A stretch of 64,000 nucleotides of DNA from Macrostomum lignano (lineage: Eukaryota). This document shows positions 1-64,000 of this stretch, piece by piece. Location: NCBI GenBank assembly GCA_002269645.1, contig NIVC01000201.1:62001-126000 (forward strand), read 5' to 3'. How positions within the stretch are numbered: the stretch's first letter is position 1; each line of letters starts with the position of its first letter. Under the pieces are notes generated by a model that was not told the DNA's origin, ran no database searches, and was given only the letters and a program-made list of their open reading frames with translations. Position numbers and translations under genes: made by a program.

Positions 1-3000
1 AATCATAGAAGCGTCATGTAAAAATCATAGAAGCGTCATTAAAAAATCATAGAAGCGTCATGTAAAAATCATAGAAGCGTCATGTAAAAATCATAGAAGC
101 GTCATGTAAAAATCATAGAAGCGTCATGTAAAAAATCATAGAAGCGTCATGTAAAAATCATAGAAGCGTCATGTAAAAATCATAGAAGCGTCATGTAAAA
201 ATCATAGAAGCGTCATGTAAAAATCATAGAAGCGTCATGTAAAAATCATAGAAGCGTCATGTAAAAATCATAGAAGCGTCATGTAAAAATCATAGAAGCG
301 TCATGTAAAAATCATAGAAGCGTCATGTAAACAATCATAGAAGCGTCATGTAAACAATCATAGAAGCGTCATGTAAACAATCATAGAAGCGTCATGTAAA
401 AATCATAGAAGCGTCATGTAAACAATCATAGAAGCGTCATGTAAAAATCATAGAAGCGTCATGTAAAAATCATAGAAGCGTCATGTAAAAATCATAGAAG
501 CGTCATGTAAAAATCATAGAAGCGTCATGTAAACAATCATAGAAGCGTCATGTAAACAATCATAGAAGCGTCATGTAAACAATCATAGAAGCGTCATGTA
601 AAAATCATAGAAGCGTCATGTAAAAATCATAGAAGCGTCATGTTAAAAATCATAGAAGCGTCATGTAAAAATCATAGAAGCGTCATTAAAAATCATAGAA
701 GCGTCATGTAAAAATCATAGAAGCGTCATTAAAAATCATAGAAGCGTCATGTAAAAATCATAGAAGCGTCATGTAAAAATCATAGAAGCGTCATGTAAAA
801 ATCATAGAAGCGTCATGTAAAAATCATAGAAGCGTCATGTAAACAATCATAGAAGCGTCATGTAAAAATCATAGAAGCGTCATGTAAACAATCATAGAAG
901 CGTCATTTAAAAATCATAGAAGCGTCATGTAAACAATCATAGAAGCGTCATTAAAAATCATAGAAGCGTCATTAAAAATCATAGAAGCGTCATGTAAACA
1001 ATCATAGAAGCGTCATTTAAAAATCATAGAAGCGTCATGTAAACAATCATAGAAGCGTCATTAAAAAATCATAGAAGCGTCATGTAAACAATCATAGAAG
1101 CGTCATGTAAAAAATCATAGAAGCGTCATGTAAACAATCATAGAAGCGTCATGTAAAAAATCATAGAAGCGTCATGTAAAAATCATAGAAGCGTCATTAA
1201 AAATCATAGAAGCGTCATGTAAAAAATCATAGAAGCGTCATGTAAAAATCATAGAAGCGTCATGTAAACAATCATAGAAGCGTCATGTAAACAATCATAG
1301 AAGCGTCATGTAAACAATCATAGAAGCGTCATGTAAAAAATCATAGAAGCGTCATGTAAACAATCATAGAAGCGTCATGTAAAAAATCATAGAAGCGTCA
1401 TGTAAAAATCATAGAAGCGTCATTAAAAATCATAGAAGCGTCATGTAAAAATCATAGAAGCGTCATGTAAAAATCATAGAAGCGTCATGTAAAAAATCAT
1501 AGAAGCGTCATGTAAAAAATCATAGAAGCGTCATGTAAAAATCATAGAAGCGTCATGTAAACAATCATAGAAGCGTCATGTAAACAATCATAGAAGCGTC
1601 ATGTAAACAATCATAGAAGCGTCATGTAAAAATCATAGAAGCGTCATTTAAAAATCATAGAAGCGTCATGTAAAAATCATAGAAGCGTCATGTAAAAAAT
1701 CATAGAAGCGTCATGTAAAAATCATAGAAGCGTCATTAAAAAATCATAGAAGCGTCATGTAAAAATCATAGAAGCGTCATGTAAAAATCATAGAAGCGTC
1801 ATGTAAACAATCATAGAAGCGTCATGTAAACAATCATAGAAGCGTCATGTAAAAATCATAGAAGCGTCATGTAAAAATCATAGAAGCGTCATGTAAACAA
1901 TCATAGAAGCGTCATGTAAAAATCATAGAAGCGTCATGTAAAAATCATAGAAGCGTCATGTAAAAATCATAGAAGCGTCATGTAAAAATCATAGAAGCGT
2001 CATGTAAACAAGAAGCGTCATGTAAAAATCATAGAAGCGTCATGTAAAAATCATAGAAGCGTCATGTAAAAATCATAGAAGCGTCATGTAAAAATCATAG
2101 AAGCGTCATGTAAAAATCATAGAAGCGTCATGTAAAAATCATAGAAGCGTCATGTAAAAATCATAGAAGCGTCATGTAAACAATCATAGAAGCGTCATGT
2201 AAACAATCATAGAAGCGTCATGTAAAAATCATAGAAGCGTCATGTAAAAATCATAGAAGCGTCATGTAAAAATCATAGAAGCGTCATTTAAAAATCATAG
2301 AAGCGTCATGTAAAAATCATAGAAGCGTCATGTAAAAAATCATAGAAGCGTCATGTAAACAATCATAGAAGCGTCATGTAAACAATCATAGAAGCGTCAT
2401 GTAAAAAATCATAGAAGCGTCATGTAAAAAATCATAGAAGCGTCATGTAAAAAATCATAGAAGCGTCATGTAAACAATCATAGAAGCGTCATTTAAAAAT
2501 CATAGAAGCGTCATGTAAACAATCATAGAAGCGTCATGTAAAAAATCATAGAAGCGTCATGTAAACAATCATAGAAGCGTCATGTAAAAAATCGTAGAAG
2601 CGTCATGTAAACAATCATAGAAGCGTCATTTAAAAATCATAGAAGCGTCATTAAAAATCATAGAAGCGTATTTAAAAAATCATAGAAGCGTCATGTAAAC
2701 AATCATAGAAGCGTCATATAAAAATCATAGAAGCGTCATTTAAAAAATCATAGAAGCGTCATATAAAAAATCATAGAAGCGTCATGTAACAATCATAAAG
2801 CGTCATGTAAACAATCATAGAAGCGTCATGTAAACAATCATAAAGCGTCATGTAAACAATCATAGAAGCGTCATTTAAAAATCATAGAAGCGTCATGTAA
2901 ACAATCATAGAAGCGTCATTTAAAAAATCATAGAAGCGTCATGTAAACAATCATAGAAGCGTCATTTAAAAATCATAGAAGCGTCATTTAAAAATCATAG

Positions 3001-3800
3001 AAGCGTAATTTAAAAAATCATAGAAGCGTCATGTAAACAATCATAGAAGCGTCATATAAAAATCATAGAAGCGTCATGTAAACAATTATAGAAGCGTCAT
3101 GTAAACAATCATAGAAGCGTCATGTAAACAATCATAGAAGCGTCATGTAAAAATCGTAGAAGCGTCATATAAAAATCATAGAAGCGTCATTTAAAAAATC
3201 ATAGAAGCGTCATGTAAAAAATTATAGAAGCGTCATGTGAAAATCATAAAAGCGTCATGTAAACAATCATAGAAGCGTCATGTAAACAATCATAGAAGCG
3301 TCATGTAAACAATCATAGAAGCGTCATTTAAAAAATCACAGAAGCGTCATGTAAACAATCATAGAAGCGTAATTTAAAAATCATAGAAGCGTAATTTAAA
3401 AATCATAGAAGCTTAATTTAAAAAATCATAGAAGCGTCATGTAAACAATCATAGAAGCGTCATGTAAACAATCATAGAAGCGTCATGTAAAAATCGTAGA
3501 AGCATCATATAAAAATCATAGAAGCGTTATTTAAAAAAATCATAGAAGCGTCATGTAAACAATCATAGAAGCGTCATGTAAACAATCATAGAAGCGTCAT
3601 GTAAACAATCATAGAAGCGTCATGTAAAAAATCGTAGAAGCGTCATGTAAAAAATCATAGAAGCGTCATGTAAAAAATCATAGAAGCGTCATGTAAAAAT
3701 CATAGAAGGGTCAAGAAAAAATCATAGAAGCCTCATTTATAAACTAATGAAAGTGTCATTTAAAAAATTAAGAAGCATCATGGTAGAATAAAAGAAGCGT
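1..3800. repeat. 22-23 bp tandem satellite (AAAAATCATAGAAGCGTCATGT / AAACAATCATAGAAGCGTCATGT), running off the left edge
   Basis: Direct tandem units, very homogeneous to about 2600 and progressively degenerate to about 3800; no unique spacers. Confidence 0.98.
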
Positions 3801-4948
3801 CATGTCAGACATGAAGGGTGTCATGTAAAAATTAAATGCAGCTATAATGCTGTGCTGGGGAGAAAAACTGAGACGTAAAGGCTCTCAGAGAATAACTGAG
3901 ATTACGGGGGGGGGGGTTTCTGAGATGTCAAAGCAAAAGTCAGAAGCTACTTCAAAGTTCATGTACTTTACTCAATTTTTTTATTGCATTCTTTGTTGGC
4001 TCGCCACGGGGGGGGGCGCTGATAGAAGAAGAGTCATGTAAAAAATAAAAGTAGCACTATGTATACATAAAAGAAAAGTCATGTCGAAGTTAAAAGATTC
4101 ATTTGGGAATTGCTACGATGTCAAAGCTTGGTGGAAATCGTTATAGTGCTGTGATTCTTAAAGAAGGAATCACTAAAATGTCAAGGCTTAGGGGAGAAGA
4201 ATTGCTGAGATTTCAAGGCTTTAGGTTGGGTTAAAGTTAGGTTTAGGTCAGGTTTGGGTTGAGGGTTATATTTTATCGGGTTTCAAGGTTAACAGGGGAT
4301 TTTTTAGATTTCAAGGTTTATGGGGGCCATCGCTGACATGTCAAGGCTTACGGGGGAATAGCTGAGATGTCAAGGCTCACGGGGGTATAAATGAGATTTC
4401 AAGGCTAAAGTCAGAAGCTACATGTAGTTTATTGAAAACTTATTGTAACTTTTTATTACATTATTTGATGCCTCCTCAGGGGAGGGATCGCTGATAATAA
4501 AAAAGCGTAATGTAAAAAATAAAAGAAGCTTCATGTCGAAGTTAAGAGATTCATTTGGGAATCCCTACGATGTCGAGGCTTGTAGGGAATCGCTATAATC
4601 CTGTAGTAGTGCTATTATGACTCTTAGAGAGAATTACTGAAATTTCAATGCTTAGGGTTAGGTTAGGGTTATGGTTAGGGTTAGGGTTAGGGTAAGGGTT
4701 AGGGTTAGGCTAGGGTTAGGGTTAGAAGGTTGACAGATATTTTTAGATTTCCAAGGCTTATTGGGGGCATTGCTGAGATGTCAAGGGGGGAAGTTGATAT
4801 GTTAAAGCTTGTGGGGGGGAATTACTGACATGTCAAGGCTTACAAGGTTTGACAGGAGATTTTTTAAGATTTCAAGGATACATGTAGCTTATTAAAAAAA
4901 CGTGTATTGCATTTCTTTGGCTCCCCAACGGGGGGCGTAGATTGCTAG
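3800..4948 (+). mobile_element. 3' part of a non-autonomous Helitron-like element
   Basis: Ends with a GC hairpin (CTCCCC-AAC-GGGGGG, 4921-4935), a short spacer, CTAG (4945-4948) and then T, the Helitron 3' signature. It contains degenerate TGAGATGTCAAGGCT repeats. The same terminus recurs on the minus strand at 28513 and 48880. Confidence 0.7.
4652..4725 (+). repeat. Short imperfect (TTAGGG)n tract
   Basis: About 12 units of TTAGGG and variants; a more degenerate copy lies at about 4221-4268. Confidence 0.9.
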
Positions 4949-5886
4949 TTTATACTAACAATAATGAACAGGTTAGCTGAATTATTTATGGTGAATAAAT
5001 AAGAGAAGAGAGAAGACAACGGAGTCCCACGACGATATATAGAACCCCGGCTGCCGAGAGGGCTGTCTAAAATGACTGAATGTCGCCAATATAAATAAAC
5101 TTACAGTGGCCAATTTGTTATAACCAGAGTCGATTTTTCTGATTTGGTGCAGCCCAGGCAACCGCGGGCGACCTCTTGATCATCGACCTTGAACTTGAAC
5201 TCAAGGGCCGAACTTGACAGGTTCGGTCATAAATATTAATTAAAAAATAGGGAAAAGCTAGCCAAAAGGGACTCCTCTTCCAAACACTTTTGGCGCCGAA
5301 AGTGACACCTTGTCAGTGCCCATAAAACATAACTAAAAGTAAGTTGAATGAGAAAAAACCAACTGAATGCCAAAAAAATTCATTTTTAGCCAGTGACAGA
5401 TGACGATATGCTCGAAAGTCTACTATCGGCCGAAAATTGGACACTTTCGGTCCCTCGGGCTCATTGTTAACTTATTGAGGCCACTTTTCGCTTTGCCTAC
5501 TAATTTGTCTCTTACTCATTACGAGCGTACAGTTAGAACTACTATTGTCACCCTTTCATAATGAGCGACAAATGCAAAAGTACTGCGAAATGGTTCAATT
5601 CAAAGGAATCAAAGGTTTGCTTGCTTTCGCGTATTGGGATCGGATTTTTGCGAAAATCGAAATTCACGTCATGCCACGGCCACTGACTTGGAGTAACAAT
5701 TACGAGCGTAGAAAGAAAATGAGAATTGTTTAATCACTTACGACACACAGTGGTAATATGGCCATTTTTACCAAAGTATGGAAACTTGTAGGGCAAATGA
5801 TATATGCCAACGCAGATCTATGCGAATTATATGCCTCACATTTGATCAAGAATGCCCATAAGTTGTCTTCTTTTAAATACACTAGA

Positions 5887-7901
5887 TGATGTAACCACGC
5901 TCTGGTCGCGGGATATGGCAAGGGAATTTTTTCAAAAGTACCTCCGATCTCCGTGCACCTCCGGAGCAGAGCCGTCGAGACTGGGCCAGGTCTCTGACCA
6001 GGCCTGCTGACTCCCGCTCTGCTGCACCCCCTGCTGCCTCGGCTCCGTCTCCCACGCCGCCACGCATGCCTTTCCGGAGCCCCTATCCCTCTCTGTACCT
6101 CATCCGCTACCCTATTTCCCATGCGTTCTACCCTATCTATCATGTACTTTTCCCGCTTCCCATCTTTTTGCACTGTTTTCCTGCGCTGTCCCCCCTCTTC
6201 TGGTACCTACTGACAGTACTTTGTGCGCTCATCGTCACCCCATCCCTTACTTAAACTCCCAAACGGTGACGCAAGTCTTGTGACCCCTCGGCCCTCTTTC
6301 CCCTCGATGACTCATCACCCTCTCTTGCGCAACCTTTTCTCATGCCATTGTTCTCCTCCCCAAATTTCTCATGCGACACCCACCCCACCTCCGCTTCTAT
6401 TGTTCTCGTTTTTTATTCTTTTGTTCTCGTCTTCGCACCCAATTATCACATTTTCTCCGATTTTCTCTTTCTTTTGTTCTCGTTTTCGCACCCAATTAGC
6501 ACCTTTTCTGTAATGTTTACTTTTCTATTGTTATCGATTCTCCCCAATTATCCCCGATTTCCATTTCCTTTGTTCTCGACCCCAGCCCCATTGTTCTCAA
6601 TGTTTGCTCGCGCAACACTTTCGCGACCTCCCGCTGCGCCAATTATCCTCCCACCCCACCTCCAGATTGCGCAATTTTCCCATTTATCATGTTGCTATGC
6701 CGTTCTCATGCTTCTCATTATGACTCATTCTGACGTCATTTTTCCGGCAGCCAATCAGAGAGAGGGAGTCATGCAAACGACCTTGAGGCGGCGGCTGGGA
6801 AGGCTATATAAGGAAGCGGTTTTCGGCATGGGCCGTGGTTTTGTCTCGCATAGAGACGCCTAACCGCAGTCACTCCTGTGAAACTTGTCTCTGCCTGGCT
6901 GAAAGCTTGTAATGAGTGAGTAGGCTGGGTTGGAGGGTAATAGTGGATCGGGAAGGGCTGTGGGTAGCTGTATAGGAAGGCAGGCCTATACCTGTACCAA
7001 GGTGCTCTGACGGTATCCCTCAGGCGCCCTCTGAGCGTACAGCCAGCGACCCTATTAAAGCTGGAGTGTGCCAGAACCAGGACTGAGTCTGAGCAGGACG
7101 AGACCGTTGGCACGGTCACTATAGAAATGGCGGGTTGGCGAAGCAAAGGGTGAAACAGTCCCGGCGAATAGCCCTCCTGCCGCTTCAAAGATTAGAGACT
7201 GTCTGGCAAGAGTACCCGGGGTCTAGTTGGGGGGGAGGCTCCTTCGGGTTGCCACGGCCGTGGGGGCGGTCAACTGACCGGTTTATTTGGCTTATCTAAC
7301 CCAGGAGAAGGCACGGGCTTCCCTGATTGGTTCTCTCAACCCCCACGGGCCTCGGGGAGGTTTATGATTTGTACCCGGGGGTAGAGGGGCGGTCGGCCCC
7401 AGCATGGATGCCACGGCTCTTGGCCTTCGGGCCTTCCTAATAGGCTAAGGGGTCTATCTAACCTGGTTTTTGGGCACGGGCTCCTGACTGGTTCGTCGAA
7501 CCGCTACTGTCCCCCGGGGAGGTTTGGTTTTTTTGATACAGCCCTGTACAGTCCTCTATAGTCTAACTTGGCTTTTTGTGTACATTAGTACACTCCCTAT
7601 CAGGAAACTTATTTATATCTAGTGGCGTAAGAGCCTTTTTCAATGGCTGAGGCGCCGGAATTACTTATCAAGTTAAGTTAAGCATGGGAATCCTCAACTT
7701 TTGAGACTTTGGCTCTCCTCTGGTCCTTCTTTGGACTCGCTGTCAGACCTTGATCTGACCCATTCGTCTATAGGACGAACCTCTGCCGGCCCGCGGTCTG
7801 TTACCGCCCAGCATCTTCAGCATCGCCTGAACTACGTCAGCGCCTCGTCGCTTCAGCGCATCACAGTCTGCCTGACTGCAGTCAGCAGCCGCCCACGGTC
7901 A

Positions 7902-7933
<32 letters not shown>

Positions 7934-8882
7934 GCAGCCGCCGGTAAGTTCCTGTTACTAATTTGTGCTCTAATTGCCTTTTCTTATCCGGGGTTTGCTT
8001 ATTTCCCATTGATTGATTAGAGAGCTGAACCAATTGTGATACCGTATCTTTTGCTGTATTTTATTCAATAGTGAAGCCGCCTAATTGCCTGATTATTTTG
8101 CCTAAGGACCTAATCGTTAACTATAACTAAACCTCCTCATTATTCACACTTTCACTATCATTTCATTCATGGCTTGCTAAGCCTTTCTCCCTGGGTGGCA
8201 AAGCATAAGGAAGTTTGGGCAAGCTAATGGCCTCTCTCCGTGCAAAGCCCGCCTGTGTGTGCGTGTTGCGGGTCCGAGTGTGCGTGCAGTAGAGGGGATT
8301 AACGAGTCTTGGCACAGAATGACAGTAGGAAGGTTGCAACCCAATGCTGACGCGTCCCTTCGCCCTGAGCAATCTCAACTATAGCTAGTACATGTTCATC
8401 TCACACTACTCTTAGTAATTGAAGCCGCAAGTCTGCCTCGCTCACAGCCACAAAGAATCCCCTGCTGAGAAATCCTCCAGATTGAGCCCAGAGTTCCCGA
8501 TCATAACCCAAGCAGAGTCCCTGTACTCGGCTGCATGTGTCTCCCATGTTAGCCTAAATCTCCTGGTAATCAATCCAGGCGGGGCTCTAGCCTCGAGAGG
8601 TCTGGTAGTAAGTAAGATCCAGGTGCGCCAGGTCACATAGAGTGGTGGCAGCTATGACCGAGTGACCAACTATTGCACCTTGGCTACAGGTGGGGTCCAT
8701 GTGGGTCCTTGGCCCTCTGGTTACGAAAGCGCTACCAAAGCTATAATCATGTGGGCGGGACAGTCTGGTGCTGGAGGTCCGTCAGGTCATTGCCCGGTCA
8801 TAGGCAGCCTACGGTCATTGCCCCCTCTGGTCATGCGTTCGCCTCCCCGCGGAGCCGACGGGCGACAAGGGTGGTTACATCA
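5887..8882 (+). mobile_element. 2996-bp non-coding inserted element with TG..CA ends (solo LTR-like, or non-autonomous Ginger-like)
   Basis: 12-bp terminal inverted repeat TGATGTAACCAC (5887-5898) / GTGGTTACATCA (8871-8882). TSD TAGA at 5883-5886 and 8883-8886. The paralogous block reads continuously across this point with a single TCTA at about 35762. No convincing protein ORF. Confidence 0.9.
6720..6811 (+). promoter_or_regulatory. Pol II promoter-like motif cluster inside the 3-kb element
   Basis: ATGACTCAT (AP-1, 6720-6728), TGACGTCA (CRE, 6731-6738), CCAAT (6751-6755), octamer-like ATGCAAAC (6771-6778) and TATATAA (6805-6811), in canonical order. Confidence 0.6.
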
Positions 8883-10360
8883 TAGATTCGTTTGAAAGTA
8901 TTAGCTCATCAAGGCAATTTGTTGGCACTGGCACACTTATTGGGCCTTTACTGGCGGAGGAGGCACCCATGAGACACTTGAATTTTGCAGGTTGGGCATC
9001 CTAAACTAGTTTGTCAAGCATTCCGTTATCATCCTGACGTCGTCGGCACCTTCAACGTCGGGTTCTGGACTGGATTGGATACAGATTTTAAAAAACAATA
9101 ACGAAATATAAAATAGAAATAAATAAACAGAGCCAGCCATATTTTTGGTTAAAAGTAAAAAAGTGAAAACTAATCAATTATTTGAAGTTGGATTAACGCT
9201 TGTATCGGGTAAATTTTATATTGCTTATACGACCAAGTTGTCACTATTACAGTGATTTTCAAATCCGATACAAATAAGTTCGTATTTGAAGTTGCAAACA
9301 TACTTCAGTTCTAAGAAAACGTTAAACATTTTGATTCCTAGTTTTTTACACCAGGTAACTTTGTTATAATCAAAAGTGCGATTGCTGGTAACAACTAGCT
9401 CGTATATAGAAAAATTGTAATCTTTATTAGAATTGGAAGCATTTAGCAATAAACAGTTTAAGCAGTAAACTGCTTAACTTTAGCACCTTTCAAAACCGAT
9501 AAGGAACGAAACCGATCAGTACAGCGAAGAAAAACAAAAACTGAATTGTAAAGCGTATTAAAACATGGAAAATTAATTTTTAGGGCTATTAATCAATGAT
9601 AAATATTATTTTCTGGCTTCCACTACTGTTAACAATTTAGTAATAAATCATTGACTGACAGAGGCAATTTCAAATGTGCAAACTTTCTCTATGGATTTGA
9701 TCTGAAGTTTGGCATCCTGAATTTACATGAAGTTGAAAAATTGTCAGGAGTGACACAGCCAAGTTGTAGGGTACCGTCAGTACCCATGAGGTGCATACAC
9801 CAGGACATGCTTTGGTCCTTTGTGCTCATTTGTTTGTTTTAGGCTGGTTTTGCTGCAATGAGCTACTGAAGCAGCGCCACATTTTTGCATACTTGAAAAT
9901 GATTTCTTAAAGAGCCTCACCAGCAACGATTTTTTTGGAAAGCCAAAGCTCCTCTATTTAGGCCATAAAAAATTTGCCTCATTTGAAATTACTTTTGTCC
10001 CATGGGGCTGGAAATTGAAATTTATGGTTCAACTTGAAACAGAATGACAGAAAAATAGTCGTCTAGATAGTTATAAGAGCGTAAGCTTAACATAAACTTA
10101 CACCTTTAATTGATACTGGTTTTTCAGAAAGCACGAAAATTAACTTCTGGAATCGGACTGCCGGCGATAATATTAAGCTTAGTTTCAGGATTTCGGTCCA
10201 GGTTAAATAAAAACTTTTTCAAACAAGTTATAATGTATAAATTAACAGTAATTTAATTTAATTTAAATTTAATTTATAAATTAATTCATAAATCAACACT
10301 TCAAACTTTAGTAATTTCCAAAATTGAGCATCACTTTAAACAAAGGCAGATTCGCGGTGC

Positions 10361-13300
10361 TCAATCAACACACTGCTTCTTGTGGACCTTCCAGTGCTTC
10401 AGCTGGCAGTCTCTATTGCAGTAGAAGGCCTTCTTGCACCTGCTGCAGCGCTGCGAAGCGTCCCGCTTTCCACACGAGCTGCATCGGTCTCCGTGGCTCG
10501 ACTCACTTGGCAACTGGGAGTTCGGCGGGCTGGAATTCTCCAGATCATACAGCAGAAACACCTTCTGCAGCATTTTTTTCGGCGGGAAATCGTTTACGTG
10601 TTGAAAACAAGGCAGCCGCACCTCGGGACTCTCAGCCTGGAGTCCCCTCCGGAAATACTCCCTGGCCATTGCCTTGTCTTTCAAGCCCAAATACTCGAAC
10701 GCTATGCAATAGCAAGCCTCAGGAATGTGACGATCGTCTTTTTCGTTGGCAGAGATGTACTCTTCATACGCTTCAATGACTCTTCTGCGATCGCTCAGAC
10801 GCTGATGATGTCTGATGGCCGTAGCTTTGTCGTAAAGCCAATGGGGCTCCCAGTGTAGCTCTAACGCTCGCTCAAAGGCCCTTAAAGCGCTGATCCCATC
10901 GCCGTTGAATCCGTACATGTTGCCTAGCAAGTTGTAATATTCTGCGACATTAGGGTTCATATTAGTACAAGCCAGCGCCATGCGAAGGATTTCAGAAACA
11001 TTTGAAAGTTGTCGACCACTGTGGTAATGAATCATGACGAAATAAGCTTCAGAATCCTTAGGATTCTTTTCAAAGGCTGCAGTGGCCGCATCGAAGAGTT
11101 TCTTCCAGGTAAAAATGTCAATGACAAGAGGCTGCCAGGTTCTATCAGCAAATCGGTAGAGTCGAAAAGCTTCTGGTCCGTTGTTGCTATCTAAAGCAGA
11201 GCGCATTTGGTCCAAAAGATCGAAGCCGATGAAGTACTTTTGCGCGGTTTTTGACCCTTGCGCAGCCTTTTTTGCCATCAACTGCTCCGAAGTCAGCATA
11301 GTTGACATGTGATTGGATGCCGCAGGACGCAGCGACACACCCATCGTCTGCTTAAAATACTGGAAAATGTCCCGAAACGCTTCCTTCGACTTGTGGCTTG
11401 ATGCAAAGGATTCGACATACCTTGCATATCTTTCATCTTGACTAAGACCATCTTTAGAGAGGCCACGAGCAGCTTCAAATAACAAAATCTGAGAAGAAGC
11501 TTTCAACAGTTCTTCCACTTCTTTTTGGCGGTCTTTCTTGGACCTGAGCAGCCATCTGCGTGCTTCAGTGGGGTTATTTTCACAACCTTGTCCAAGACTC
11601 AGCATGCACCCAAAAAGCCACTGTGCCTCAGCATCACCGCTCTCGGCAGCCTTTCGAAGAAAGAAAGCCGCATCTTCTTCTTTTCCTAGCTGCAAAAGCA
11701 GCTTGCCCAGAGCAGGAAAGGCCCTTTCATGGTTCAGGTCCGAAGCCTTCCTCAAATACATTTCGGCCAGTTCAAAGTCCTGTTCGAATCCACCTTCTCC
11801 CTGCAAGTAGTTCTTTCCGAGGAGAAACAGCGCCTCTTTGTCGTTAGCCGCTGCCTTCTCTTCCACGATTTTTCTTGCTGAGTTCATGCGCTTCGCTTTC
11901 ATGGCTCCGCGCCGCATTTGCTGCTGTAGCGCCTCCAGAGCGCCTGGTAGGCCTTGGTCCGCAGCTGATTTGAGCAGTTCAACCGCCTTCTCAGAGTCGG
12001 CTGGTCCTCCCTCGCCTTCGATGAGCATCCCAGCTAATTTCAGCTGCGCCTCCGACTGTCCGAGGTCCGCGGCTTTCTGGAGCCACCATCGGGCGGAGGT
12101 CGGACTCCGCTCGCAGCCAGTTCCGTTGTAGAAGGCCAGCCCGAGGTTGCTCATGGCAGATGCGTAGCCGTGACGAGCGGACTTAAGAAACCATTTGAAT
12201 GCGAGCTTGTCATCCTTGTCCACGGCCATGCCGTTTCTGTAGGCCACGCCGAGGGCGTTCTCCGCCTCCGCCACGCCAATGTTGAGAAACACGTCGTCCA
12301 TGGCCGATAAGTACGGCTTCTGCTCGGCGGCTTGGAGGCACAGCTGAAAATGCTTTGCTGGATCCCGAGCCAGTCCTGCATTGCCGTCTTTGTACATGAT
12401 GGCCATGTTGTACAGACCCTGCGCACTGCCTTGCTTTGAAACGGACTCAAAGATCTCAAATGCCTTCTGCTCTTCGGTGATGTCGCCTCTGCCGGACTGC
12501 AGAATCTGGTGGGCCTTATCCAGCTCGCTGATGCTCTGCAAAATGGTGCTGTCTATGGGGCTCACTTCGTCAGGTGAAATTCCCGATGTACTCTCCACTT
12601 GGCAATCTCGCAGCTTCTTGTAGAGATCGCTGCTTTGGGTTTGGCTGCTTCCTTCTGCACCTACATCCTGCTGGCTGTCCATAACAAGAGCTGTGCAGAG
12701 CTGCTCCCGTAGAAGAAGGGTCTCGTCTGTAGAGTCGATTCTGAGACCAGTCTGACACGCATCCAAGGCTGGTTCATGTAGCCGCAGCTTATAGAGAGCT
12801 TCAGAAAGAATTCTGTAGAACTTAATCTGGCTGGGGTCCAGTCCAATCGCATCTTCAGCATCTTCTCGAGCAAGATCGAACTTTCGCAAATTTATTTCGC
12901 ACAGAGCTCGGTTTGAGTACAGAACAGCATTATTTGCATTGCTCTGAATTGCCTTTGTGTAGCAGGTCATCGCCTCCAACCATCTTCCTTTCTTATAATG
13001 CTCATTGCCTTCTGATTTGAGCTTCTCCCAGTCTCCGATTGAAACTCCAGCAAAGTTGGCGATTTCTTGCTGGCACTCACTTAATCCCATCAAGGACACG
13101 AGCTTTAATAAGCACTCGAGATCGTGCTCAGATCGGTGTACATCAAAGTCTTGGCGAGAATGTCGGTCACGGATTGCCTTTGCGCGCTCCAGAAGATGCT
13201 GCAGCAGCTGCCGATTTTGAGGTTCCAAGCCTGGGAAAGCCTCATCGACCTTGCCGGACATCATCTTCAGCAAATCGTTGAAATCCAGTTGGTTCTTTAA

Positions 13301-13405
13301 GCCAAAATGTCTCTGGAGCACCGAATGCATACCATCGCCTAGAAGGCTGACTGCAAACTGGATTTTTGCAGCTGCTTTGGCATTTGCCACATTTGCTGAT
13401 GCCAT
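10361..13405 (-). CDS. 1014-aa single-coding-exon protein: HEPN-like N-terminus, TPR repeats, Sel1-like repeats, C-terminal TPRs, MYND zinc finger (copy 1)
   Basis: Uninterrupted ORF with TPR motifs (KSEGNEHYKKGRWLEAMTCYTKAI; LYSNRALC), Sel1 motifs (AENALGVAYRNGMAVDKDDKLAFKWFLKSA; AMSNLGLAFYNGTG) and MYND CSSCGKRDASQRCSRCKKAFYCNRDCQLKHWKVHKKQC. A splice acceptor TTCTAG lies 16 nt upstream of the ATG in copy 1 and 14 nt upstream in copy 2. Confidence 0.95.
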   Translation of the reverse strand: MASANVANAKAAAKIQFAVSLLGDGMHSVLQRHFGLKNQLDFNDLLKMMSGKVDEAFPGLEPQNRQLLQHLLERAKAIRDRHSRQDFDVHRSEHDLECLLKLVSLMGLSECQQEIANFAGVSIGDWEKLKSEGNEHYKKGRWLEAMTCYTKAIQSNANNAVLYSNRALCEINLRKFDLAREDAEDAIGLDPSQIKFYRILSEALYKLRLHEPALDACQTGLRIDSTDETLLLREQLCTALVMDSQQDVGAEGSSQTQSSDLYKKLRDCQVESTSGISPDEVSPIDSTILQSISELDKAHQILQSGRGDITEEQKAFEIFESVSKQGSAQGLYNMAIMYKDGNAGLARDPAKHFQLCLQAAEQKPYLSAMDDVFLNIGVAEAENALGVAYRNGMAVDKDDKLAFKWFLKSARHGYASAMSNLGLAFYNGTGCERSPTSARWWLQKAADLGQSEAQLKLAGMLIEGEGGPADSEKAVELLKSAADQGLPGALEALQQQMRRGAMKAKRMNSARKIVEEKAAANDKEALFLLGKNYLQGEGGFEQDFELAEMYLRKASDLNHERAFPALGKLLLQLGKEEDAAFFLRKAAESGDAEAQWLFGCMLSLGQGCENNPTEARRWLLRSKKDRQKEVEELLKASSQILLFEAARGLSKDGLSQDERYARYVESFASSHKSKEAFRDIFQYFKQTMGVSLRPAASNHMSTMLTSEQLMAKKAAQGSKTAQKYFIGFDLLDQMRSALDSNNGPEAFRLYRFADRTWQPLVIDIFTWKKLFDAATAAFEKNPKDSEAYFVMIHYHSGRQLSNVSEILRMALACTNMNPNVAEYYNLLGNMYGFNGDGISALRAFERALELHWEPHWLYDKATAIRHHQRLSDRRRVIEAYEEYISANEKDDRHIPEACYCIAFEYLGLKDKAMAREYFRRGLQAESPEVRLPCFQHVNDFPPKKMLQKVFLLYDLENSSPPNSQLPSESSHGDRCSSCGKRDASQRCSRCKKAFYCNRDCQLKHWKVHKKQCVD

Positions 13406-15230
13406 GTGAGAGGCACCTCAGCTAGAATGTGAAATTTGATAGGGACATGAAATTTTAATGTAATGATTGTTGTTCTAATATTTGTGCAACACAAACTTAA
13501 TTGTAAAATACTTGGATGAAGACTATACATAAATTTTCTTTTTTTTTGTTAAATGGGCCTTATGTGTGATACCCTATTGTTAGACAGAACACATTAAAAA
13601 TAAAGATATTTATCTCATTTATATTGATAAGTTACTTTATTTCTTTCACTCTTTATTTAGCAAGCTATATTATCTAAGCTAAATATTTCACTTTTAATCA
13701 ATTGGCATATAGTAGTTGATTAAAGGTAGCTACTGGCTACTATAAAAACATATAGGCAAAATGATGCTATGTTAAAGCTAGCACAAAATACTAGTACCTT
13801 TAAATCTAGAACTTTAATTACAAAAACATTTCTAAGACATTACTAGTATATGTTATATAAACATATAATATCATTTGACTTCTACTTCTATAAAAAACTA
13901 TTGTATTGTATGATTAGTAAGTTATATAATTAATTGCTTAAGTTATTCTTTAAAATGCTAAAAAATATTTTTTATAACACATAATAATTAATAAACTACT
14001 GTGATAGCCAGGCCTACATGCAGTGAGAAAGCAATACATTCACACTCAAACCCACTAATTATTAAGGCTATTATTAAATAGTACCTAAGGCTATAGATTT
14101 AGAATTAAGGCAAATAATGTTGGTAATAGTCAAAGCTATAACAATGACACTACAAATTATTTTAAATTATAAAGGCTTTTTCAAATTGTCTAATGTATAA
14201 ACATCAGGCAGTCAAGTCAAGTTATTTACTTGATAGGCCTACTACATGGGATACTACTAGTATGCATATATAAATATTGATATATATATGAAATACTAAT
14301 AATTTTAATTAGTTGTATGCCAAATATCAAATAAGTTTATTGTACTAAGCAAAATATTCAAGTTTCTACCCTGAATTGAATGCAGTGTTCAACTTGGTCA
14401 AGTGGCATTTGCATTGCATTATAAGGCCCATAGCATAGCTTTGGCTAATAAGATAATAAATAGGGTTATAGCATAAATTAAAGTTACATTGCCACTTGTT
14501 GACCCCTGGCTATGGGATGGAAAACTTTAAAATATTGCTGAGTGTATATGCCAAGCTAGCTAGCCAACAGAACAGACAAAAAGCAACGAATCAAAAGAGT
14601 ATATATATATGCATCGAATAATTTATGCTAAAAATGATAGATATAGGGGCCTATGTACGCAATGTATATGTAATGTATGTATTCTATTTCAATTTAAACA
14701 GCTAGGCGTAAGAGTAAGACAACGCTGTTTGATTTAGAGCAATGCAGTTTTGGATCGCAAATACGACGTATATCCCGTTGGAGCTGTTAAGGCTAAGGGT
14801 AAATTCAGTTAGACAAAACGAAAACGAAAAATTATAATGGAAAAATCGAAATGTTAGATTTATGAAGCATTGACCAAAGTATTCATCAAAAAAGTCACAA
14901 GTATTTCCTAAAGGCAAAGAAGAATTTTAATGCAATAGATATTAAAGAATCGTTTCCCTTGGTTGTGTCAAATTTAACCTAAAAAACTTTGTTAAAGTTT
15001 GCAAGCAGAAAGCAGCCAAAGTTTTAAAGAAGGTCAAATTGTAATGTAATTGCAACAAATATATTATTAGCGGAAGAGCCCTGGCTAGGGGCTGAAACGC
15101 TAGCAACATATCAAAGTAAAAATTAAAAAGTTGATAGAAAGCTACGAATAATTAAAATTAATTTTGTACGCATTTTTACGTGTAACGTATGTGATGTAAC
15201 TTTTCTATAAATTTTCTATGAATGTATGCA

Positions 15231-17522
15231 CAGCAAGGACGGGTGCACGACAATTGACTGCCACAATTTGACTGCCACAATTTGACTGCGGTCAATTTGA
15301 CTGCGGACAATTTGACTGCCGAGCAATTTGACTGCCGACAAAATGACTGCGGACAAAATGACTGCGGACAAAATGACTGCCGACAATTTGACTGCGGACA
15401 AAATGACTGCCGACAAAATGACTGCGGACAAAATGACTGCCGACAAAATGACTGCCGACAATTTGACTGCCGACAAAATGACTGCGGCAATTTGACTGCC
15501 GACAAAATGACAGCGGCAAAGCTTGCTAGGCGCATTCTCGTTATGCAAAAGAGGAGAGAGAGATGAGAGAAAATTTGAAAAAGAAGACAGGGGAAAGGAG
15601 AGATTGTAGAGATGAGAGAGATGAAAGGAGAGATGAGATGAGAGATGAAGGCGGAGAGAGCAGAGTGCAGAGAGACGAGAGAAGTGAATAAAGGGAGAGA
15701 GTATAGAAGAGGGAAAAGAAGAGGACTAAGGAAAGAGAGGAGTCAGAAGAGGGGAAAGAGTGAAGTGACAGGTACACAGGAGTGAAGAGTAAGATGAGAG
15801 GGGGATGAGAGAGCAAAGATGAGAGTCAGAGAGTGAACACGATATAGGAGAGGAGAGAGGAGAGCGCAGAGAGAGAAGAGAAAAGACAAGAGAGGGAGAG
15901 AGTATAGAAGAAAGAATAGAAGAAAAGAAAAGGGAAGAAAGGAGAAAGGAAAGAGAGGAGTACAGAGGAGAGAGGTGAGAGAACATTACCAGTATAAGAG
16001 AGTAAAGATGACAGATGAGAGAGGGGAGATGAGAGAGCAGAGACGAGAGAGAAGAGACGAGAGAGAAGTGAGAAAACAGAAGAGAAGATAGAAGGTTCAA
16101 AGGATGCAAGGAACATAGGGATCGAGAGGCAGAAGTAGAGGCCAGAGTTTTTCTGACATTCTGCGCTGCACCCCAGCCAACAATATCAATAGTTTGCCTC
16201 CAATGCTAATTTTACACGAATGTAATCTATGTTATGTTTAACTCTAATAATAAAAGTTTTTGCTTGAGTTTAACTTCAGATTTTAGAATATATGCAAAAT
16301 AGTTCCTAAGATTGGAACTCCCATTTCCCACTGTTCAAAATCCACGGGTTTCAACAGCTGTTACAGCTTGTTGTATAAAAGTTATGTGTTCTGTTCTGCA
16401 TCATTCTAGCTCGTAAATACAATATTTCACTACATGCATAGACTTAAAAGGGTTGACAGAGTGCTAAACTTTAGGAGCATCATTTTTCCGGCAGTCATTT
16501 CGCTGGCAGTCAAATTGCTCGGCAGTCAAATTGCCGCAGTCATTTTGCTGGCAGTCAAATTGCCGCAGTCATATTGTCGGCAGTCAAATTGCCGCAGTCA
16601 TATTGTCGGCAGTCAATTGCCGCAGTCATATTGTCGGCAGTCAAATTGCCGCAGTCATTTTGCTGGCAGTCAAATTGCCGCAGTCATATTGTCGGCAGTC
16701 AAATTGCCGCAGTCAAATTGTGGCAGTCAAATTGTGGCAGTCAAATTGCCGCAGTCAAATTGACCGCAGTCAAATTGTGGCAGTCAAATTGTGGCAGTCA
16801 ATTGTCGTAGACCCAGCAAGGACGACTCAAGTAGAAGGACGGGAAACCTCGTTTCTTAGAAAATTTTTGAAGGCACTTTTTCCCGAAAAAATACACTGCG
16901 GAGATAGGAAATTTTCATTTTTCAGCACAAAAATTGCTATAACTTTTGATAGGAGGCAGATCCAGTGTTCATCTTTTGATATGTTGTGCCTTTTTTATTG
17001 TTTTATCGATACTTATAAAGCTTTCCGTTCAGAAGATTAGGATTCTATGTTAATTTTTTTTTCTACGTATATTTTCATGTGTCTTGTGCTTGAAATTATA
17101 CATTAATTAGAATGCCACGGCTTGGCTCTTTGGTTTTATGAGTCTATTTTATCCTTCTTACCTGACTGTATAGCAAATAGTCGTAACATAGATGATAAAA
17201 TAGATTCCTAAAACCAAATATTAGAGCTGTGTCATGCATTTTTGTGATTTTTAGATACAGGAAATATACGTAGAATAAAAAATTAACATAGAAATCTAAT
17301 TTTCTGAACGAAAAGCTTTATAAATATCGATAAAACAATAAAAAAGGCACAACATATCAAAAGATGAACACTGGATCTGCCTCCTATCAAAAGTTATAGC
17401 AATTTTTGTGCTGAAAAAATGAAAACTTCCTATCTCCGTAGTGTATTTTTTCGGGAAAAGTGCCTTCAGAAATTTTCTAAGAAACGAGGTTTCCCGTCCT
17501 TCTACTTGAGTCGTCCTTGCTG
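15231..17522. mobile_element. MITE of about 710 bp with about 260-bp terminal inverted repeats, interrupted by a foldback element
   Basis: 16815-17075 is the reverse complement of about 17258-17522 (CAGCAAGGACGACTCAAGTAGAAGGACGGG...). The first 10 bp of the left TIR lie at 15231-15240. CA flanks both ends (possible 2-bp TSD). Confidence 0.85.
15241..16814. mobile_element. Non-autonomous Mutator/foldback-type transposon
   Basis: 9-bp TSD AGCAAGGAC (15232-15240 and 16815-16823). TIRs start GGGT(GC/CT)ACGACAATTGACTGCC and are built of 15-bp tandem units (15245-15515 and inverted 16487-16805). The interior is purine-rich low complexity plus AT-rich DNA, with no transposase. Confidence 0.9.
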
Positions 17523-17676
17523 CACAGGCGCGTAAGCCTGGCCAATTTAGTTAATTAATTTTAATTTCAACTAATTTTTTTAATTTTTCCGTCTGATGCT
17601 TGGAGGTATAGTGCCGTTTAAAGTTTCATGCATGACAGGGCACTGACATGCACCTGTTGTGTCACCTAGCTTGCAG

Positions 17677-18318
17677 ACAGCCGGCAGTGACTGCTGGACC
17701 ACCGTGCAGCACAGGGTGTACTGTTACCGCAACTGGACTCAGTATCAGAGCGAGTTCGGCGAGCTAGGACCCGACGAAAACTACTGGATCGGTGAGTTTG
17801 AGCTTGAAAAATCGTACACACATATACGTGCGTGACCCAAAGCTGGTTGCGCGGGACAGATCTCAGCTCTTATTCCATGACCTCCTCGATTCACAGGCCT
17901 GAACCCCTTCAGTCGCTCACTTCGCCGGGCAAACCGGAAGCTGAGAATCCTGATGAAGGCCTGGAACGAGTCGGAGAGCTGGGCTGAGTACTCCAGCTTC
18001 TCCGTGGGTGCTGAGTCGGACAACTACCGGCTGCAGGTGCTGGGCAGCGACGGCATCGGCGACAGCCTGTCCTACTCTTCCGGCAGCCAGTTCAGCACGA
18101 AGGACGCCGAACACGACGACTCTTCAAGCAGCTGCGCCAAGCGCTATGCCGGGGGCTGGTGGTTCAGAGGCTGCTACAGCACGCACCCGAACGGGGTGTA
18201 CAAGAACTTCACTGACGCCATCGGTGGCCCGTTTGGTCACGTCATCATATGGAAATATCGCTATGGATTCTACTACTCTCGCTGATGGAGTTCGAAATGC
18301 TCATTATCTGACAGGTGT
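17677..18318 (+). pseudogene. 5'-truncated fibrinogen C-terminal domain (FReD) gene fragment, copy 1
   Basis: Exons 17677-17791 ([25 protein letters not shown]) and 17897 onward ([50 protein letters not shown]). The GSVDF motif is deleted, there are compensating frameshifts, a +2 shift gives an early stop at 18285, and exon 1 is absent. Confidence 0.85.
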
Positions 18319-18456
18319 GAAACCAAAAATTACATCGAGCAGGAATGACTGTAGTGTAGTTGATGCGAAATCTTCTGCTTGCCAAAAAAATTAAAATAAT
18401 CGAAAATCAACGCGTTTGGTGTGCAGGATTCTCCTCTTCCTGTTATTTTTCGCTTA

Positions 18457-21400
18457 AACTGAAGATTTGGGATCGATGCTTTGCTCAAACTGAGGATCTG
18501 GGAGATGCTTTGCTCAAACTGAGGATCTGGGAGATGCTTTGCTCAAACTGAGGATCTGGGAGATGCTTTGCTCAAACTGAGGATCTGGGAGATGCTTTGC
18601 CCAAACTGAGGATCTAGGAGATGCTTTGCTCAAACTGAGGATCTGGGAGATGCTTTGCTCAAACTGAGGATCTGGGAGATGCTTTGCTCAAACTGAGGAT
18701 CTGGGAGATGCTTTGCTCAAACTGAGGATCTGGGAGATGCTTTGCTCAAACTGAGGATCTGGGAGATGCTTTGCTCAAACTGAGGATCTGGGAGATGCTT
18801 TGCTCAAACTGAGGATCTAAGAGATGCTTTGCTCAAACTGGGGATCTGGGAGATGCTTTGAACTCAAACTGAGGATCTAGGAGATGCTTTGAACTCAAAC
18901 TGGGGATCTGGGAGATGCTTTGCTCAAACTTGGATTTGGGAGATGCTTTGAACTCAAACTGGGGATCTGGGAGATGCTTTGCTCAAACTGAGGATCTGGG
19001 AGATGCTTTGCTCAAACTGGGGATCTAGGAGATGCTTTGCTCAAACTGAGGATCTAGGAGATGCTTTGAACTCAAACTGAGGATCTGGGAGATGCTTTGA
19101 ACTCAAACTGAGGATCTGGGAGATGCTTTGAACTCAAACTGGGGATCTGGGAGATGCTTTGCTCAAACTTGGATTTGGGAGATGCTTTGCTCAAACTGGG
19201 GATCTGGGAGATGCTTTGCTCAAACTGAGGATCTAGGAGATGCTTTGAACTCAAACTGGGGATCTGGGAGATGTTTTACTCTCAAACTGAGGATCTGGGA
19301 GATGCTTTGCTCAAACTGAGGATCTGGGAGATGCTTTGCTCAAACTGGGGATCTGGGAGATGCTTTGCTCAAACTGGGGATCTGAGAGATGCTTTGAACT
19401 CAAACTGAGGATCTGGGAGATGCTTTGCTCAAACTTGGATTTGGGAGATGCTTTGCTCAAACTGAGGATCTGGGAGATGCTTTGCTCAAACTGAGGATCT
19501 GGGAGATGCTTTGCTCAAACTGAGGATCTAGGAGATGCTTTGAACTCAAACTGAGGGTCTGGGAGATGCTTTGCTCAAACTGAGGATCTGGGAGATGCTT
19601 TGCTCAAACTGAGGATCTGGGAGATGCTTTGCTCAAACTGAGGATCTGGGAGATGCTTTGCTCAAACTGAGGATCTGGGAGATGCTTTGCTCAAACTGAG
19701 GATCTAGGAGATGCTTTGAACTCAAACTGGGGATCTGGGAGATGCTTTGCTCAAACTTGGATTTGGGAGATGCTTTGCTCAAACTGGGGATCTGGGAGAT
19801 GCTTTGCTCAAACTGAGGATCTGGGAGATGCTTTGCTCAAACTGAGGATCTAGGAGATGCTTTGAACTCAAACTGGGGATCTGGGAGATGCTTTGCTCAA
19901 ACTTGGATTTGGGAGATGCTTTGCTCAAACTGGGGATCTGGGAGATGCTTTGCTCAAACTGAGGATCTAGGAGATGCTTTGAACTCAAACTGAGGATCTG
20001 GGAGATGCTTTGCTCAAACTTGGATTTGGGAGATGCTTTGAACTCAAACTGGGGATCTGGGAGATGCTTTGCTCAAACTTGGATTTGGGAGATGCTTTGC
20101 TCAAACTGGGGATCTGGGAGATGCTTTGCTCAAACTGAGGATCTAGGAGATGCTTTGAACTCAAACTGGGGATCTGGGAGATGCTTTGCTCAAACTTGGA
20201 TTTGGGAGATGCTTTGCTCAAACTGGGGATCTGGGAGATGCTTTGCTCAAACTTGGATTTGGGAGATGCTTTGAACTCAAACTGGGGATCTGGGAGATGC
20301 TTTGCTCAAACTGAGGATCTGGGAGATGCTTTGCTCAAACTGAGGATCTAGGAGATGCTTTGCTCAAACTGAGGATCTAGGAGATGCTTTGAACTCAAAC
20401 TGAGGATCTGGGAGATGCTTTGCTCAAACTGAGGATCTGGGAGACGCTTTGAACTCAAACTGAGGATCTGGGAGATGCTTTGAACTCAAACTGGGGATCT
20501 GGGAGATGCTTTGCTCAAACTTGGATTTGGGAGATGCTTTGCTCAAACTGGGGATCTGGGAGATGCTTTGCTCAAACTGAGGATCTGGGAGATGCTTTGC
20601 TCAAACTGAGGATCTGGGAGATGCTTTGCTCAAACTGAGGATCTAGGAGATGCTTTGCTCAAACTGAGGATCTAGGAGATGCTTTGAACTCAAACTGAGG
20701 ATCTGGGAGATGCTTTGCTCAAACTGAGGATCTGGGAGATGCTTTGAACTCAAACTGAGGATCTGGGAGATGCTTTGAACTCAAACTGGGGATCTGGGAG
20801 ATGCTTTGCTCAAACTTGGATTTGGGAGATGCTTTGCTCAAACTGGGGATCTGGGAGATGCTTTGCTCAAACTGAGGATCTAGGAGATGCTTTGAACTCA
20901 AACTGAGGATCTGGGAGATGCTTTGAACTCAAACTGAGGATCTGGGAGATGCTTTGAACTCAAACTGGGGATCTGGGAGATGCTTTGCTCAAACTTGGAT
21001 TTGGGAGATGCTTTGCTCAAACTGGGGATCTGGGAGATGCTTTGCTCAAACTGAGGATCTAGGAGATGCTTTGAACTCAAACTGGGGATCTGGGAGATGT
21101 TTTACTCTCAAACTGAGGATCTGGGAGATGCTTTGCTCAAACTGAGGATCTGGGAGATGCTTTGCTCAAACTGGGGATCTGGGAGATGCTTTGCTCAAAC
21201 TGGGGATCTGAGAGATGCTTTGAACTCAAACTGAGGATCTGGGAGATGCTTTGCTCAAACTTGGATTTGGGAGATGCTTTGCTCAAACTGAGGATCTGGG
21301 AGATGCTTTGCTCAAACTGAGGATCTGGGAGATGCTTTGCTCAAACTGAGGATCTAGGAGATGCTTTGAACTCAAACTGAGGATCTGGGAGATGCTTTGC

Positions 21401-24400
21401 TCAAACTGAGGATCTGGGAGATGCTTTGCTCAAACTGAGGATCTGGGAGATGCTTTGCTCAAACTGAGGATCTGGGAGATGCTTTGCTCAAACTGAGGAT
21501 CTGGGAGATGCTTTGCTCAAACTGAGGATCTAGGAGATGCTTTGAACTCAAACTGGGGATCTGGGAGATGCTTTGCTCAAACTTGGATTTGGGAGATGCT
21601 TTGCTCAAACTGGGGATCTGGGAGATGCTTTGCTCAAACTGAGGATCTGGGAGATGCTTTGCTCAAACTGAGGATCTAGGAGATGCTTTGAACTCAAACT
21701 GGGGATCTGGGAGATGCTTTGCTCAAACTTGGATTTGGGAGATGCTTTGCTCAAACTGGGGATCTGGGAGATGCTTTGCTCAAACTGAGGATCTAGGAGA
21801 TGCTTTGAACTCAAACTGAGGATCTGGGAGATGCTTTGCTCAAACTTGGATTTGGGAGATGCTTTGAACTCAAACTGGGGATCTGGGAGATGCTTTGCTC
21901 AAACTTGGATTTGGGAGATGCTTTGCTCAAACTGGGGATCTGGGAGATGCTTTGCTCAAACTGAGGATCTAGGAGATGCTTTGAACTCAAACTGGGGATC
22001 TGGGAGATGCTTTGCTCAAACTTGGATTTGGGAGATGCTTTGCTCAAACTGGGGATCTGGGAGATGCTTTGCTCAAACTTGGATTTGGGAGATGCTTTGA
22101 ACTCAAACTGGGGATCTGGGAGATGCTTTGCTCAAACTTGGATTTGGGAGATGCTTTGCTCAAACTGGGGATCTGGGAGATGCTTTGCTCAAACTTGGAT
22201 TTGGGAGATGCTTTGAACTCAAACTGGGATCTGGGAGATGCTTTGCTCAAACTGAGGATCTGGGAGATGCTTTGCTCAAACTGAGGATCTAGGAGATGCT
22301 TTGCTCAAACTGAGGATCTAGGAGATGCTTTGAACTCAAACTGAGGATCTGGGAGATGCTTTGCTCAAACTGAGGATCTGGGAGACGCTTTGAACTCAAA
22401 CTGAGGATCTGGGAGATGCTTTGAACTCAAACTGGGATCTGGGAGATGCTTTGCTCAAACTTGGATTTGGGAGATGCTTTGCTCAAACTGGGGATCTGGG
22501 AGATGCTTTGCTCAAACTGAGGATCTGGGAGATGCTTTGCTCAAACTGAGGATCTGGGAGATGCTTTGCTCAAACTGAGGATCTAGGAGATGCTTTGCTC
22601 AAACTGAGGATCTAGGAGATGCTTTGAACTCAAACTGAGGATCTGGGAGATGCTTTGCTCAAACTGAGGATCTGGGAGATGCTTTGAACTCAAACTGAGG
22701 ATCTGGGAGATGCTTTGAACTCAAACTGGGGATCTGGGAGATGCTTTGCTCAAACTTGGATTTGGGAGATGCTTTGCTCAAACTGGGGATCTGGGAGATG
22801 CTTTGCTCAAACTGAGGATCTAGGAGATGCTTTGAACTCAAACTGAGGATCTGGGAGATGCTTTGAACTCAAACTGAGGATCTGGGAGATGCTTTGAACT
22901 CAAACTGGGGATCTGGGAGATGCTTTGCTCAAACTTGGATTTGGGAGATGCTTTGCTCAAACTGGGGATCTGGGAGATGCTTTGCTCAAACTGAGGATCT
23001 AGGAGATGCTTTGAACTCAAACTGGGGATCTGGGAGATGTTTTACTCTCAAACTGAGGATCTGGGAGATGCTTTGCTCAAACTGAGGATCTGGGAGATGC
23101 TTTGCTCAAACTGGGGATCTGAGAGATGCTTTGAACTCAAACTGAGGATCTGGGAGATGCTTTGCTCAAACTTGGATTTGGGAGATGCTTTGCTCAAACT
23201 GAGGATCTGGGAGATGCTTTGCTCAAACTGAGGATCTGGGAGATGCTTTGCTCAAACTGAGGATCTAGGAGATGCTTTGAACTCAAACTGAGGATCTGGG
23301 AGATGCTTTGCTCAAACTGAGGATCTGGGAGATGCTTTGCTCAAACTGAGGATCTGGGAGATGCTTTGCTCAAACTGAGGATCTGGGAGATGCTTTGCTC
23401 AAACTGAGGATCTGGGAGATGCTTTGCTCAAACTGAGGATCTAGGAGATGCTTTGAACTCAAACTGGGATCTGGGAGATGCTTTGCTCAAACTTGGATTT
23501 GGGAGATGCTTTGCTCAAACTGGGGATCTGGGAGATGCTTTGCTCAAACTGAGGATCTGGGAGATGCTTTGCTCAAACTGAGGATCTAGGAGATGCTTTG
23601 AACTCAAACTGGGGATCTGGGAGATGCTTTGCTCAAACTTGGATTTGGGAGATGCTTTGAACTCAAACTGGGGATCTGGGAGATGCTTTGCTCAAACTTG
23701 GATTTGGGAGATGCTTTGCTCAAACTGGGGATCTGGGAGATGCTTTGCTCAAACTGAGGATCTAGGAGATGCTTTGAACTCAAACTGGGGATCTGGGAGA
23801 TGCTTTGCTCAAACTTGGATTTGGGAGATGCTTTGCTCAAACTGGGGATCTGGGAGATGCTTTGCTCAAACTTGGATTTGGGAGATGCTTTGAACTCAAA
23901 CTGAGGATCTGGGAGATGCTTTGCTCAAACTTGGATTTGGGAGATGCTTTGCTCAAACTGGGGATCTGGGAGATGCTTTGCTCAAACTTGGATTTGGGAG
24001 ATGCTTTGAACTCAAACTGGGGATCTGGGAGATGCTTTGCTCAAACTGAGGATCTGGGAGATGCTTTGCTCAAACTGAGGATCTAGGAGATGCTTTGCTC
24101 AAACTGAGGATCTAGGAGATGCTTTGAACTCAAACTGAGGATCTGGGAGATGCTTTGCTCAAACTGAGGATCTGGGAGACGCTTTGAACTCAAACTGAGG
24201 ATCTGGGAGATGCTTTGAACTCAAACTGGGGATCTGGGAGATGCTTTGCTCAAACTGAGGATCTAGGAGATGCTTTGCTCAAACTGAGGATCTAGGAGAT
24301 GCTTTGAACTCAAACTGAGGATCTGGGAGATGCTTTGCTCAAACTGAGGATCTGGGAGATGCTTTGAACTCAAACTGAGGATCTGGGAGATGCTTTGAAC

Positions 24401-26086
24401 TCAAACTGGGGATCTGGGAGATGCTTTGCTCAAACTTGGATTTGGGAGATGCTTTGCTCAAACTGGGGATCTGGGAGATGCTTTGCTCAAACTGAGGATC
24501 TAGGAGATGCTTTGAACTCAAACTGAGGATCTGGGAGATGCTTTGAACTCAAACTGAGGATCTGGGAGATGCTTTGAACTCCAACTGGGGATCTGGGAGA
24601 TGCTTTGCTCAAACTGGGGATCTAGGAGATGCTTTGCTCAAACTGGGGATCTGGGAGATGCTTTGCTCAAACTGAGGATCTAGGAGATGCTTTGAACTCA
24701 AACTGGGGATCTGGGAGATGTTTTACTCTCAAACTGAGGATCTGGGAGATGCTTTGCTCAAACTGAGGATCTGGGAGATGCTTTGCTCAAACTGGGGATC
24801 TGAGAGATGCTTTGAACTCAAACTGAGGATCTGGGAGATGCTTTGCTCAAACTTGGATTTGGGAGATGCTTTGCTCAAACTGAGGATCTGGGAGATGCTT
24901 TGCTCAAACTGAGGATCTGGGAGATGCTTTGCTCAAACTGAGGATCTAGGAGATGCTTTGAACTCAAACTGAGGATCTGGGAGATGCTTTGCTCAAACTG
25001 AGGATCTGGGAGATGCTTTGCTCAAACTGAGGATCTGGGAGATGCTTTGCTCAAACTGAGGATCTGGGAGATGCTTTGCTCAAACTGAGGATCTGGGAGA
25101 TGCTTTGCTCAAACTGAGGATCTAGGAGATGCTTTGAACTCAAACTGGGGATCTGGGAGATGCTTTGCTCAAACTTGGATTTGGGAGATGCTTTGCTCAA
25201 ACTGGGGATCTGGGAGATGCTTTGCTCAAACTGAGGATCTGGGAGATGCTTTGCTCAAACTGAGGATCTAGGAGATGCTTTGAACTCAAACTGGGGATCT
25301 GGGAGATGCTTTGCTCAAACTTGGATTTGGGAGATGCTTTGCTCAAACTGGGGATCTGGGAGATGCTTTGCTCAAACTGAGGATCTAGGAGATGCTTTGA
25401 ACTCAAACTGAGGATCTGGGAGATGCTTTGCTCAAACTTGGATTTGGGAGATGCTTTGAACTCAAACTGGGGATCTGGGAGATGCTTTGCTCAAACTTGG
25501 ATTTGGGAGATGCTTTGCTCAAACTGAGGATCTAGGAGATGCTTTGAACTCAAACTGGGGATCTGGGAGATGCTTTGCTCAAACTTGGATTTGGGAGATG
25601 CTTTGCTCAAACTGGGGATCTGGGAGATGCTTTGCTCAAACTTGGATTTGGGAGATGCTTTGAACTCAAACTGGGGATCTGGGAGATGCTTTGCTCAAAC
25701 TTGGATTTGGGAGATGCTTTGCTCAAACTGGGGATCTGGGAGATGCTTTGCTCAAACTGAGGATCTGGGAGATGCTTTGCTCAAACTGAGGATCTGGGAG
25801 ATGCTTTGCTCAAACTGAGGATCTGGGAGATGCTTTGCTCAAACTGAGGATCTGGGAGATGCTTTGCTCAAACTGAGGATCTGGGAGATGCTTTGAACTC
25901 AAACTGAGGATCTGGGAGATGCTTTGAACTCAAACTGAGGATCTGGGAGATGCTTTGCTCAAACTGAGGATCTAGGAGATGCTTTGAACTCAAACTGGGG
26001 ATCTGGGAGATGCTTTGCTCAAACTTGGATTTGGGAGATGCTTTGCTCAAACTGGGGATCTGGGAGATGCTTTGCTCAAACTGAGG
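18457..26086. repeat. 7.6-kb satellite, 29-31 bp unit (AAACTGAGGATCTGGGAGATGCTTTGCTC), with higher-order structure
   Basis: Tandem units with recurrent variants; the rare variant ATGTTTTACTCTC occurs at 19271, 21097, 23037 and 24718. Confidence 0.98.
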
Positions 26087-26350
26087 GTCAAACCCGACTC
26101 AAAATACGTACTTTGACCACAGCAACCAAGCACTTCCTTCTTGATGGAAAAGTTTTGAAGAAAAAGTTTTATTTTTCACAAGTTTGAAAGCTGTATTAAA
26201 AAAATAAAACTCGTACAAACGAGAAGAAAAGATGAACTTTATATTTTTCTGTTGTTGTAGCATTTTCTGCATGCACTGTAGGCGCCTGACAGTAATGCTA
26301 AGTAAGATCAAACACTGGCCTTAAACAAAGAATGACAGAAGCAACGCCAG

Positions 26351-27686
26351 CTAGAAGAAGCCGTTGATCAGGTCTGCCAGGTCGGCAATCTTGTTGAAGT
26401 GAGCGGCCTGGCAAGCGGCTTTGAGCTCGTCAGGGTACAGGTGGTGAACCCTGGGCGGCATGCTCTGGTAGCGCAGCCACTCGCACAGCTCAGCAACAAC
26501 CTGACGCTTCTCTGGCTCGGACGACAGAGCCGACAGCCGCTCGAAGGAGGTCTTGATGTCGGCATCTGTCTGCTCCTCGCGGTAGTCCATGCCCATGCGC
26601 TCGTAGCGGTCATCGACTCGCCGGCACTCGCGATTGTGCACCGCCTGGGTTGATTGATTGGTTTATTTGACTGGCTTTGGTTTATTAATATAAAAGAAGC
26701 CAGATAATAAGCATGCATAAATCAAGCAGTGTTTTCATTTATTAGCGGCTTATAGAAGTGCAGCAGTATACAGACACAAACAAACGAATTGAAACAAACC
26801 AATAAGTCTAGTTCTCAAAGCTTCAGACCTTCCTCTGCTTGAACCAGTGCAGCGCGAGCTCCTCGAACTCAGCATTCTGGAGCAGTTTGCTCAGCACCAG
26901 CTTCAGGGTTGACTCGTGCTTCTCCTCGCGCGATTTAGCGGCAGGTCCGGCAGAGGCCGACATCCTTGATGGCAGCTGATCTGCAGAATGCCATGCATAA
27001 TCCAAGTAGAATCATTATTCGCAAGAAAGGAGGGCCACGCCCCCGGCCCCTCCCTTTCCTTTCCTCTCAGCTCTCCTTTCCTTTCCTCTCCTCTTCTCTC
27101 CTCTCCTCTCCTCTCCTCTCCTCTCCTCTCCTCTCCTCTCCTCTCCATTCCTCTCCTCTCCTCTCCTTTCCTCTCCTCTCCTCTCCTTTCCTCTCCTCTC
27201 CTTTCCTCTCCTCTCCTCTCCTTTCCTCTCCTCTCCTCTCCTCTCCTCTCCTCTCCATTCCTCTCCTCTCCTCTCCTTTCCTCTCCTCTCCTCTCCTTTC
27301 CTCTCCTCTCCTTTCCTCTCCTCTCCTCTCCTCTCCTCTCCTTTCCTCTCCTCTCCTTTCCTTTCCTCTCCTCTCCTCTCCTCTCCTCTCTTTTCCTTTC
27401 CTCTCCTCTCCTCTCCTTTCCTCTCCTCTCCTTTCCTCTCCTCTCCTCTCCTTTCCTCTCCTCTCCTCTCCTTTCCTCTCCTCTCCTCTCCTTTCCTCTC
27501 CTCTCCTCTCCTTTCCTCTCCTCTCCTCTCCTCTCCTTTCCTTTCCTTTCCTCTCCTCTCCTTTCCTTTCCTTTCCTCTCATCTCCTTTCCTTTCCTCTC
27601 CTCTCCTTTCCTCTCCTCACCTCTCCTTTCCTCTCCTCTCCTCTTTAGCAGGCTGGCAGATGTGCTCCTGTATGACATGACTCACT
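26351..27686 (-). CDS. 3' exons of an unknown spliced gene with a possible death-fold-like C-terminus (copy 1)
   Basis: Phase-compatible GT-AG exons 26829-26980 and 26351-26644, plus an upstream donor at 27685/27686. The joined peptide reads ..HESTLKLVLSKLLQNAEFEELALHWFKQRKAVHNRECRRVDDRYERMG..ELCEWLRYQ..DELKAACQAAHFNKIADL. The start was not located. Confidence 0.65.
27048..27645. repeat. (CCTCT/CCTTT)n homopyrimidine microsatellite (intronic)
   Basis: Pure C/T pentamer array. Confidence 0.98.
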
Positions 27687-28512
27687 TAAACTACAGGAGA
27701 CTACAGGAGGGGCTGCCCTCTGTGACCTGGTCTCGCAACCAGAGCTGCGGCAATTCTGCCCCAATTCCGCGGACTCCTGAGCAAATGCAAACGCGCCAAT
27801 GCTGTACACAGGCGCCACTCATGCACCCGCTCACACAGGGTGTACAAAGCGGCCCTGACTTTCTAATGGCATGTACACTCTGTGTCTTGGTGGTTGGCTC
27901 TCATGGTGAACTCCCTCAGCCAATTTTCGTGCCCACAAGCCCGGGCCAAATGAAGCCGCCTCATGACCTTCTTTCGAACATGACAGATTTAAGTTGACAG
28001 CAGAGTTAAAAAACGTCATGTACTTTAAGCTCATCGACAAGTTTTTTGATATTAAAAACTGCGGTATTCAACAATGGTTTGGGCCACGAGTTAAAACGAT
28101 GGCTCTCAGCTTACCTGAAAATACCGATTAACCCCGAGATCAATGAAGAATCAATCCGACTTAATTCGCAATTAAAAGCATTTCAGGTCACAGAATTGCT
28201 TGCAGAGACTTATTTGAGACAGCAAACTGAGGGTGAGACTTGCGCACGTCAGTTGTGAAGGTATTTGTACACTGCCGGACCCTTAAGGAGAGACTTGATA
28301 CTCAGTTACATTTTGTTGCTCTGGCCTTGACTGTACTCTTATTGTACAAGCGTATCGTCCCCAACGGTTGGGGTGTGCACATCTCTAGCTGCTCACTCCA
28401 GCTCATTGCGAGTGTGAGAAACGTACTGGATAAAATGAGCAGTACGAGAAGGGGCTGCTAGCTTTGTCAATTTTAGCTCGTATAATGTACTAACAATTTT
28501 TAGTATAGTGGA

Positions 28513-29010
28513 CTAGCAAGATGCGCCCCCCCCTATTGGGAAAGTAACAATTTTTAAAATAAACTACATGTAGATTTTGAACTAGTGAACATATACAGCC
28601 TTTAAATCGTTAAACTTTTAAGGTTATTTATTTAAAGCAAAAAGCATCAGTCCTAAAAGCAGCTATCTAGCCTAAGATATCAGCATATCCTGTGAGCCTT
28701 GGCTCAATGCGTCTGAGCAATCCCTGGTGAGCCTCAGCAGTTCAGAAAGCCCCCATGAGCCTCATGAATCTTTGACATTCAGCAGTTCCCCTCTGAGCCA
28801 CAGAGAATTTCACCGATTTTCTCAATGAGCCTAAGGCATCTCAGCAATTCCCCCATGAGCCCTGACATCTCAGAAGTTCCCTACGATCGAGCTACATCAT
28901 TTCAACAATCCTTCCAAGTCCCATTAAACCTTGAAATTTCATGAATTCTCTCTCGGAGCCAAAGAATCTCCCTATTGAGCTTTGGCATCTAAAGTTTTTG
29001 GCGCTTCTTT
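28513..29010 (-). mobile_element. Helitron-like 3' fragment
   Basis: On the minus strand: TCCC-AATA-GGGGG hairpin, spacer, CTAG-T at 28513. Internal CCCCCATGAGCCCTGACATCTCAG repeats are reverse complements of the 4150-4900 repeats. Confidence 0.65.
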
Positions 29011-29013
29011 TTA

Positions 29014-29195
29014 GGAGTTGTAGCCTAGTGGTTAGAGCATTAGACTCACGACTGAAAGGTCGGGGGTTCGATTCACAACCCAATCGGAACAATTTGTGTC
29101 CTTGAGCAAGACACTTAACTCTGCATTGCTTTAGTTTACCCAGCTGTAAAATGGGTGCCAGCATTAGCTGGGGTAATTGAGGGTGTGTGCGGTAT
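29014..29195 (+). mobile_element. tRNA-derived SINE with a CORE-like domain
   Basis: A box TAGCCTAGTGG, B box GGTTCGATTC, then CCTTGAGCAAGACACTTAAC...CTGTAAAATGGG resembling the MIR CORE; three copies in the window. Confidence 0.8.
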
Positions 29196-29419
29196 CTGAG
29201 TTGACATCCGGGTAAATGTTAGTTAAAATGAAAAAATATCAATAAAGAGCGCAACACTGTAAACTGATTCGTGTAGCAGAGCCAAATGCAGTGACATGCA
29301 TAATTGAGGTACGCACATCAGGATAAATGTATTTACACTTCACGCAAAAATGCAAATAAATATCCATACCAAAGGCGATTCTGCTTATTCTAAGCATAGC
29401 ACACACCAAGCTAGTTTAA

Positions 29420-29670
29420 GAAGCTTGGATTTTGAAAAAGTATATAATTGCTATCTTTAGAAAACGAAATTTTGGGAAAGCCTATAGTTTGTATTTTCAG
29501 AAACCTGGATTTGGGGAAAGCCTACAGTTGCTATTTTTAGAAACCTGGATCTTGGTGAAGTCTACAGTTGCTATTTTTAGAAACCTGGATTTTGGAGAAG
29601 CCTACAGTTGCTATTTTTAGAAACCTGGATCTTGGAGAAGCCTATAGTTGCTATTTTTAGAAACCTGGAT
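29420..29670. repeat. 40-bp minisatellite (CTACAGTTGCTATTTTTAGAAACCTGGATTTTGGAGAAGC)
   Basis: About 6 tandem units; longer in the block B copy. Confidence 0.9.
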
Positions 29671-31215
29671 ATTTTCTGGAGATTGACAAAAAGGTTAACC
29701 AGTTTCTAGGATTAACTAACCTCCACCTTTCAAAATTCTTTCTGCTCTACGATTCAAAAGCTCAAGAAGGCTGGACTTACTCGTATCTGTAGCAAGTGTT
29801 CAGTACCAATTTATAAGCACAAGTTTGAAAGAAAGATTCTTTCATTCGCAATGATCGTTATGGAACAAGGATTCCAGCATCATGGAATATTTTTCATTAC
29901 CTCACATTCTCTTTTGCGCCCATTCTAGTAGGGAGGGACTAACCTACTTTCTATATAGATAAGCTTGCAAGAATTGACTTAAAAATGCGTGCAAAATTTA
30001 GCTAAGAAATTATTCGTAGCTGTCTATCAAAACCCGATAAGAAAAGCTTATGTATCAGTTCAGTTTGTGATGTCATCACTAAATAAACCTTGTCACAAAT
30101 TCGTACCTTTAAAAAAATTTGGCCGTTAAATTTCTACTTGTAAACTTTAACAAAGTTTTTAGGTTAGGTTGGACATGACTAAAAAAACAATTTTTTAATA
30201 TATTTTGCAACAACATTTTTCTTCGCCCTTAGGAAATACATATGATTTCTCTTATGAATACTTTGGTCAATACTTCATACTATTCTACATTTCGATTTTT
30301 CCATTACAATTTTTCGTTTTCGTTTTTTTGTTGTCTAACTGAATTTACAAATACTTAGCCTTAACAGCTCCTACAAAATATAAGTCGCATTTGCGATCCG
30401 AAACTGTATGGCTCTAAATCAAACAGCTTTGTCTTACTCTTAGGTCTAGCTGTTAAAATTGAAATAGCATAAGTACATCACATATACATTCACATACATA
30501 TTTATTGTTTTACCATAGGCCTAGTAGTATTAAATTATTGGATGCATATACGCTCATATTTTGTCTTTCGATTTGTTGCTTCTTCCGTTGCCTAGCTAGC
30601 TTGGCATATACACTCAGCAGCATTTTAAAGTTTTCCATAACCATAGCCAGTGGTCAACAATAGGCTTGCCATGGCATTATTATTCTTCAATTAAATTCCA
30701 AAGTCTACATAAGTAACTAACTATACCAATCAGTGTTAGCGGCCTAATTCTATTATTGCCAAAAAATATACTATTAGGGCCTACCAAATGCTCTTTGTTA
30801 AAATAGGCCATAGTTCTTCAAAACATAGTCTAAGTCTATAGAAACAGAGAATAGAAATAGAAATAAAAACTATCTAAAAAGTAAAAAATCTAAAAAAAGT
30901 TTGAGAAATAGAAAAAATGATTTTTTAGGTCCTTTAGTTGTAGGCAACAAAATGTTTTACTTATATTTTTAATACATAATTGATTGTTTAAGTTATTTTA
31001 AGAATGTTATTTTATGCATATTGTATATTGCATTCTGTGTACATATGTTCACAATGGGCTATCATATAAGGCCAATTGGTCGAAAAAGAAAATTTATGTA
31101 TAAAGTCGGATCCATTTTACAATTCAGTTTTTGTTCCAGGAATACTAGAACAACAATTAATACATTGAAATTTCATGTCCCCATCAAATTTCACATTCTA
31201 GCATAGGCGCCTCAA

Positions 31216-34200
31216 ATGGAATCAGCAAATGTGGCAAATGCCAAAGCAGCTGCAAAAATCCAGTTTGCAGTCAGCCTGCTTGGCGATGGTCTGCATTCGG
31301 TGCTCCACAGACATTTCGGCTTGAAGAACCAACTTGATTTCAATGAGTCGCTGAAGATGATGTCTGGAAAGGTCAATGAGTCTTTCCCAGACTTGGAACC
31401 TCAAAATCGGCAGCTGCTGCAGCGTCTTTTGGAGCGCGCGAAGGCAATCCGTGACCGACATTCTCGCCAAGATTTTGATGTGTACCGATCTGAGCACGAT
31501 CTCGAGTGCTTATTAAAGCTCGCATCTTTAATGGGATTGAGCGAAAGCCAGCAAGAGATCGCCAACTTTGCTGGAGTTTCAATCGGAGACTGGGAGAAGC
31601 TCAAGTCGGAAGGCAATGGGCATTATAAGAAAGGAAGATGGTTGGAGGCAATGACCTGCTACACCAAGGCAATTCAAAGTAATACAAATGTTGCTGTTTT
31701 GTACTTAAACCGAGCTCTGTGCGAAATCAATTTGCGTAGGTTCGATCTTGCTCGAGAAGATGCTGAAGATGCGATTGGACTTGACCCCAGTCAGAGTAAG
31801 TTCTACAGAATTCTTTCTGAAGCTCTCTATAAGCTGCGATTGCACCAGCCAGCCTTGGATGCGTGCCAGACTGGCCTCAGAATCGACTCTACAGACGAGA
31901 CCCTTCTTCTACGGGAGCAACTTTGCACAGCTCTTGTTTTGGACAGCCAGCAGGATGTAGGTGCAGAAGGAAGCAGCCAAACCCAGAGCAGCGATCTCTA
32001 CAAGAAGCTGCGAGATTGCCAAGTGGAGAGTACATCCGACATTTCACCTGATGAGGTGCACCCCATAGACAGCACCATTTTGCAGAGCATCAGCGAGCTA
32101 GACAAGGCCCACCAGATTCTGCAGTCCGGCAGAGGCGACATCAACGAAGAGCAGAAGGCGTTTGAGATCTTTGAGTCCGTTGCAAAGCAAGGCAGTGCGC
32201 AGGGTCTGTACAACATGGCCATCATGTACAAAGACGGCAATGCAGGACTGGCTCGGGATCCAGCAAAGCATTTCCAGCTGTGCCTCCAAGCCGCCGAGCA
32301 GAAGCCGTACTTATCGGCCATGGACGACGTGTTTCTCAACATTGGCGTGGCGGAGGCGGAGAACGCCCTCGGCGTGGCCTACAGAGACGGCATGGCCGTG
32401 GACAAGGATGACAAGCTCGCATTCAAATGGTTTCTTAAGTCCGCTCGTCACGGCTACGCATCAGCCATGAGCAACCTCGGGCTGGCCTTCTACAACGGAG
32501 CTGGCTGCGAGCGGAGCCCGACCTCCGCCCGATGGTGGCTCCAGAAAGCCGCGGACCTCGGACAGTCGGAGGCGCAGCTGAAATTAGCTGGGATGCTCAT
32601 CGAAGGCGAGGGAGGACCAGCCGACTCTGAGAAGGCGGTTGAACTGCTCAAATCAGCTGCGGACCAAGGCCTACCAGGTGCTCTGGAGGCTCTGCAGCAG
32701 CAAATGCGGCGCGGAGCCATGAAAGCGAAGCGCATGAACTCAGCAAGAAAAATCGTGGAAGAGAAGGCAGCGGCTAACGACAAAGAGGCGCTGTTTCTCC
32801 TCGGAAAGAACTACTTGCAGGGAGAAGGTGGATTCGAGCAGGACTTTGAACTGGCCGAAATGTATTTGAGGAAGGCTTCGGACCTGAACCATGAAAGGGC
32901 CTTTCCTGCTGTTGGCAAGCTGCTTTTGCAGCTAGGAAAAGAAAAAGATGCGGCTTTCTTTCTTCGAAAGGCTGCCGAGAGCGGTGATGCTGAGGCACAG
33001 TGGCTTTTTGGGTGCATGCTGAGTCTTGGACAAGGTTGTGAAAATAACCCCACTGAAGCTCGTAGATGGCTGCTCAGGTCCAAAAAAGACAGCCAAAAAG
33101 AAGTGGAAGAACTGTTGAAAGCTTCTTCTCAGATTTTGTTATTTGAAGCTGCTCGTGGCCTATCTAAAAATGGTCTTAGTCAAGATGAGAGATTTGCAAG
33201 GTATGTTGAATCCTTTGCATCAAGCCACAAGTCGAAGGAAGCGTTTCGCGACCTTTTTCAGTATTTTAAGCAGACGATGGGTGTGTCGCTGCACCCTGCG
33301 GGATCCAATCACATGTCAACTATGCGAACTTCGGAGCAGTTGATGGCAAAAAAGGCTGCGCAAGGGTCAAAAACCGCGCAAAAGTACTTCATCGGCTTCG
33401 ATCTTTTGGACCAAATGCGCTCTGCTTTAGATAACAACAACGGACCAGAAGCTTTTCGACTCTACCGACTAGCTGATAGAACCTGGCAGCCTCTTATTAT
33501 TTATAATTCTACCTGGAAGAAACTCTTTGATGCGGCCACTGCAGCCTTTGAAAAAAATCCTAAGGATTCTGAAGCTTATTTTGTAATAATTAATTATTGC
33601 AGTGTTAAAAAACTTTCAAATGTTGCTGAACTCCTTCGAATGGCGCTGGCTTGTACCAATCTGAACCCTAATGTGGCTGACTATTACAACTATCTAGGCA
33701 ACATGTACGGATTCAACGGAGATGGAATCAGCGCTTTAAGGGCCTTTGAGCGAGCTTTAGAGCTAGACTGGGAGCCCCATTGGCTTTACGACAAAGCGTC
33801 GGCTGTCAGGCATCATCAGCGGCTGAGCGATCGCAGAAGAGTCATCGAAGCGTATGAAGAGTACATCTCTGCCAACGAAAAGGACGATCGTCACATTCCT
33901 GAGGCTTGCTATTGCATAGCGTTCGAGTATTTGGGCTTTGAAGACATGACAATGGCCAGGGAGTATTTCCGGAGGGGACTCCAGGCTGAGAGTCCCGAGG
34001 TGCGGCTGCCGTGCTTTGAACCCGTTAACGATTGCCCACCGAAGGAAATGCTGCAGAAGGTGTTTCTGCTGTATGATCTTGAGAATTCCGGCCCGCTGAA
34101 CTCCCAGCTGCCAAGCGAATCGAGCAGCGGAGACCGGTGCAGTTCCTGTGGAAAGCGGAACGCATCGCAGCGATGCAGCAGGTGCAAGAAGGCTTTCTAC

Positions 34201-34260
34201 TGCGATAGAGACTGCCAGCTGAAGCACTGGAAGGTCCACAAGAAGCAGTGTGTTAATTGA
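31216..34260 (+). CDS. 1014-aa HEPN-like/TPR/Sel1/MYND protein (copy 2)
   Basis: Uninterrupted ORF, colinear with copy 1, same length and no indels; roughly 92-93% aa identity by eye. Confidence 0.95.
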   Translation: MESANVANAKAAAKIQFAVSLLGDGLHSVLHRHFGLKNQLDFNESLKMMSGKVNESFPDLEPQNRQLLQRLLERAKAIRDRHSRQDFDVYRSEHDLECLLKLASLMGLSESQQEIANFAGVSIGDWEKLKSEGNGHYKKGRWLEAMTCYTKAIQSNTNVAVLYLNRALCEINLRRFDLAREDAEDAIGLDPSQSKFYRILSEALYKLRLHQPALDACQTGLRIDSTDETLLLREQLCTALVLDSQQDVGAEGSSQTQSSDLYKKLRDCQVESTSDISPDEVHPIDSTILQSISELDKAHQILQSGRGDINEEQKAFEIFESVAKQGSAQGLYNMAIMYKDGNAGLARDPAKHFQLCLQAAEQKPYLSAMDDVFLNIGVAEAENALGVAYRDGMAVDKDDKLAFKWFLKSARHGYASAMSNLGLAFYNGAGCERSPTSARWWLQKAADLGQSEAQLKLAGMLIEGEGGPADSEKAVELLKSAADQGLPGALEALQQQMRRGAMKAKRMNSARKIVEEKAAANDKEALFLLGKNYLQGEGGFEQDFELAEMYLRKASDLNHERAFPAVGKLLLQLGKEKDAAFFLRKAAESGDAEAQWLFGCMLSLGQGCENNPTEARRWLLRSKKDSQKEVEELLKASSQILLFEAARGLSKNGLSQDERFARYVESFASSHKSKEAFRDLFQYFKQTMGVSLHPAGSNHMSTMRTSEQLMAKKAAQGSKTAQKYFIGFDLLDQMRSALDNNNGPEAFRLYRLADRTWQPLIIYNSTWKKLFDAATAAFEKNPKDSEAYFVIINYCSVKKLSNVAELLRMALACTNLNPNVADYYNYLGNMYGFNGDGISALRAFERALELDWEPHWLYDKASAVRHHQRLSDRRRVIEAYEEYISANEKDDRHIPEACYCIAFEYLGFEDMTMAREYFRRGLQAESPEVRLPCFEPVNDCPPKEMLQKVFLLYDLENSGPLNSQLPSESSSGDRCSSCGKRNASQRCSRCKKAFYCDRDCQLKHWKVHKKQCVN

Positions 34261-37200
34261 GCACCGCGAATCTGCCTCTGTTTAAAGTGATTAGCAATTT
34301 TGGAAATGACAAAAATGTAAAGTCGTGGCGTTAATTTATACATTATTACTTGTTTGAATAAGTTTTTCAACTAGGTGGTTAAAAATAGAGTTTAAAAAGA
34401 ATTGAGTGCCACAAACAGATAGCCGACTCTAAACCTACGAGCGCGTAACCTCAACTCCAACCAGAAATCCGAAACCAAAGCTTAATATTATCGTCCAATT
34501 GCAGCAGTTAATTTTCGTGCTCCCTGAAAAATCAGTATGACTTAAAGGTGTAACTTTATGTTAGCCTACGCTCGTATAACTATCTAGACGACCTATTTTT
34601 CCGTCATCTCGTGCCAAGTTGAACCATATATATTTTCATTTTGATGGGACAAAGGCAAAAAGCAAATTAAAACTAAACCAAAACAAATTCAATTAAAACA
34701 AAACTAGCTCGTAAATACAAATCACTGTAATTTCAAATGAGGCAAATTTTTCATGTCTCGGATAGAGGAGCTTTAGCTTTCCAAAAAAATTGTTGCTGGG
34801 TGGTCTTTGAAAAATACGAGATTCAAGATTCAATGCAAACAATCGAGCACAAAGGATCAAAGCGTGTCCTGGTGTATGCCCTCATGGGTACTGACGATAC
34901 CGTACAACTTGGCTGTGTCACTCCTCACAATTTTTCAACGTAATGTAAATTCAGGATGCCCAACTTCAGATCAAGTCCATCGATAAATTTTTCACGCTTC
35001 AATTGCCTCTGTGAGACATGCAGTTATTGATTGCAAAATTGTAACAGCTGTGGAAGCCAGAATATAATGTTTATCATTAATGCACGGCTCTAAAAATTAA
35101 TTTTAAACGTGTGAATACACTTTACAATTCAATTTTGTTTTTCTTCAGTGTACTGATCGGTTTCGTTCCTTATCGGTTTTTTTGGTAAGGTGTTAAACTC
35201 GTATTGTGGCCTTACTAGATGCTTCCAGTTCTATTAAAATATTACAATATCTCCATAGTTACTACCAGCAATCGTACTTTTGATTATAATAAAGTTACAT
35301 GGTGTCAAAAAAACTTTGGGATCAAAATTTTTAATGCTTTTCTTTGAACTAAAGTTTATTTGCAACAGGTCACGAACTTATTTGTATCGTACTTGAAATT
35401 CACCAGTGACGACTGGGACTTAAGCGATTTAAATTTTGCTAAATACAATTAAACTTAAATCCAAATTCGAACTATTTTTACATTTTTTGAACTTATAAAC
35501 TAAAAAATGTGGGTGTCTCTGCTTCTTTATTACTGTTTATATATTCCGTGGTTGTTTCTCACAATCTTTATCCGATCCAGAACCCGACGTTAAAGGTGCC
35601 GATGACGTCAGGATGATAACGGAATGCTTGTGAGACTAGCTAGTTGAGGGTGCACATCCTGCAAAATTCAAGTGTCCATAGGTGCCTCTTTTGCTAGTAA
35701 AGACTTGATAAGTGTGCCAGTGCCAACAAATTGCCTTGATGAGCTAATACTTTTAAACGAATCTAGTGTATTTAAAAGTATTAAGGCAACTTATGGCCAT
35801 TCTAGAGCAAATGCGAGGCATATAATTTGCAAAGATTTGTGTTTGGTCTATCATTTGCCTTACAAGTTTCTGTAGGATTGCGAAATTAATCGAGGCGTAA
35901 AACGCGGTGGTTCGTTTACTTTAGCTCGTAGTTTTGCTTTGATTGTTTTCCGTGTGGAAAAGAAGAGAGAGAGGGAGAGAGGGAGAGTTTTGAATAATTG
36001 CGTGTTACGGTGCTGTATATTTACCCGCTGGGAAAATTGCAGGCGGGAGCATACTACGTGTAGCGGTCGGCGTAGCAGCTGGGCCGCGGGCGGCATGCGC
36101 CGAGGAATGCTGTCGGGCCGACTGCTACGTCTAGCAGAAAATCGCAGACCGGCCGAAGCCTAGCTGCTTTCTCTAGCCGCCTACTTTTAAGTGCACTATA
36201 AGAAGTATAGCAATTGCTGCTTTCCCTAGCTGCAGCTCCTTGGGTTTTATATTATACTACAATCAGTTTTAACCAAGTGAATTTAAAAACCAATTACGTA
36301 TCACAACTGAATCGCTCCTTATACTTTTTCTTTTACTACTGAGAAGAAAGGAAACTCGATAATTAAAAAAGGAAAAACAACAATTTCTCCTCAAAAATTT
36401 ATCAATCAGGTGCCTCTGCTTTTTCACAATTGGTTGAATTATTTGAATCCAGTGCATTGAAAACCATCGCATAAGGTACGACGCGTGGTTTATTTATTAT
36501 CAACTTTTAGCTATGTAATTTCCGATATTAGGCAAGCTACATAAACAATTTGATGATTCGCAGAACAATGCCAAAAGACTACTAGATGAAAGAAACAGGA
36601 AAAACAAGTCCAACAGAGATGCAACAGTCACTAGGGGCGTAGGGAGGGGGGTTCAAGGGATGTACCTCCCGAAAAGTCATGGCACATTTCCACAGTCTCG
36701 TCAGCAGCTTCCACATCGTCTACATCATCGCAGGAGTAGTAGCTGCTGCTGTCCGAAGTTTCGTCGTCCGAATCAGTCACTTCAACGCCCATGGCTGGTA
36801 AGCAGTCATATGGTATCCACTACCTCTGCGATCGTGGGTGCCATGTCGGTGACAGTGACCAGTGTCCGTGGCTTCGGCGTTGGTATCACCCATAGCACTG
36901 GTCTCAGATGTGGCTTGGACATCCTCGAGCGTAGCCCTCAGCAAAGCACTTCGCTATGTCGCTTAGCTTGACTTTACGATGCCATTTGCTGGAATTAAAG
37001 GGATAGCATACAGTTACTTTATAGTTCGGTATAGAAAAGCTAACCTGTAACACATGGTTTGTTATAAAGCCTTTAATATAAACATATTAGTAGAAATCTC
37101 TTTAAAACTCTAAACTGAAGAAGTAAATTAACCAGCAAATGAGTTGCTTGATAGTGTCAATGCTGACAAAAGATCAGTTAAATGATGCATACACATTAAC

Positions 37201-37662
37201 AAAATTAGCTAAAATTAGCAAAAATACAACGAATAAGATGTTTACAAGACAGAGTAAAAATTGTAGCACTATGTACATATACAAAGACAAGCAGACAATT
37301 AATGAAGTGTCTATTTGTGAAAGAAGTGAAAGAAAAAAAATTAATTATTACTAAATATAACATATCAACCAATTATTTTGCAAAGATTACAATTAAACAA
37401 TATATAAAGCAAAACTAGAGAATCATTTCATAATTAGCCTTTGCCTTTAGTTTAGATTTTAATTAGCTAATCATTTGGAAGCCAAAGGCCTGCACCGCAG
37501 GCCATACCGAAATGGGCCAAAAACCCAGAGATTGAAAATTGTCTATGGCATCAAAAACCATCTCCCAATCACTAAAGCAAGTGCCCAGTATGGCCTGCTG
37601 TGCAGGTCATGACTGATTTAAAGAAGTCCATTATGCATTTCCATTATGCCTTCACTCAAATG

Positions 37663-38260
37663 TTAAAGGTGAAAAGGTCCATAAGGTATTCCCGAGGCCT
37701 TTCTGTCTGCTAGTTTGATAGCGAGTGTCTGCTTGCACTTCATGAAGCCCCTGACCCGGAGCAACCACAAATTTTTCTTGCACTTCTCTCGGACGTCCTT
37801 TCGAACAGTTCCAGTGAGCACGGTCGACGTCTTTTTGTCAAACAAGTAGATGGCCAATCTGTGTGACGTAAATCAACTGTCCGTGTATATGTGGTATGCT
37901 TCACCCAGCAGTTCGCGGCTAAGCTCAACAACGACTCGTTTGCTCATGGAGAGCTCATCGCATTCTTTCATACTTTCGTCTAGATTTTCTGGTAGATCGA
38001 TGCTTAGATTGATGGTCGAAAACCCTCGGAACTCCGGCACCCCGTCGTGGTCAAACGAGTTATCATTTCTAGGGGCTACTTCAACCCATTTTGCAGTCGC
38101 CTCATCTTGGCTCTGATCAGTTTCTGGATCCATGCTTTCCGACTCCGTTTCTGACTAAAAAACCGTCGAGTTATCGCTTGATAAAGCGTCTTCCGAATCG
38201 GAATCGAGTCCCAGTCTGCGCAAGGCGTCACTTTTAGCCACAGAATATAGACAGAATGGC
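37663..38260 (-). pseudogene. piggyBac-family transposase relic
   Basis: Acidic N-terminus (SDSEDALSSD..SETESESMD) followed by KRVVVELSRELLGEAYHIYTDS*FTSHRLAIYLFDKKTSTVLTGTVRK, matching the YxDNxFTS..L...GTVRxNR catalytic segment. Internal stop and large deletion. Confidence 0.8.
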
Positions 38261-38521
38261 CGATCAGCCCTCTCGCAGAAAAATCTGCCGCAAAAAGTAT
38301 TTGCATATTTAGCTACTTTTGTGGTGAAGAAAGATAGTAGCCACTTATACTTACTCGTATGCGGCTCGGAAAGGTTCTGCCATAGACGACTGAGACTGCG
38401 AGTAGCAGCAGCCGATGCCATAGAATATACAGTATATTCTGTGGCAGCGGCTGCTGCTACTGACATTAATAAGGCAGTGATTGGCAGCAACGTAGGCATT
38501 AACAGAGACAACTTTAACATT

Positions 38522-39525
38522 ATGACAGCATCAAGAAGGCAATGCGCTGCTTATGGCTGCCAGAATTACGCAAACAAATGTCCTGCACAAACGAGATTTT
38601 ATCGTTTCACAGCAAACCGTGAAAGGTATGTTCATGTACATGCGTGACTTGCCTGCCATTGCCACACAGTCATTCACTGAAACCTAAGTACTGTAGGTGT
38701 GAAGATTGGGCTCGGCGCATTTTCCGATCAGACCTCTTGGGCAAGAAAAACGAAGCGAGGTGGAAGAACGCTGTCGTGTGCAGCCACCATTTTCCCGACA
38801 GCATGTTCCCCACGTGTGTCCTGACCAGAGACATGAGCCTGGGGTCAGACTGATGCCCACGGCATACCCGACGCTCCAGCTGTACAAAGAAACAGCAGAA
38901 CCTTACCGACGCTCGCGTCCGAGAGTAAGAGTTTCTCCACTTGCGAAGGAGAGGAGGCCGAGAGAAGGTCGCACTGAGGACGATGTGCAGTGTTTTGATG
39001 GAGAACCAGTCATCTCAGCTGCAGATTCGGCGAAATTGAGAGGACGAAAGTGTCTGTCGCGTACAGAGCTTGTCTGTGAGGCTTTCGCTTCGCTACGATA
39101 AGAACGCGGACCAGATCATCGGCTTCGAAGACTGTGGCACGTCCGCTGGGGGTCGAACTGCGACTACTGCTGATGAGTTTGTCGCTGTATGGCTCAAAGG
39201 CACTTGCTCAAGATGGAAGCAGCCGATTGGGCACTATCTCATCCACCACGCACCTGGGGCACTGAGATTCAAACAGATCCTCTCTGAGTCTGTTGCTGCA
39301 GTTAAAAGAATGGGACTCACGCTTTCCGGCATCGTGTGTGACCAGGAGTCTACTCAGTGGCATTGCTTGCGACAGTTAGGGGCGAATCCTGATCGCCCTT
39401 CCGTGTGCATCGAAGTAGACGGAGTTCAGTCACTGATTCCAGCTTTCATCGATGTTCCTCATTGCTTAAAGAACATGCGAAATGCTCTGCATAAGCATTG
39501 CATTGAATTTGATTATAGCGGCACT
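38522..39525 (+). pseudogene. P-element/THAP9-type transposase relic (THAP domain plus N-terminal part of the catalytic domain)
   Basis: CAAYGC..FYRF..(intron about 38627-38697)..W..VCSHHF..PTAYPT is a THAP C2CH domain. LRYDKNADQIIGFEDCG..WKQPIGHY..IVCDQ..FIDVPHCLKNMRN matches P-element transposase. Frameshifted and 3'-truncated. Confidence 0.85.
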
Positions 39526-40077
39526 GGACTGGAGCAGCGAATACAAATTGGAGTAAATTGGTGAATTGTTAATAATATTAATTAAAATGTTTCAAATATG
39601 TTATTTGTTTCAAATAAATGGTTGGTGACAACGTCTACGGTTTTATTCCAATTTGGGCACTGCCAAACCTGTTAATTTTAAATTCTGAAGCAGTATCTAA
39701 GTTTATAGAATCATACGCAGAGTCTACATATATTATAAATATATATATATGCATATCGAATTTTCATAACTACTGCTCCGCTTCACCACAAAAGTAGTTT
39801 GTTTGCATATTAATTTCCAAACATCCCGCGACAGCCGATCGGGCATTCTGTCTATATTCTGTGCTTTTAGCTGTCCTTTTCGGTCGCGTAGAAGCCATTT
39901 CAATTTGTGGGTAGGAAGGTTTGAACAGGAGCTAGCTGAAAAACTATGTGGTATACTTTACTTCTGGGCTTCTAGGCTGTGCACTCGATTCAGCAAAAAA
40001 GACGAATTTGTTTATGGACTGCTCTGCAGGCCTTTGGGCTTTTAAGCCATCTTACAGAACCAAGCTTGGGCGCGAAG

Positions 40078-40262
40078 CCGGAATCGTCTCGCCGGGAGCG
40101 AGCGCCGCAGGCTTGAGTCTGTCCACTGCCACTTGATCCTGCCGCGTGCCCAGGTCGAGGCGGAAGGTCTTGGCTCCGCGCTCAAGGACCTTGAAGGGCC
40201 CGAAGTACGGCCGCTGGATGGCTGGTGGCCGTCGCGGCGGATGAAGACGTGCGTGCAGGACT
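40078..40262 (-). pseudogene. Gypsy LTR-retrotransposon integrase C-terminal (GPY/F) fragment
   Basis: Translates as THVFIRRDGH..(frameshift)..QRPYFGPFKVLERGAKTFRLDLGTRQDQVAVDRLKPA. Confidence 0.8.
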
Positions 40263-41462
40263 CACTGTTCCCTTCTCTCTAATCTTTTCTCCCCTTTTCT
40301 CTCCTCTCCCTGCTCCTCTCTTTTCTCGATCCTCTCTCCTCTCCTCTCCTATTTCATATATTCTATTCTCTCTTCTCGTGCCCTCACTTTTTGCCTCGCC
40401 TCGCCAATTCCTCCTCGTCTTTCCTTTCTCCAATCTCTAATCTCTCCTCTCTCTCTTCTATTCTCTCTACTCTTTCTTCTCCTCTAGCCGCAGTCATGCT
40501 CTGGGTTCGCTGGATTCTTTGAGATAAAAAGTTTGCACATTGATGAAAGTGCGCACCATCAGAATCACGATTTGCTCTGAGAAGTACAAATAATCGTCCG
40601 AATCAAAGAGTTGCTGTGTTCAACACACTTGGCTTGACTCAAGTGAAGAAAGCACAGTGTTATTCAATGCACTGAATCAACCCTATAGGTTGGCTGCACT
40701 TATATGAACCAACCTTCAAATTTCCACCTGGGAATTGTTTTCAATAACATGTGCCATGGCCAGCCCAGCAGTTTACGGCATCGCGGGTGATCAAGCTCAA
40801 CAATACAGAGGAATTAAAGCAGCAATATAAGAAATATTTCATCATGATAACTCCCAGAACAATGACAGGTAGGTCCAACACTTGGGTTTTAGGGTGCCAG
40901 GGTTCTGGGTTGCTTTTGCAATGAGCGGACGGAGACAACCAACTTTATTGGAGTTGTAGAATGTAGCATGAAGCTGCGAATTTAGTGCTCTAGTTGAGCA
41001 GCTCACAACGAGCACCAACTGGAGTAGTGTTGACACTTTCTCTCTTTCTCTGTTGAGTGTAGAACCGCATCCTTTTGTCAAACACTAACTGGTTACAAAG
41101 CTACCTGTTTTGCTGGTTTGCTCACGTGCTTAAACTTCTCACAAAATTCCTGCCAGCAACCCACTTTGAATCTCAATTAAGTGCTCCAACTTAAAGAGAT
41201 TTTGTTTGACAAAAGCGAACGCGAAGTTGGAGAGAAAAACAGCTCAGGCTGACTCGCACTACACAATGGGAGTTATTTACCAAAATGATGGGTTAAAAAT
41301 GCATAAAAAGAGCCAAGTCATTCCCAAGTAAGCTTATTTTGAAAGTTTTGTCTCGAGCACGTTAATCTACTCGTAGAAGCGAAGAGTTTTCAATACCCAT
41401 CCACTTCTGAGGCATCTGCTATGCGGGTCATTCAGCCAGCCGGAGTTCCACGAGGTTCCTTG

Positions 41463-42435
41463 ATGCTGCTCGTCGCAGTCTAGCTGCTTTTTTAACTTGT
41501 CGCCGCCTCGCCCTCGAGACAATGGTGGTCGAGTCTCGAGAGCCTCTCCGACTACGAGGCCGTGAGGTCGCACTCGGCTCAAAATGAGGTCGACTGCATT
41601 ATCGCTGCTAGCAGCACCGACTCCGCTGTGCAGCTGGTGGAGTTCAACGCCAGCTCCGGCCTGTGCGCTCACTTCAGGTGTCGCCTGGGCCTGAGCCACT
41701 GCAGGAAGTGCCGCAATGCGAACAAAGGAGCTCAGCGAGTGTGGGTGAGTCACTCCGTTAGACTTGTCAAGCTTTACGACCGATGTTACGAAAAGCTGAC
41801 ACACCTGTTGTGTCACCTTGCAGACCGTCAGCAGTGACTGCTGGACCACCGTGCAGCACAGGGTGTCCGGCTCAGTGGACTTTTACCGCAACTGGACTCA
41901 GTACCAGAGCGAGTTCGGCGAGGGACCCGACGGAAACTACTGGATCGGTGAGTGGGAGCTTGAAAGATTTTATGTAGATACACGACCAAGATGCTGCGCG
42001 GGACATCTCTCTTATGCCATGGCCTCCTCAATTCACAGGCCTGAATTCGCTTCACTCGCTCACTTCGTCGGGCAACCGGAAGCTGAGAATCTTGATGAAG
42101 GTCTGGAATGTATCGGAAAGCTGGGCCGAGTACTCCAGCTTCTCCGTGGGCGCTACTCCGGCAGCGACGGCATCGGCGACAGCCTGTCCTACTCTTCCGG
42201 CAGCCAGTTCAGCACGAAGGACGCCGATCACGGCGACTATTCAAGCAGCTGCGCCGAGCGCTATGCCGGGGGCTGGTGGTTCCGAGTCTGCTACAGCACG
42301 CACCCGAACGGGGTGTACAAGAATTTCACTGACGCCATCGGTGGTCCGTTTGGTCACGGCATCATTTGGAAATACCACTACGGATTCTACTACTCGCTGA
42401 TGGAGTTCGAAATGCTGATTATCGGACAGGTGTGA
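41463..42435 (+). pseudogene. Secreted fibrinogen-related (FReD) gene with a Cys-rich PAN-like first exon, frame-disrupted (copy 2)
   Basis: Exons 41463-41744, 41824-41947 and 42039-42435 with phase-compatible GT-AG junctions. FReD motifs [35 protein letters not shown] and [17 protein letters not shown]. The signal-peptide region has two in-frame stops, and there is a frameshifting deletion at about 42154. Confidence 0.85.
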
Positions 42436-42587
42436 AACCAAAAGTTACGTCGAACACGAATGACTGTGATAGTTGGTGTGAAATTTTTCTGTTTGCCAAA
42501 AGAAGGAATTAAAATCATCCAGAACGACTTCGTGATGAAAATCAACGCGTTTGGTGTGCAGCAGGATGCTCCTCTTCATTTTTCGCT

Positions 42588-43182
42588 TAAACTGAAAATC
42601 TGGCACATGCTTTGCTCAAACTGAGGATCTGGGAGATGCTTTGAACTCAAACTGAGGATCTGGGAGATGCTTTGCTCAAACTGAGGATCTGGGAGATGCT
42701 TTGCTCAAACTGAGGATCTGGGAGATGCTTTGCTCAAACTGAGGATCTGGGAGATGCTTTGAACTCAAACTGAGGATCTGGGAGATGCTTTGCTCAAACT
42801 GAGGATCTGGGAGATGCTTTGCTCAAACTGAGGATCTGGGAGATGCTTTGCTCAAACTGAGGATCTAGGAGATGCTTTGCTCAAACTGAGGATCTGGGAG
42901 ATGCATTGCTCAAACTGAGGATCTAGGAGATGCTTTGCTCAAACTGAGGATCTGGGAGATGCATTGCTCAAACTGAGGATCTAGGAGATGCTTTGCTCAA
43001 ACTGAGGATCTGGGAGATGCATTGCTCAAACTGAGGATCTAGGAGATGCTTTGCTCAAACTGGGGATCTAGGAGATGCTTTGAACTCAAACTGGGGATCT
43101 GGGAGATGCTTTGCTCAAACTTGGATTTGGGAGATGCTTTGCTCAAACTGGGGATCTGGGAGATGCTTTGCTCAAACTGAGG
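42588..43182. repeat. Short copy of the 29-31 bp satellite
   Basis: Same unit and same flanks as 18457-26086. Confidence 0.97.
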
Positions 43183-43446
43183 GTCAAACCCGACTCAAAA
43201 TACGTACTTTGACCACAGCAACCAAGCACTTCCTTCTTGATGGAAAAGTTTTGAAGAAAAAGTTTTATTTTTCACAAGTTTGAAAGCTGTATTAAAAAAA
43301 TAAAACTCGTACAAACGAGAAGAAAAGATTAATTTTATATTTTTCTGTTGTTGTAGCATTTTCTGCATGCACTGTAGGCACCTGACAGTAATGGTAAGTA
43401 AGATCACACACTGGCCTTAAACAAAGAATGACGGAAGCAACGCCAG

Positions 43447-46400
43447 CTAAAAGAAGCCGTTGATCAGGTCTGCCAGGTCGGCAATCTTGTTGAAGTGAGC
43501 GGCCTGGCAAGCGGCTTTGAGCTCGTCAGGGTACAGGTGGTGAACCCTGGGCGGCATGCTCTGGTAGCGCAGCCACTCGCACAGCTCAGCAACAACCTGA
43601 CGCTTCTCTGGCTCGGACGACAGAGCCGACAGCCGCTCGAAGGAGGTCTTGATGTCGGCATCTGTCTGCTCCTCGCGGTAGTCCATGCCCATGCGCTCGT
43701 AGCGGTCATCGACTCGCTGGCACTCGCGATTGTGCACCGCCTGGGTTGATTGATTTGATTGATTGGTTTATTTGACTGGCTTGTTTGATTGTTTAATCCA
43801 GTAATTTGGTTTAATAATATAAAAGAAGCCGGATCCTAAGCATGCATAAATCAAGCAGTGTTTTCATTTATTAGCGGCTTATAGAAGTGCAGCAGTATAC
43901 AGACACAAACAAACGAATTGAAACAAACCAATAAGTCTAGTTCTCAAAGCTTCAGACCTTTCTCTGCTTGAACCAGTGCAGCGCGAGCTCCTCGAACTCA
44001 GCATTCTGGAGCAGTTTGCTCAGCACCAGCTTCAGGGTTGACTCGTGCTTCTCCTCGCGCGATTTAGCGGCAGGTCCGGCAGAGGCCGACATCCTTGATG
44101 GCAGCTGATCTGCAGAATGCCATGCATAATCCGAGTAGAATCATTATTCGCAAGGAAGGAGGGCCACGCCCCCGGCCCCTCCCTTTCCTCTCCTCTCCTT
44201 TCCTCTCCTTTCCTCTCCTCTCCTTTCCTTTCCTCTCCTCTCCTTTCCTTTCCTTTCCTCTCCTCTCCTTTCCTTTCCTCTCCTCTCCTCTCCTCTCCTT
44301 TCCTCTCCTCTCCTCTCCTCTCCTCTCCTTTCCTCTCCTCTCCTCTCCTTTCCTCTCCTCTCCTCTCCTCTCCCTTCCTTTCCTCTCCTCTCCTCTCCTT
44401 TCCTCTCCTCTCCTCTCCTCTCCTCTCCTCTCCTTTCCTCTCCTCTCCTCTCCTCTCATTTCCTCTCCTCTCCTCTCCTCTCCTTTCCTTTCCTCTCCTC
44501 TCCTTTCCTCTCCTCTCCTCTCCTCTCCTTTCCTCTCCTCTCCTCTCCTTTCCTTTCCTTTCCTCTCCTCTCCTCTCCTCTCCTCTTCTCCCCTTTCCTC
44601 TCCTCTCCTCTCCTTTCCTCTCCTCTCCTTTCCTCTCCTCTCCTCTCCTCTCCTCTCCTCTCCTCTCCTTTCCTCTCCTCTCCTCTTCTCTCCTTTCCTT
44701 TCATCTCCTCTCCTCTCCTCTCCTCTCCTCTCCTCTCCTTTCCTTTCCTTTCCTCTCCTCTCCTCTCCTCTCCTCTCCTTTCCTCTCCTCACCTCTCCTT
44801 TCCTCTCCTCTCCTCTCCTCTCCTCTCCTTTCCTTTCCTCTCCTCTCCTTTCCTCTCCTCTCCTCTCCTCTCCTCTCCTTTCCTCTCCTCTCCTCTTCTC
44901 TCCTTTCCTTTCATCTCCTCTCCTCTCCTCTCCTCTCCTCTCCTCTCCTTTCCTTTCATCTCCTCTCCTCTCCTCTCCTCTCCCCTCCTATCCTCTCCTC
45001 TCCTCAGCTCTCCTTTCCTTTCATCTCCTCTCCTCTCCCCTCCTCTCCTCTCCTCTCCTCTTCTCTCCTTTCCTCTCCTCTCCTCTCCTTTCCTTTCCTT
45101 TCCTCTCCTCTCCTCTCCCATCCTCTCCTCTCCTCTCCTCTCCTCTCCTTTCCTTTCCTTTCATCTCCTCTCCTCTCCTCTTCTCTCCCCTCCTCTCCTC
45201 TCCTCTCCTTTCCTTTCATCTCCTCTCCTCTCCTCTCCCCTCCTCTCCTCTCCTCTCCTTTCCTCTCCTTTCCTTTCCTCTCCTTTCCTCTCCTTTCCTT
45301 TCCTTTCCTCTCTTCTCCTTTCCTCTCCTCTCCTCTTCTCTCCTTTACTCTCCTCTCCTCTCCTTTTCTTTCCTTTCCTCTCCTCTCCCCTCCTCTCCTC
45401 TCCTCTCCTCTCCTCTCCTTTCCTTTCCTTTCATCTCCTCTCCTCTCCTCTCCCCTCCTCTCCTCTCCTCTCCTCTCCTCTCCTCTCCTTTCCTTTCATC
45501 TCCTCTCCTCTCCTCTCCCTCCTCTCCTCTCCTCTCCTCTCCTCTCCTCTTCTCTCCTTTCCTTTCCTCTCCTCTCCTTTCCTTTCCTTTCCTCTCCTCT
45601 CCTCTCCCTCCTCTCCTCTCCTCTCCTCTCCTCTCCTTTCCTCTCCTCTCCTCTCCTCTCCTTTCCTTTCCTCTCCTCTCCTTTCCTCTCCTCTCCTCTC
45701 CTCTCCTCTCCTCTCCTCTCCCCTCCTCTCCTCTCCTCTCCTCTCCTCTCCTCTTCTCTCCTTTCCTTTCCTCTCCTCTCCTCTCCTTTCCTCTCCTCTC
45801 CTCTCCTCTCCTTTCCTTTCCTCTCCTCTCCTTTCCTCTCCTCTCCTCTCCTCTCCTCTCCTCTCCTTTCCTTTCCTCTCCTCTCCTCTCCTTTCCTTTC
45901 CTCTCCTTTCCTCTCCTCTCCTCTCCTTTCCTTTCCTCTCCTCTCCTCTCCTCTCCTCTCCTCTCCTCTCCTTTCCTCTCCTCTCCTCTCCTTTCCTCTC
46001 CTCTCCTCTCCTTTCCTCTCCTCTCCTCTCCTCTCCTTTCCTTTCCTCTCCTCTCCTTTCCTCTCCTCTCCTCTCCTCTCCTTTCCTTTCCTCTCCTCTC
46101 CTCTCCTTTCTCCTCTCCTTTCCTCTCCTCTCCTCTCCTTTCCTTTCCTCTCCTCTCCTCTCCTCTCCTCTCCTCTCCTCTCCTCTCCTTTCCTCTCCTC
46201 TCCTCTCCTTTCCTTTCCTCTCCTCTCCTCTCCTCTCCTCTTCTCCCCTTTCCTCTCCTCTCCTCTCCTTTCCTCTCCTCTCCTTTCCTCTCCTCTCCTC
46301 TCCTCTCCTCTCCCCTCCTCTCCTCTCCTCTCCTCTCCTCTCCTCTTCTCTCCTTTCCTTTCCTCTCCTCTCCTCTCCTTTCCTCTCCTCTCCTCTCCTC

Positions 46401-48335
46401 TCCTTTCCTTTCCTCTCCTCTCCTTTCCTCTCCTCTCCTCTCCTCTCCTCTCCTCTCCTTTCCTTTCCTCTCCTCTCCTCTCCTTTCCTCTCCTCTCCTT
46501 TCCTCTCCTCTCCTCTCCTTTCCTTTCCTCTCCTCTCCTCTCCTCTCTCTCCTCTCCTTTCCTCTCCTCTCCTCTCCTTTCCTCTCCTCTCCTCTCCTTT
46601 CCTCTCCTCTCCTCTCCTCTCCTTTCCTTTCCTCTCCTCTCCTTTCCTCTCCTCTCCTCTCCTCTCCTTTCCTTTCCTCTCCTCTCCTCTCCTTTCCTCT
46701 CCTCTCCTTTCCTCTCCTCTCCTCTCCTTTCCTTTCCTCTCCTCTCCTCTCCTCTCCTCTCCTCTCCTCTCCTCTCCTCTCCTTTCCTCTCCTCTCCTCT
46801 CCTTTCCTTTCCTCTCCTCTCCTCTCCTCTCCTCTTCTCCCCTTTCCTCTCCTCTCCTCTCCTTTCCTCTCCTCTCCTTTCCTCTCCTCACCTCTCCTTT
46901 CCTCTCCTCTCCTCTCCTCTCCTCTCCTTTCCTTTCCTCTCCTCTCCTTTCCTCTCCTCTCCTCTCCTCTCCTCTCCTTTCCTCTCCTCTCCTCTTCTCT
47001 CCTTTCCTTTCATCTCCTCTCCTCTCCTCTCCTCTCCTCTCCTCTCCTTTCCTTTCCTCTCCTCTCCTCTCCTTTCCTCTCCTCTCCTTTCCTCTCCTCT
47101 CCTCTCCTTTCCTTTCCTCTCCTCTCCTCTCCTTTCCTTTCCTTTCCTCTCCTCTCCTCTCCCATCCTCTCCTCTCCTCTCCTCTCCTCTCCTTTCCTTT
47201 CCTTTCATCTCCTCTCCTCTCCTCTTCTCTCCCCTCCTCTCCTCTCCTCTCCTTTCCTTTCATCTCCTCTCCTCTCCTCTCCCTCCTCTCCTCTCCTCTC
47301 CTTTCCTCTCCTTTCCTTTCCTCTCCTTTCCTCTCCTTTCCTTTCCTTTCCTCTCTTCTCCTTTCCTCTCCTCTCCTCTTCTCTCCTTTACTCTCCTCTC
47401 CTCTCCTTTTCTTTCCTTTCCTCTCCTCTCCCTCCTCTCCTCTCCTCTCTCTCCTCTCCTTTCCTTTCCTTTCATCTCCTCTCCTCTCCTCTCCCCTCCT
47501 CTCCTCTCCTCTCCTCTCCTCTCCTCTCCTTTCCTTTCATCTCCTCTCCTCTCCTCTCCCCTCCTCTCCTCTCCTCTCCTCTCCTCTCCTCTTCTCTCCT
47601 TTCCTTTCCTCTCCTCTCCTTTCCTTTCCTTTCCTCTCCTCTCCTCTCCCCTCCTCTCCTCTCCTCTCCTCTCCTCTCCTTTCATCTCCTCTCCTCTCCT
47701 CTCCTCTCCCTCCTCTCCTCTCCTCTCCTCTCCTCTCCTTTCCTTTCATCTCCTCTCCTCTCCCCTCCTCTCCTCTCCTCTCCTTTCCTCTCTTTTCCTT
47801 TCATCTTTTTTCCTCTCCTTTCCTTTCCTTTCCTCTCCTCTCCTTTCCTCTCCTCTCCTCTCCTTTCCTTTCCTTTCCTCTCCTCTCCCCTCCTCTTCTC
47901 TCCTTTCCTCTCCTCTCCTCTCCTTTCCTTTCCTTTCCTTTCCTCTCCTTTCCTTTCCTCTCCTCTCCTCTCCTTTCCTCTCCTCACCTCTCCTTTCCTC
48001 TCCTCTCCTCGTTAGCAGGCTGGCAGATGTGCTCCTATATGACTTGACTCACTTAAACTACAGGAGTCTACAGGAGGGGCTGCCCTCGGTGACCTGGTCT
48101 CGCAACCAGAGCTGACAGCAATTCTGCCCCAGTTCCGCGGACTCCTGAGCAAATGCAAACGCGCCAATGCTGTACACAGGCGCCACTCATGCACCCGCTC
48201 ACACAGGGTTGTACAAAGCGGCCCTGACTTTCTAATGGCATGTACACTCTCTGTGTCTTGGTGGTTGGCTCTTATGGTGAACTCCCTCAGCCAATTTTCG
48301 TGCCCACAAGCCCGGGCCAAATGAAGCCGCCTCAT
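43447..48335 (-). CDS. Unknown spliced gene with a possible death-fold-like C-terminus (copy 2)
   Basis: Exons 43447-43740 and 43958-44109, and an upstream exon ending at 48053 that is open to at least 48335; phases are compatible. The 5' end is uncertain, and the upstream exon differs from copy 1 by indels. Confidence 0.6.
44178..48010. repeat. 3.8-kb (CCTCT/CCTTT)n homopyrimidine microsatellite (intronic)
   Basis: C/T pentamer array with rare A interruptions. Confidence 0.98.
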
Positions 48336-48879
48336 GCCCTTCTTTCGAACATGACAGATTTAAGTTGACAGCAGAGTTAAAAAACGTCATGTACTTTAAG
48401 CTCATCGACAAGTTTTTTTGATATTAAAAACTGCGGTATTCAACAATGGTTTGGGCCACGAGTTAAAACGATGGCTCTCAGCTTACCTGAAAATACCGAT
48501 TAACCCCGAGATCAATGAAGAATCAATCCGACGTAATTCGCAATTAAAAGTATTTCAGGTCACAGAATTGCTTGCAGAGACTTTGAGACAGAAAACTGTG
48601 GGTGGGACTTGCGCACGTCAGTTGTGAAGGTATTTGTACACTGCCAGTCCCTTGAGGACAGACTTGATACTCAGTTGCACAGCTATATGTTGCTCTGGCC
48701 TTGGCTGTACTCTTATTGTACAAGCGTATATCGTTCCTCAAAGAGTTGGCGCGTGTACATTTCTGCTCACTCCAGCTCATGGTGAGTTCTGAGAAACGTA
48801 CTGGAAATAACAATACGAGAAGGGGCCGCTTTGTCCATTTTAGCTTGTAGTGTACTATAAACATTTTTAGTATAGTGGA

Positions 48880-49370
48880 CTAGCAATCTGCGCCCCCCAA
48901 TTGGGGAGGAAATATTTTTAAAAAGAAACTACATGTAGGTTTTAAGCTATAGTGAACATTTGCAGCCATTAAACTGTTAAACTTATAAGGTTATTTAAAG
49001 CAAAAAGCATCAGTCCTAAAAGCAGCTATCTAGCCTAAGATATCAGCATATCCTGTGAGCCTTGGCTCAATGCGTCTGAGCAATCCCTGGTGAGCCTCAG
49101 CAGTTCAGAAAGCCCCCATGAGCCTCATGAATCTTTGACATTCAGCAGTTCCCCTCTGAGCCACAGAGAATTTCACCGATTTTCTCAATGAGCCTAAGGC
49201 ATCTCAGCAATTCCCCCATGAGCCCTGACATCTCAGAAGTTCCCTACGATCGAGCTACATCATTTCAACAATCCTTCCAAGTCCCAATAAACCTTGAAAT
49301 TTCATGAATTCTCTCTCGGAGCCAAAGAATCTCCCCATTGAGCTTTGGCATCTAAAGTTTTAAGCGCTTC
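48880..49370 (-). mobile_element. Helitron-like 3' fragment (block B copy)
   Basis: Minus strand reads CTCCCC-AATT-GGGGGG-CGCAGATTG-CTAG-T. Confidence 0.7.
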
Positions 49371-49374
49371 TTTT

Positions 49375-49555
49375 GGGAGTTTTGGCCCAGTGGTTAGAGC
49401 ATTAGACTCACGACTGAAAGGTCAGGAGTTCGATTCACAACCCAATCGGAACAATCTGTGTCTTTGAGCAAGACACTTCACTCTGCATTGCTTCAGTTCA
49501 CCCAGCTGTAAAATGGGTGCCAGCATTAGTTGGGGTAATTGAGGGTGTGTGCGGT
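49375..49555 (+). mobile_element. tRNA-derived CORE-like SINE (block B copy)
   Basis: A and B boxes and CORE-like segment as at 29014. Confidence 0.8.
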
Positions 49556-49789
49556 ATCTGAGTTGACATCCGGGTAAATGTTAGTTGAAATAGAAAATAT
49601 CAATAAAGCGCTCAACACTGTAAACTGATTCGTGTAGCAGAGCCAAATGCAGCGACATGCATAATTGAGGTACGCACATCAGGATAAATGTATTTACACT
49701 TCACGCAAAAATGCAAATAAATATTCATACCAAAGGCGATTCTGCTTATTCTAAGCATAGCAAACACCAAGCTAGTTTAAGAAGCTTGG

Positions 49790-50310
49790 ATTTTGAAAAA
49801 GTATATAGTTGCTATCTTTAGAAAGCTAAATTTTGGGAAAGCCTATAGTTTGTATTTTTAGAAACCTGGATCTTGGAGAAGTCTAGAGTTGCTATTTTTA
49901 GAAACCAGGATTTTGGAGAAGCCTACAGTTGCTATTTTTAGAAACCTGGATTTTGGGGAAGCCTACAGTTGCTTTTTTTAGAAACCAGGATTTTGGAGAA
50001 GCCTACAGTTGCTTTTTTTAGAAACCAGGATTTTGGAGAAGCCTACAGTTGCTTTTTTTAGAAACCAGGATTTTGGAGAAGCCTACAGTTGCTTTTTTTA
50101 GAAACCAGGATTTTGGAGAAGCCTACAGTTGCTTTTTTTAGAAACCAGGATTTTGGAGAAGCCTACAGTTGCTATTTTTAGAAACCTGGATTTTGGGGAA
50201 GCCTACAGTTGCTATTTTTAGTAACCTGGATTTTGGGGAAGCCTACAGTTGCTATTTTTAGAAACCTGGATATTTTGGGGAAGTCCTACAGTCGCTATTT
50301 TTAGAAACCA
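49790..50310. repeat. 40-bp minisatellite (expanded copy)
   Basis: About 12 tandem units of the repeat at 29420. Confidence 0.92.
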
Positions 50311-50330
50311 GCATAATTTTATGGCGGAAG

Positions 50331-53300
50331 TCAAGCACTCGGCTGGGACAAATCAGAGAAGTAAATGGAGTCAAACAGAGCCTCGTTGCCGCCGCAATCG
50401 ATTCTCTTCCGATCGAACCCGGCATTGGCCTGCTTGTAACTCAGCCGCTCCCACAGCCGGCCAGAGTAGGGCAGGTTGCGATAGTTGCCATGGAAACTAA
50501 TCAGCGACATCGCCTTGCCAGCTATGGGCGTTCTCTGATCGCTGCCCGCCGAGCCGTGGCTGATCTGCAGCTTCAGGTTGCTCTCTTGAACGGCCAGGAC
50601 TGTGGTGATGTGCCTGCAGTTCGGGATGGCGACACGGCAAGCATGGGATAATAGAGATCTTAGATATTGGGGGGTGTGGGGATGGGATGAGGATCTGGGG
50701 TGAGATGGGGATCTGAGGGTGGGATCGGGATCTGGGGATTGAATGGGGATCTGAGGATTGGATGGGGATCTGAGGGTGAGATGGGGATCTGAGGATTGGA
50801 TGGGGATCTGAGGATTGGATGGGGATCTGAGGGTGGGATGGGGATCTGAGGATTGAATGGGGATCTGAGGATTGGATGGGGATCTGAGGGTGGGATGGGG
50901 ATCTGAGGATTGAATGGGGATCTGAGGGTGAGATGGGGATCTGAGGGTGAGATGGGGATCTGAGGATTGGATGGGGATCTGAGGGTGAGGTGGGGATCTG
51001 AGGGTGGGATGGGGTTCTAAATTTGAGGCTTTACACCATGGCAGTTAGGGAGCTTGGAAGCATGGCATTAGGAGCAATAAGAATTTCGATAGTTTACAAT
51101 AATGAATCAGTAAATTAGGAAAATACAGAAGAGGCTGTAAGCAGGTCCAGCCAGCCCCAGACTCACTGAGCAGCCTGCAGACAGGTGGTCCGCCTGTCCG
51201 AGCGGCCCAGCTCAGCGTAGACCCGCGACAGTCGCCGCCAGAGCCGGTCGCAGAGCGGGTTGAGCAGCAGGCAGTTCTGCAGGGCGAGCCGGTGGCTGTC
51301 CGAGTGCTGAGCGGCGATGTCCGGCTGCAGGAAGATGTCCAGCAGCAGGTTGTAGGCGGCCATGAACTGATCGTCCGTGCTGCACTCGTCCAGCTGGGAT
51401 CAGGGGGGTTGAGGTGGCTAAGGGGCGATTCTTATGGGGTGGCTGAGGAGCGATTCTTATGGGGTGGCTGAGGGGCGATTCTCATAGGGTGGCTGAGGGG
51501 CGATTTTTTTGGGGTGGCTGAGGGGCGATTCTTATGGGGTGGCTGAGGGGCGATTCTTTTGGGGTGGCTGAGGGGCGATTCTTATGGGGTGGCTGAGGAG
51601 CGATTCTTATGGGGTGGCTGAGGAGCGATTCTTATGGGGTGGCTGAGGGGCGATTCTTATGGGGTGGCTGAGGAGCGATTCTTATGGGGTGGCTGAGGAG
51701 CGATTCTTATGGGGTGGCTGAGGGGCGATTTTTTTGGGGTGGCTGAGGGGCGATTCTTATGGGGTGGCTGAGGGGCGATTCTTTTGGGGTGGCTGAGGGG
51801 CGATTCTTGTGGGGTGGCTGAGGGGCGATTCTTATGGGGTGGCTGAGGGGCGATTCTTGAGGGGTGGCTGAGGGGCGATTCTTATGGGGTGGCTGAGGGG
51901 CGATTCTTGTGGGGTGGCTGAGGGGCGATTCTTATGGGGTGGCTGAGGGGCGATTCTTATGATGGGGTGGCTGAGGGGCGATTCTTGTGGGGTGGCTGAG
52001 GGGCGATTCTTATGATGGGGTGGCTGAGGGGCGATTCTTGTGGGGTGGCTGAGGGGCGACTTATAGGGATATCACGCTAGCCTGACTCACCTGCTTCCTG
52101 GCAATCTGCAGAGCCTCCTGACCCCGACCCAGGATGGCCTGGCAGCGGGCGACGGCCTCGGTGATGTCTCGCCGCACGATGGCGTTGCTGGCGGGCAGCA
52201 GGTCTGGCGGTGTAGGAAGGCTGTCAATCTTCAGGACATTCATGGATTCTTCAGGACATTCAGAGATTCTTCAGGACATTCAGAGATTCTTCAGGACATT
52301 CAGAGATTCTTCAGGATATTCAGAGATTCTTCAGGACATTCAGAGATTCTTCAGGATATTCAGAGATTCTTCAGGACATTCAGAGATTCTTCAGAACATT
52401 CAGAGATTCTTCAGGACATTCATGGATTCTTCAGGACATTCATGGATTCTTCAGGACATTCAGAGATTCTTCAGAACATTCAGAGATTCTTCAGGACATT
52501 CATGGATTCTTCAGGACATTCAGAGATTCTTCAGGACATTCAGAGATTCTTCAGGACATTCAGAGATTCTTTAGGACATTCAGAGATTCTTTAGGACATT
52601 CAGAGATTCTTCAGGACATTCAGAGATTCTTTAGGACATTCAGAGATTCTTTAGGACATTCAGAGATTCTTCAGGACATTCAGAGATTCTTCAGGACATT
52701 CAGAGATTCTTTAGGACATTCAGAGATTCTTCAGGACATTCATGGATTCTTCAGGACATTCAGAGATTCTTCAGAACATTCAGAGATTCTTCAGAACATT
52801 CAGAGATTCTTCAGGACATTCATGGATTCTTCAGGACATTCAGAGATTCTTCAGGACATTCATGGATTCTTCAGGACATTCAGAGATTCTTTAGGACATT
52901 CAGAGATTCTTCAGGACATTCAGAGATTCTTCAGGACATTCAGAGATTCTTTAGGACATTCAGAGATTCTTCAGGACATTCAGAGATTCTTCAGGACATT
53001 CAGAGATTCTTTAGGACATTCAGAGATTCTTTAGGACATTCAGAGATTCTTCAGGACATTCAGAGATTCTTTAGGACATTCAGAGATTCTTCAGGACATT
53101 CATGGATTCTTCAGGACATTCATGGATTCTTCAGGACATTCAGAGATTCTTCAGAACATTCAGAGATTCTTCAGGACATTCATGGATTCTTCAGGACATT
53201 CAGAGATTCTTCAGGACATTCATGGATTCTTCAGGACATTCAGAGATTCTTCAGGACATTCAGAGATTCTTCAGGACATTCAGAGATTCTTTAGGACATT

Positions 53301-55561
53301 CAGAGATTCTTTAGGACATTCAGAGATTCTTCAGGACATTCAGAGATTCTTCAGGACATTCATGGATTCTTCAGATGTCGGGTAGGGCTCAGAAGGGCGA
53401 AGAAGACACAAAGACAAGAAGACAGAAGACAGTGCTCAGCTCTGTCTCAGATTCTCAGATCCCCATCGGCACGCACCCAACGCGGTCAAATAGTCTTCCA
53501 GCGCACTGTCGTACCGCGCCTCGAAGTACAGCAGATCCGCGCGCAGCTTCAGCTCGAGCAGCCGCTGGTCGTCATCGCGCTGCAGCTGATCGGAGTCGCG
53601 GAACCACTGAGGCGGGTAGGGGAGTAAAGGGTAGCGGCGATTCGGGCAGGAACAGCACTTTTCTCTATAGCGATAAAATCTGCAAATCCGCATTTGCAGG
53701 CAACTTTATAGTGGCCCGACTCGTCCCTCAATTTTAAGACTCCATTTTGTCTGTGGGGCGGCGCTTTTTCATCCTACCGGCGCCATTTTACGAGTACTTT
53801 AGAAGGCACCATTTTCTGAGGGGCGCCATTTCACTTTGAGGAAGCGGTTTTATTTGAGGGAGCGCCATTTCATCTCATCTGAGAGGCGCTTTTTGATTTG
53901 AAGGGCGCTATTTTATCTGTAGGGCGGCGCCATTTTATCTTAAGTAGCGCAACTTTATCTGAGGAAGCGCCATTTGATCTGAAGCGGCGCCATATCCGAG
54001 GAAGCGCCATTTTATCTGAGAGAGCGACATTTTATCTGAGGGAGCGCCATTTTATCTAAAGGAGCGATATTTTATCTGAGGAAGCGCCATTTTAACTGAG
54101 AAAGCGCCATTTTATCTGAGGAAGCGCCATTTTATCTGAGGAAGCGCCATTTTATCTGAGAGAGCGCCATTTTATCTGAGGGAGTGCCATTTTATCTGAG
54201 GGAGCGCCATTTTATCTGAGGAAGCGCCATTTTATCTGAAAAAGCGCCAATTTTTCCGAGGAAGCGCCATTTTATCTGAGGGAGCGCCATTTTATCTGAG
54301 GAAGCGCCATTTTATCTGAGAGAGCGCCATTTTATCTGAGGGAGTGCCATTTTATCTGAGGGAGCGCCATTTTATCTGAGGAAGCGCCATTTTATCTGAA
54401 AAAGCGCCAATTTTTCCGAGGAAGCGCCATTTTATCTGAGGGAGCGCCATTTTATCTGAGGAAGCGCCATTTTATCTGAGAGAGCGCCATTTTATCTGAG
54501 GGAGTGCCATTTTATCTGAGGGAGCGCCATTTTATCTGAGAAAGCGCCATTTTATCTGAAAAAGCGCCAATTTTTCCGAGGAAGCGCCATTTTATCTGAG
54601 GGAGCGCCATTTTATCTGAGGAAGCGCCATTTTATCTGAGGGAGCGCCATTTTATCTGAGGGAGTGCCATTTTATCTGAGGGAGCGCCATTTTATCTGAG
54701 GAAGCGCCATTTTATCTGAGGGAGCGCCATTTTATCTGAGGGAGCGCCATTTTATCTGAGGGAGCGCCATTTTATCTGAGGGAGCGCCATTTTATCTGAG
54801 GGAGCGCCATTTTATCTGAGGGAGAGCCATTTTATCTGAGGGAGCGCCATTTTATCTGAGGGAGAGCCATTTTATCTGAGGGAGCGCCATTTTATCTGAG
54901 GGAGCGCCATTTTATCTGAGGGAGCGCCAATTTTTCCGAGGAAGCGCCATTTTATCTGAGGAAGCGCCATTTTATCTGAGGAAGCGCCATTTTATCTGAG
55001 GGAGCGCCATTTTATCTGAGGGAGCGCCATTTTAACTGAGGGAGCGCCATTTTATCTGAGGGAGCGCCATTTTATCTGACAAGGCGCCAAGATAGGCCAC
55101 TCTTTTTCGTTCCCTGGCTACAATCTTAGCGTTGTGTGAAATTTTAAGATTGGAGCTCAAGCATAAAATTGTGATATTACAGCACTTTGCAGCGGTCCAA
55201 ACGAACACATATAAGCACAAACATACTGAAGGGGTTTTGTTAATTGTTATTCTGCAACCACAGCCGGCCATCTCTACTCAACAGCTCGGTTAAACTACCA
55301 CTACGAGCGCATCAGTGCGAAATCCCCTTGGAACGCGCTGCCAAAGAATTCGTTTCGCATGCTTTCCTTGCTACTGTTCAGAAGCTGATCTAGAGACATA
55401 AGGATATAAATTAAAGATGCACTTACACCTTCAGTCAGCACACGGGGCTGGTAGTCATCCCGCTCGGAGTTTGAGCTGCCTCTTCCATCATCGCAAGAGC
55501 CCCCATTTTCGTCGAAATCAAAGTCGAATCCCTCCTGGAACAGTCGCGAAATTTCCAATGT
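50331..55561 (-). CDS. C8orf76: C8orf76-like TPR protein, 5 exons, about 295 aa
   Basis: Exons 55427-55561, 53477-53606, 52091-52203, 51167-51393 and 50331-50613, all GT-AG and phase-consistent (888 nt). FDFDFDE..DDYQPRVLTEGWF..LKLRADLLYFEARYDSALEDY..NAIVRRDITEAVARCQAILGRGQEALQIA resembles human C8orf76 as recalled. Exon 1 has no in-frame ATG. Confidence 0.75.
50680..51015. repeat. 19-bp intronic minisatellite (GATGGGGATCTGAGGATTG)
   Basis: Tandem units in intron 4. Confidence 0.92.
51410..52060. repeat. 25-bp intronic minisatellite (GGGGTGGCTGAGGGGCGATTCTTAT)
   Basis: Tandem units in intron 3. Confidence 0.95.
52228..53372. repeat. 20-bp intronic minisatellite (TCAGGACATTCAGAGATTCT)
   Basis: Tandem units in intron 2. 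Confidence 0.97.
53800..55080. repeat. 20-bp intronic minisatellite (GGAGCGCCATTTTATCTGAG)
   Basis: Tandem units in intron 1, degenerate at the left end. Confidence 0.96.
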
Positions 55562-55669
55562 CTGAGCTTGACGAGAAATGAGTTTATCTATAGCATGACA
55601 TGCTCAGCTGGCTTGCACTCAAATCTGGTGCGACAGGGACGGGCGGATAGGCTGACACACAACAAGAAG

Positions 55670-55671
<2 letters not shown>

Positions 55672-55713
<42 letters not shown>

Positions 55714-55747
55714 GGCAGGCAGACGGACAAACAGACAGACAGACAGG

Positions 55748-55782
<35 letters not shown>

Positions 55783-55783
55783 G

Positions 55784-55854
<71 letters not shown>

Positions 55855-55860
55855 GCAGGC

Positions 55861-55914
<54 letters not shown>

Positions 55915-55984
55915 GCAGGCAGACAGACGGACAAACAGACAGACAGGCAGACAGACAGACAGGCAGACAGACGGACAAACAGAT

Positions 55985-56019
<35 letters not shown>

Positions 56020-56200
56020 TAGACAGACAGACAGATAGACAGACAGGCAGACAGACAGATAGGCAGATAGACAGACAGACAGGCAGACAGACAGACAAAC
56101 AGATAGGCAGGCAGACAGACGGACAAACAGACAGACAGGCAGGCAGATAGACAGACAGACAGGCAGACAGACATACAGACAGACATGCAGACCGACAGAC
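55672..56200. repeat. (GACA)n microsatellite
   Basis: Tetramer array with GGCA/GATA variants, between TRMT13 and C8orf76-like. Confidence 0.98.
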
Positions 56201-56529
56201 AAATTTTGAGACAGCCATTACTACCCAACGTAAACATGAAACAGAAATAAATAAGACAGAATCGGCTAAATAAAAAGTGAGCACAACATGGATTTCATAA
56301 ATCATCCGCATAGTGTCGCGCATTCCGAACCATCCTCTCGATTTATAATATAACTTAACCAAGAATAACAATACGGTATATTTTATTGGCGGAACAATTA
56401 GTAGTATATGCCGGTAGTACACTAGAAAAATGCTCGAATATTTCTGAACTTTTTGATAATTATTAGAGCTGTGCTAAAGGAGGCGACACGTGTCACTGTA
56501 TTTTTTCAGGAAGTGCTGCAACTAAGAAA

Positions 56530-59500
56530 TCAGATGCCCCTGGAGAAGAGCAGGGCGCAGTTCTCTGGCGTGTCTGACCGCTTAGCATAGCGCACGAGCC
56601 TGGCTGAGTAGCCCAGCTGCTCCGTGAGGAAGGCCACCCGGCCCGAGTCAATAAGCCGCTTGCACTTCAGACCGATGAGCTCCCGTCTGCAATGATGAGT
56701 TGCAGTGGTGTGTCACTCCATGGTGTGCTTGGTGTGTCACTCTATGATGTGCTTGGTGTGTCACTCCATAATTTGTTTGGTGTCACTCCATGATGTGATC
56801 CGTGTGTCACTCCATGATGTGCTCCGTGTGTCACTCCAGGGTGTGCTCCGTGTGTCACTCCATGGTGTGCTTGGTGTGTCACTTTATGATGTGCTTGGTG
56901 TGTCACTCCAGGGTGTGCTCCGTGTGTCACTCCATGATGTGATCCGTGTGTCACTCCAGGGTGTGCTCCGTGTGTCACTCCATGGTGTGCTCCATGTGTC
57001 ACTTCATGATGTGATCCGTGTGTCACTCCATGGTGTGCTCTGTGTGTCACTCCATGGTGTGCTTGGTGTGTCACTCCATGCTTAATGTGTTACTTTATGA
57101 TGTGCTTCATGTGTTACTTCATATGCTTGGTGCTTCACTTTATGGCGTGCTTGATGTGTCAATCAGTTTAAATAGCAAACTAGACAAGAGTGAATAAAAG
57201 GTAAAGCTCGACAATACACCTGTCTTCCTGCGGCTTCCGCTTCAGCCGCGCCGCTTTGCTGGCGCAGGTGGCCCAGCCGGCCATGCGGCTGATGGCGTGG
57301 AAGTCCTCCGGCCCGATGCCCAAACTTGCCATTCGCCGCTTGCCAACGTAGGCGGACCAGAGGCAGCGGTGGTGGCAGCACAGCGCGATCACGCCGCCCA
57401 CAGGCCCGACGCCTGCCGACCTGTCGGCCTCAGCCAGTTGGCCCGCAATGCGCGCCCGTTTGCTATCGCTGCAGCCGTGGCTTCTGCAGTGTGGAAGGCA
57501 CGAATGACAGCTGTGAGCCAGCGGCTTGCATGCTCAGGCCAGGAGAGCTTGCTGAACATCAAATTTTGCAGCGCAAGGCTAGAGCAACATGTTTCCTCAA
57601 TTAAAAATGATATAATTTATGAGAAATTACTGACACCTTCAAGTATAAGGACCATAGGGGTTGCAGCCCAGTGGTCAGAGCGTCGGACTCACGACTTGGA
57701 GGTCAGGGGTTCGATTCTCGACCCAACTCGGGACAATTTGTGTCCTTGAGCAAGACATGCAACCTCTGCATTGCTTCAGTTCACCCAGCTGTAAAATGGG
57801 TGCCAGCATTAGCTGGGGTAATTAAGGGTGTGTGTGGCGACCCCCCAATCCTTAATTGGACTGAACAGCCGTACGCAGCCTTCAGATGCGCCGCGCAATA
57901 GCTGCGGCTGAGCTGTCGGTTGCACATCTGCCCATTAGAGCAGGTGCAATCAATTATCTAAAAATACTAAATCTCTAAGGTTTGTATGTTTGAATGCTTG
58001 CTTGTCCATAACGCTCTAGTTAGTATTACTATTAGACTTTGAAAAATAAAGAAAATTTTTGAGAATGCAATAGGCTGAGCCTGTTGTTGCCACATTTTAG
58101 AGTGCAGGTGAAGTTTCTCAATCTTTGCGAGTGACCCAACTCAGCTACGCCGCGGCAGACCAGTTGAGGAATGAAGTGGGGGAGCGGTGTCCGAGTTTTG
58201 GACGGATTAAAGCTACCCCGATCAGTTTGTATCTTTTATTTCAGAATATTCCAAGAGAAGTTGCTCACTGGCGCATAGAGTGGCGACTTTTCAATGTTGC
58301 TGAGAATACCTAAGCCTCTATACTGCTAATGTGACCAAAGAAGTTTAGCGACATGCACTGAGCTCAATAGGACAATCACCCGCTATTGTTGTCTTCTGCA
58401 TCGGCATCCAGTCCCGCCAGACACCGCAGTGCCAGATCCGTGGCCGCTCCGCACAGGTGCTTGCCCAGGGCCGTGACTCCGCACCTGGATGCCGCTCGAA
58501 CATCAGCGGCCGATGTTGTCACGGCAGGTGCAGCCACCTTTTTTCCTCCTTTCTGCTTGGAAGAAGCGGGCGTTTCCGAAACAGGATTGCCAACGGGGGA
58601 GGCTATTGGGTCCGAGTCAGTGGTTGCCATAGAAACGGAAACTGTGTCTACAGATGATACAGGATCAGATGGTTTTGTTTCTATGGAAACCAAGGTTTCT
58701 GTTTCCATGGAAACGGAATCCGCGTTGACAAACGCCAAAGGGTCAGACGGTTTAGTTTCCACAGATACAGGCTTCTTCTCAATGATTTCTTTGGGAACAG
58801 AGTTTTCTGTTTCCATCGAAACGGACACAGTGTCAACAGACGCTATAGGATTAGACGGCTTGGCTTCTAAGGAAACTGGTTTCTTTTCAACGGTTGCTGT
58901 GGGAGCTGAAGTTTTAGTTGCCATGGCAACGGATTCCGCGTTGACAGACGCTATCGGATCAGACGGTTTGTTTTCTATAGAAACCGACTTGCTAATAGTT
59001 GCTATTGAAACCGAGGTTTCTGTGTCGATGGAAACTGACGCTACCGGATCAGACGATTTGGTTTCCATGGAAACAGGCTTCTTCTCAATGGTTGCTATGG
59101 GAACCGAAGTCTTTGCTATCGTGGAAAGTGTTCTACTTGACGCCGCACTGCCAGCAACTGCGGTTTTCATCGGCCCCTCAGCAGGCGGAAGGAGCAGTGG
59201 CCGCAGCAGCAAGTCGGCAATGTCTACCCGAATCCGGGAGAATCGCTGGCCCGAATATTTGTGCGCGCAGTCCAGCTTGTTCCTCACCGAGCCGCGATCA
59301 ATCAACAGGTAGGCGTTGCTGTCCGCGGGCTCACCTTCCCCTTTCTTACTATTGGACTCGAACCAGTAGCGAGCCACCCAGTGGCACAGGTGGCCTTTGC
59401 CGGCGCCAAACTCAACGTAGGCGCAGGGACTCCGGAGCAGCTGCGACTTCTCAGCCAGAGCCAGGAGATTCGCCTGCTGTCTCAGGTTGGTCACCGCCCT

Positions 59501-60167
59501 CGGCTCGCCGTTCTCAAAGCTTCCGCCTTCCCCATCATCATCCTCATCATCATCTGAGGAGGACGAGTAGCTCTGCACCTTCTGTGCCGGCGGCTTCTTA
59601 TTAATCCGCCGCTTGTTGGACTTAAAAGAAGTGGCGGCCCGCCTGGCTGCATTGCTCAGCTGGGCGGCCATCATGGGCCAGATGGGCTGGTCGGCGTCGC
59701 CCGGCTGGTCGGCAACATCGGAGTCGGGGATCAGCGAGTCGACCAGGGCGATGATCTGGTCCAGCCGGCGGTGCACGTGCTCCGGCGGGTCCAGCAGGCT
59801 CCAGCTGAGGTCGCGGGTTCGATCCTCGGGCGAGTCGCAAGAGTTGACGCCCTGCCGGTAGAAGGGCTGGCCCACCAGGCGGGGTCGGGAGTTGCACCGG
59901 GTCAGGTGCCTGTCCAGCTGGGATGCGTACACGGTGTGCTTGGGATCCAGGGGGCAGGGGATTCGGTGACCGCGGCTGTCCCCGGGGGCGGCAGAGCCGG
60001 CAGGGCAGTGCTCAACGCACAGCGACTGTCCGGGCAGCGGTCTCAAGCGGCACTGGCGCTGCTTCCTAGCAACAAAGTAGGCGCACTGCTGCTGCGGAGG
60101 CTGCGGCTCCGATGTCGTTGCTGGTGTCGGAGGACCAGAGCTCGCCGTCTCCAGCAGATTGAGACAT
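56530..60167 (-). CDS. TRMT13: tRNA:m(4)X modification enzyme TRM13 homolog, 3 exons, with a frame problem near the start
   Basis: Zinc fingers CAYFVARKQRQCRLRP..CVEH and CPLDPKHTVYASQLDRHLTRCNS; YVEFGAGKGHLC, LIDRGSVRNKLD, KHLCGAATDLALRC, IALCCHHRC..YVG, CKRLIDSGRVAFL..TPENCAL. Exons about 58380-60167, 57220-57468 (or 57483) and 56530-56686, with phases 2/2. The ATG at 60167 is out of frame with the zinc fingers. Confidence 0.9.
56707..57150. repeat. 22-bp intronic minisatellite (GTGTCACTCCATGGTGTGCTTG)
   Basis: Tandem units in TRMT13 intron 2. Confidence 0.93.
57657..57960 (+). mobile_element. tRNA-derived CORE-like SINE, probably the most complete copy, antisense within TRMT13 intron 1
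   Basis: CAGCCCAGTGG A box, GGTTCGATTC B box and CORE-like segment; diverges from the other two copies after GGGTGTGTG. The 3' end is approximate. Confidence 0.78.
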
Positions 60168-60339
60168 CCCGCTGGGATTCTTAGATCTCAAAGTTTACCG
60201 GCAAAACTATAATTATGCTAAGTTTAAGCTAATAGATATTTTTCGAACTTAATCTAGTCAGGAGGTTGATTGTACAGCGCGAATCTCTGTGGTAGTTTGA
60301 GAGCCTTTATGGAAGATTTATGGCCAATCAATTATCCAG

Positions 60340-61555
60340 CAGGGTATCCAGGGGATTAAGGGCTGATTATCCGGCAGGGAATCCAGGGGATTAAGGGCCG
60401 ATTATCCGGCAGGGAATCCAGGGGATTAAGGGCCGATTATCCAACAGGGTTTGCAGGGGATTAAGGGCCGAGGGGATTAAGGGCTGATTATCCAGTAGGG
60501 AATCCGGGGGATTAAGGGCCAATTATCCAGCAGGGTATCCAGGGGATTAAGAGCCAATTATCTATCAGGGAATCCAGGGATTAAGGGCCGATTATCCAGC
60601 AGGGTATCTAGAGGATTAAGGGCCGATTATCCATCAGGGAATCCAGGGGATTAAGGGCCGATTATCCAGCAGGGAATCTAGAGGATTAAGGGCCGATTAT
60701 CCATCAGGGAATCCAGGGGATTAAGGGCAGATTATCTAGCAGGGTATCTAGAGGATTAAGGGCCGATTATCCATCAGGGAATCCAGGGGATTAAGGGCCG
60801 ATTATCCAGCAGGGAATCTAGAGGATTAAGGGCCGATTATCCATCAGGGAATCCAGGGGATTAAGGGCAGATTATCTAGCAGGGTATCTAGAGGATTAAG
60901 GGCCGATTATCCATCAGGAAATCCAGGGGATTAAGGGCAGATTATCTAGCAGGGTTTGCAGGGGATTAAGGGCCGATTATCCAGCAGGGAATCCAGGGGA
61001 TTAAGGGCCGATTATCCAGCAGGGTTTGCAGGGGATTAAGGGCCGATTATCCAGCAGGGTATCCAGGGGATTAAGGGCCGATTATCCAGCAGGGTATCCA
61101 GGGGATTAAGGGCCGATTATCCAGCAGGGAATACAGGGGATTAAGGGCCGATTATCCAGCCCAGCAGGGAATCCAGGGGATTAAGGGCCGATTATCCAGC
61201 AGGGTTTGCAGGGGATTAAGGGCCGATTATCCAGCAGGGTATCCAGGGGATTAAGGGCCGATTATCCAGCAGGGAATACAGGGGATTAAGGGCCGATTAT
61301 CTAGCAGGGTTTGCAGGGGATTAAGGGCCGATTATCCAGCAGGGTATCCAGGGGATTAAGGGCCGATTATCCAGCAGGGAATACAGGGGATTAAGGGCCG
61401 ATTATCTAGCAGGGTTTGCAGGGGATTAAGGGCCGATTATCCGGCAGGGAATCCAGGGGATTAAGGGCCGATTATCCGGCAGGGAATCCAGGGGATTAAG
61501 GGCCGATTATCCAGCAGGGTTTGCAGGGGATTAAGGGCCGATTATCCAACAGGGA
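60340..61555. repeat. 35-bp minisatellite (ATTATCCAGCAGGGTATCCAGGGGATTAAGGGCCG)
   Basis: Tandem units just upstream of TRMT13. Confidence 0.96.
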
Positions 61556-62214
61556 TTACGGCCGGTTTTTGGAGATAAGAGACTACATGCATATGGGGAA
61601 ATTTCCTAAGAGCAACCTCTAAGGCGACTCAAGGCTGAATTATCCGAAATCAAAAAGACAGAAGGGACAATTAGCAACGAAGAATAAATATCTGCAGTTT
61701 CCTGTCATTAAAATACAGTCGGCAAGGTGTGAAAACACTGGAGCGAATTCTCTTATATATTTCCAGAGCTGACTCGGCAGCAACAGAGACTGGGCTTCAT
61801 CAAAATCAAATGACAGGAAAAATGAAAAAACGGAAGGCTTGGATGACCAAAATGACTCTAAAGGTGTTGATCATATTATTCTATGAAATGACTGCAAAAA
61901 CCAAAACTCAGATATAAGATATACACAGAGCCACAACGATTCAGCAGCTACACGTGCACAGACATATTAACTGTGAATAGTAATCACTAAGGCGATTTAT
62001 ATCAACAATAATCAATAAAATTGAAGTATAAATGATCACTGGAGGCCAAACCACAGATGCGATGCTGGTTGCTGGGATAATAATCAGGACAGTCAGACAG
62101 TTAAAAAATACGCGAAATGACGCGCTGAGACAGATTGGAGGCGAGACAGAATGCAAATTGAAAATATGAAGGACTGTCACAAGAGGCCCAGACACAGAGC
62201 CACAGCCTCAGGCA

Positions 62215-63140
62215 GACACAGATAGTTACAGACGTTCAGGACACAGACAGTTACAGACACTCAGACACGGCTACAGACACTCAGGCACAGTTACAGACAC
62301 AAGGAGCAGACAGTAGCAGACACTCAGACACAGTTACAATCAGAAGACACACAGTTACAGAAACTCGGGCGCAGTTACAGACACCGAGGCACAGTTGCAG
62401 ACACAAGGAACAGACAGTTACAGACACCGAGGCACATTTGCAGACACAAGTAACAGACAGTTACAGACACCGAGGCACAGTTGCAGACACAAGGAACAGA
62501 CAGTTACAGACACCGAGGCACAGTTGCAGACACAAGGAACAGACAGTTACAGACACCGAGGCACAGTTGCAGACACAAGGAACAGACAGTTACAGACACC
62601 GAGGCACAGTTGCAGACACAAGGAACAGACAGTTACAGACACCGAGGCACAGTTGCAGACACAAGGAACAGACAGTTACAGACACCGAGGCACAGTTGCA
62701 GACACAAGGAACAGACAGTTACAGACACCGAGTCACAGTTGCAGACACAGGAACAGAGAGTTACAGATACTCAGGACACATACAGTTACAGACACTCAGA
62801 CACGGTTACAGAAACTCGGACACAGTTACGATCAGAAGACACATATAGTTACAGACACTCAGACACAGTGTTACAATCAGAAGACATACAGTTACAGACA
62901 CTCAGACACAGTTACAGACACTTAGACACGGTTACAGACACAAAGAACAGACAATTACAGACACAAGACACAGTTACAGACACAGGACAGACAATTACAG
63001 ACACATGACAGACAGTTACAGACACTCGGACACAGTTAGGCAAAAAGAACAGACAGTTACAGGCACTCGGACACAATTACACACGAGACAGTTACAGACA
63101 CTCGGAAACAGTTACAGGCACAAGACACAGACAGTTCCAG
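62215..63140. repeat. 43-bp minisatellite built from ACAGTTACAGACAC subunits
   Basis: Homogeneous 43-bp core at about 62385-62730 with degenerate flanks. Confidence 0.93.
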
Positions 63141-63338
63141 ACACGTATGCGCTCAAGACACAAATTGAAAAAATAAAATCTCGACAAAAATGCCATGACA
63201 GAATGAATGCGCAAAAAACAGAAGCTTCAAACCAGTTTCGATCAGGTGATTTAACAAAAACATTGGCAAATATTTTAGTCTCTAGACTGCTTTAATGTGT
63301 GCTCAGATGCGGCCATGATGCGGTCGGAGGCGCCCCCT

Positions 63339-63695
63339 CTAATCCTTGACCGGATCCGGGAAGCCTTCGCTCTCATTGATGAGCGCCCTCTCCAGGATGA
63401 TCTTGCCCTCCTTGTACTGCTGGCTCTCCTCGGTGGCGAACTCGTACACCCAGCCCAGCTTGGTCTTGCACTTCCTGCAGCTCACATCGCGAACCATGTG
63501 CCTGCCTGTGAGCATCACCCGGTCCTGCAGCTCGCTAGTGTCCAGGTTCACCACCCGGTTGAACAGGAAGGCCCTACCGGTGGCACCGGTGAACCGGGTG
63601 CTAATGAGCTGCTGCCGGTTGGTGAGGGGACAGTCGCAGTTGGCGCAGCTGAACACCCGCTCGCCGCCCATGTGCTCAATGTGCAGGCGGCCCAT
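63339..63695 (-). CDS. YPEL5: Yippee-like protein (YPEL5/yippee ortholog), intronless, 118 aa
   Basis: [77 protein letters not shown]. Confidence 0.96.
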
Positions 63696-64000
63696 GCTGT
63701 AGCTAGCATTGAATTCTGAGGATTTACTGAAAGCGGCGCAGTACCCAGCGGGGCATGCATTTTAGTGACGTTTTAGCTGGTTTTGATAACTAAATTTTTG
63801 AAAAACTAGAACGTCTACTCATTTTTCAGTAGTTTGTTTGCGCACTGTCACTTAAATTTAATATGGCAGCTAAAATTTGCTTTCCTTCCTCGGGGTTTAC
63901 CGCCTGAGGAGTATATCGGATTAAGAATGAACAACAAGCATTTAACTCGATGTACACAAGTGACCGCAAGATCGACGAAAACTCAGCCTTGGGATTAACA

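Follow-up and report, generated by a model that had tools for sequence, protein, structure and literature searches.

Structure of the element at the locus

The window, a 64,000-nt stretch of the Macrostomum lignano genome (assembly GCA_002269645.1, contig NIVC01000201.1, positions 62,001 to 126,000, forward strand), contains a transposable element at 5887–8882 and two inverted copies of a gene encoding TPR/Sel1 repeats and a MYND finger. The features are listed below, with positions counted from the first nucleotide of the window.

5883..5886, + strand, left 4-bp target site duplication, TAGA
5887..8882, + strand, solo LTR of Ty3/gypsy family A with a nested insertion, 2,140 bp of LTR sequence
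5887..5898, + strand, left LTR end, TGATGTAACCAC, arm of the 12-bp inverted repeat and predicted integrase attachment site
6731..6811, + strand, predicted LTR (U3) promoter, with TGACGTCA at 6731, CCAAT at 6751 and a TATA box (TATATAA) at 6805
6826..6832, + strand, left 7-bp duplication of the nested element, GCATGGG
6833..7681, + strand, nested non-coding non-LTR retroposon (SINE-like or non-autonomous LINE), 849 bp, with a short-repeat 3' tail
7682..7688, + strand, right 7-bp duplication of the nested element
7941..7949, + strand, predicted splice donor CCG|GTAAGT, GT at 7944, conserved in the family
8871..8882, + strand, right LTR end, GTGGTTACATCA, inverted repeat arm, followed in 59 other copies by a tRNA-Leu primer site
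8883..8886, + strand, right 4-bp target site duplication, TAGA
10361..13417, − strand, host gene copy 1 (TPR/Sel1 repeats and MYND finger), context only
31207..34260, + strand, host gene copy 2, context only; the block with the two genes aligns at 93%
35762..35765, − strand, empty target site with a single TAGA in the inverted paralog

The ends and the target site were as the original prediction had described them. The 12-bp terminal inverted repeat is perfect, TAGA flanks the element on both sides, and in the inverted paralog TAGA occurs once, at a site to which both insertion flanks align with 89–91% mean column identity. The insertion is younger than the gene duplication, as had been proposed, since the paralog holds the uninterrupted target. 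The LTR lies 1.48 kb past the stop codon of host gene copy 1. A full element would have inserted here after the duplication, and recombination between its two LTRs would then have reduced it to a single LTR.

The element had been taken for one 3-kb unit, which a search of the 764-Mb genome did not bear out: element positions 1–944 and 1796–2996 match many copies contiguously, positions 950–1794 match apart, and the middle part (6833–7681) proved to be an independent repeat flanked by a 7-bp duplication distinct from that of the LTR. We regard it as virtually certain that the 2,996 bp are a composite of a 2,140-bp solo LTR and an unrelated 849-bp non-LTR retroposon. The composite accounts for both the length and the “structured region” of the first description. 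The view that its length and complexity were out of the ordinary for a solo LTR is not supported: the LTR proper lies near the top of the range of the Osvaldo lineage (997–2,055 bp in the accessible text of PMC3286476) and the remainder is the nested retroposon.

The “internal promoter” is present as sequence (TGACGTCA, CCAAT and TATATAA) and is the ordinary LTR promoter, as predicted from these motifs. The splice-donor motif was found as described and is kept across the family, and in both internal forms of the family (G and P, below) a matching pyrimidine-AG acceptor-like stretch stands directly before the gag ATG; splicing from the LTR donor to gag is a prediction. Neither a canonical heat-shock element nor AATAAA was found within the element.

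Copies of the LTR in the genome

Other copies share the 3' end of the window element: a 21-nt pattern from it had 470 exact matches in the genome and its reversed control none. Target site duplications were tabulated for the 22 distinct solo copies of which both ends were available. The duplication was exactly 4 bp in 20 of them, and lengths of 5 or 6 bp did not occur; the two copies without an exact 4-bp duplication both lie inside microsatellites. LTRs of this young Ty3/gypsy family, hereafter family A, are 2.06–2.38 kb long, insertion-bearing copies aside. The same sequence was also found as direct-repeat pairs flanking internal regions. At three such loci the paired LTRs are 99.4–99.7% identical and accompanied by an 18-nt primer site and a purine tract, with a 4-bp duplication round the whole element at two loci and a tandem arrangement at the third, and further direct-repeat pairs exist beyond these three. 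The primer site is complementary to tRNA-Leu genes at all six loci checked. A search for the primer site with a 2-nt spacer returned 12 matches of solo type and was dropped, the real spacer being longer.

The original prediction had attributed the element to a retroviral-type DDE integrase, as either a Gypsy solo LTR or Ginger. LTR pairs with primer site and purine tract uphold the integrase, and the paired copies settle the choice in favour of the gypsy solo LTR. A Ginger-like non-autonomous DNA transposon with TG..CA ends would also fit the inverted termini, the 4-bp duplications and the many copies that stand alone, yet direct-repeat pairs with primer site and purine tract surround gag or pol, and that reading is refuted by the paired copies. 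The window LTR is an older variant, 86–93% identical to other copies and assignable to neither form G nor form P. Taken alone, it is ordinary.

The nested retroposon

The nested element was inserted 21 bp past the TATA box. Its 5' end has 157 exact matches in the genome and its 3' end 192; a duplication of 7–46 bp borders the 5' end in 20 of 31 alignments, and 5'-truncated copies exist. The variable-length duplication, the short-repeat 3' tail and the 5' truncations identify it as a non-LTR retroposon, which would have entered the window LTR by target-primed reverse transcription. A pattern for the TATA region was followed at 14 loci, and the nested element was present only in the window and in a likely allelic copy (four loci, two places). 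Its confinement to these indicates that the insertion near the predicted start site was one event, and its landing there may be chance. Assembled contigs of runs guessed to be RNA span both parts, LTR and retroposon, and are silent on level, start and strand.

The nested element has no ATG-initiated ORF longer than 37 aa. ARAGORN detected no tRNA-like head at three loci, although a decayed head would escape it, and one stray B-box-like 5-mer was seen. The “structured region” folded no better than shuffled sequences (z −1.37), and no 150-nt window fell under z −1.85. Rfam returned nothing but one chance match (E 4.3), twister and hammerhead motifs were absent, an HDV-like descriptor gave one loose match while 4 of 60 shuffles also contained a match, and only six of 81 pairs of the consensus fold showed a two-sided change. 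These results gave no support for a ribozyme or other special fold.

The element was compared with the non-LTR retroposon literature (PMC5786205, PMC8501958, as far as accessible). The bipartite non-autonomous LINEs (RTE/Vingi) described in the accessible text of PMC5786205 are likewise non-coding, with a fixed 5' end, a short-repeat 3' tail, variable-length duplications and 5'-truncated copies. Such elements share their ends with an autonomous LINE; no LINE ORF was found between the ends of the nested element at the 38 loci read. A 4.3-kb copy considered as the autonomous LINE was dropped, as it is broken by an AT-rich insertion without a long ORF.

Two complementary forms of family A

The internal regions were classified at 59 junctions between LTR and primer site, a junction being called form G if the family protease lay 2–5 kb downstream and form P if the family Pol was present. 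Forty-six junctions were form G, nine were form P, none had both, and four had neither (two without an internal region, one keeping 138 bp and one at a contig end). The gene set of an autonomous element (Gag, protease, RT, RNase H and integrase) was thus not present in one copy at any of the 59 junctions. A reading of the family as simply pol-less was dropped once form P surfaced.

Form G is about 13 kb in total with an 8.6-kb internal region. It encodes a Gag of 481 aa, then a protease that ends at a stop, and after it an orphan ORF of 449 aa. A slippery-type heptamer precedes the protease, whose frame is −1. None of the 52 protease matches at ≥96% identity, among the best 150 of 987 candidates scored, has an open frame longer than 186 aa. 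Pol probes detected no family Pol in the form G regions read; two G loci gave weak integrase matches, apparently from other elements, neighbouring or inserted. The protease motif is D-G-G rather than D-T/S-G, with a weak Pfam match (E 0.008), and comparison with one older copy gave a synonymous to non-synonymous ratio of 9:4.

Form P has a 7.9-kb internal region with one ORF of up to 1,543 aa, which is intact in two of the eight copies read and interrupted by mutation or assembly error in the rest. The order of its parts is a short capsid-like part (27% identical to the Gag of form G), a linker of about 30 residues, a post-protease domain (named for its position in complete elements), RT, RNase H and integrase. 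Pfam recovered RT, RNase H and integrase in that order. Gmr1-like elements carry integrase ahead of RT; the position of integrase after RNase H in form P is unlike that order.

No protease was found in form P by three approaches. Pfam gave no protease match even at E 10, D-[S/T/G]-G is absent from all frames in the first 1,500 nt of the ORF, and a profile built from five natural proteases detected none in ten of ten P copies (best E 0.69; one cut-off older copy was uninformative). The same profile detected all three held-out complete elements, which are kin of the training set, and was positive for 18 of 18 next-nearest relatives (E ≤2.5e-8). P as an autonomous master element was dropped on these results. 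Projected on the Pol of a complete element, G spans residues 62–158 and P begins at residue 196.

G and P are 97–99.7% identical in the LTR and in the opening 2,566 and closing 834 bp of their internal regions, so that they share their cis signals (LTR, primer site, leader and purine tract). Identity among P copies is about 99.5%. Both ends were read in five of these, and four of the five are flanked by a 4-bp duplication of their own. Both G and P were seen as young insertions with 4-bp duplications.

The orphan ORF of form G has no Pfam match and no Atlas match. Two relatives were found in assembled public runs, and a third match was low-complexity. Structure models reached pLDDT values of 38 and 54 and gave no fold match (best Z 5.6, Foldseek E >0.07), which does not imply a novel fold. 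A search with Gag for longer fused proteins found none, in itself weak evidence, and the form P protein retrieved only generic Ty3/gypsy Pol proteins at 30–48% identity.

A sister family with the same division

Family B has a 1,994-bp LTR with TGATG..CATCA ends, a 4-bp duplication and the same primer site as family A, and no nucleotide match was found between the LTRs of A and B. Twelve of its 21 junctions were form G, two form P and one Gag-only; six had no coding match in the stretch read. The two P copies are both interrupted near the start of the ORF, and the one with both ends read has its own 4-bp duplication.

Between the families, the P forms are 71% identical in RT-RNase H and 70% in integrase, and the G forms 45% in Gag and 40% in protease, whereas the Gag of G and the Gag of P are 21–27% identical. 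In trees of nine rows each, restricted to elements of this genome and carrying long-branch warnings, the P forms of the two families grouped together (95/93), as did the G forms (98/100); one RT probe locus was too short for the length cut. Because the forms group by type across families, the division into G and P is likely older than the divergence of A and B, each family keeping the LTRs of its two halves uniform.

The protease of family B has the motif D-S-G. Four of six comparisons between subfamilies gave 33–35 synonymous against 7–9 non-synonymous codon differences, and the other two involved near-identical copies. The family B protease is accordingly under purifying selection, although selection on the protease of G could reflect the cutting of its own Gag only.

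Comparison with known systems

The closest precedents found are from wheat. For Fatima, one subfamily (RLC_famc1.1) has RT and integrase and others (1.4/1.5) have Gag and protease, and mutual supply was suggested by the authors in the accessible text of PMC6097303. That is a short suggestion for a plant, whereas the flatworm pair is in an animal and is cut at the border between protease and post-protease domain; unlike in Fatima, a short capsid-like stretch is retained in P, and two families whose LTRs are unrelated each have such a pair. Sabrina_SA and WHAM have been placed with Wilma in a “cooperative complex”, in which Wilma is described as complete and autonomous (PMC9744471). As in form G, Sabrina_SA and WHAM keep Gag and protease and have no RT and integrase, the primer site and LTR ends are common to them and Wilma, and some Sabrina variants have extra orphan ORFs. 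Wilma and its partners share hardly any sequence, whereas form P, without a protease, shares the whole LTR and leader with G (comparison limited to the accessible part of that paper).

TR-GAG elements (PMC4350172) resemble G and P in being without part of the coding set, yet they are Gag-only, under 4 kb and form no reciprocal pair, while form G reaches about 13 kb and has a protease and an orphan ORF besides Gag. No animal pair of protease-less and Gag-Pro elements was found in the accessible literature. BARE-2 is an LTR element without Gag that leans on the complete BARE-1, again with no reciprocal pair.

Family A resembles the Gmr1/Osvaldo cluster, a likeness that rests on LTR length, duplication size and domain order: according to the accessible text of PMC3286476, elements of the cluster have 1–2-kb LTRs, mostly 4-bp duplications and the order RT-RNase H-integrase. 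The primer tRNA of insect Osvaldo given there is tRNA-Lys, whereas that of family A is tRNA-Leu. In M. lignano, 40 families of the cluster have been catalogued (PMC12801592). The catalogue was seeded on RT and defines “complete” by LTR, RT, RNase H and integrase, and the word “protease” occurs 0 times in its main text. A catalogue seeded in this way would miss G and would likely count P as complete; its supplements and an earlier classification paper on the species may bear on whether P is already listed.

Discussion

Our reading, to which we assign a probability of roughly 0.68, is that the window holds a solo LTR with a retroposon behind its TATA box, and that the family to which the LTR belongs consists of complementary half-elements that likely move only together. 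The RNAs of both halves would be transcribed from the same LTR promoter. G would provide the bulk of the capsid and the protease, and the capsid-like part kept by P would bring the P polyprotein into the particle, to be cleaved by the protease of G. Both RNAs would then be reverse-transcribed and integrated by the enzymes of P, and within each family the uniformity of LTR and leader would be maintained by template switching. That G and P depend on each other is, on the anatomy of the genomic copies, nearly as probable as the reading as a whole. Somewhat more cautiously, we lean towards an animal LTR retrotransposon with a segmented genome, in which a Gag-protease(-orphan ORF) RNA and a protease-less Gag'-RT-RNase H-integrase RNA are co-packaged, the two having been interdependent since before the two LTR families diverged and both still inserting, with a conserved accessory protein on the G half.

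The most serious competitor is one-way parasitism, in which P is in effect autonomous, its polyprotein either working uncut or being processed by a protease of the host or of a foreign element, while G is only a Gag-Pro hitch-hiker as Sabrina_SA or WHAM is on Wilma. The capsid-like part of P is in frame with Pol, G exceeds P by 46 to 9, a frequent pattern for parasites, and the wheat precedent does include a complete partner (PMC9744471, accessible text). P nevertheless has no room for a protease, which 18 of 18 relatives retain, and the loss is seen in families A and B alike. Retroviral-type Pol normally requires proteolysis, which also counts against an autonomous P, and we consider this alternative unlikely.

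The genome also contains complete Ty3/gypsy elements that have this tRNA-Leu primer site too and could lend protease or Pol; one of them has a 4-bp duplication, and the LTR of one such family also ends in TACATCA. G and P might on this basis be separate defective elements moved by these unrelated ones. We judge this improbable: blastn showed no match of the element to the complete tRNA-Leu loci, RT-RNase H of P is conserved at 71% between the families, and LTR and leader of G and P are near-identical within each family and not between families, which points to co-packaging of G with P. Less probable still is a complete autonomous master with this LTR, missed or unassembled, of which G and P would be recent deletion products. 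The genome searches took the best candidates, so a rare complete copy with LTR A or B may have been missed, and four of the 59 junctions are unclassed. The low identity between the Gags of G and P, each of which is nearer to its counterpart in family B, argues against deletions from one recent master, and no protease match at ≥96% identity among the best 150 of the 987 candidates scored continues into RT.

What is unusual is the split coding capacity of the family, which is invisible from the sequence of the window. On our reading the family is a two-part Ty3/gypsy system, of a kind previously suggested for a few plant families in the literature found. It also marks a blind spot, as catalogues seeded on RT would likely rate P as complete and would never see G, which is five times commoner. 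If the halves are interdependent, they would constitute a natural segmented retroelement, in which selfish elements of an animal divide the labour among themselves. The origin and persistence of multipartite genomes would then become testable, as would the question of how the ratio of Gag to Pol is set from separate loci and whether a retroviral-type protease acts in trans in nature.

Coding capacity and predicted frameshifting of form G

In form G, the element form with Gag, protease and an orphan ORF, the protease lies in the -1 frame relative to gag in most copies. The heptamer G-GGA-AAC, a slippery-type motif, is located in the gag frame directly 5' of the stop (L060:6440-6560, L174), and a hairpin of -26.6 kcal/mol is predicted downstream of it. 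On sequence grounds, the heptamer and hairpin are predicted to form a ribosomal frameshift site. The orphan ORF was observed within two regions:

L061:1480-3062, orphan ORF of form G
L108:2121-3236, orphan ORF of form G

The ORF is conserved at about 25% between family A, the Ty3/gypsy family of the window's solo LTR, and its sister family B, with H-x-G and L-Y-A-P motifs. Comparison with an older copy revealed 12 synonymous and 5 non-synonymous changes. CCAAT and TATA-like motifs of its own are present directly upstream.

Related sequences elsewhere in the genome

Many family A protease fragments, about 85% identical and with internal deletions, are dispersed in the genome (L228-L234, L119, L120); they have no neighbouring LTR, and another repeat possibly carries them. 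One family A LTR (L066:1447-3463) is split by a 2-kb Crypton-like element encoding a tyrosine-recombinase ORF with Phage_integrase and DUF3504 domains.

Complete Ty3/gypsy families at L122, L126, L128 and L133 have two or three additional tRNA-Leu primer sites within the LTR, close to its 3' end. The primer-site sequence also occurs in each 101-103-bp unit of a tandem repeat (L132), in which ARAGORN identified no tRNA.

Tandem copies of the non-LTR retroposon nested in the window's solo LTR are frequent (L047, L053; G000:C1399, C1400, C40). The tail unit of this retroposon is variable, being TAGT, CATAGT, AAGTT, CAATAGT or TAC.

The solo-LTR locus and its surroundings

The entire locus, comprising solo LTR, nested element and flanks, is present again on contig G000:C1020 (L002, L152, L153) with 95-99% identity. 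This copy is probably an allelic or redundant contig rather than an independent insertion.

The window contains an inverted duplication (5781-15011 and 30131-35870) with two intact genes, each consisting of a single 1,017-aa ORF that encodes a MYND finger as well as TPR/Sel1 repeats. Long minisatellite arrays, built of units of 20-45 bp, are numerous all across the window, which also includes:

4652-4725, internal (TTAGGG)n tract, 12.7 units
38159-39564, P-element-like transposase fragment (TNP RNase H N-terminal)
41800-42435, fibrinogen C-domain ORF
58376-60187, TRM13 methyltransferase ORF

What the first reader, a model, noticed from the sequence alone, without database searches (positions are those of the whole stretch)
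10361..34260. Duplicated HEPN-like / TPR / Sel1 / MYND gene: candidate sensor-effector protein of unfamiliar architecture
Seen: two intact, single-coding-exon 1014-aa ORFs in opposite orientation (10361-13405 minus, 31216-34260 plus), with clear TPR, Sel1 and MYND parts. Known: Swt1-type HEPN domains follow a pattern like LLaeGL..D..dLL..F..LL....RNxxAHQ..LD....LL..IG..EEI and act as RNase effectors in defence and immune proteins. Inference: aa 1-120 fits that pattern (AVSLLGDGLHSVL..DFNDLLKMM..AF..HLLERAKAIRDRHSRQ..DLECLLKLVSLMGLSECQQEI). However, the Rx4H motif reads RDRHSR in both copies, so the domain may be inactive, ligand-binding, or use the shifted His. I do not recognise this domain combination as a standard animal gene, and the lack of coding introns among intron-rich neighbours suggests retroposition or horizontal origin.
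Basis: partly seen in the sequence, partly recalled or inferred. Interest (0 to 1): 0.8.

Follow-up and report, generated by a model that had tools for sequence, protein, structure and literature searches.

The report
Duplicated flatworm HEPN-TPR-Sel1-MYND gene pair
Two head-to-head copies of a rare flatworm (Macrostomum lignano) gene join an RNA-cutting-type (HEPN) domain to chaperone-style and adaptor modules, but these copies have lost the key catalytic histidine while staying under selection, so they probably bind or regulate rather than cut RNA.

Summary
Two intact 1014-aa single-ORF genes lie head-to-head (10361-13405 minus, 31216-34260 plus) and are 93% identical in protein. Both have TPR, six Sel1 repeats, a second TPR block and an intact MYND finger. 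The HEPN reading of aa 1-125 is supported indirectly. The window protein gives no Pfam hit itself, but aa 5-118 match the N-domains of non-Macrostomum family members at E=6e-26. Three of those exceed Pfam's gathering score for Swt1-like HEPN (PF18731). Foldseek found no HEPN, but neither did a Pfam-certified control, so that test is uninformative. Most relatives carry R-N-x-x-[S/A]-H-Q. The window clade reads R-D-R-H-S-R-Q (His to Arg, Asn to Asp), yet dN/dS is 0.15-0.19. I read it as a conserved, probably non-catalytic pseudo-RNase. The pair is a DNA-level inverted segmental duplication, because the flanks are homologous too, so neither copy is a retrocopy of the other. A Sel1-core gene-conversion tract is shared with a third locus. 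The family is small, patchy (flatworm, bdelloid rotifers, an oomycete, environmental eukaryotes) and expanded in tandem arrays in M. lignano. No prokaryotic or viral relative was found. It is a new architectural variant of a known superfamily, of moderate interest.

The parts
10361..13405 (-). Copy 1: complete 1014-aa CDS in one ORF (HEPN-like, TPR, Sel1 x6, TPR, MYND)
31216..34260 (+). Copy 2: complete 1014-aa CDS in one ORF, 93% aa identity to copy 1
13052..13393 (-). Copy 1 Swt1-like HEPN homology region (aa 5-118)
   Evidence: 87.9 bits, E=6e-26 against an HMM of non-Macrostomum N-domains; AF2 pLDDT 90, helices 2-34, 42-56, 62-83, 89-105, 109-119
31228..31569 (+). Copy 2 Swt1-like HEPN homology region (aa 5-118)
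   Evidence: 94.1 bits, E=7e-28
13151..13171 (-). Copy 1 degenerate Rx4H site, aa 79-85 R-D-R-H-S-R-Q (canonical R-N-x-x-[S/A]-H-Q)
31450..31470 (+). Copy 2 degenerate Rx4H site, aa 79-85 R-D-R-H-S-R-Q
12686..13030 (-). Copy 1 Hop/CHIP/PP5-like three-repeat TPR module (aa 126-240), the best conserved segment of the family
31591..31935 (+). Copy 2 Hop-like TPR module (aa 126-240)
11486..12508 (-). Copy 1 Sel1-repeat core (aa ~300-640); includes the gene-conversion tract
32113..33135 (+). Copy 2 Sel1-repeat core (aa ~300-640); includes the gene-conversion tract
10601..11065 (-). Copy 1 second TPR block (aa ~781-935)
33556..34020 (+). Copy 2 second TPR block (aa ~781-935)
10370..10483 (-). Copy 1 MYND zinc finger (aa 975-1012), all 8 ligands present
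   Evidence: sequence
34138..34251 (+). Copy 2 MYND zinc finger (aa 975-1012)
8883..10360 (-). Copy 1 3' flank homologous to the copy 2 3' flank (~79-95% identity in blocks, with indels)
34261..35765 (+). Copy 2 3' flank homologous to the copy 1 3' flank
13406..15011 (-). Copy 1 5' flank with blocks homologous to the copy 2 5' flank (84% over the 136 nt next to the ATG, ~80% further out)
30131..31215 (+). Copy 2 5' flank homologous to the copy 1 5' flank

Best explanation
The window is Macrostomum lignano DNA. It carries a head-to-head, DNA-level inverted segmental duplication of one gene. The gene belongs to a small eukaryotic family with the architecture Swt1-like HEPN, Hop-like TPR, six Sel1 repeats, a helical/TPR block and a C-terminal MYND finger. 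In most family members the HEPN domain keeps the R-N-x-x-[S/A]-H-Q site of a metal-independent endoRNase, so the ancestral protein is inferred to be an RNase tethered to a peptide-binding solenoid scaffold. In the clade that holds both window copies the catalytic His is Arg and the Asn is Asp. The rest of the domain, including every family-invariant residue, is kept under purifying selection. My reading is that these two genes encode non-catalytic 'pseudo-RNase' versions whose HEPN-like domain still folds. It probably acts as an RNA-binding or dimerisation/regulatory module. The TPR module docks onto an acidic C-terminal peptide of the Hsp70/Hsp90 EEVD type, and the Sel1, TPR2 and MYND parts recruit partner proteins. 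Shown here: ORFs, domains, homology, the substitution in register, purifying selection, the duplication mode, gene conversion, and the lineage-specific expansion. Inferred: loss of RNase activity, RNA binding, chaperone docking, and any stress- or defence-related role.
For: Identity and architecture. Organism: the cluster contains M. lignano PAA73298.1, PAA73299.1 and PAA79807.1. HEPN homology: PF18731 at 40.4 bits (P0016), 40.2 (P0144) and 33.2 (P0020) against a gathering score of 27.5; 27.0 bits for P0207 across profile positions 3-114; seven further members tested at 14.8-22.2 bits in the same register; 11 of the 17 aligned N-termini hit PF18731 at E<=10. Window aa 5-118 match an HMM built without any Macrostomum sequence at 87.9 bits, E=6e-26, versus 11.2 bits for the best of 2000 shuffles. 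The only recurrent PADLOC hits are CARF-HEPN models, E=2e-4 to 1e-3. The AF2 model (pLDDT 90) places RDRHSR at the end of the third long helix and into the following loop, which is where PMC3710099 locates Rx4-6H, and the invariant Asp41 lies just before helix 2. Motif loss: 15 of the 22 sequences covering the site read R-[NH]-x-x-[S/A]-H-Q, the window clade reads RDRHSRQ, its sister P0002 reads TSRLSTQ, and the other Macrostomum branch reads RNRYSHQ. Constraint: dN/dS is 0.19 overall and 0.15 in the HEPN part. TPR docking idea: gapless alignment to Hop TPR1/TPR2B with K130, N134, N165 and K195 at clamp positions, and this segment is the most conserved in the family at 64-82% identity. Precedent: sacsin joins a HEPN domain to Hsp70/Hsp90-linked modules and has lost the motif in humans; Swt1's own HEPN is listed as inactive (PMC3710099).
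Against: The window protein gives no direct Pfam HEPN hit. Foldseek against the PDB returns no HEPN structure (best E=0.14), although the control is equally blank. Inactivity is inferred from the motif alone. PMC3710099 notes HEPN families that use an alternative His, and the window clade has a new His82 two residues upstream. The fifth clamp residue (Arg) is offset by one position, so EEVD binding is uncertain. There are no expression, localisation or interaction data, and no paper in the library names these genes.
Confidence: 0.6

Rival explanations
1. The window copies are still active RNases that use a rearranged active site, for example the new His82 or Arg84 together with Arg79, Asp41 and Gln85.
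For: Arg79, Gln85 and all family-invariant residues are retained, and the domain is under purifying selection with dN/dS 0.15. PMC3710099 describes HEPN families where a His elsewhere may substitute. His82 is new in this clade; other members have Tyr, Val or Ile there.
Against: R79 to H82 is Rx2H, outside the Rx4-6H spacing. In a helix, residue 82 faces a different side from residue 84 (inference from the model). The sister paralog P0002 lost both the Arg and the His, which suggests relaxed need for catalysis in this branch.
Confidence: 0.13
2. The N-terminal domain is a family-specific helical domain, not a HEPN, and the motif resemblance is coincidental.
For: Foldseek gives no HEPN hit for either model. 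A PDB sequence-profile search finds nothing and NCBIfam finds nothing. An exhaustive profile search reaches no other HEPN architecture at E<=1e-3.
Against: Three members exceed Pfam's curated gathering score for PF18731, with E down to 4e-10, and many more hit in the same register. PADLOC CARF-HEPN hits are independent. Motif position and helix topology match the published HEPN description.
Confidence: 0.1
3. The pair (or its founder in Macrostomum) is a retrocopy or a recent horizontal acquisition, as the first reader suggested from the absence of introns.
For: The CDS has no introns. The family has a patchy distribution: flatworm, bdelloid rotifers, an oomycete and unnamed environmental eukaryotes. 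In a rough NJ tree the oomycete sequence nests among animal and unknown sequences.
Against: The flanks of the two copies are homologous on both sides, and no poly(A) remnant follows the 3' end. The Macrostomum sequences form one clade with at least three loci or arrays of single-ORF genes. A neighbouring TRM13-like gene is also one long ORF. No relative was found in 185,579 prokaryotic species genomes or in IMG/VR. Some environmental members seem to have introns.
Confidence: 0.12
4. The two ORFs are decaying duplicates (pseudogenes in the making) without function.
For: The catalytic motif is lost. The closest paralog P0002 has a frameshifted MYND finger and no Arg or His.
Against: Both 1014-aa frames are intact. 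dN/dS is 0.19, with 101 synonymous versus 75 non-synonymous changes. The zinc ligands and invariant residues are kept, and three further intact copies or alleles exist in another assembly.
Confidence: 0.04

Closest known systems
Swt1-like HEPN family (Pfam PF18731; Abi2/Swt1 clade of Anantharaman et al. 2013, PMC3710099)
   Same: The N-terminal domain is homologous to it, by Pfam hits above the gathering score in family members. It has the R-N-x-x-[S/A]-H-Q site and the motif sits at the end of helix 3. The clade includes both active and inactive versions, and lineage-specific expansions are known (for example Daphnia).
   Different: There is no PIN domain and no HEPN dyad, so it is not a Swt1 ortholog. 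The fusion to Hop-like TPR, Sel1 and MYND is not among the architectures listed in that survey. The window clade has His to Arg.
Sacsin (HEPN joined to Hsp90-like and DnaJ chaperone modules)
   Same: Similar logic: a HEPN domain on a large scaffold that engages Hsp70/Hsp90. The catalytic motif is kept in some lineages and lost in others, including human, where an RNA-binding role was proposed (PMC3710099).
   Different: Sacsin belongs to a different HEPN family (HEPN-T). Its HEPN is C-terminal rather than N-terminal. Chaperone linkage would here be through a TPR clamp rather than DnaJ/HATPase. There are no Sel1 or MYND parts in sacsin.
DZIP3/hRUL138 and C6orf70 (ERMARD) HEPN proteins
   Same: They are eukaryotic HEPN domains fused to TPR repeats and zinc-binding adaptor domains, and DZIP3 shows lineage-specific expansions in invertebrates (table in PMC3710099).
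   Different: They belong to different HEPN families. They carry RING, NACHT or DEATH partners instead of Sel1 and MYND.
Hop/STIP1, CHIP, PP5, RPAP3, SGTA carboxylate-clamp TPR domains
   Same: Window aa 126-240 align without gaps to Hop TPR2B (domain E=4.5e-16) and TPR1, with four of the five clamp positions conserved.
   Different: The fifth clamp Arg is shifted by one residue family-wide (K-[FY]-Y-R). No binding data exist.
Prokaryotic and eukaryotic 'effector plus Sel1/TPR array' conflict proteins
   Same: Sel1 arrays resembling this protein's are fused elsewhere to caspase, CHAT, TIR, trypsin or kinase effectors. PMC3710099 lists HEPN-Sel1 links (DUF4145 fusions, AbiU2 operons).
   Different: Those share only the repeat array. 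None has this HEPN subfamily or a MYND finger, and no prokaryotic genome carries the family's signature TPR segment.

Membership tests
HEPN superfamily, Swt1-like family (PF18731) | Statistically supported profile homology to the family's domain | tested here: met
   Met transitively. Family members score 40.4, 40.2 and 33.2 bits (gathering score 27.5). Window aa 5-118 match an HMM of the non-Macrostomum members at E=6e-26, versus 11.2 bits for the best of 2000 shuffles. The window protein alone gives no PF18731 hit.
HEPN superfamily, Swt1-like family (PF18731) | Four-helix up-down bundle with an insert between helices 2 and 3, and the motif at the end of helix 3 | tested here: inconclusive
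   The AF2 model (pLDDT 90) has the expected helix order, with the motif at the end of helix 62-83. Foldseek against the PDB gave no HEPN hit. A Pfam-positive control was also blank, so the search lacks power here.
HEPN superfamily, Swt1-like family (PF18731) | Rx4-6H catalytic motif (needed for RNase activity; several HEPN families, including Swt1 itself, lack it, so it is not needed for fold membership) | tested here: not met
   The window copies read R79-D-R-H-S-R84-Q. In register, His is replaced by Arg and Asn by Asp. 15 of the 22 sequences covering the site keep the motif.
HEPN superfamily, Swt1-like family (PF18731) | Metal-independent endoribonuclease activity | not testable with these tools
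   This needs a biochemical assay.
Swt1 orthologs (PIN plus HEPN dyad) | N-terminal PIN endonuclease domain and two HEPN domains | tested here: not met
   No PIN domain was found and there is a single HEPN-like domain. It is not a Swt1 ortholog.
Carboxylate-clamp TPR co-chaperone modules (Hop/CHIP/PP5 type) | Three TPR motifs with the five clamp residues (Hop TPR1 K8, N12, N43, K73, R77; positions from my own knowledge of Scheufler et al. 2000) | tested here: inconclusive
   In the gapless alignment K130, N134, N165 and K195 match. Hop R77 aligns to I199, and the window's Arg is at 198.
Carboxylate-clamp TPR co-chaperone modules (Hop/CHIP/PP5 type) | Binding of Hsp70/Hsp90 EEVD tails | not testable with these tools
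   This needs peptide-binding assays.
Sel1 repeat proteins (PF08238) | Profile match above the gathering score, with multiple repeats | tested here: met
   124.9 and 120.7 bits (gathering score 30.7), six repeats. PDB Sel1 proteins match at E=7.5e-62.
MYND zinc finger (PF01753) | Profile match and the C4-C2HC ligand set | tested here: met
   40.5 and 41.1 bits (gathering score 22.7) at aa 975-1012. C975, C978, C987, C990, C996, C1000, H1008 and C1012 are present (sequence).
Processed retrocopy | Homology ends at the transcript boundaries, with a poly(A) remnant and target-site duplication | tested here: not met
   The flanks of the two copies align for more than 1.5 kb downstream and about 1.1-1.6 kb upstream, and no poly(A) tract follows the 3' end. 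This concerns the two copies relative to each other. The origin of the family founder is untested.

The most novel reading that the evidence does not exclude
The family is an undescribed eukaryotic stress or defence module: a chaperone-docked HEPN RNase that acts as a dimer. Macrostomum would then have evolved catalytically dead paralogs (the window pair) that heterodimerise with the active tandem-array paralogs and hold them in check or redirect them. That would be a eukaryotic analogue of a toxin with a pseudo-toxin regulator. The family's patchy spread among microscopic animals and oomycetes would reflect eukaryote-to-eukaryote transfer.
Probability: 0.12. Interest if true: 0.75.

Novelty: new variant of a known kind. 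Interest (0 to 1): 0.45.

Why it matters
HEPN domains are the RNase effectors of many defence and stress systems (Cas13, Csm6, RNase L, Ire1, abortive-infection genes). Their roles in animals are mostly unknown, and the role of sacsin's HEPN domain was described as enigmatic in the 2013 survey (PMC3710099). This family links a Swt1-like HEPN domain physically to a Hop-type TPR clamp, a Sel1 solenoid and a MYND adaptor, in an organism where RNAi and transgenesis work. One genome offers a natural contrast: paralogs with an intact catalytic motif and paralogs with a dead one that is still under selection. That makes the question of what a non-catalytic HEPN does directly testable. It also shows how gene conversion can homogenise the repeat core of a multigene family while the two ends diverge.

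Tried and rejected
These led nowhere. (1) Foldseek of the AF2 model against the PDB found no HEPN; the same was true for a Pfam-certified control, so I treat it as uninformative, not as refutation. (2) A profile search of PDB sequences gave only noise. (3) NCBIfam gave nothing. (4) search for related loci with the N-terminal alignment failed because the alignment is too divergent. With the conserved TPR signature it found no relatives in prokaryotic genomes or IMG/VR and 20 mostly short metagenome loci. (5) A second homolog search with the N-terminal profile returned only unnamed fragments. (6) Literature searches found nothing beyond the 2013 HEPN survey: HEPN with MYND/Sel1/TPR, PF18731, HEPN with Macrostomum, HEPN with bdelloid, the gene and protein IDs, and the assembly ID. 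That survey lists no such architecture. Rejected ideas: the copies as retrocopies of each other (homologous flanks); pseudogenes (dN/dS 0.19); a sequencing error in the motif (identical in five sequences); a Swt1 ortholog (no PIN domain); recent bacterial or viral origin (no donors found, and I know the MYND finger only from eukaryotes).
Full report
OBSERVATION. Each is 1014 codons from ATG to stop. The proteins are 93% identical with no gaps. At the DNA level the two form a 3113-nt inverted repeat (10298-13410 / 31211-34323) at 94% identity, with 17.8 kb between the arms. The genes are head-to-head, meaning they are transcribed away from each other. Pfam finds Sel1 (six repeats, 124.9 and 120.7 bits), TPR_1/2/8 in two blocks (aa ~131-230 and ~817-925) and zf-MYND (aa 975-1012) in both. 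All eight MYND zinc ligands are present. Homologs from other organisms begin and end at equivalent positions, so the ORF is the whole coding sequence.

ORGANISM AND ANNOTATION STATE. The 90%-identity cluster of the window protein contains Macrostomum lignano PAA73298.1 and PAA73299.1, which have adjacent accessions on one contig, and PAA79807.1. They are named only 'hypothetical protein' or 'MYND-type domain-containing protein'. No paper in the searchable library mentions these IDs.

IS aa 1-125 A HEPN DOMAIN? On its own the window N-terminus hits nothing in Pfam. The family tells a different story. Their N-termini hit PF18731 'Swt1-like HEPN' at 40.4 bits (P0016), 40.2 (P0144) and 33.2 (P0020), against a gathering score of 27.5. 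P0207 scores 27.0 bits across profile positions 3-114. Seven further members tested score 14.8-22.2 bits in the same register. In all, 11 of the 17 aligned N-termini hit PF18731 at E<=10.

An HMM built only from the 12 non-Macrostomum N-domains scores window aa 5-118 at 87.9 bits (E=6e-26). The best of 2000 shuffles scores 11.2 bits. In PADLOC, the only recurrent hits of these N-domains are CRISPR-associated CARF-HEPN models, at E=2e-4 to 1e-3.

An AlphaFold2 model of window aa 1-126 is confident (pLDDT 90.1, pTM 0.83). It has helices at 2-34, 42-56, 62-83, 89-105 and 109-119. The motif at aa 79-84 lies at the end of the third long helix and runs into the loop before the next one. The invariant Asp41 lies just before helix 2. 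Both positions match where PMC3710099 places the Rx4-6H motif and the conserved acidic residue.

Foldseek against the PDB gave no significant match (best E=0.14). I ran a control: the N-domain of P0016, which Pfam certifies as HEPN_Swt1, was folded (pLDDT 87.3) and searched the same way. It also returned no HEPN (best E=0.62). The fold search therefore has no power for this subfamily and cannot refute. A PDB sequence-profile search and NCBIfam were also blank. I put the HEPN homology at about 0.9.

THE ACTIVE SITE. In the family alignment the site is R-[N/H]-x-x-[S/A]-H-Q in 15 of the 22 sequences that cover it. Examples are RNRYSHQ, RNNYSHQ, RNLVAHQ and RNSVSHQ. Both window copies, and three further M. 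lignano proteins of the same cluster, read R-D-R-H-S-R-Q. In register, the catalytic His is Arg and the Asn is Asp. The His two residues upstream gives Rx2H spacing, which is not Rx4-6H. The closest paralog, P0002, reads T-S-R-L-S-T-Q and has lost both Arg and His. One distant member, P0018, lost the site independently.

In a rough NJ tree the Macrostomum sequences form one clade with two branches. One branch has the canonical motif (P0003/4/5 and the L026 copies). The other has the degenerate motif (P0002 plus the window cluster).

SELECTION. Between the two window copies dS is 0.171 and dN is 0.032, giving dN/dS of 0.19. In the HEPN part dN/dS is 0.15, from 19 synonymous and 12 non-synonymous changes. 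All family-invariant residues are kept (A9, L22, D41, F42, Q85, E97, L99). The domain is therefore maintained even though the catalytic His is gone. This is the pattern of a pseudo-enzyme.

DUPLICATION MODE AND GENE CONVERSION. With gaps allowed, the flanks of the two copies align. The 136 nt directly upstream align at 84%, with further upstream blocks at ~80%. About 1.5 kb downstream aligns at 79-95%. The duplicated unit is therefore roughly 8883-15011 and 30131-35765. This is a DNA-level inverted segmental duplication, and no poly(A) remnant follows the 3' end.

Divergence is uneven. dS is 0.054 in aa 301-640 but 0.15-0.34 elsewhere. The same core is 93-98% identical in DNA (nt 901-1650) to the P0002 locus on another contig, whereas the rest of that gene is 47-80% identical and its flanks are unrelated. 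This is a discrete ectopic gene-conversion tract that homogenises the Sel1 core across at least three loci.

FAMILY SIZE AND DISTRIBUTION. An exhaustive HMM search of 1.84 billion representative proteins with the N-domain profile finds 85 proteins at E<=1e-3. Of the ten I scanned, nine have the same HEPN-TPR-Sel1(-MYND) architecture or are fragments of it, and one (P0191) returned no Pfam family.

M. lignano has the window pair, P0002, P0004, P0003, and a same-strand tandem array of three family ORFs on contig NIVC01000528.1. Two of those are full-length and the third ends early at 886 aa. All three carry RNRYSHQ. Elsewhere, members are also long uninterrupted ORFs on eukaryote-like contigs, and some are in tandem. 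A few metagenome loci, however, suggest introns.

The family's signature TPR segment has no relative in 185,579 prokaryotic species genomes or in IMG/VR viral contigs. The gene is clearly not a conserved single-copy housekeeping ortholog. Equally, nothing here shows retroposition or a recent horizontal origin. A neighbouring TRM13-like gene (58376-60046, -) is also one 556-aa ORF, so intron-free coding regions are not peculiar to this gene in this stretch.

THE OTHER MODULES. Window aa 126-240 align without gaps to human Hop TPR2B (domain E=4.5e-16) and TPR1. K130, N134, N165 and K195 sit at four of the five carboxylate-clamp positions. The fifth, an Arg, is offset by one residue (the clamp positions are from my own knowledge of the Hop-peptide structures). 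Other top PDB matches are RPAP3, SPAG1, SGTA, CHIP and PP5, all of them Hsp70/Hsp90-binding TPRs. This segment is the most conserved part of the whole family, at 64-82% identity even to rotifer and environmental members, which argues for a conserved ligand. Sel1 arrays resembling this protein's are fused in other proteins to caspase, CHAT, TIR, trypsin or kinase domains. This is the 'effector plus repeat array' layout common in conflict systems.

MECHANISM (inference). The ancestral family protein is best read as a metal-independent HEPN endoRNase tethered to a scaffold. The scaffold docks on acidic C-terminal tails (TPR1) and on further partners (Sel1, TPR2, MYND). The window clade has exchanged catalysis for something else, most simply RNA binding or dimerisation-based regulation. 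HEPN RNases generally work as dimers with a composite site (my own knowledge), so a dead paralog could modulate active ones. The nearest functional precedent is sacsin: a HEPN domain on a chaperone-linked scaffold, motif lost in humans, and a proposed non-catalytic RNA-binding role (PMC3710099). Swt1's own HEPN is also listed there as inactive. A defence or stress role is suggested only by circumstantial features: lineage-specific expansion, tandem arrays, patchy distribution and architecture.

COMPARISON AND NOVELTY. The domain belongs to the Swt1-like HEPN family, but the protein is not a Swt1 ortholog, since it has no PIN domain and no HEPN dyad. The 2013 survey of HEPN architectures lists Swt1-like fusions to PIN, AAA+, dsRBD/NACHT/DEATH, aegerolysin and others. 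It lists TPR fusions for other HEPN families (DZIP3, C6orf70, LA2681). It does not list HEPN-TPR-Sel1-MYND, and no later paper in the library does either. I rate this a new architectural variant of a known kind, with a catalytically degenerate but conserved subclade.

Noticed in passing
window 18452-26086: A 7.6-kb satellite of a 29-nt unit (GCTCAAACTGAGGATCTGGGAGATGCTTT, ~259 copies, 91% matches) with strong G-over-C skew fills much of the spacer between the two gene copies.
   Followed up: no
window 27049-27644 and ~44170-48100: Two (CCTCT/CCTTT)n tracts, the second ~4 kb and almost purely C/T on the + strand (GC skew about -1). Both are preceded by the same ~90-nt leader sequence, so they look like copies of one repeat-bearing element. 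They create long spurious ORFs.
   Followed up: partly
window 58376-60046 (-): A 556-aa uninterrupted ORF with zf-U11-48K and TRM13 tRNA-methyltransferase domains (E=1.6e-26). This is a conserved housekeeping-type gene that is also largely intron-free here.
   Followed up: partly
window 41818-42435 (+) and 39070-39564 (+): An exon-like ORF encoding a fibrinogen C-terminal globular domain (E=9e-27), and a fragment of a TNP/THAP9-like transposase RNase H domain (E=1.5e-17).
   Followed up: no
window 15252-15520, 16480-16807, 16918-17418: Minisatellites of 15/30-nt and 14/29/57-nt units with related, mutually reverse-complementary motifs, plus a 157-nt inverted repeat (96%), lie just upstream of copy 1.
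   Followed up: no
L027 10001-13054 (M. lignano NIVC01002548.1): Paralog P0002 carries a ~750-nt tract (nt 901-1650) that is 93-98% identical to the window copies, inside a gene otherwise 47-80% identical, with unrelated flanks. This indicates ectopic gene conversion. Its MYND finger is frameshifted.
   Followed up: yes
L026 9965-22025 (M. lignano NIVC01000528.1): Three same-strand tandem family members, each a single ORF with the canonical RNRYSHQ motif. The public gene model for P0005 merges exons from two of them. The third copy ends early at 886 aa.
   Followed up: partly
protein cluster of the window protein: A 5778-aa UniRef model (A0A1I8HRC9, 'Reverse transcriptase') sits in the same 90% cluster. 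It looks like an older gene model that fuses this gene to a neighbouring retroelement.
   Followed up: no
L004 744-3024 and L005 2-3136: In other organisms, family members sit next to a TPR-protein-kinase gene followed by a Sel1 ORF (L004, assembly GCA_025491035.1, organism not identified) or next to a second family member in tandem (L005).
   Followed up: no
P0207 (1455 aa, environmental): A distant family member carries extra sequence, including a Cys/His-rich stretch resembling a TRAF-type zinc finger, between the second TPR block and the MYND finger. Judged by eye only.
   Followed up: no
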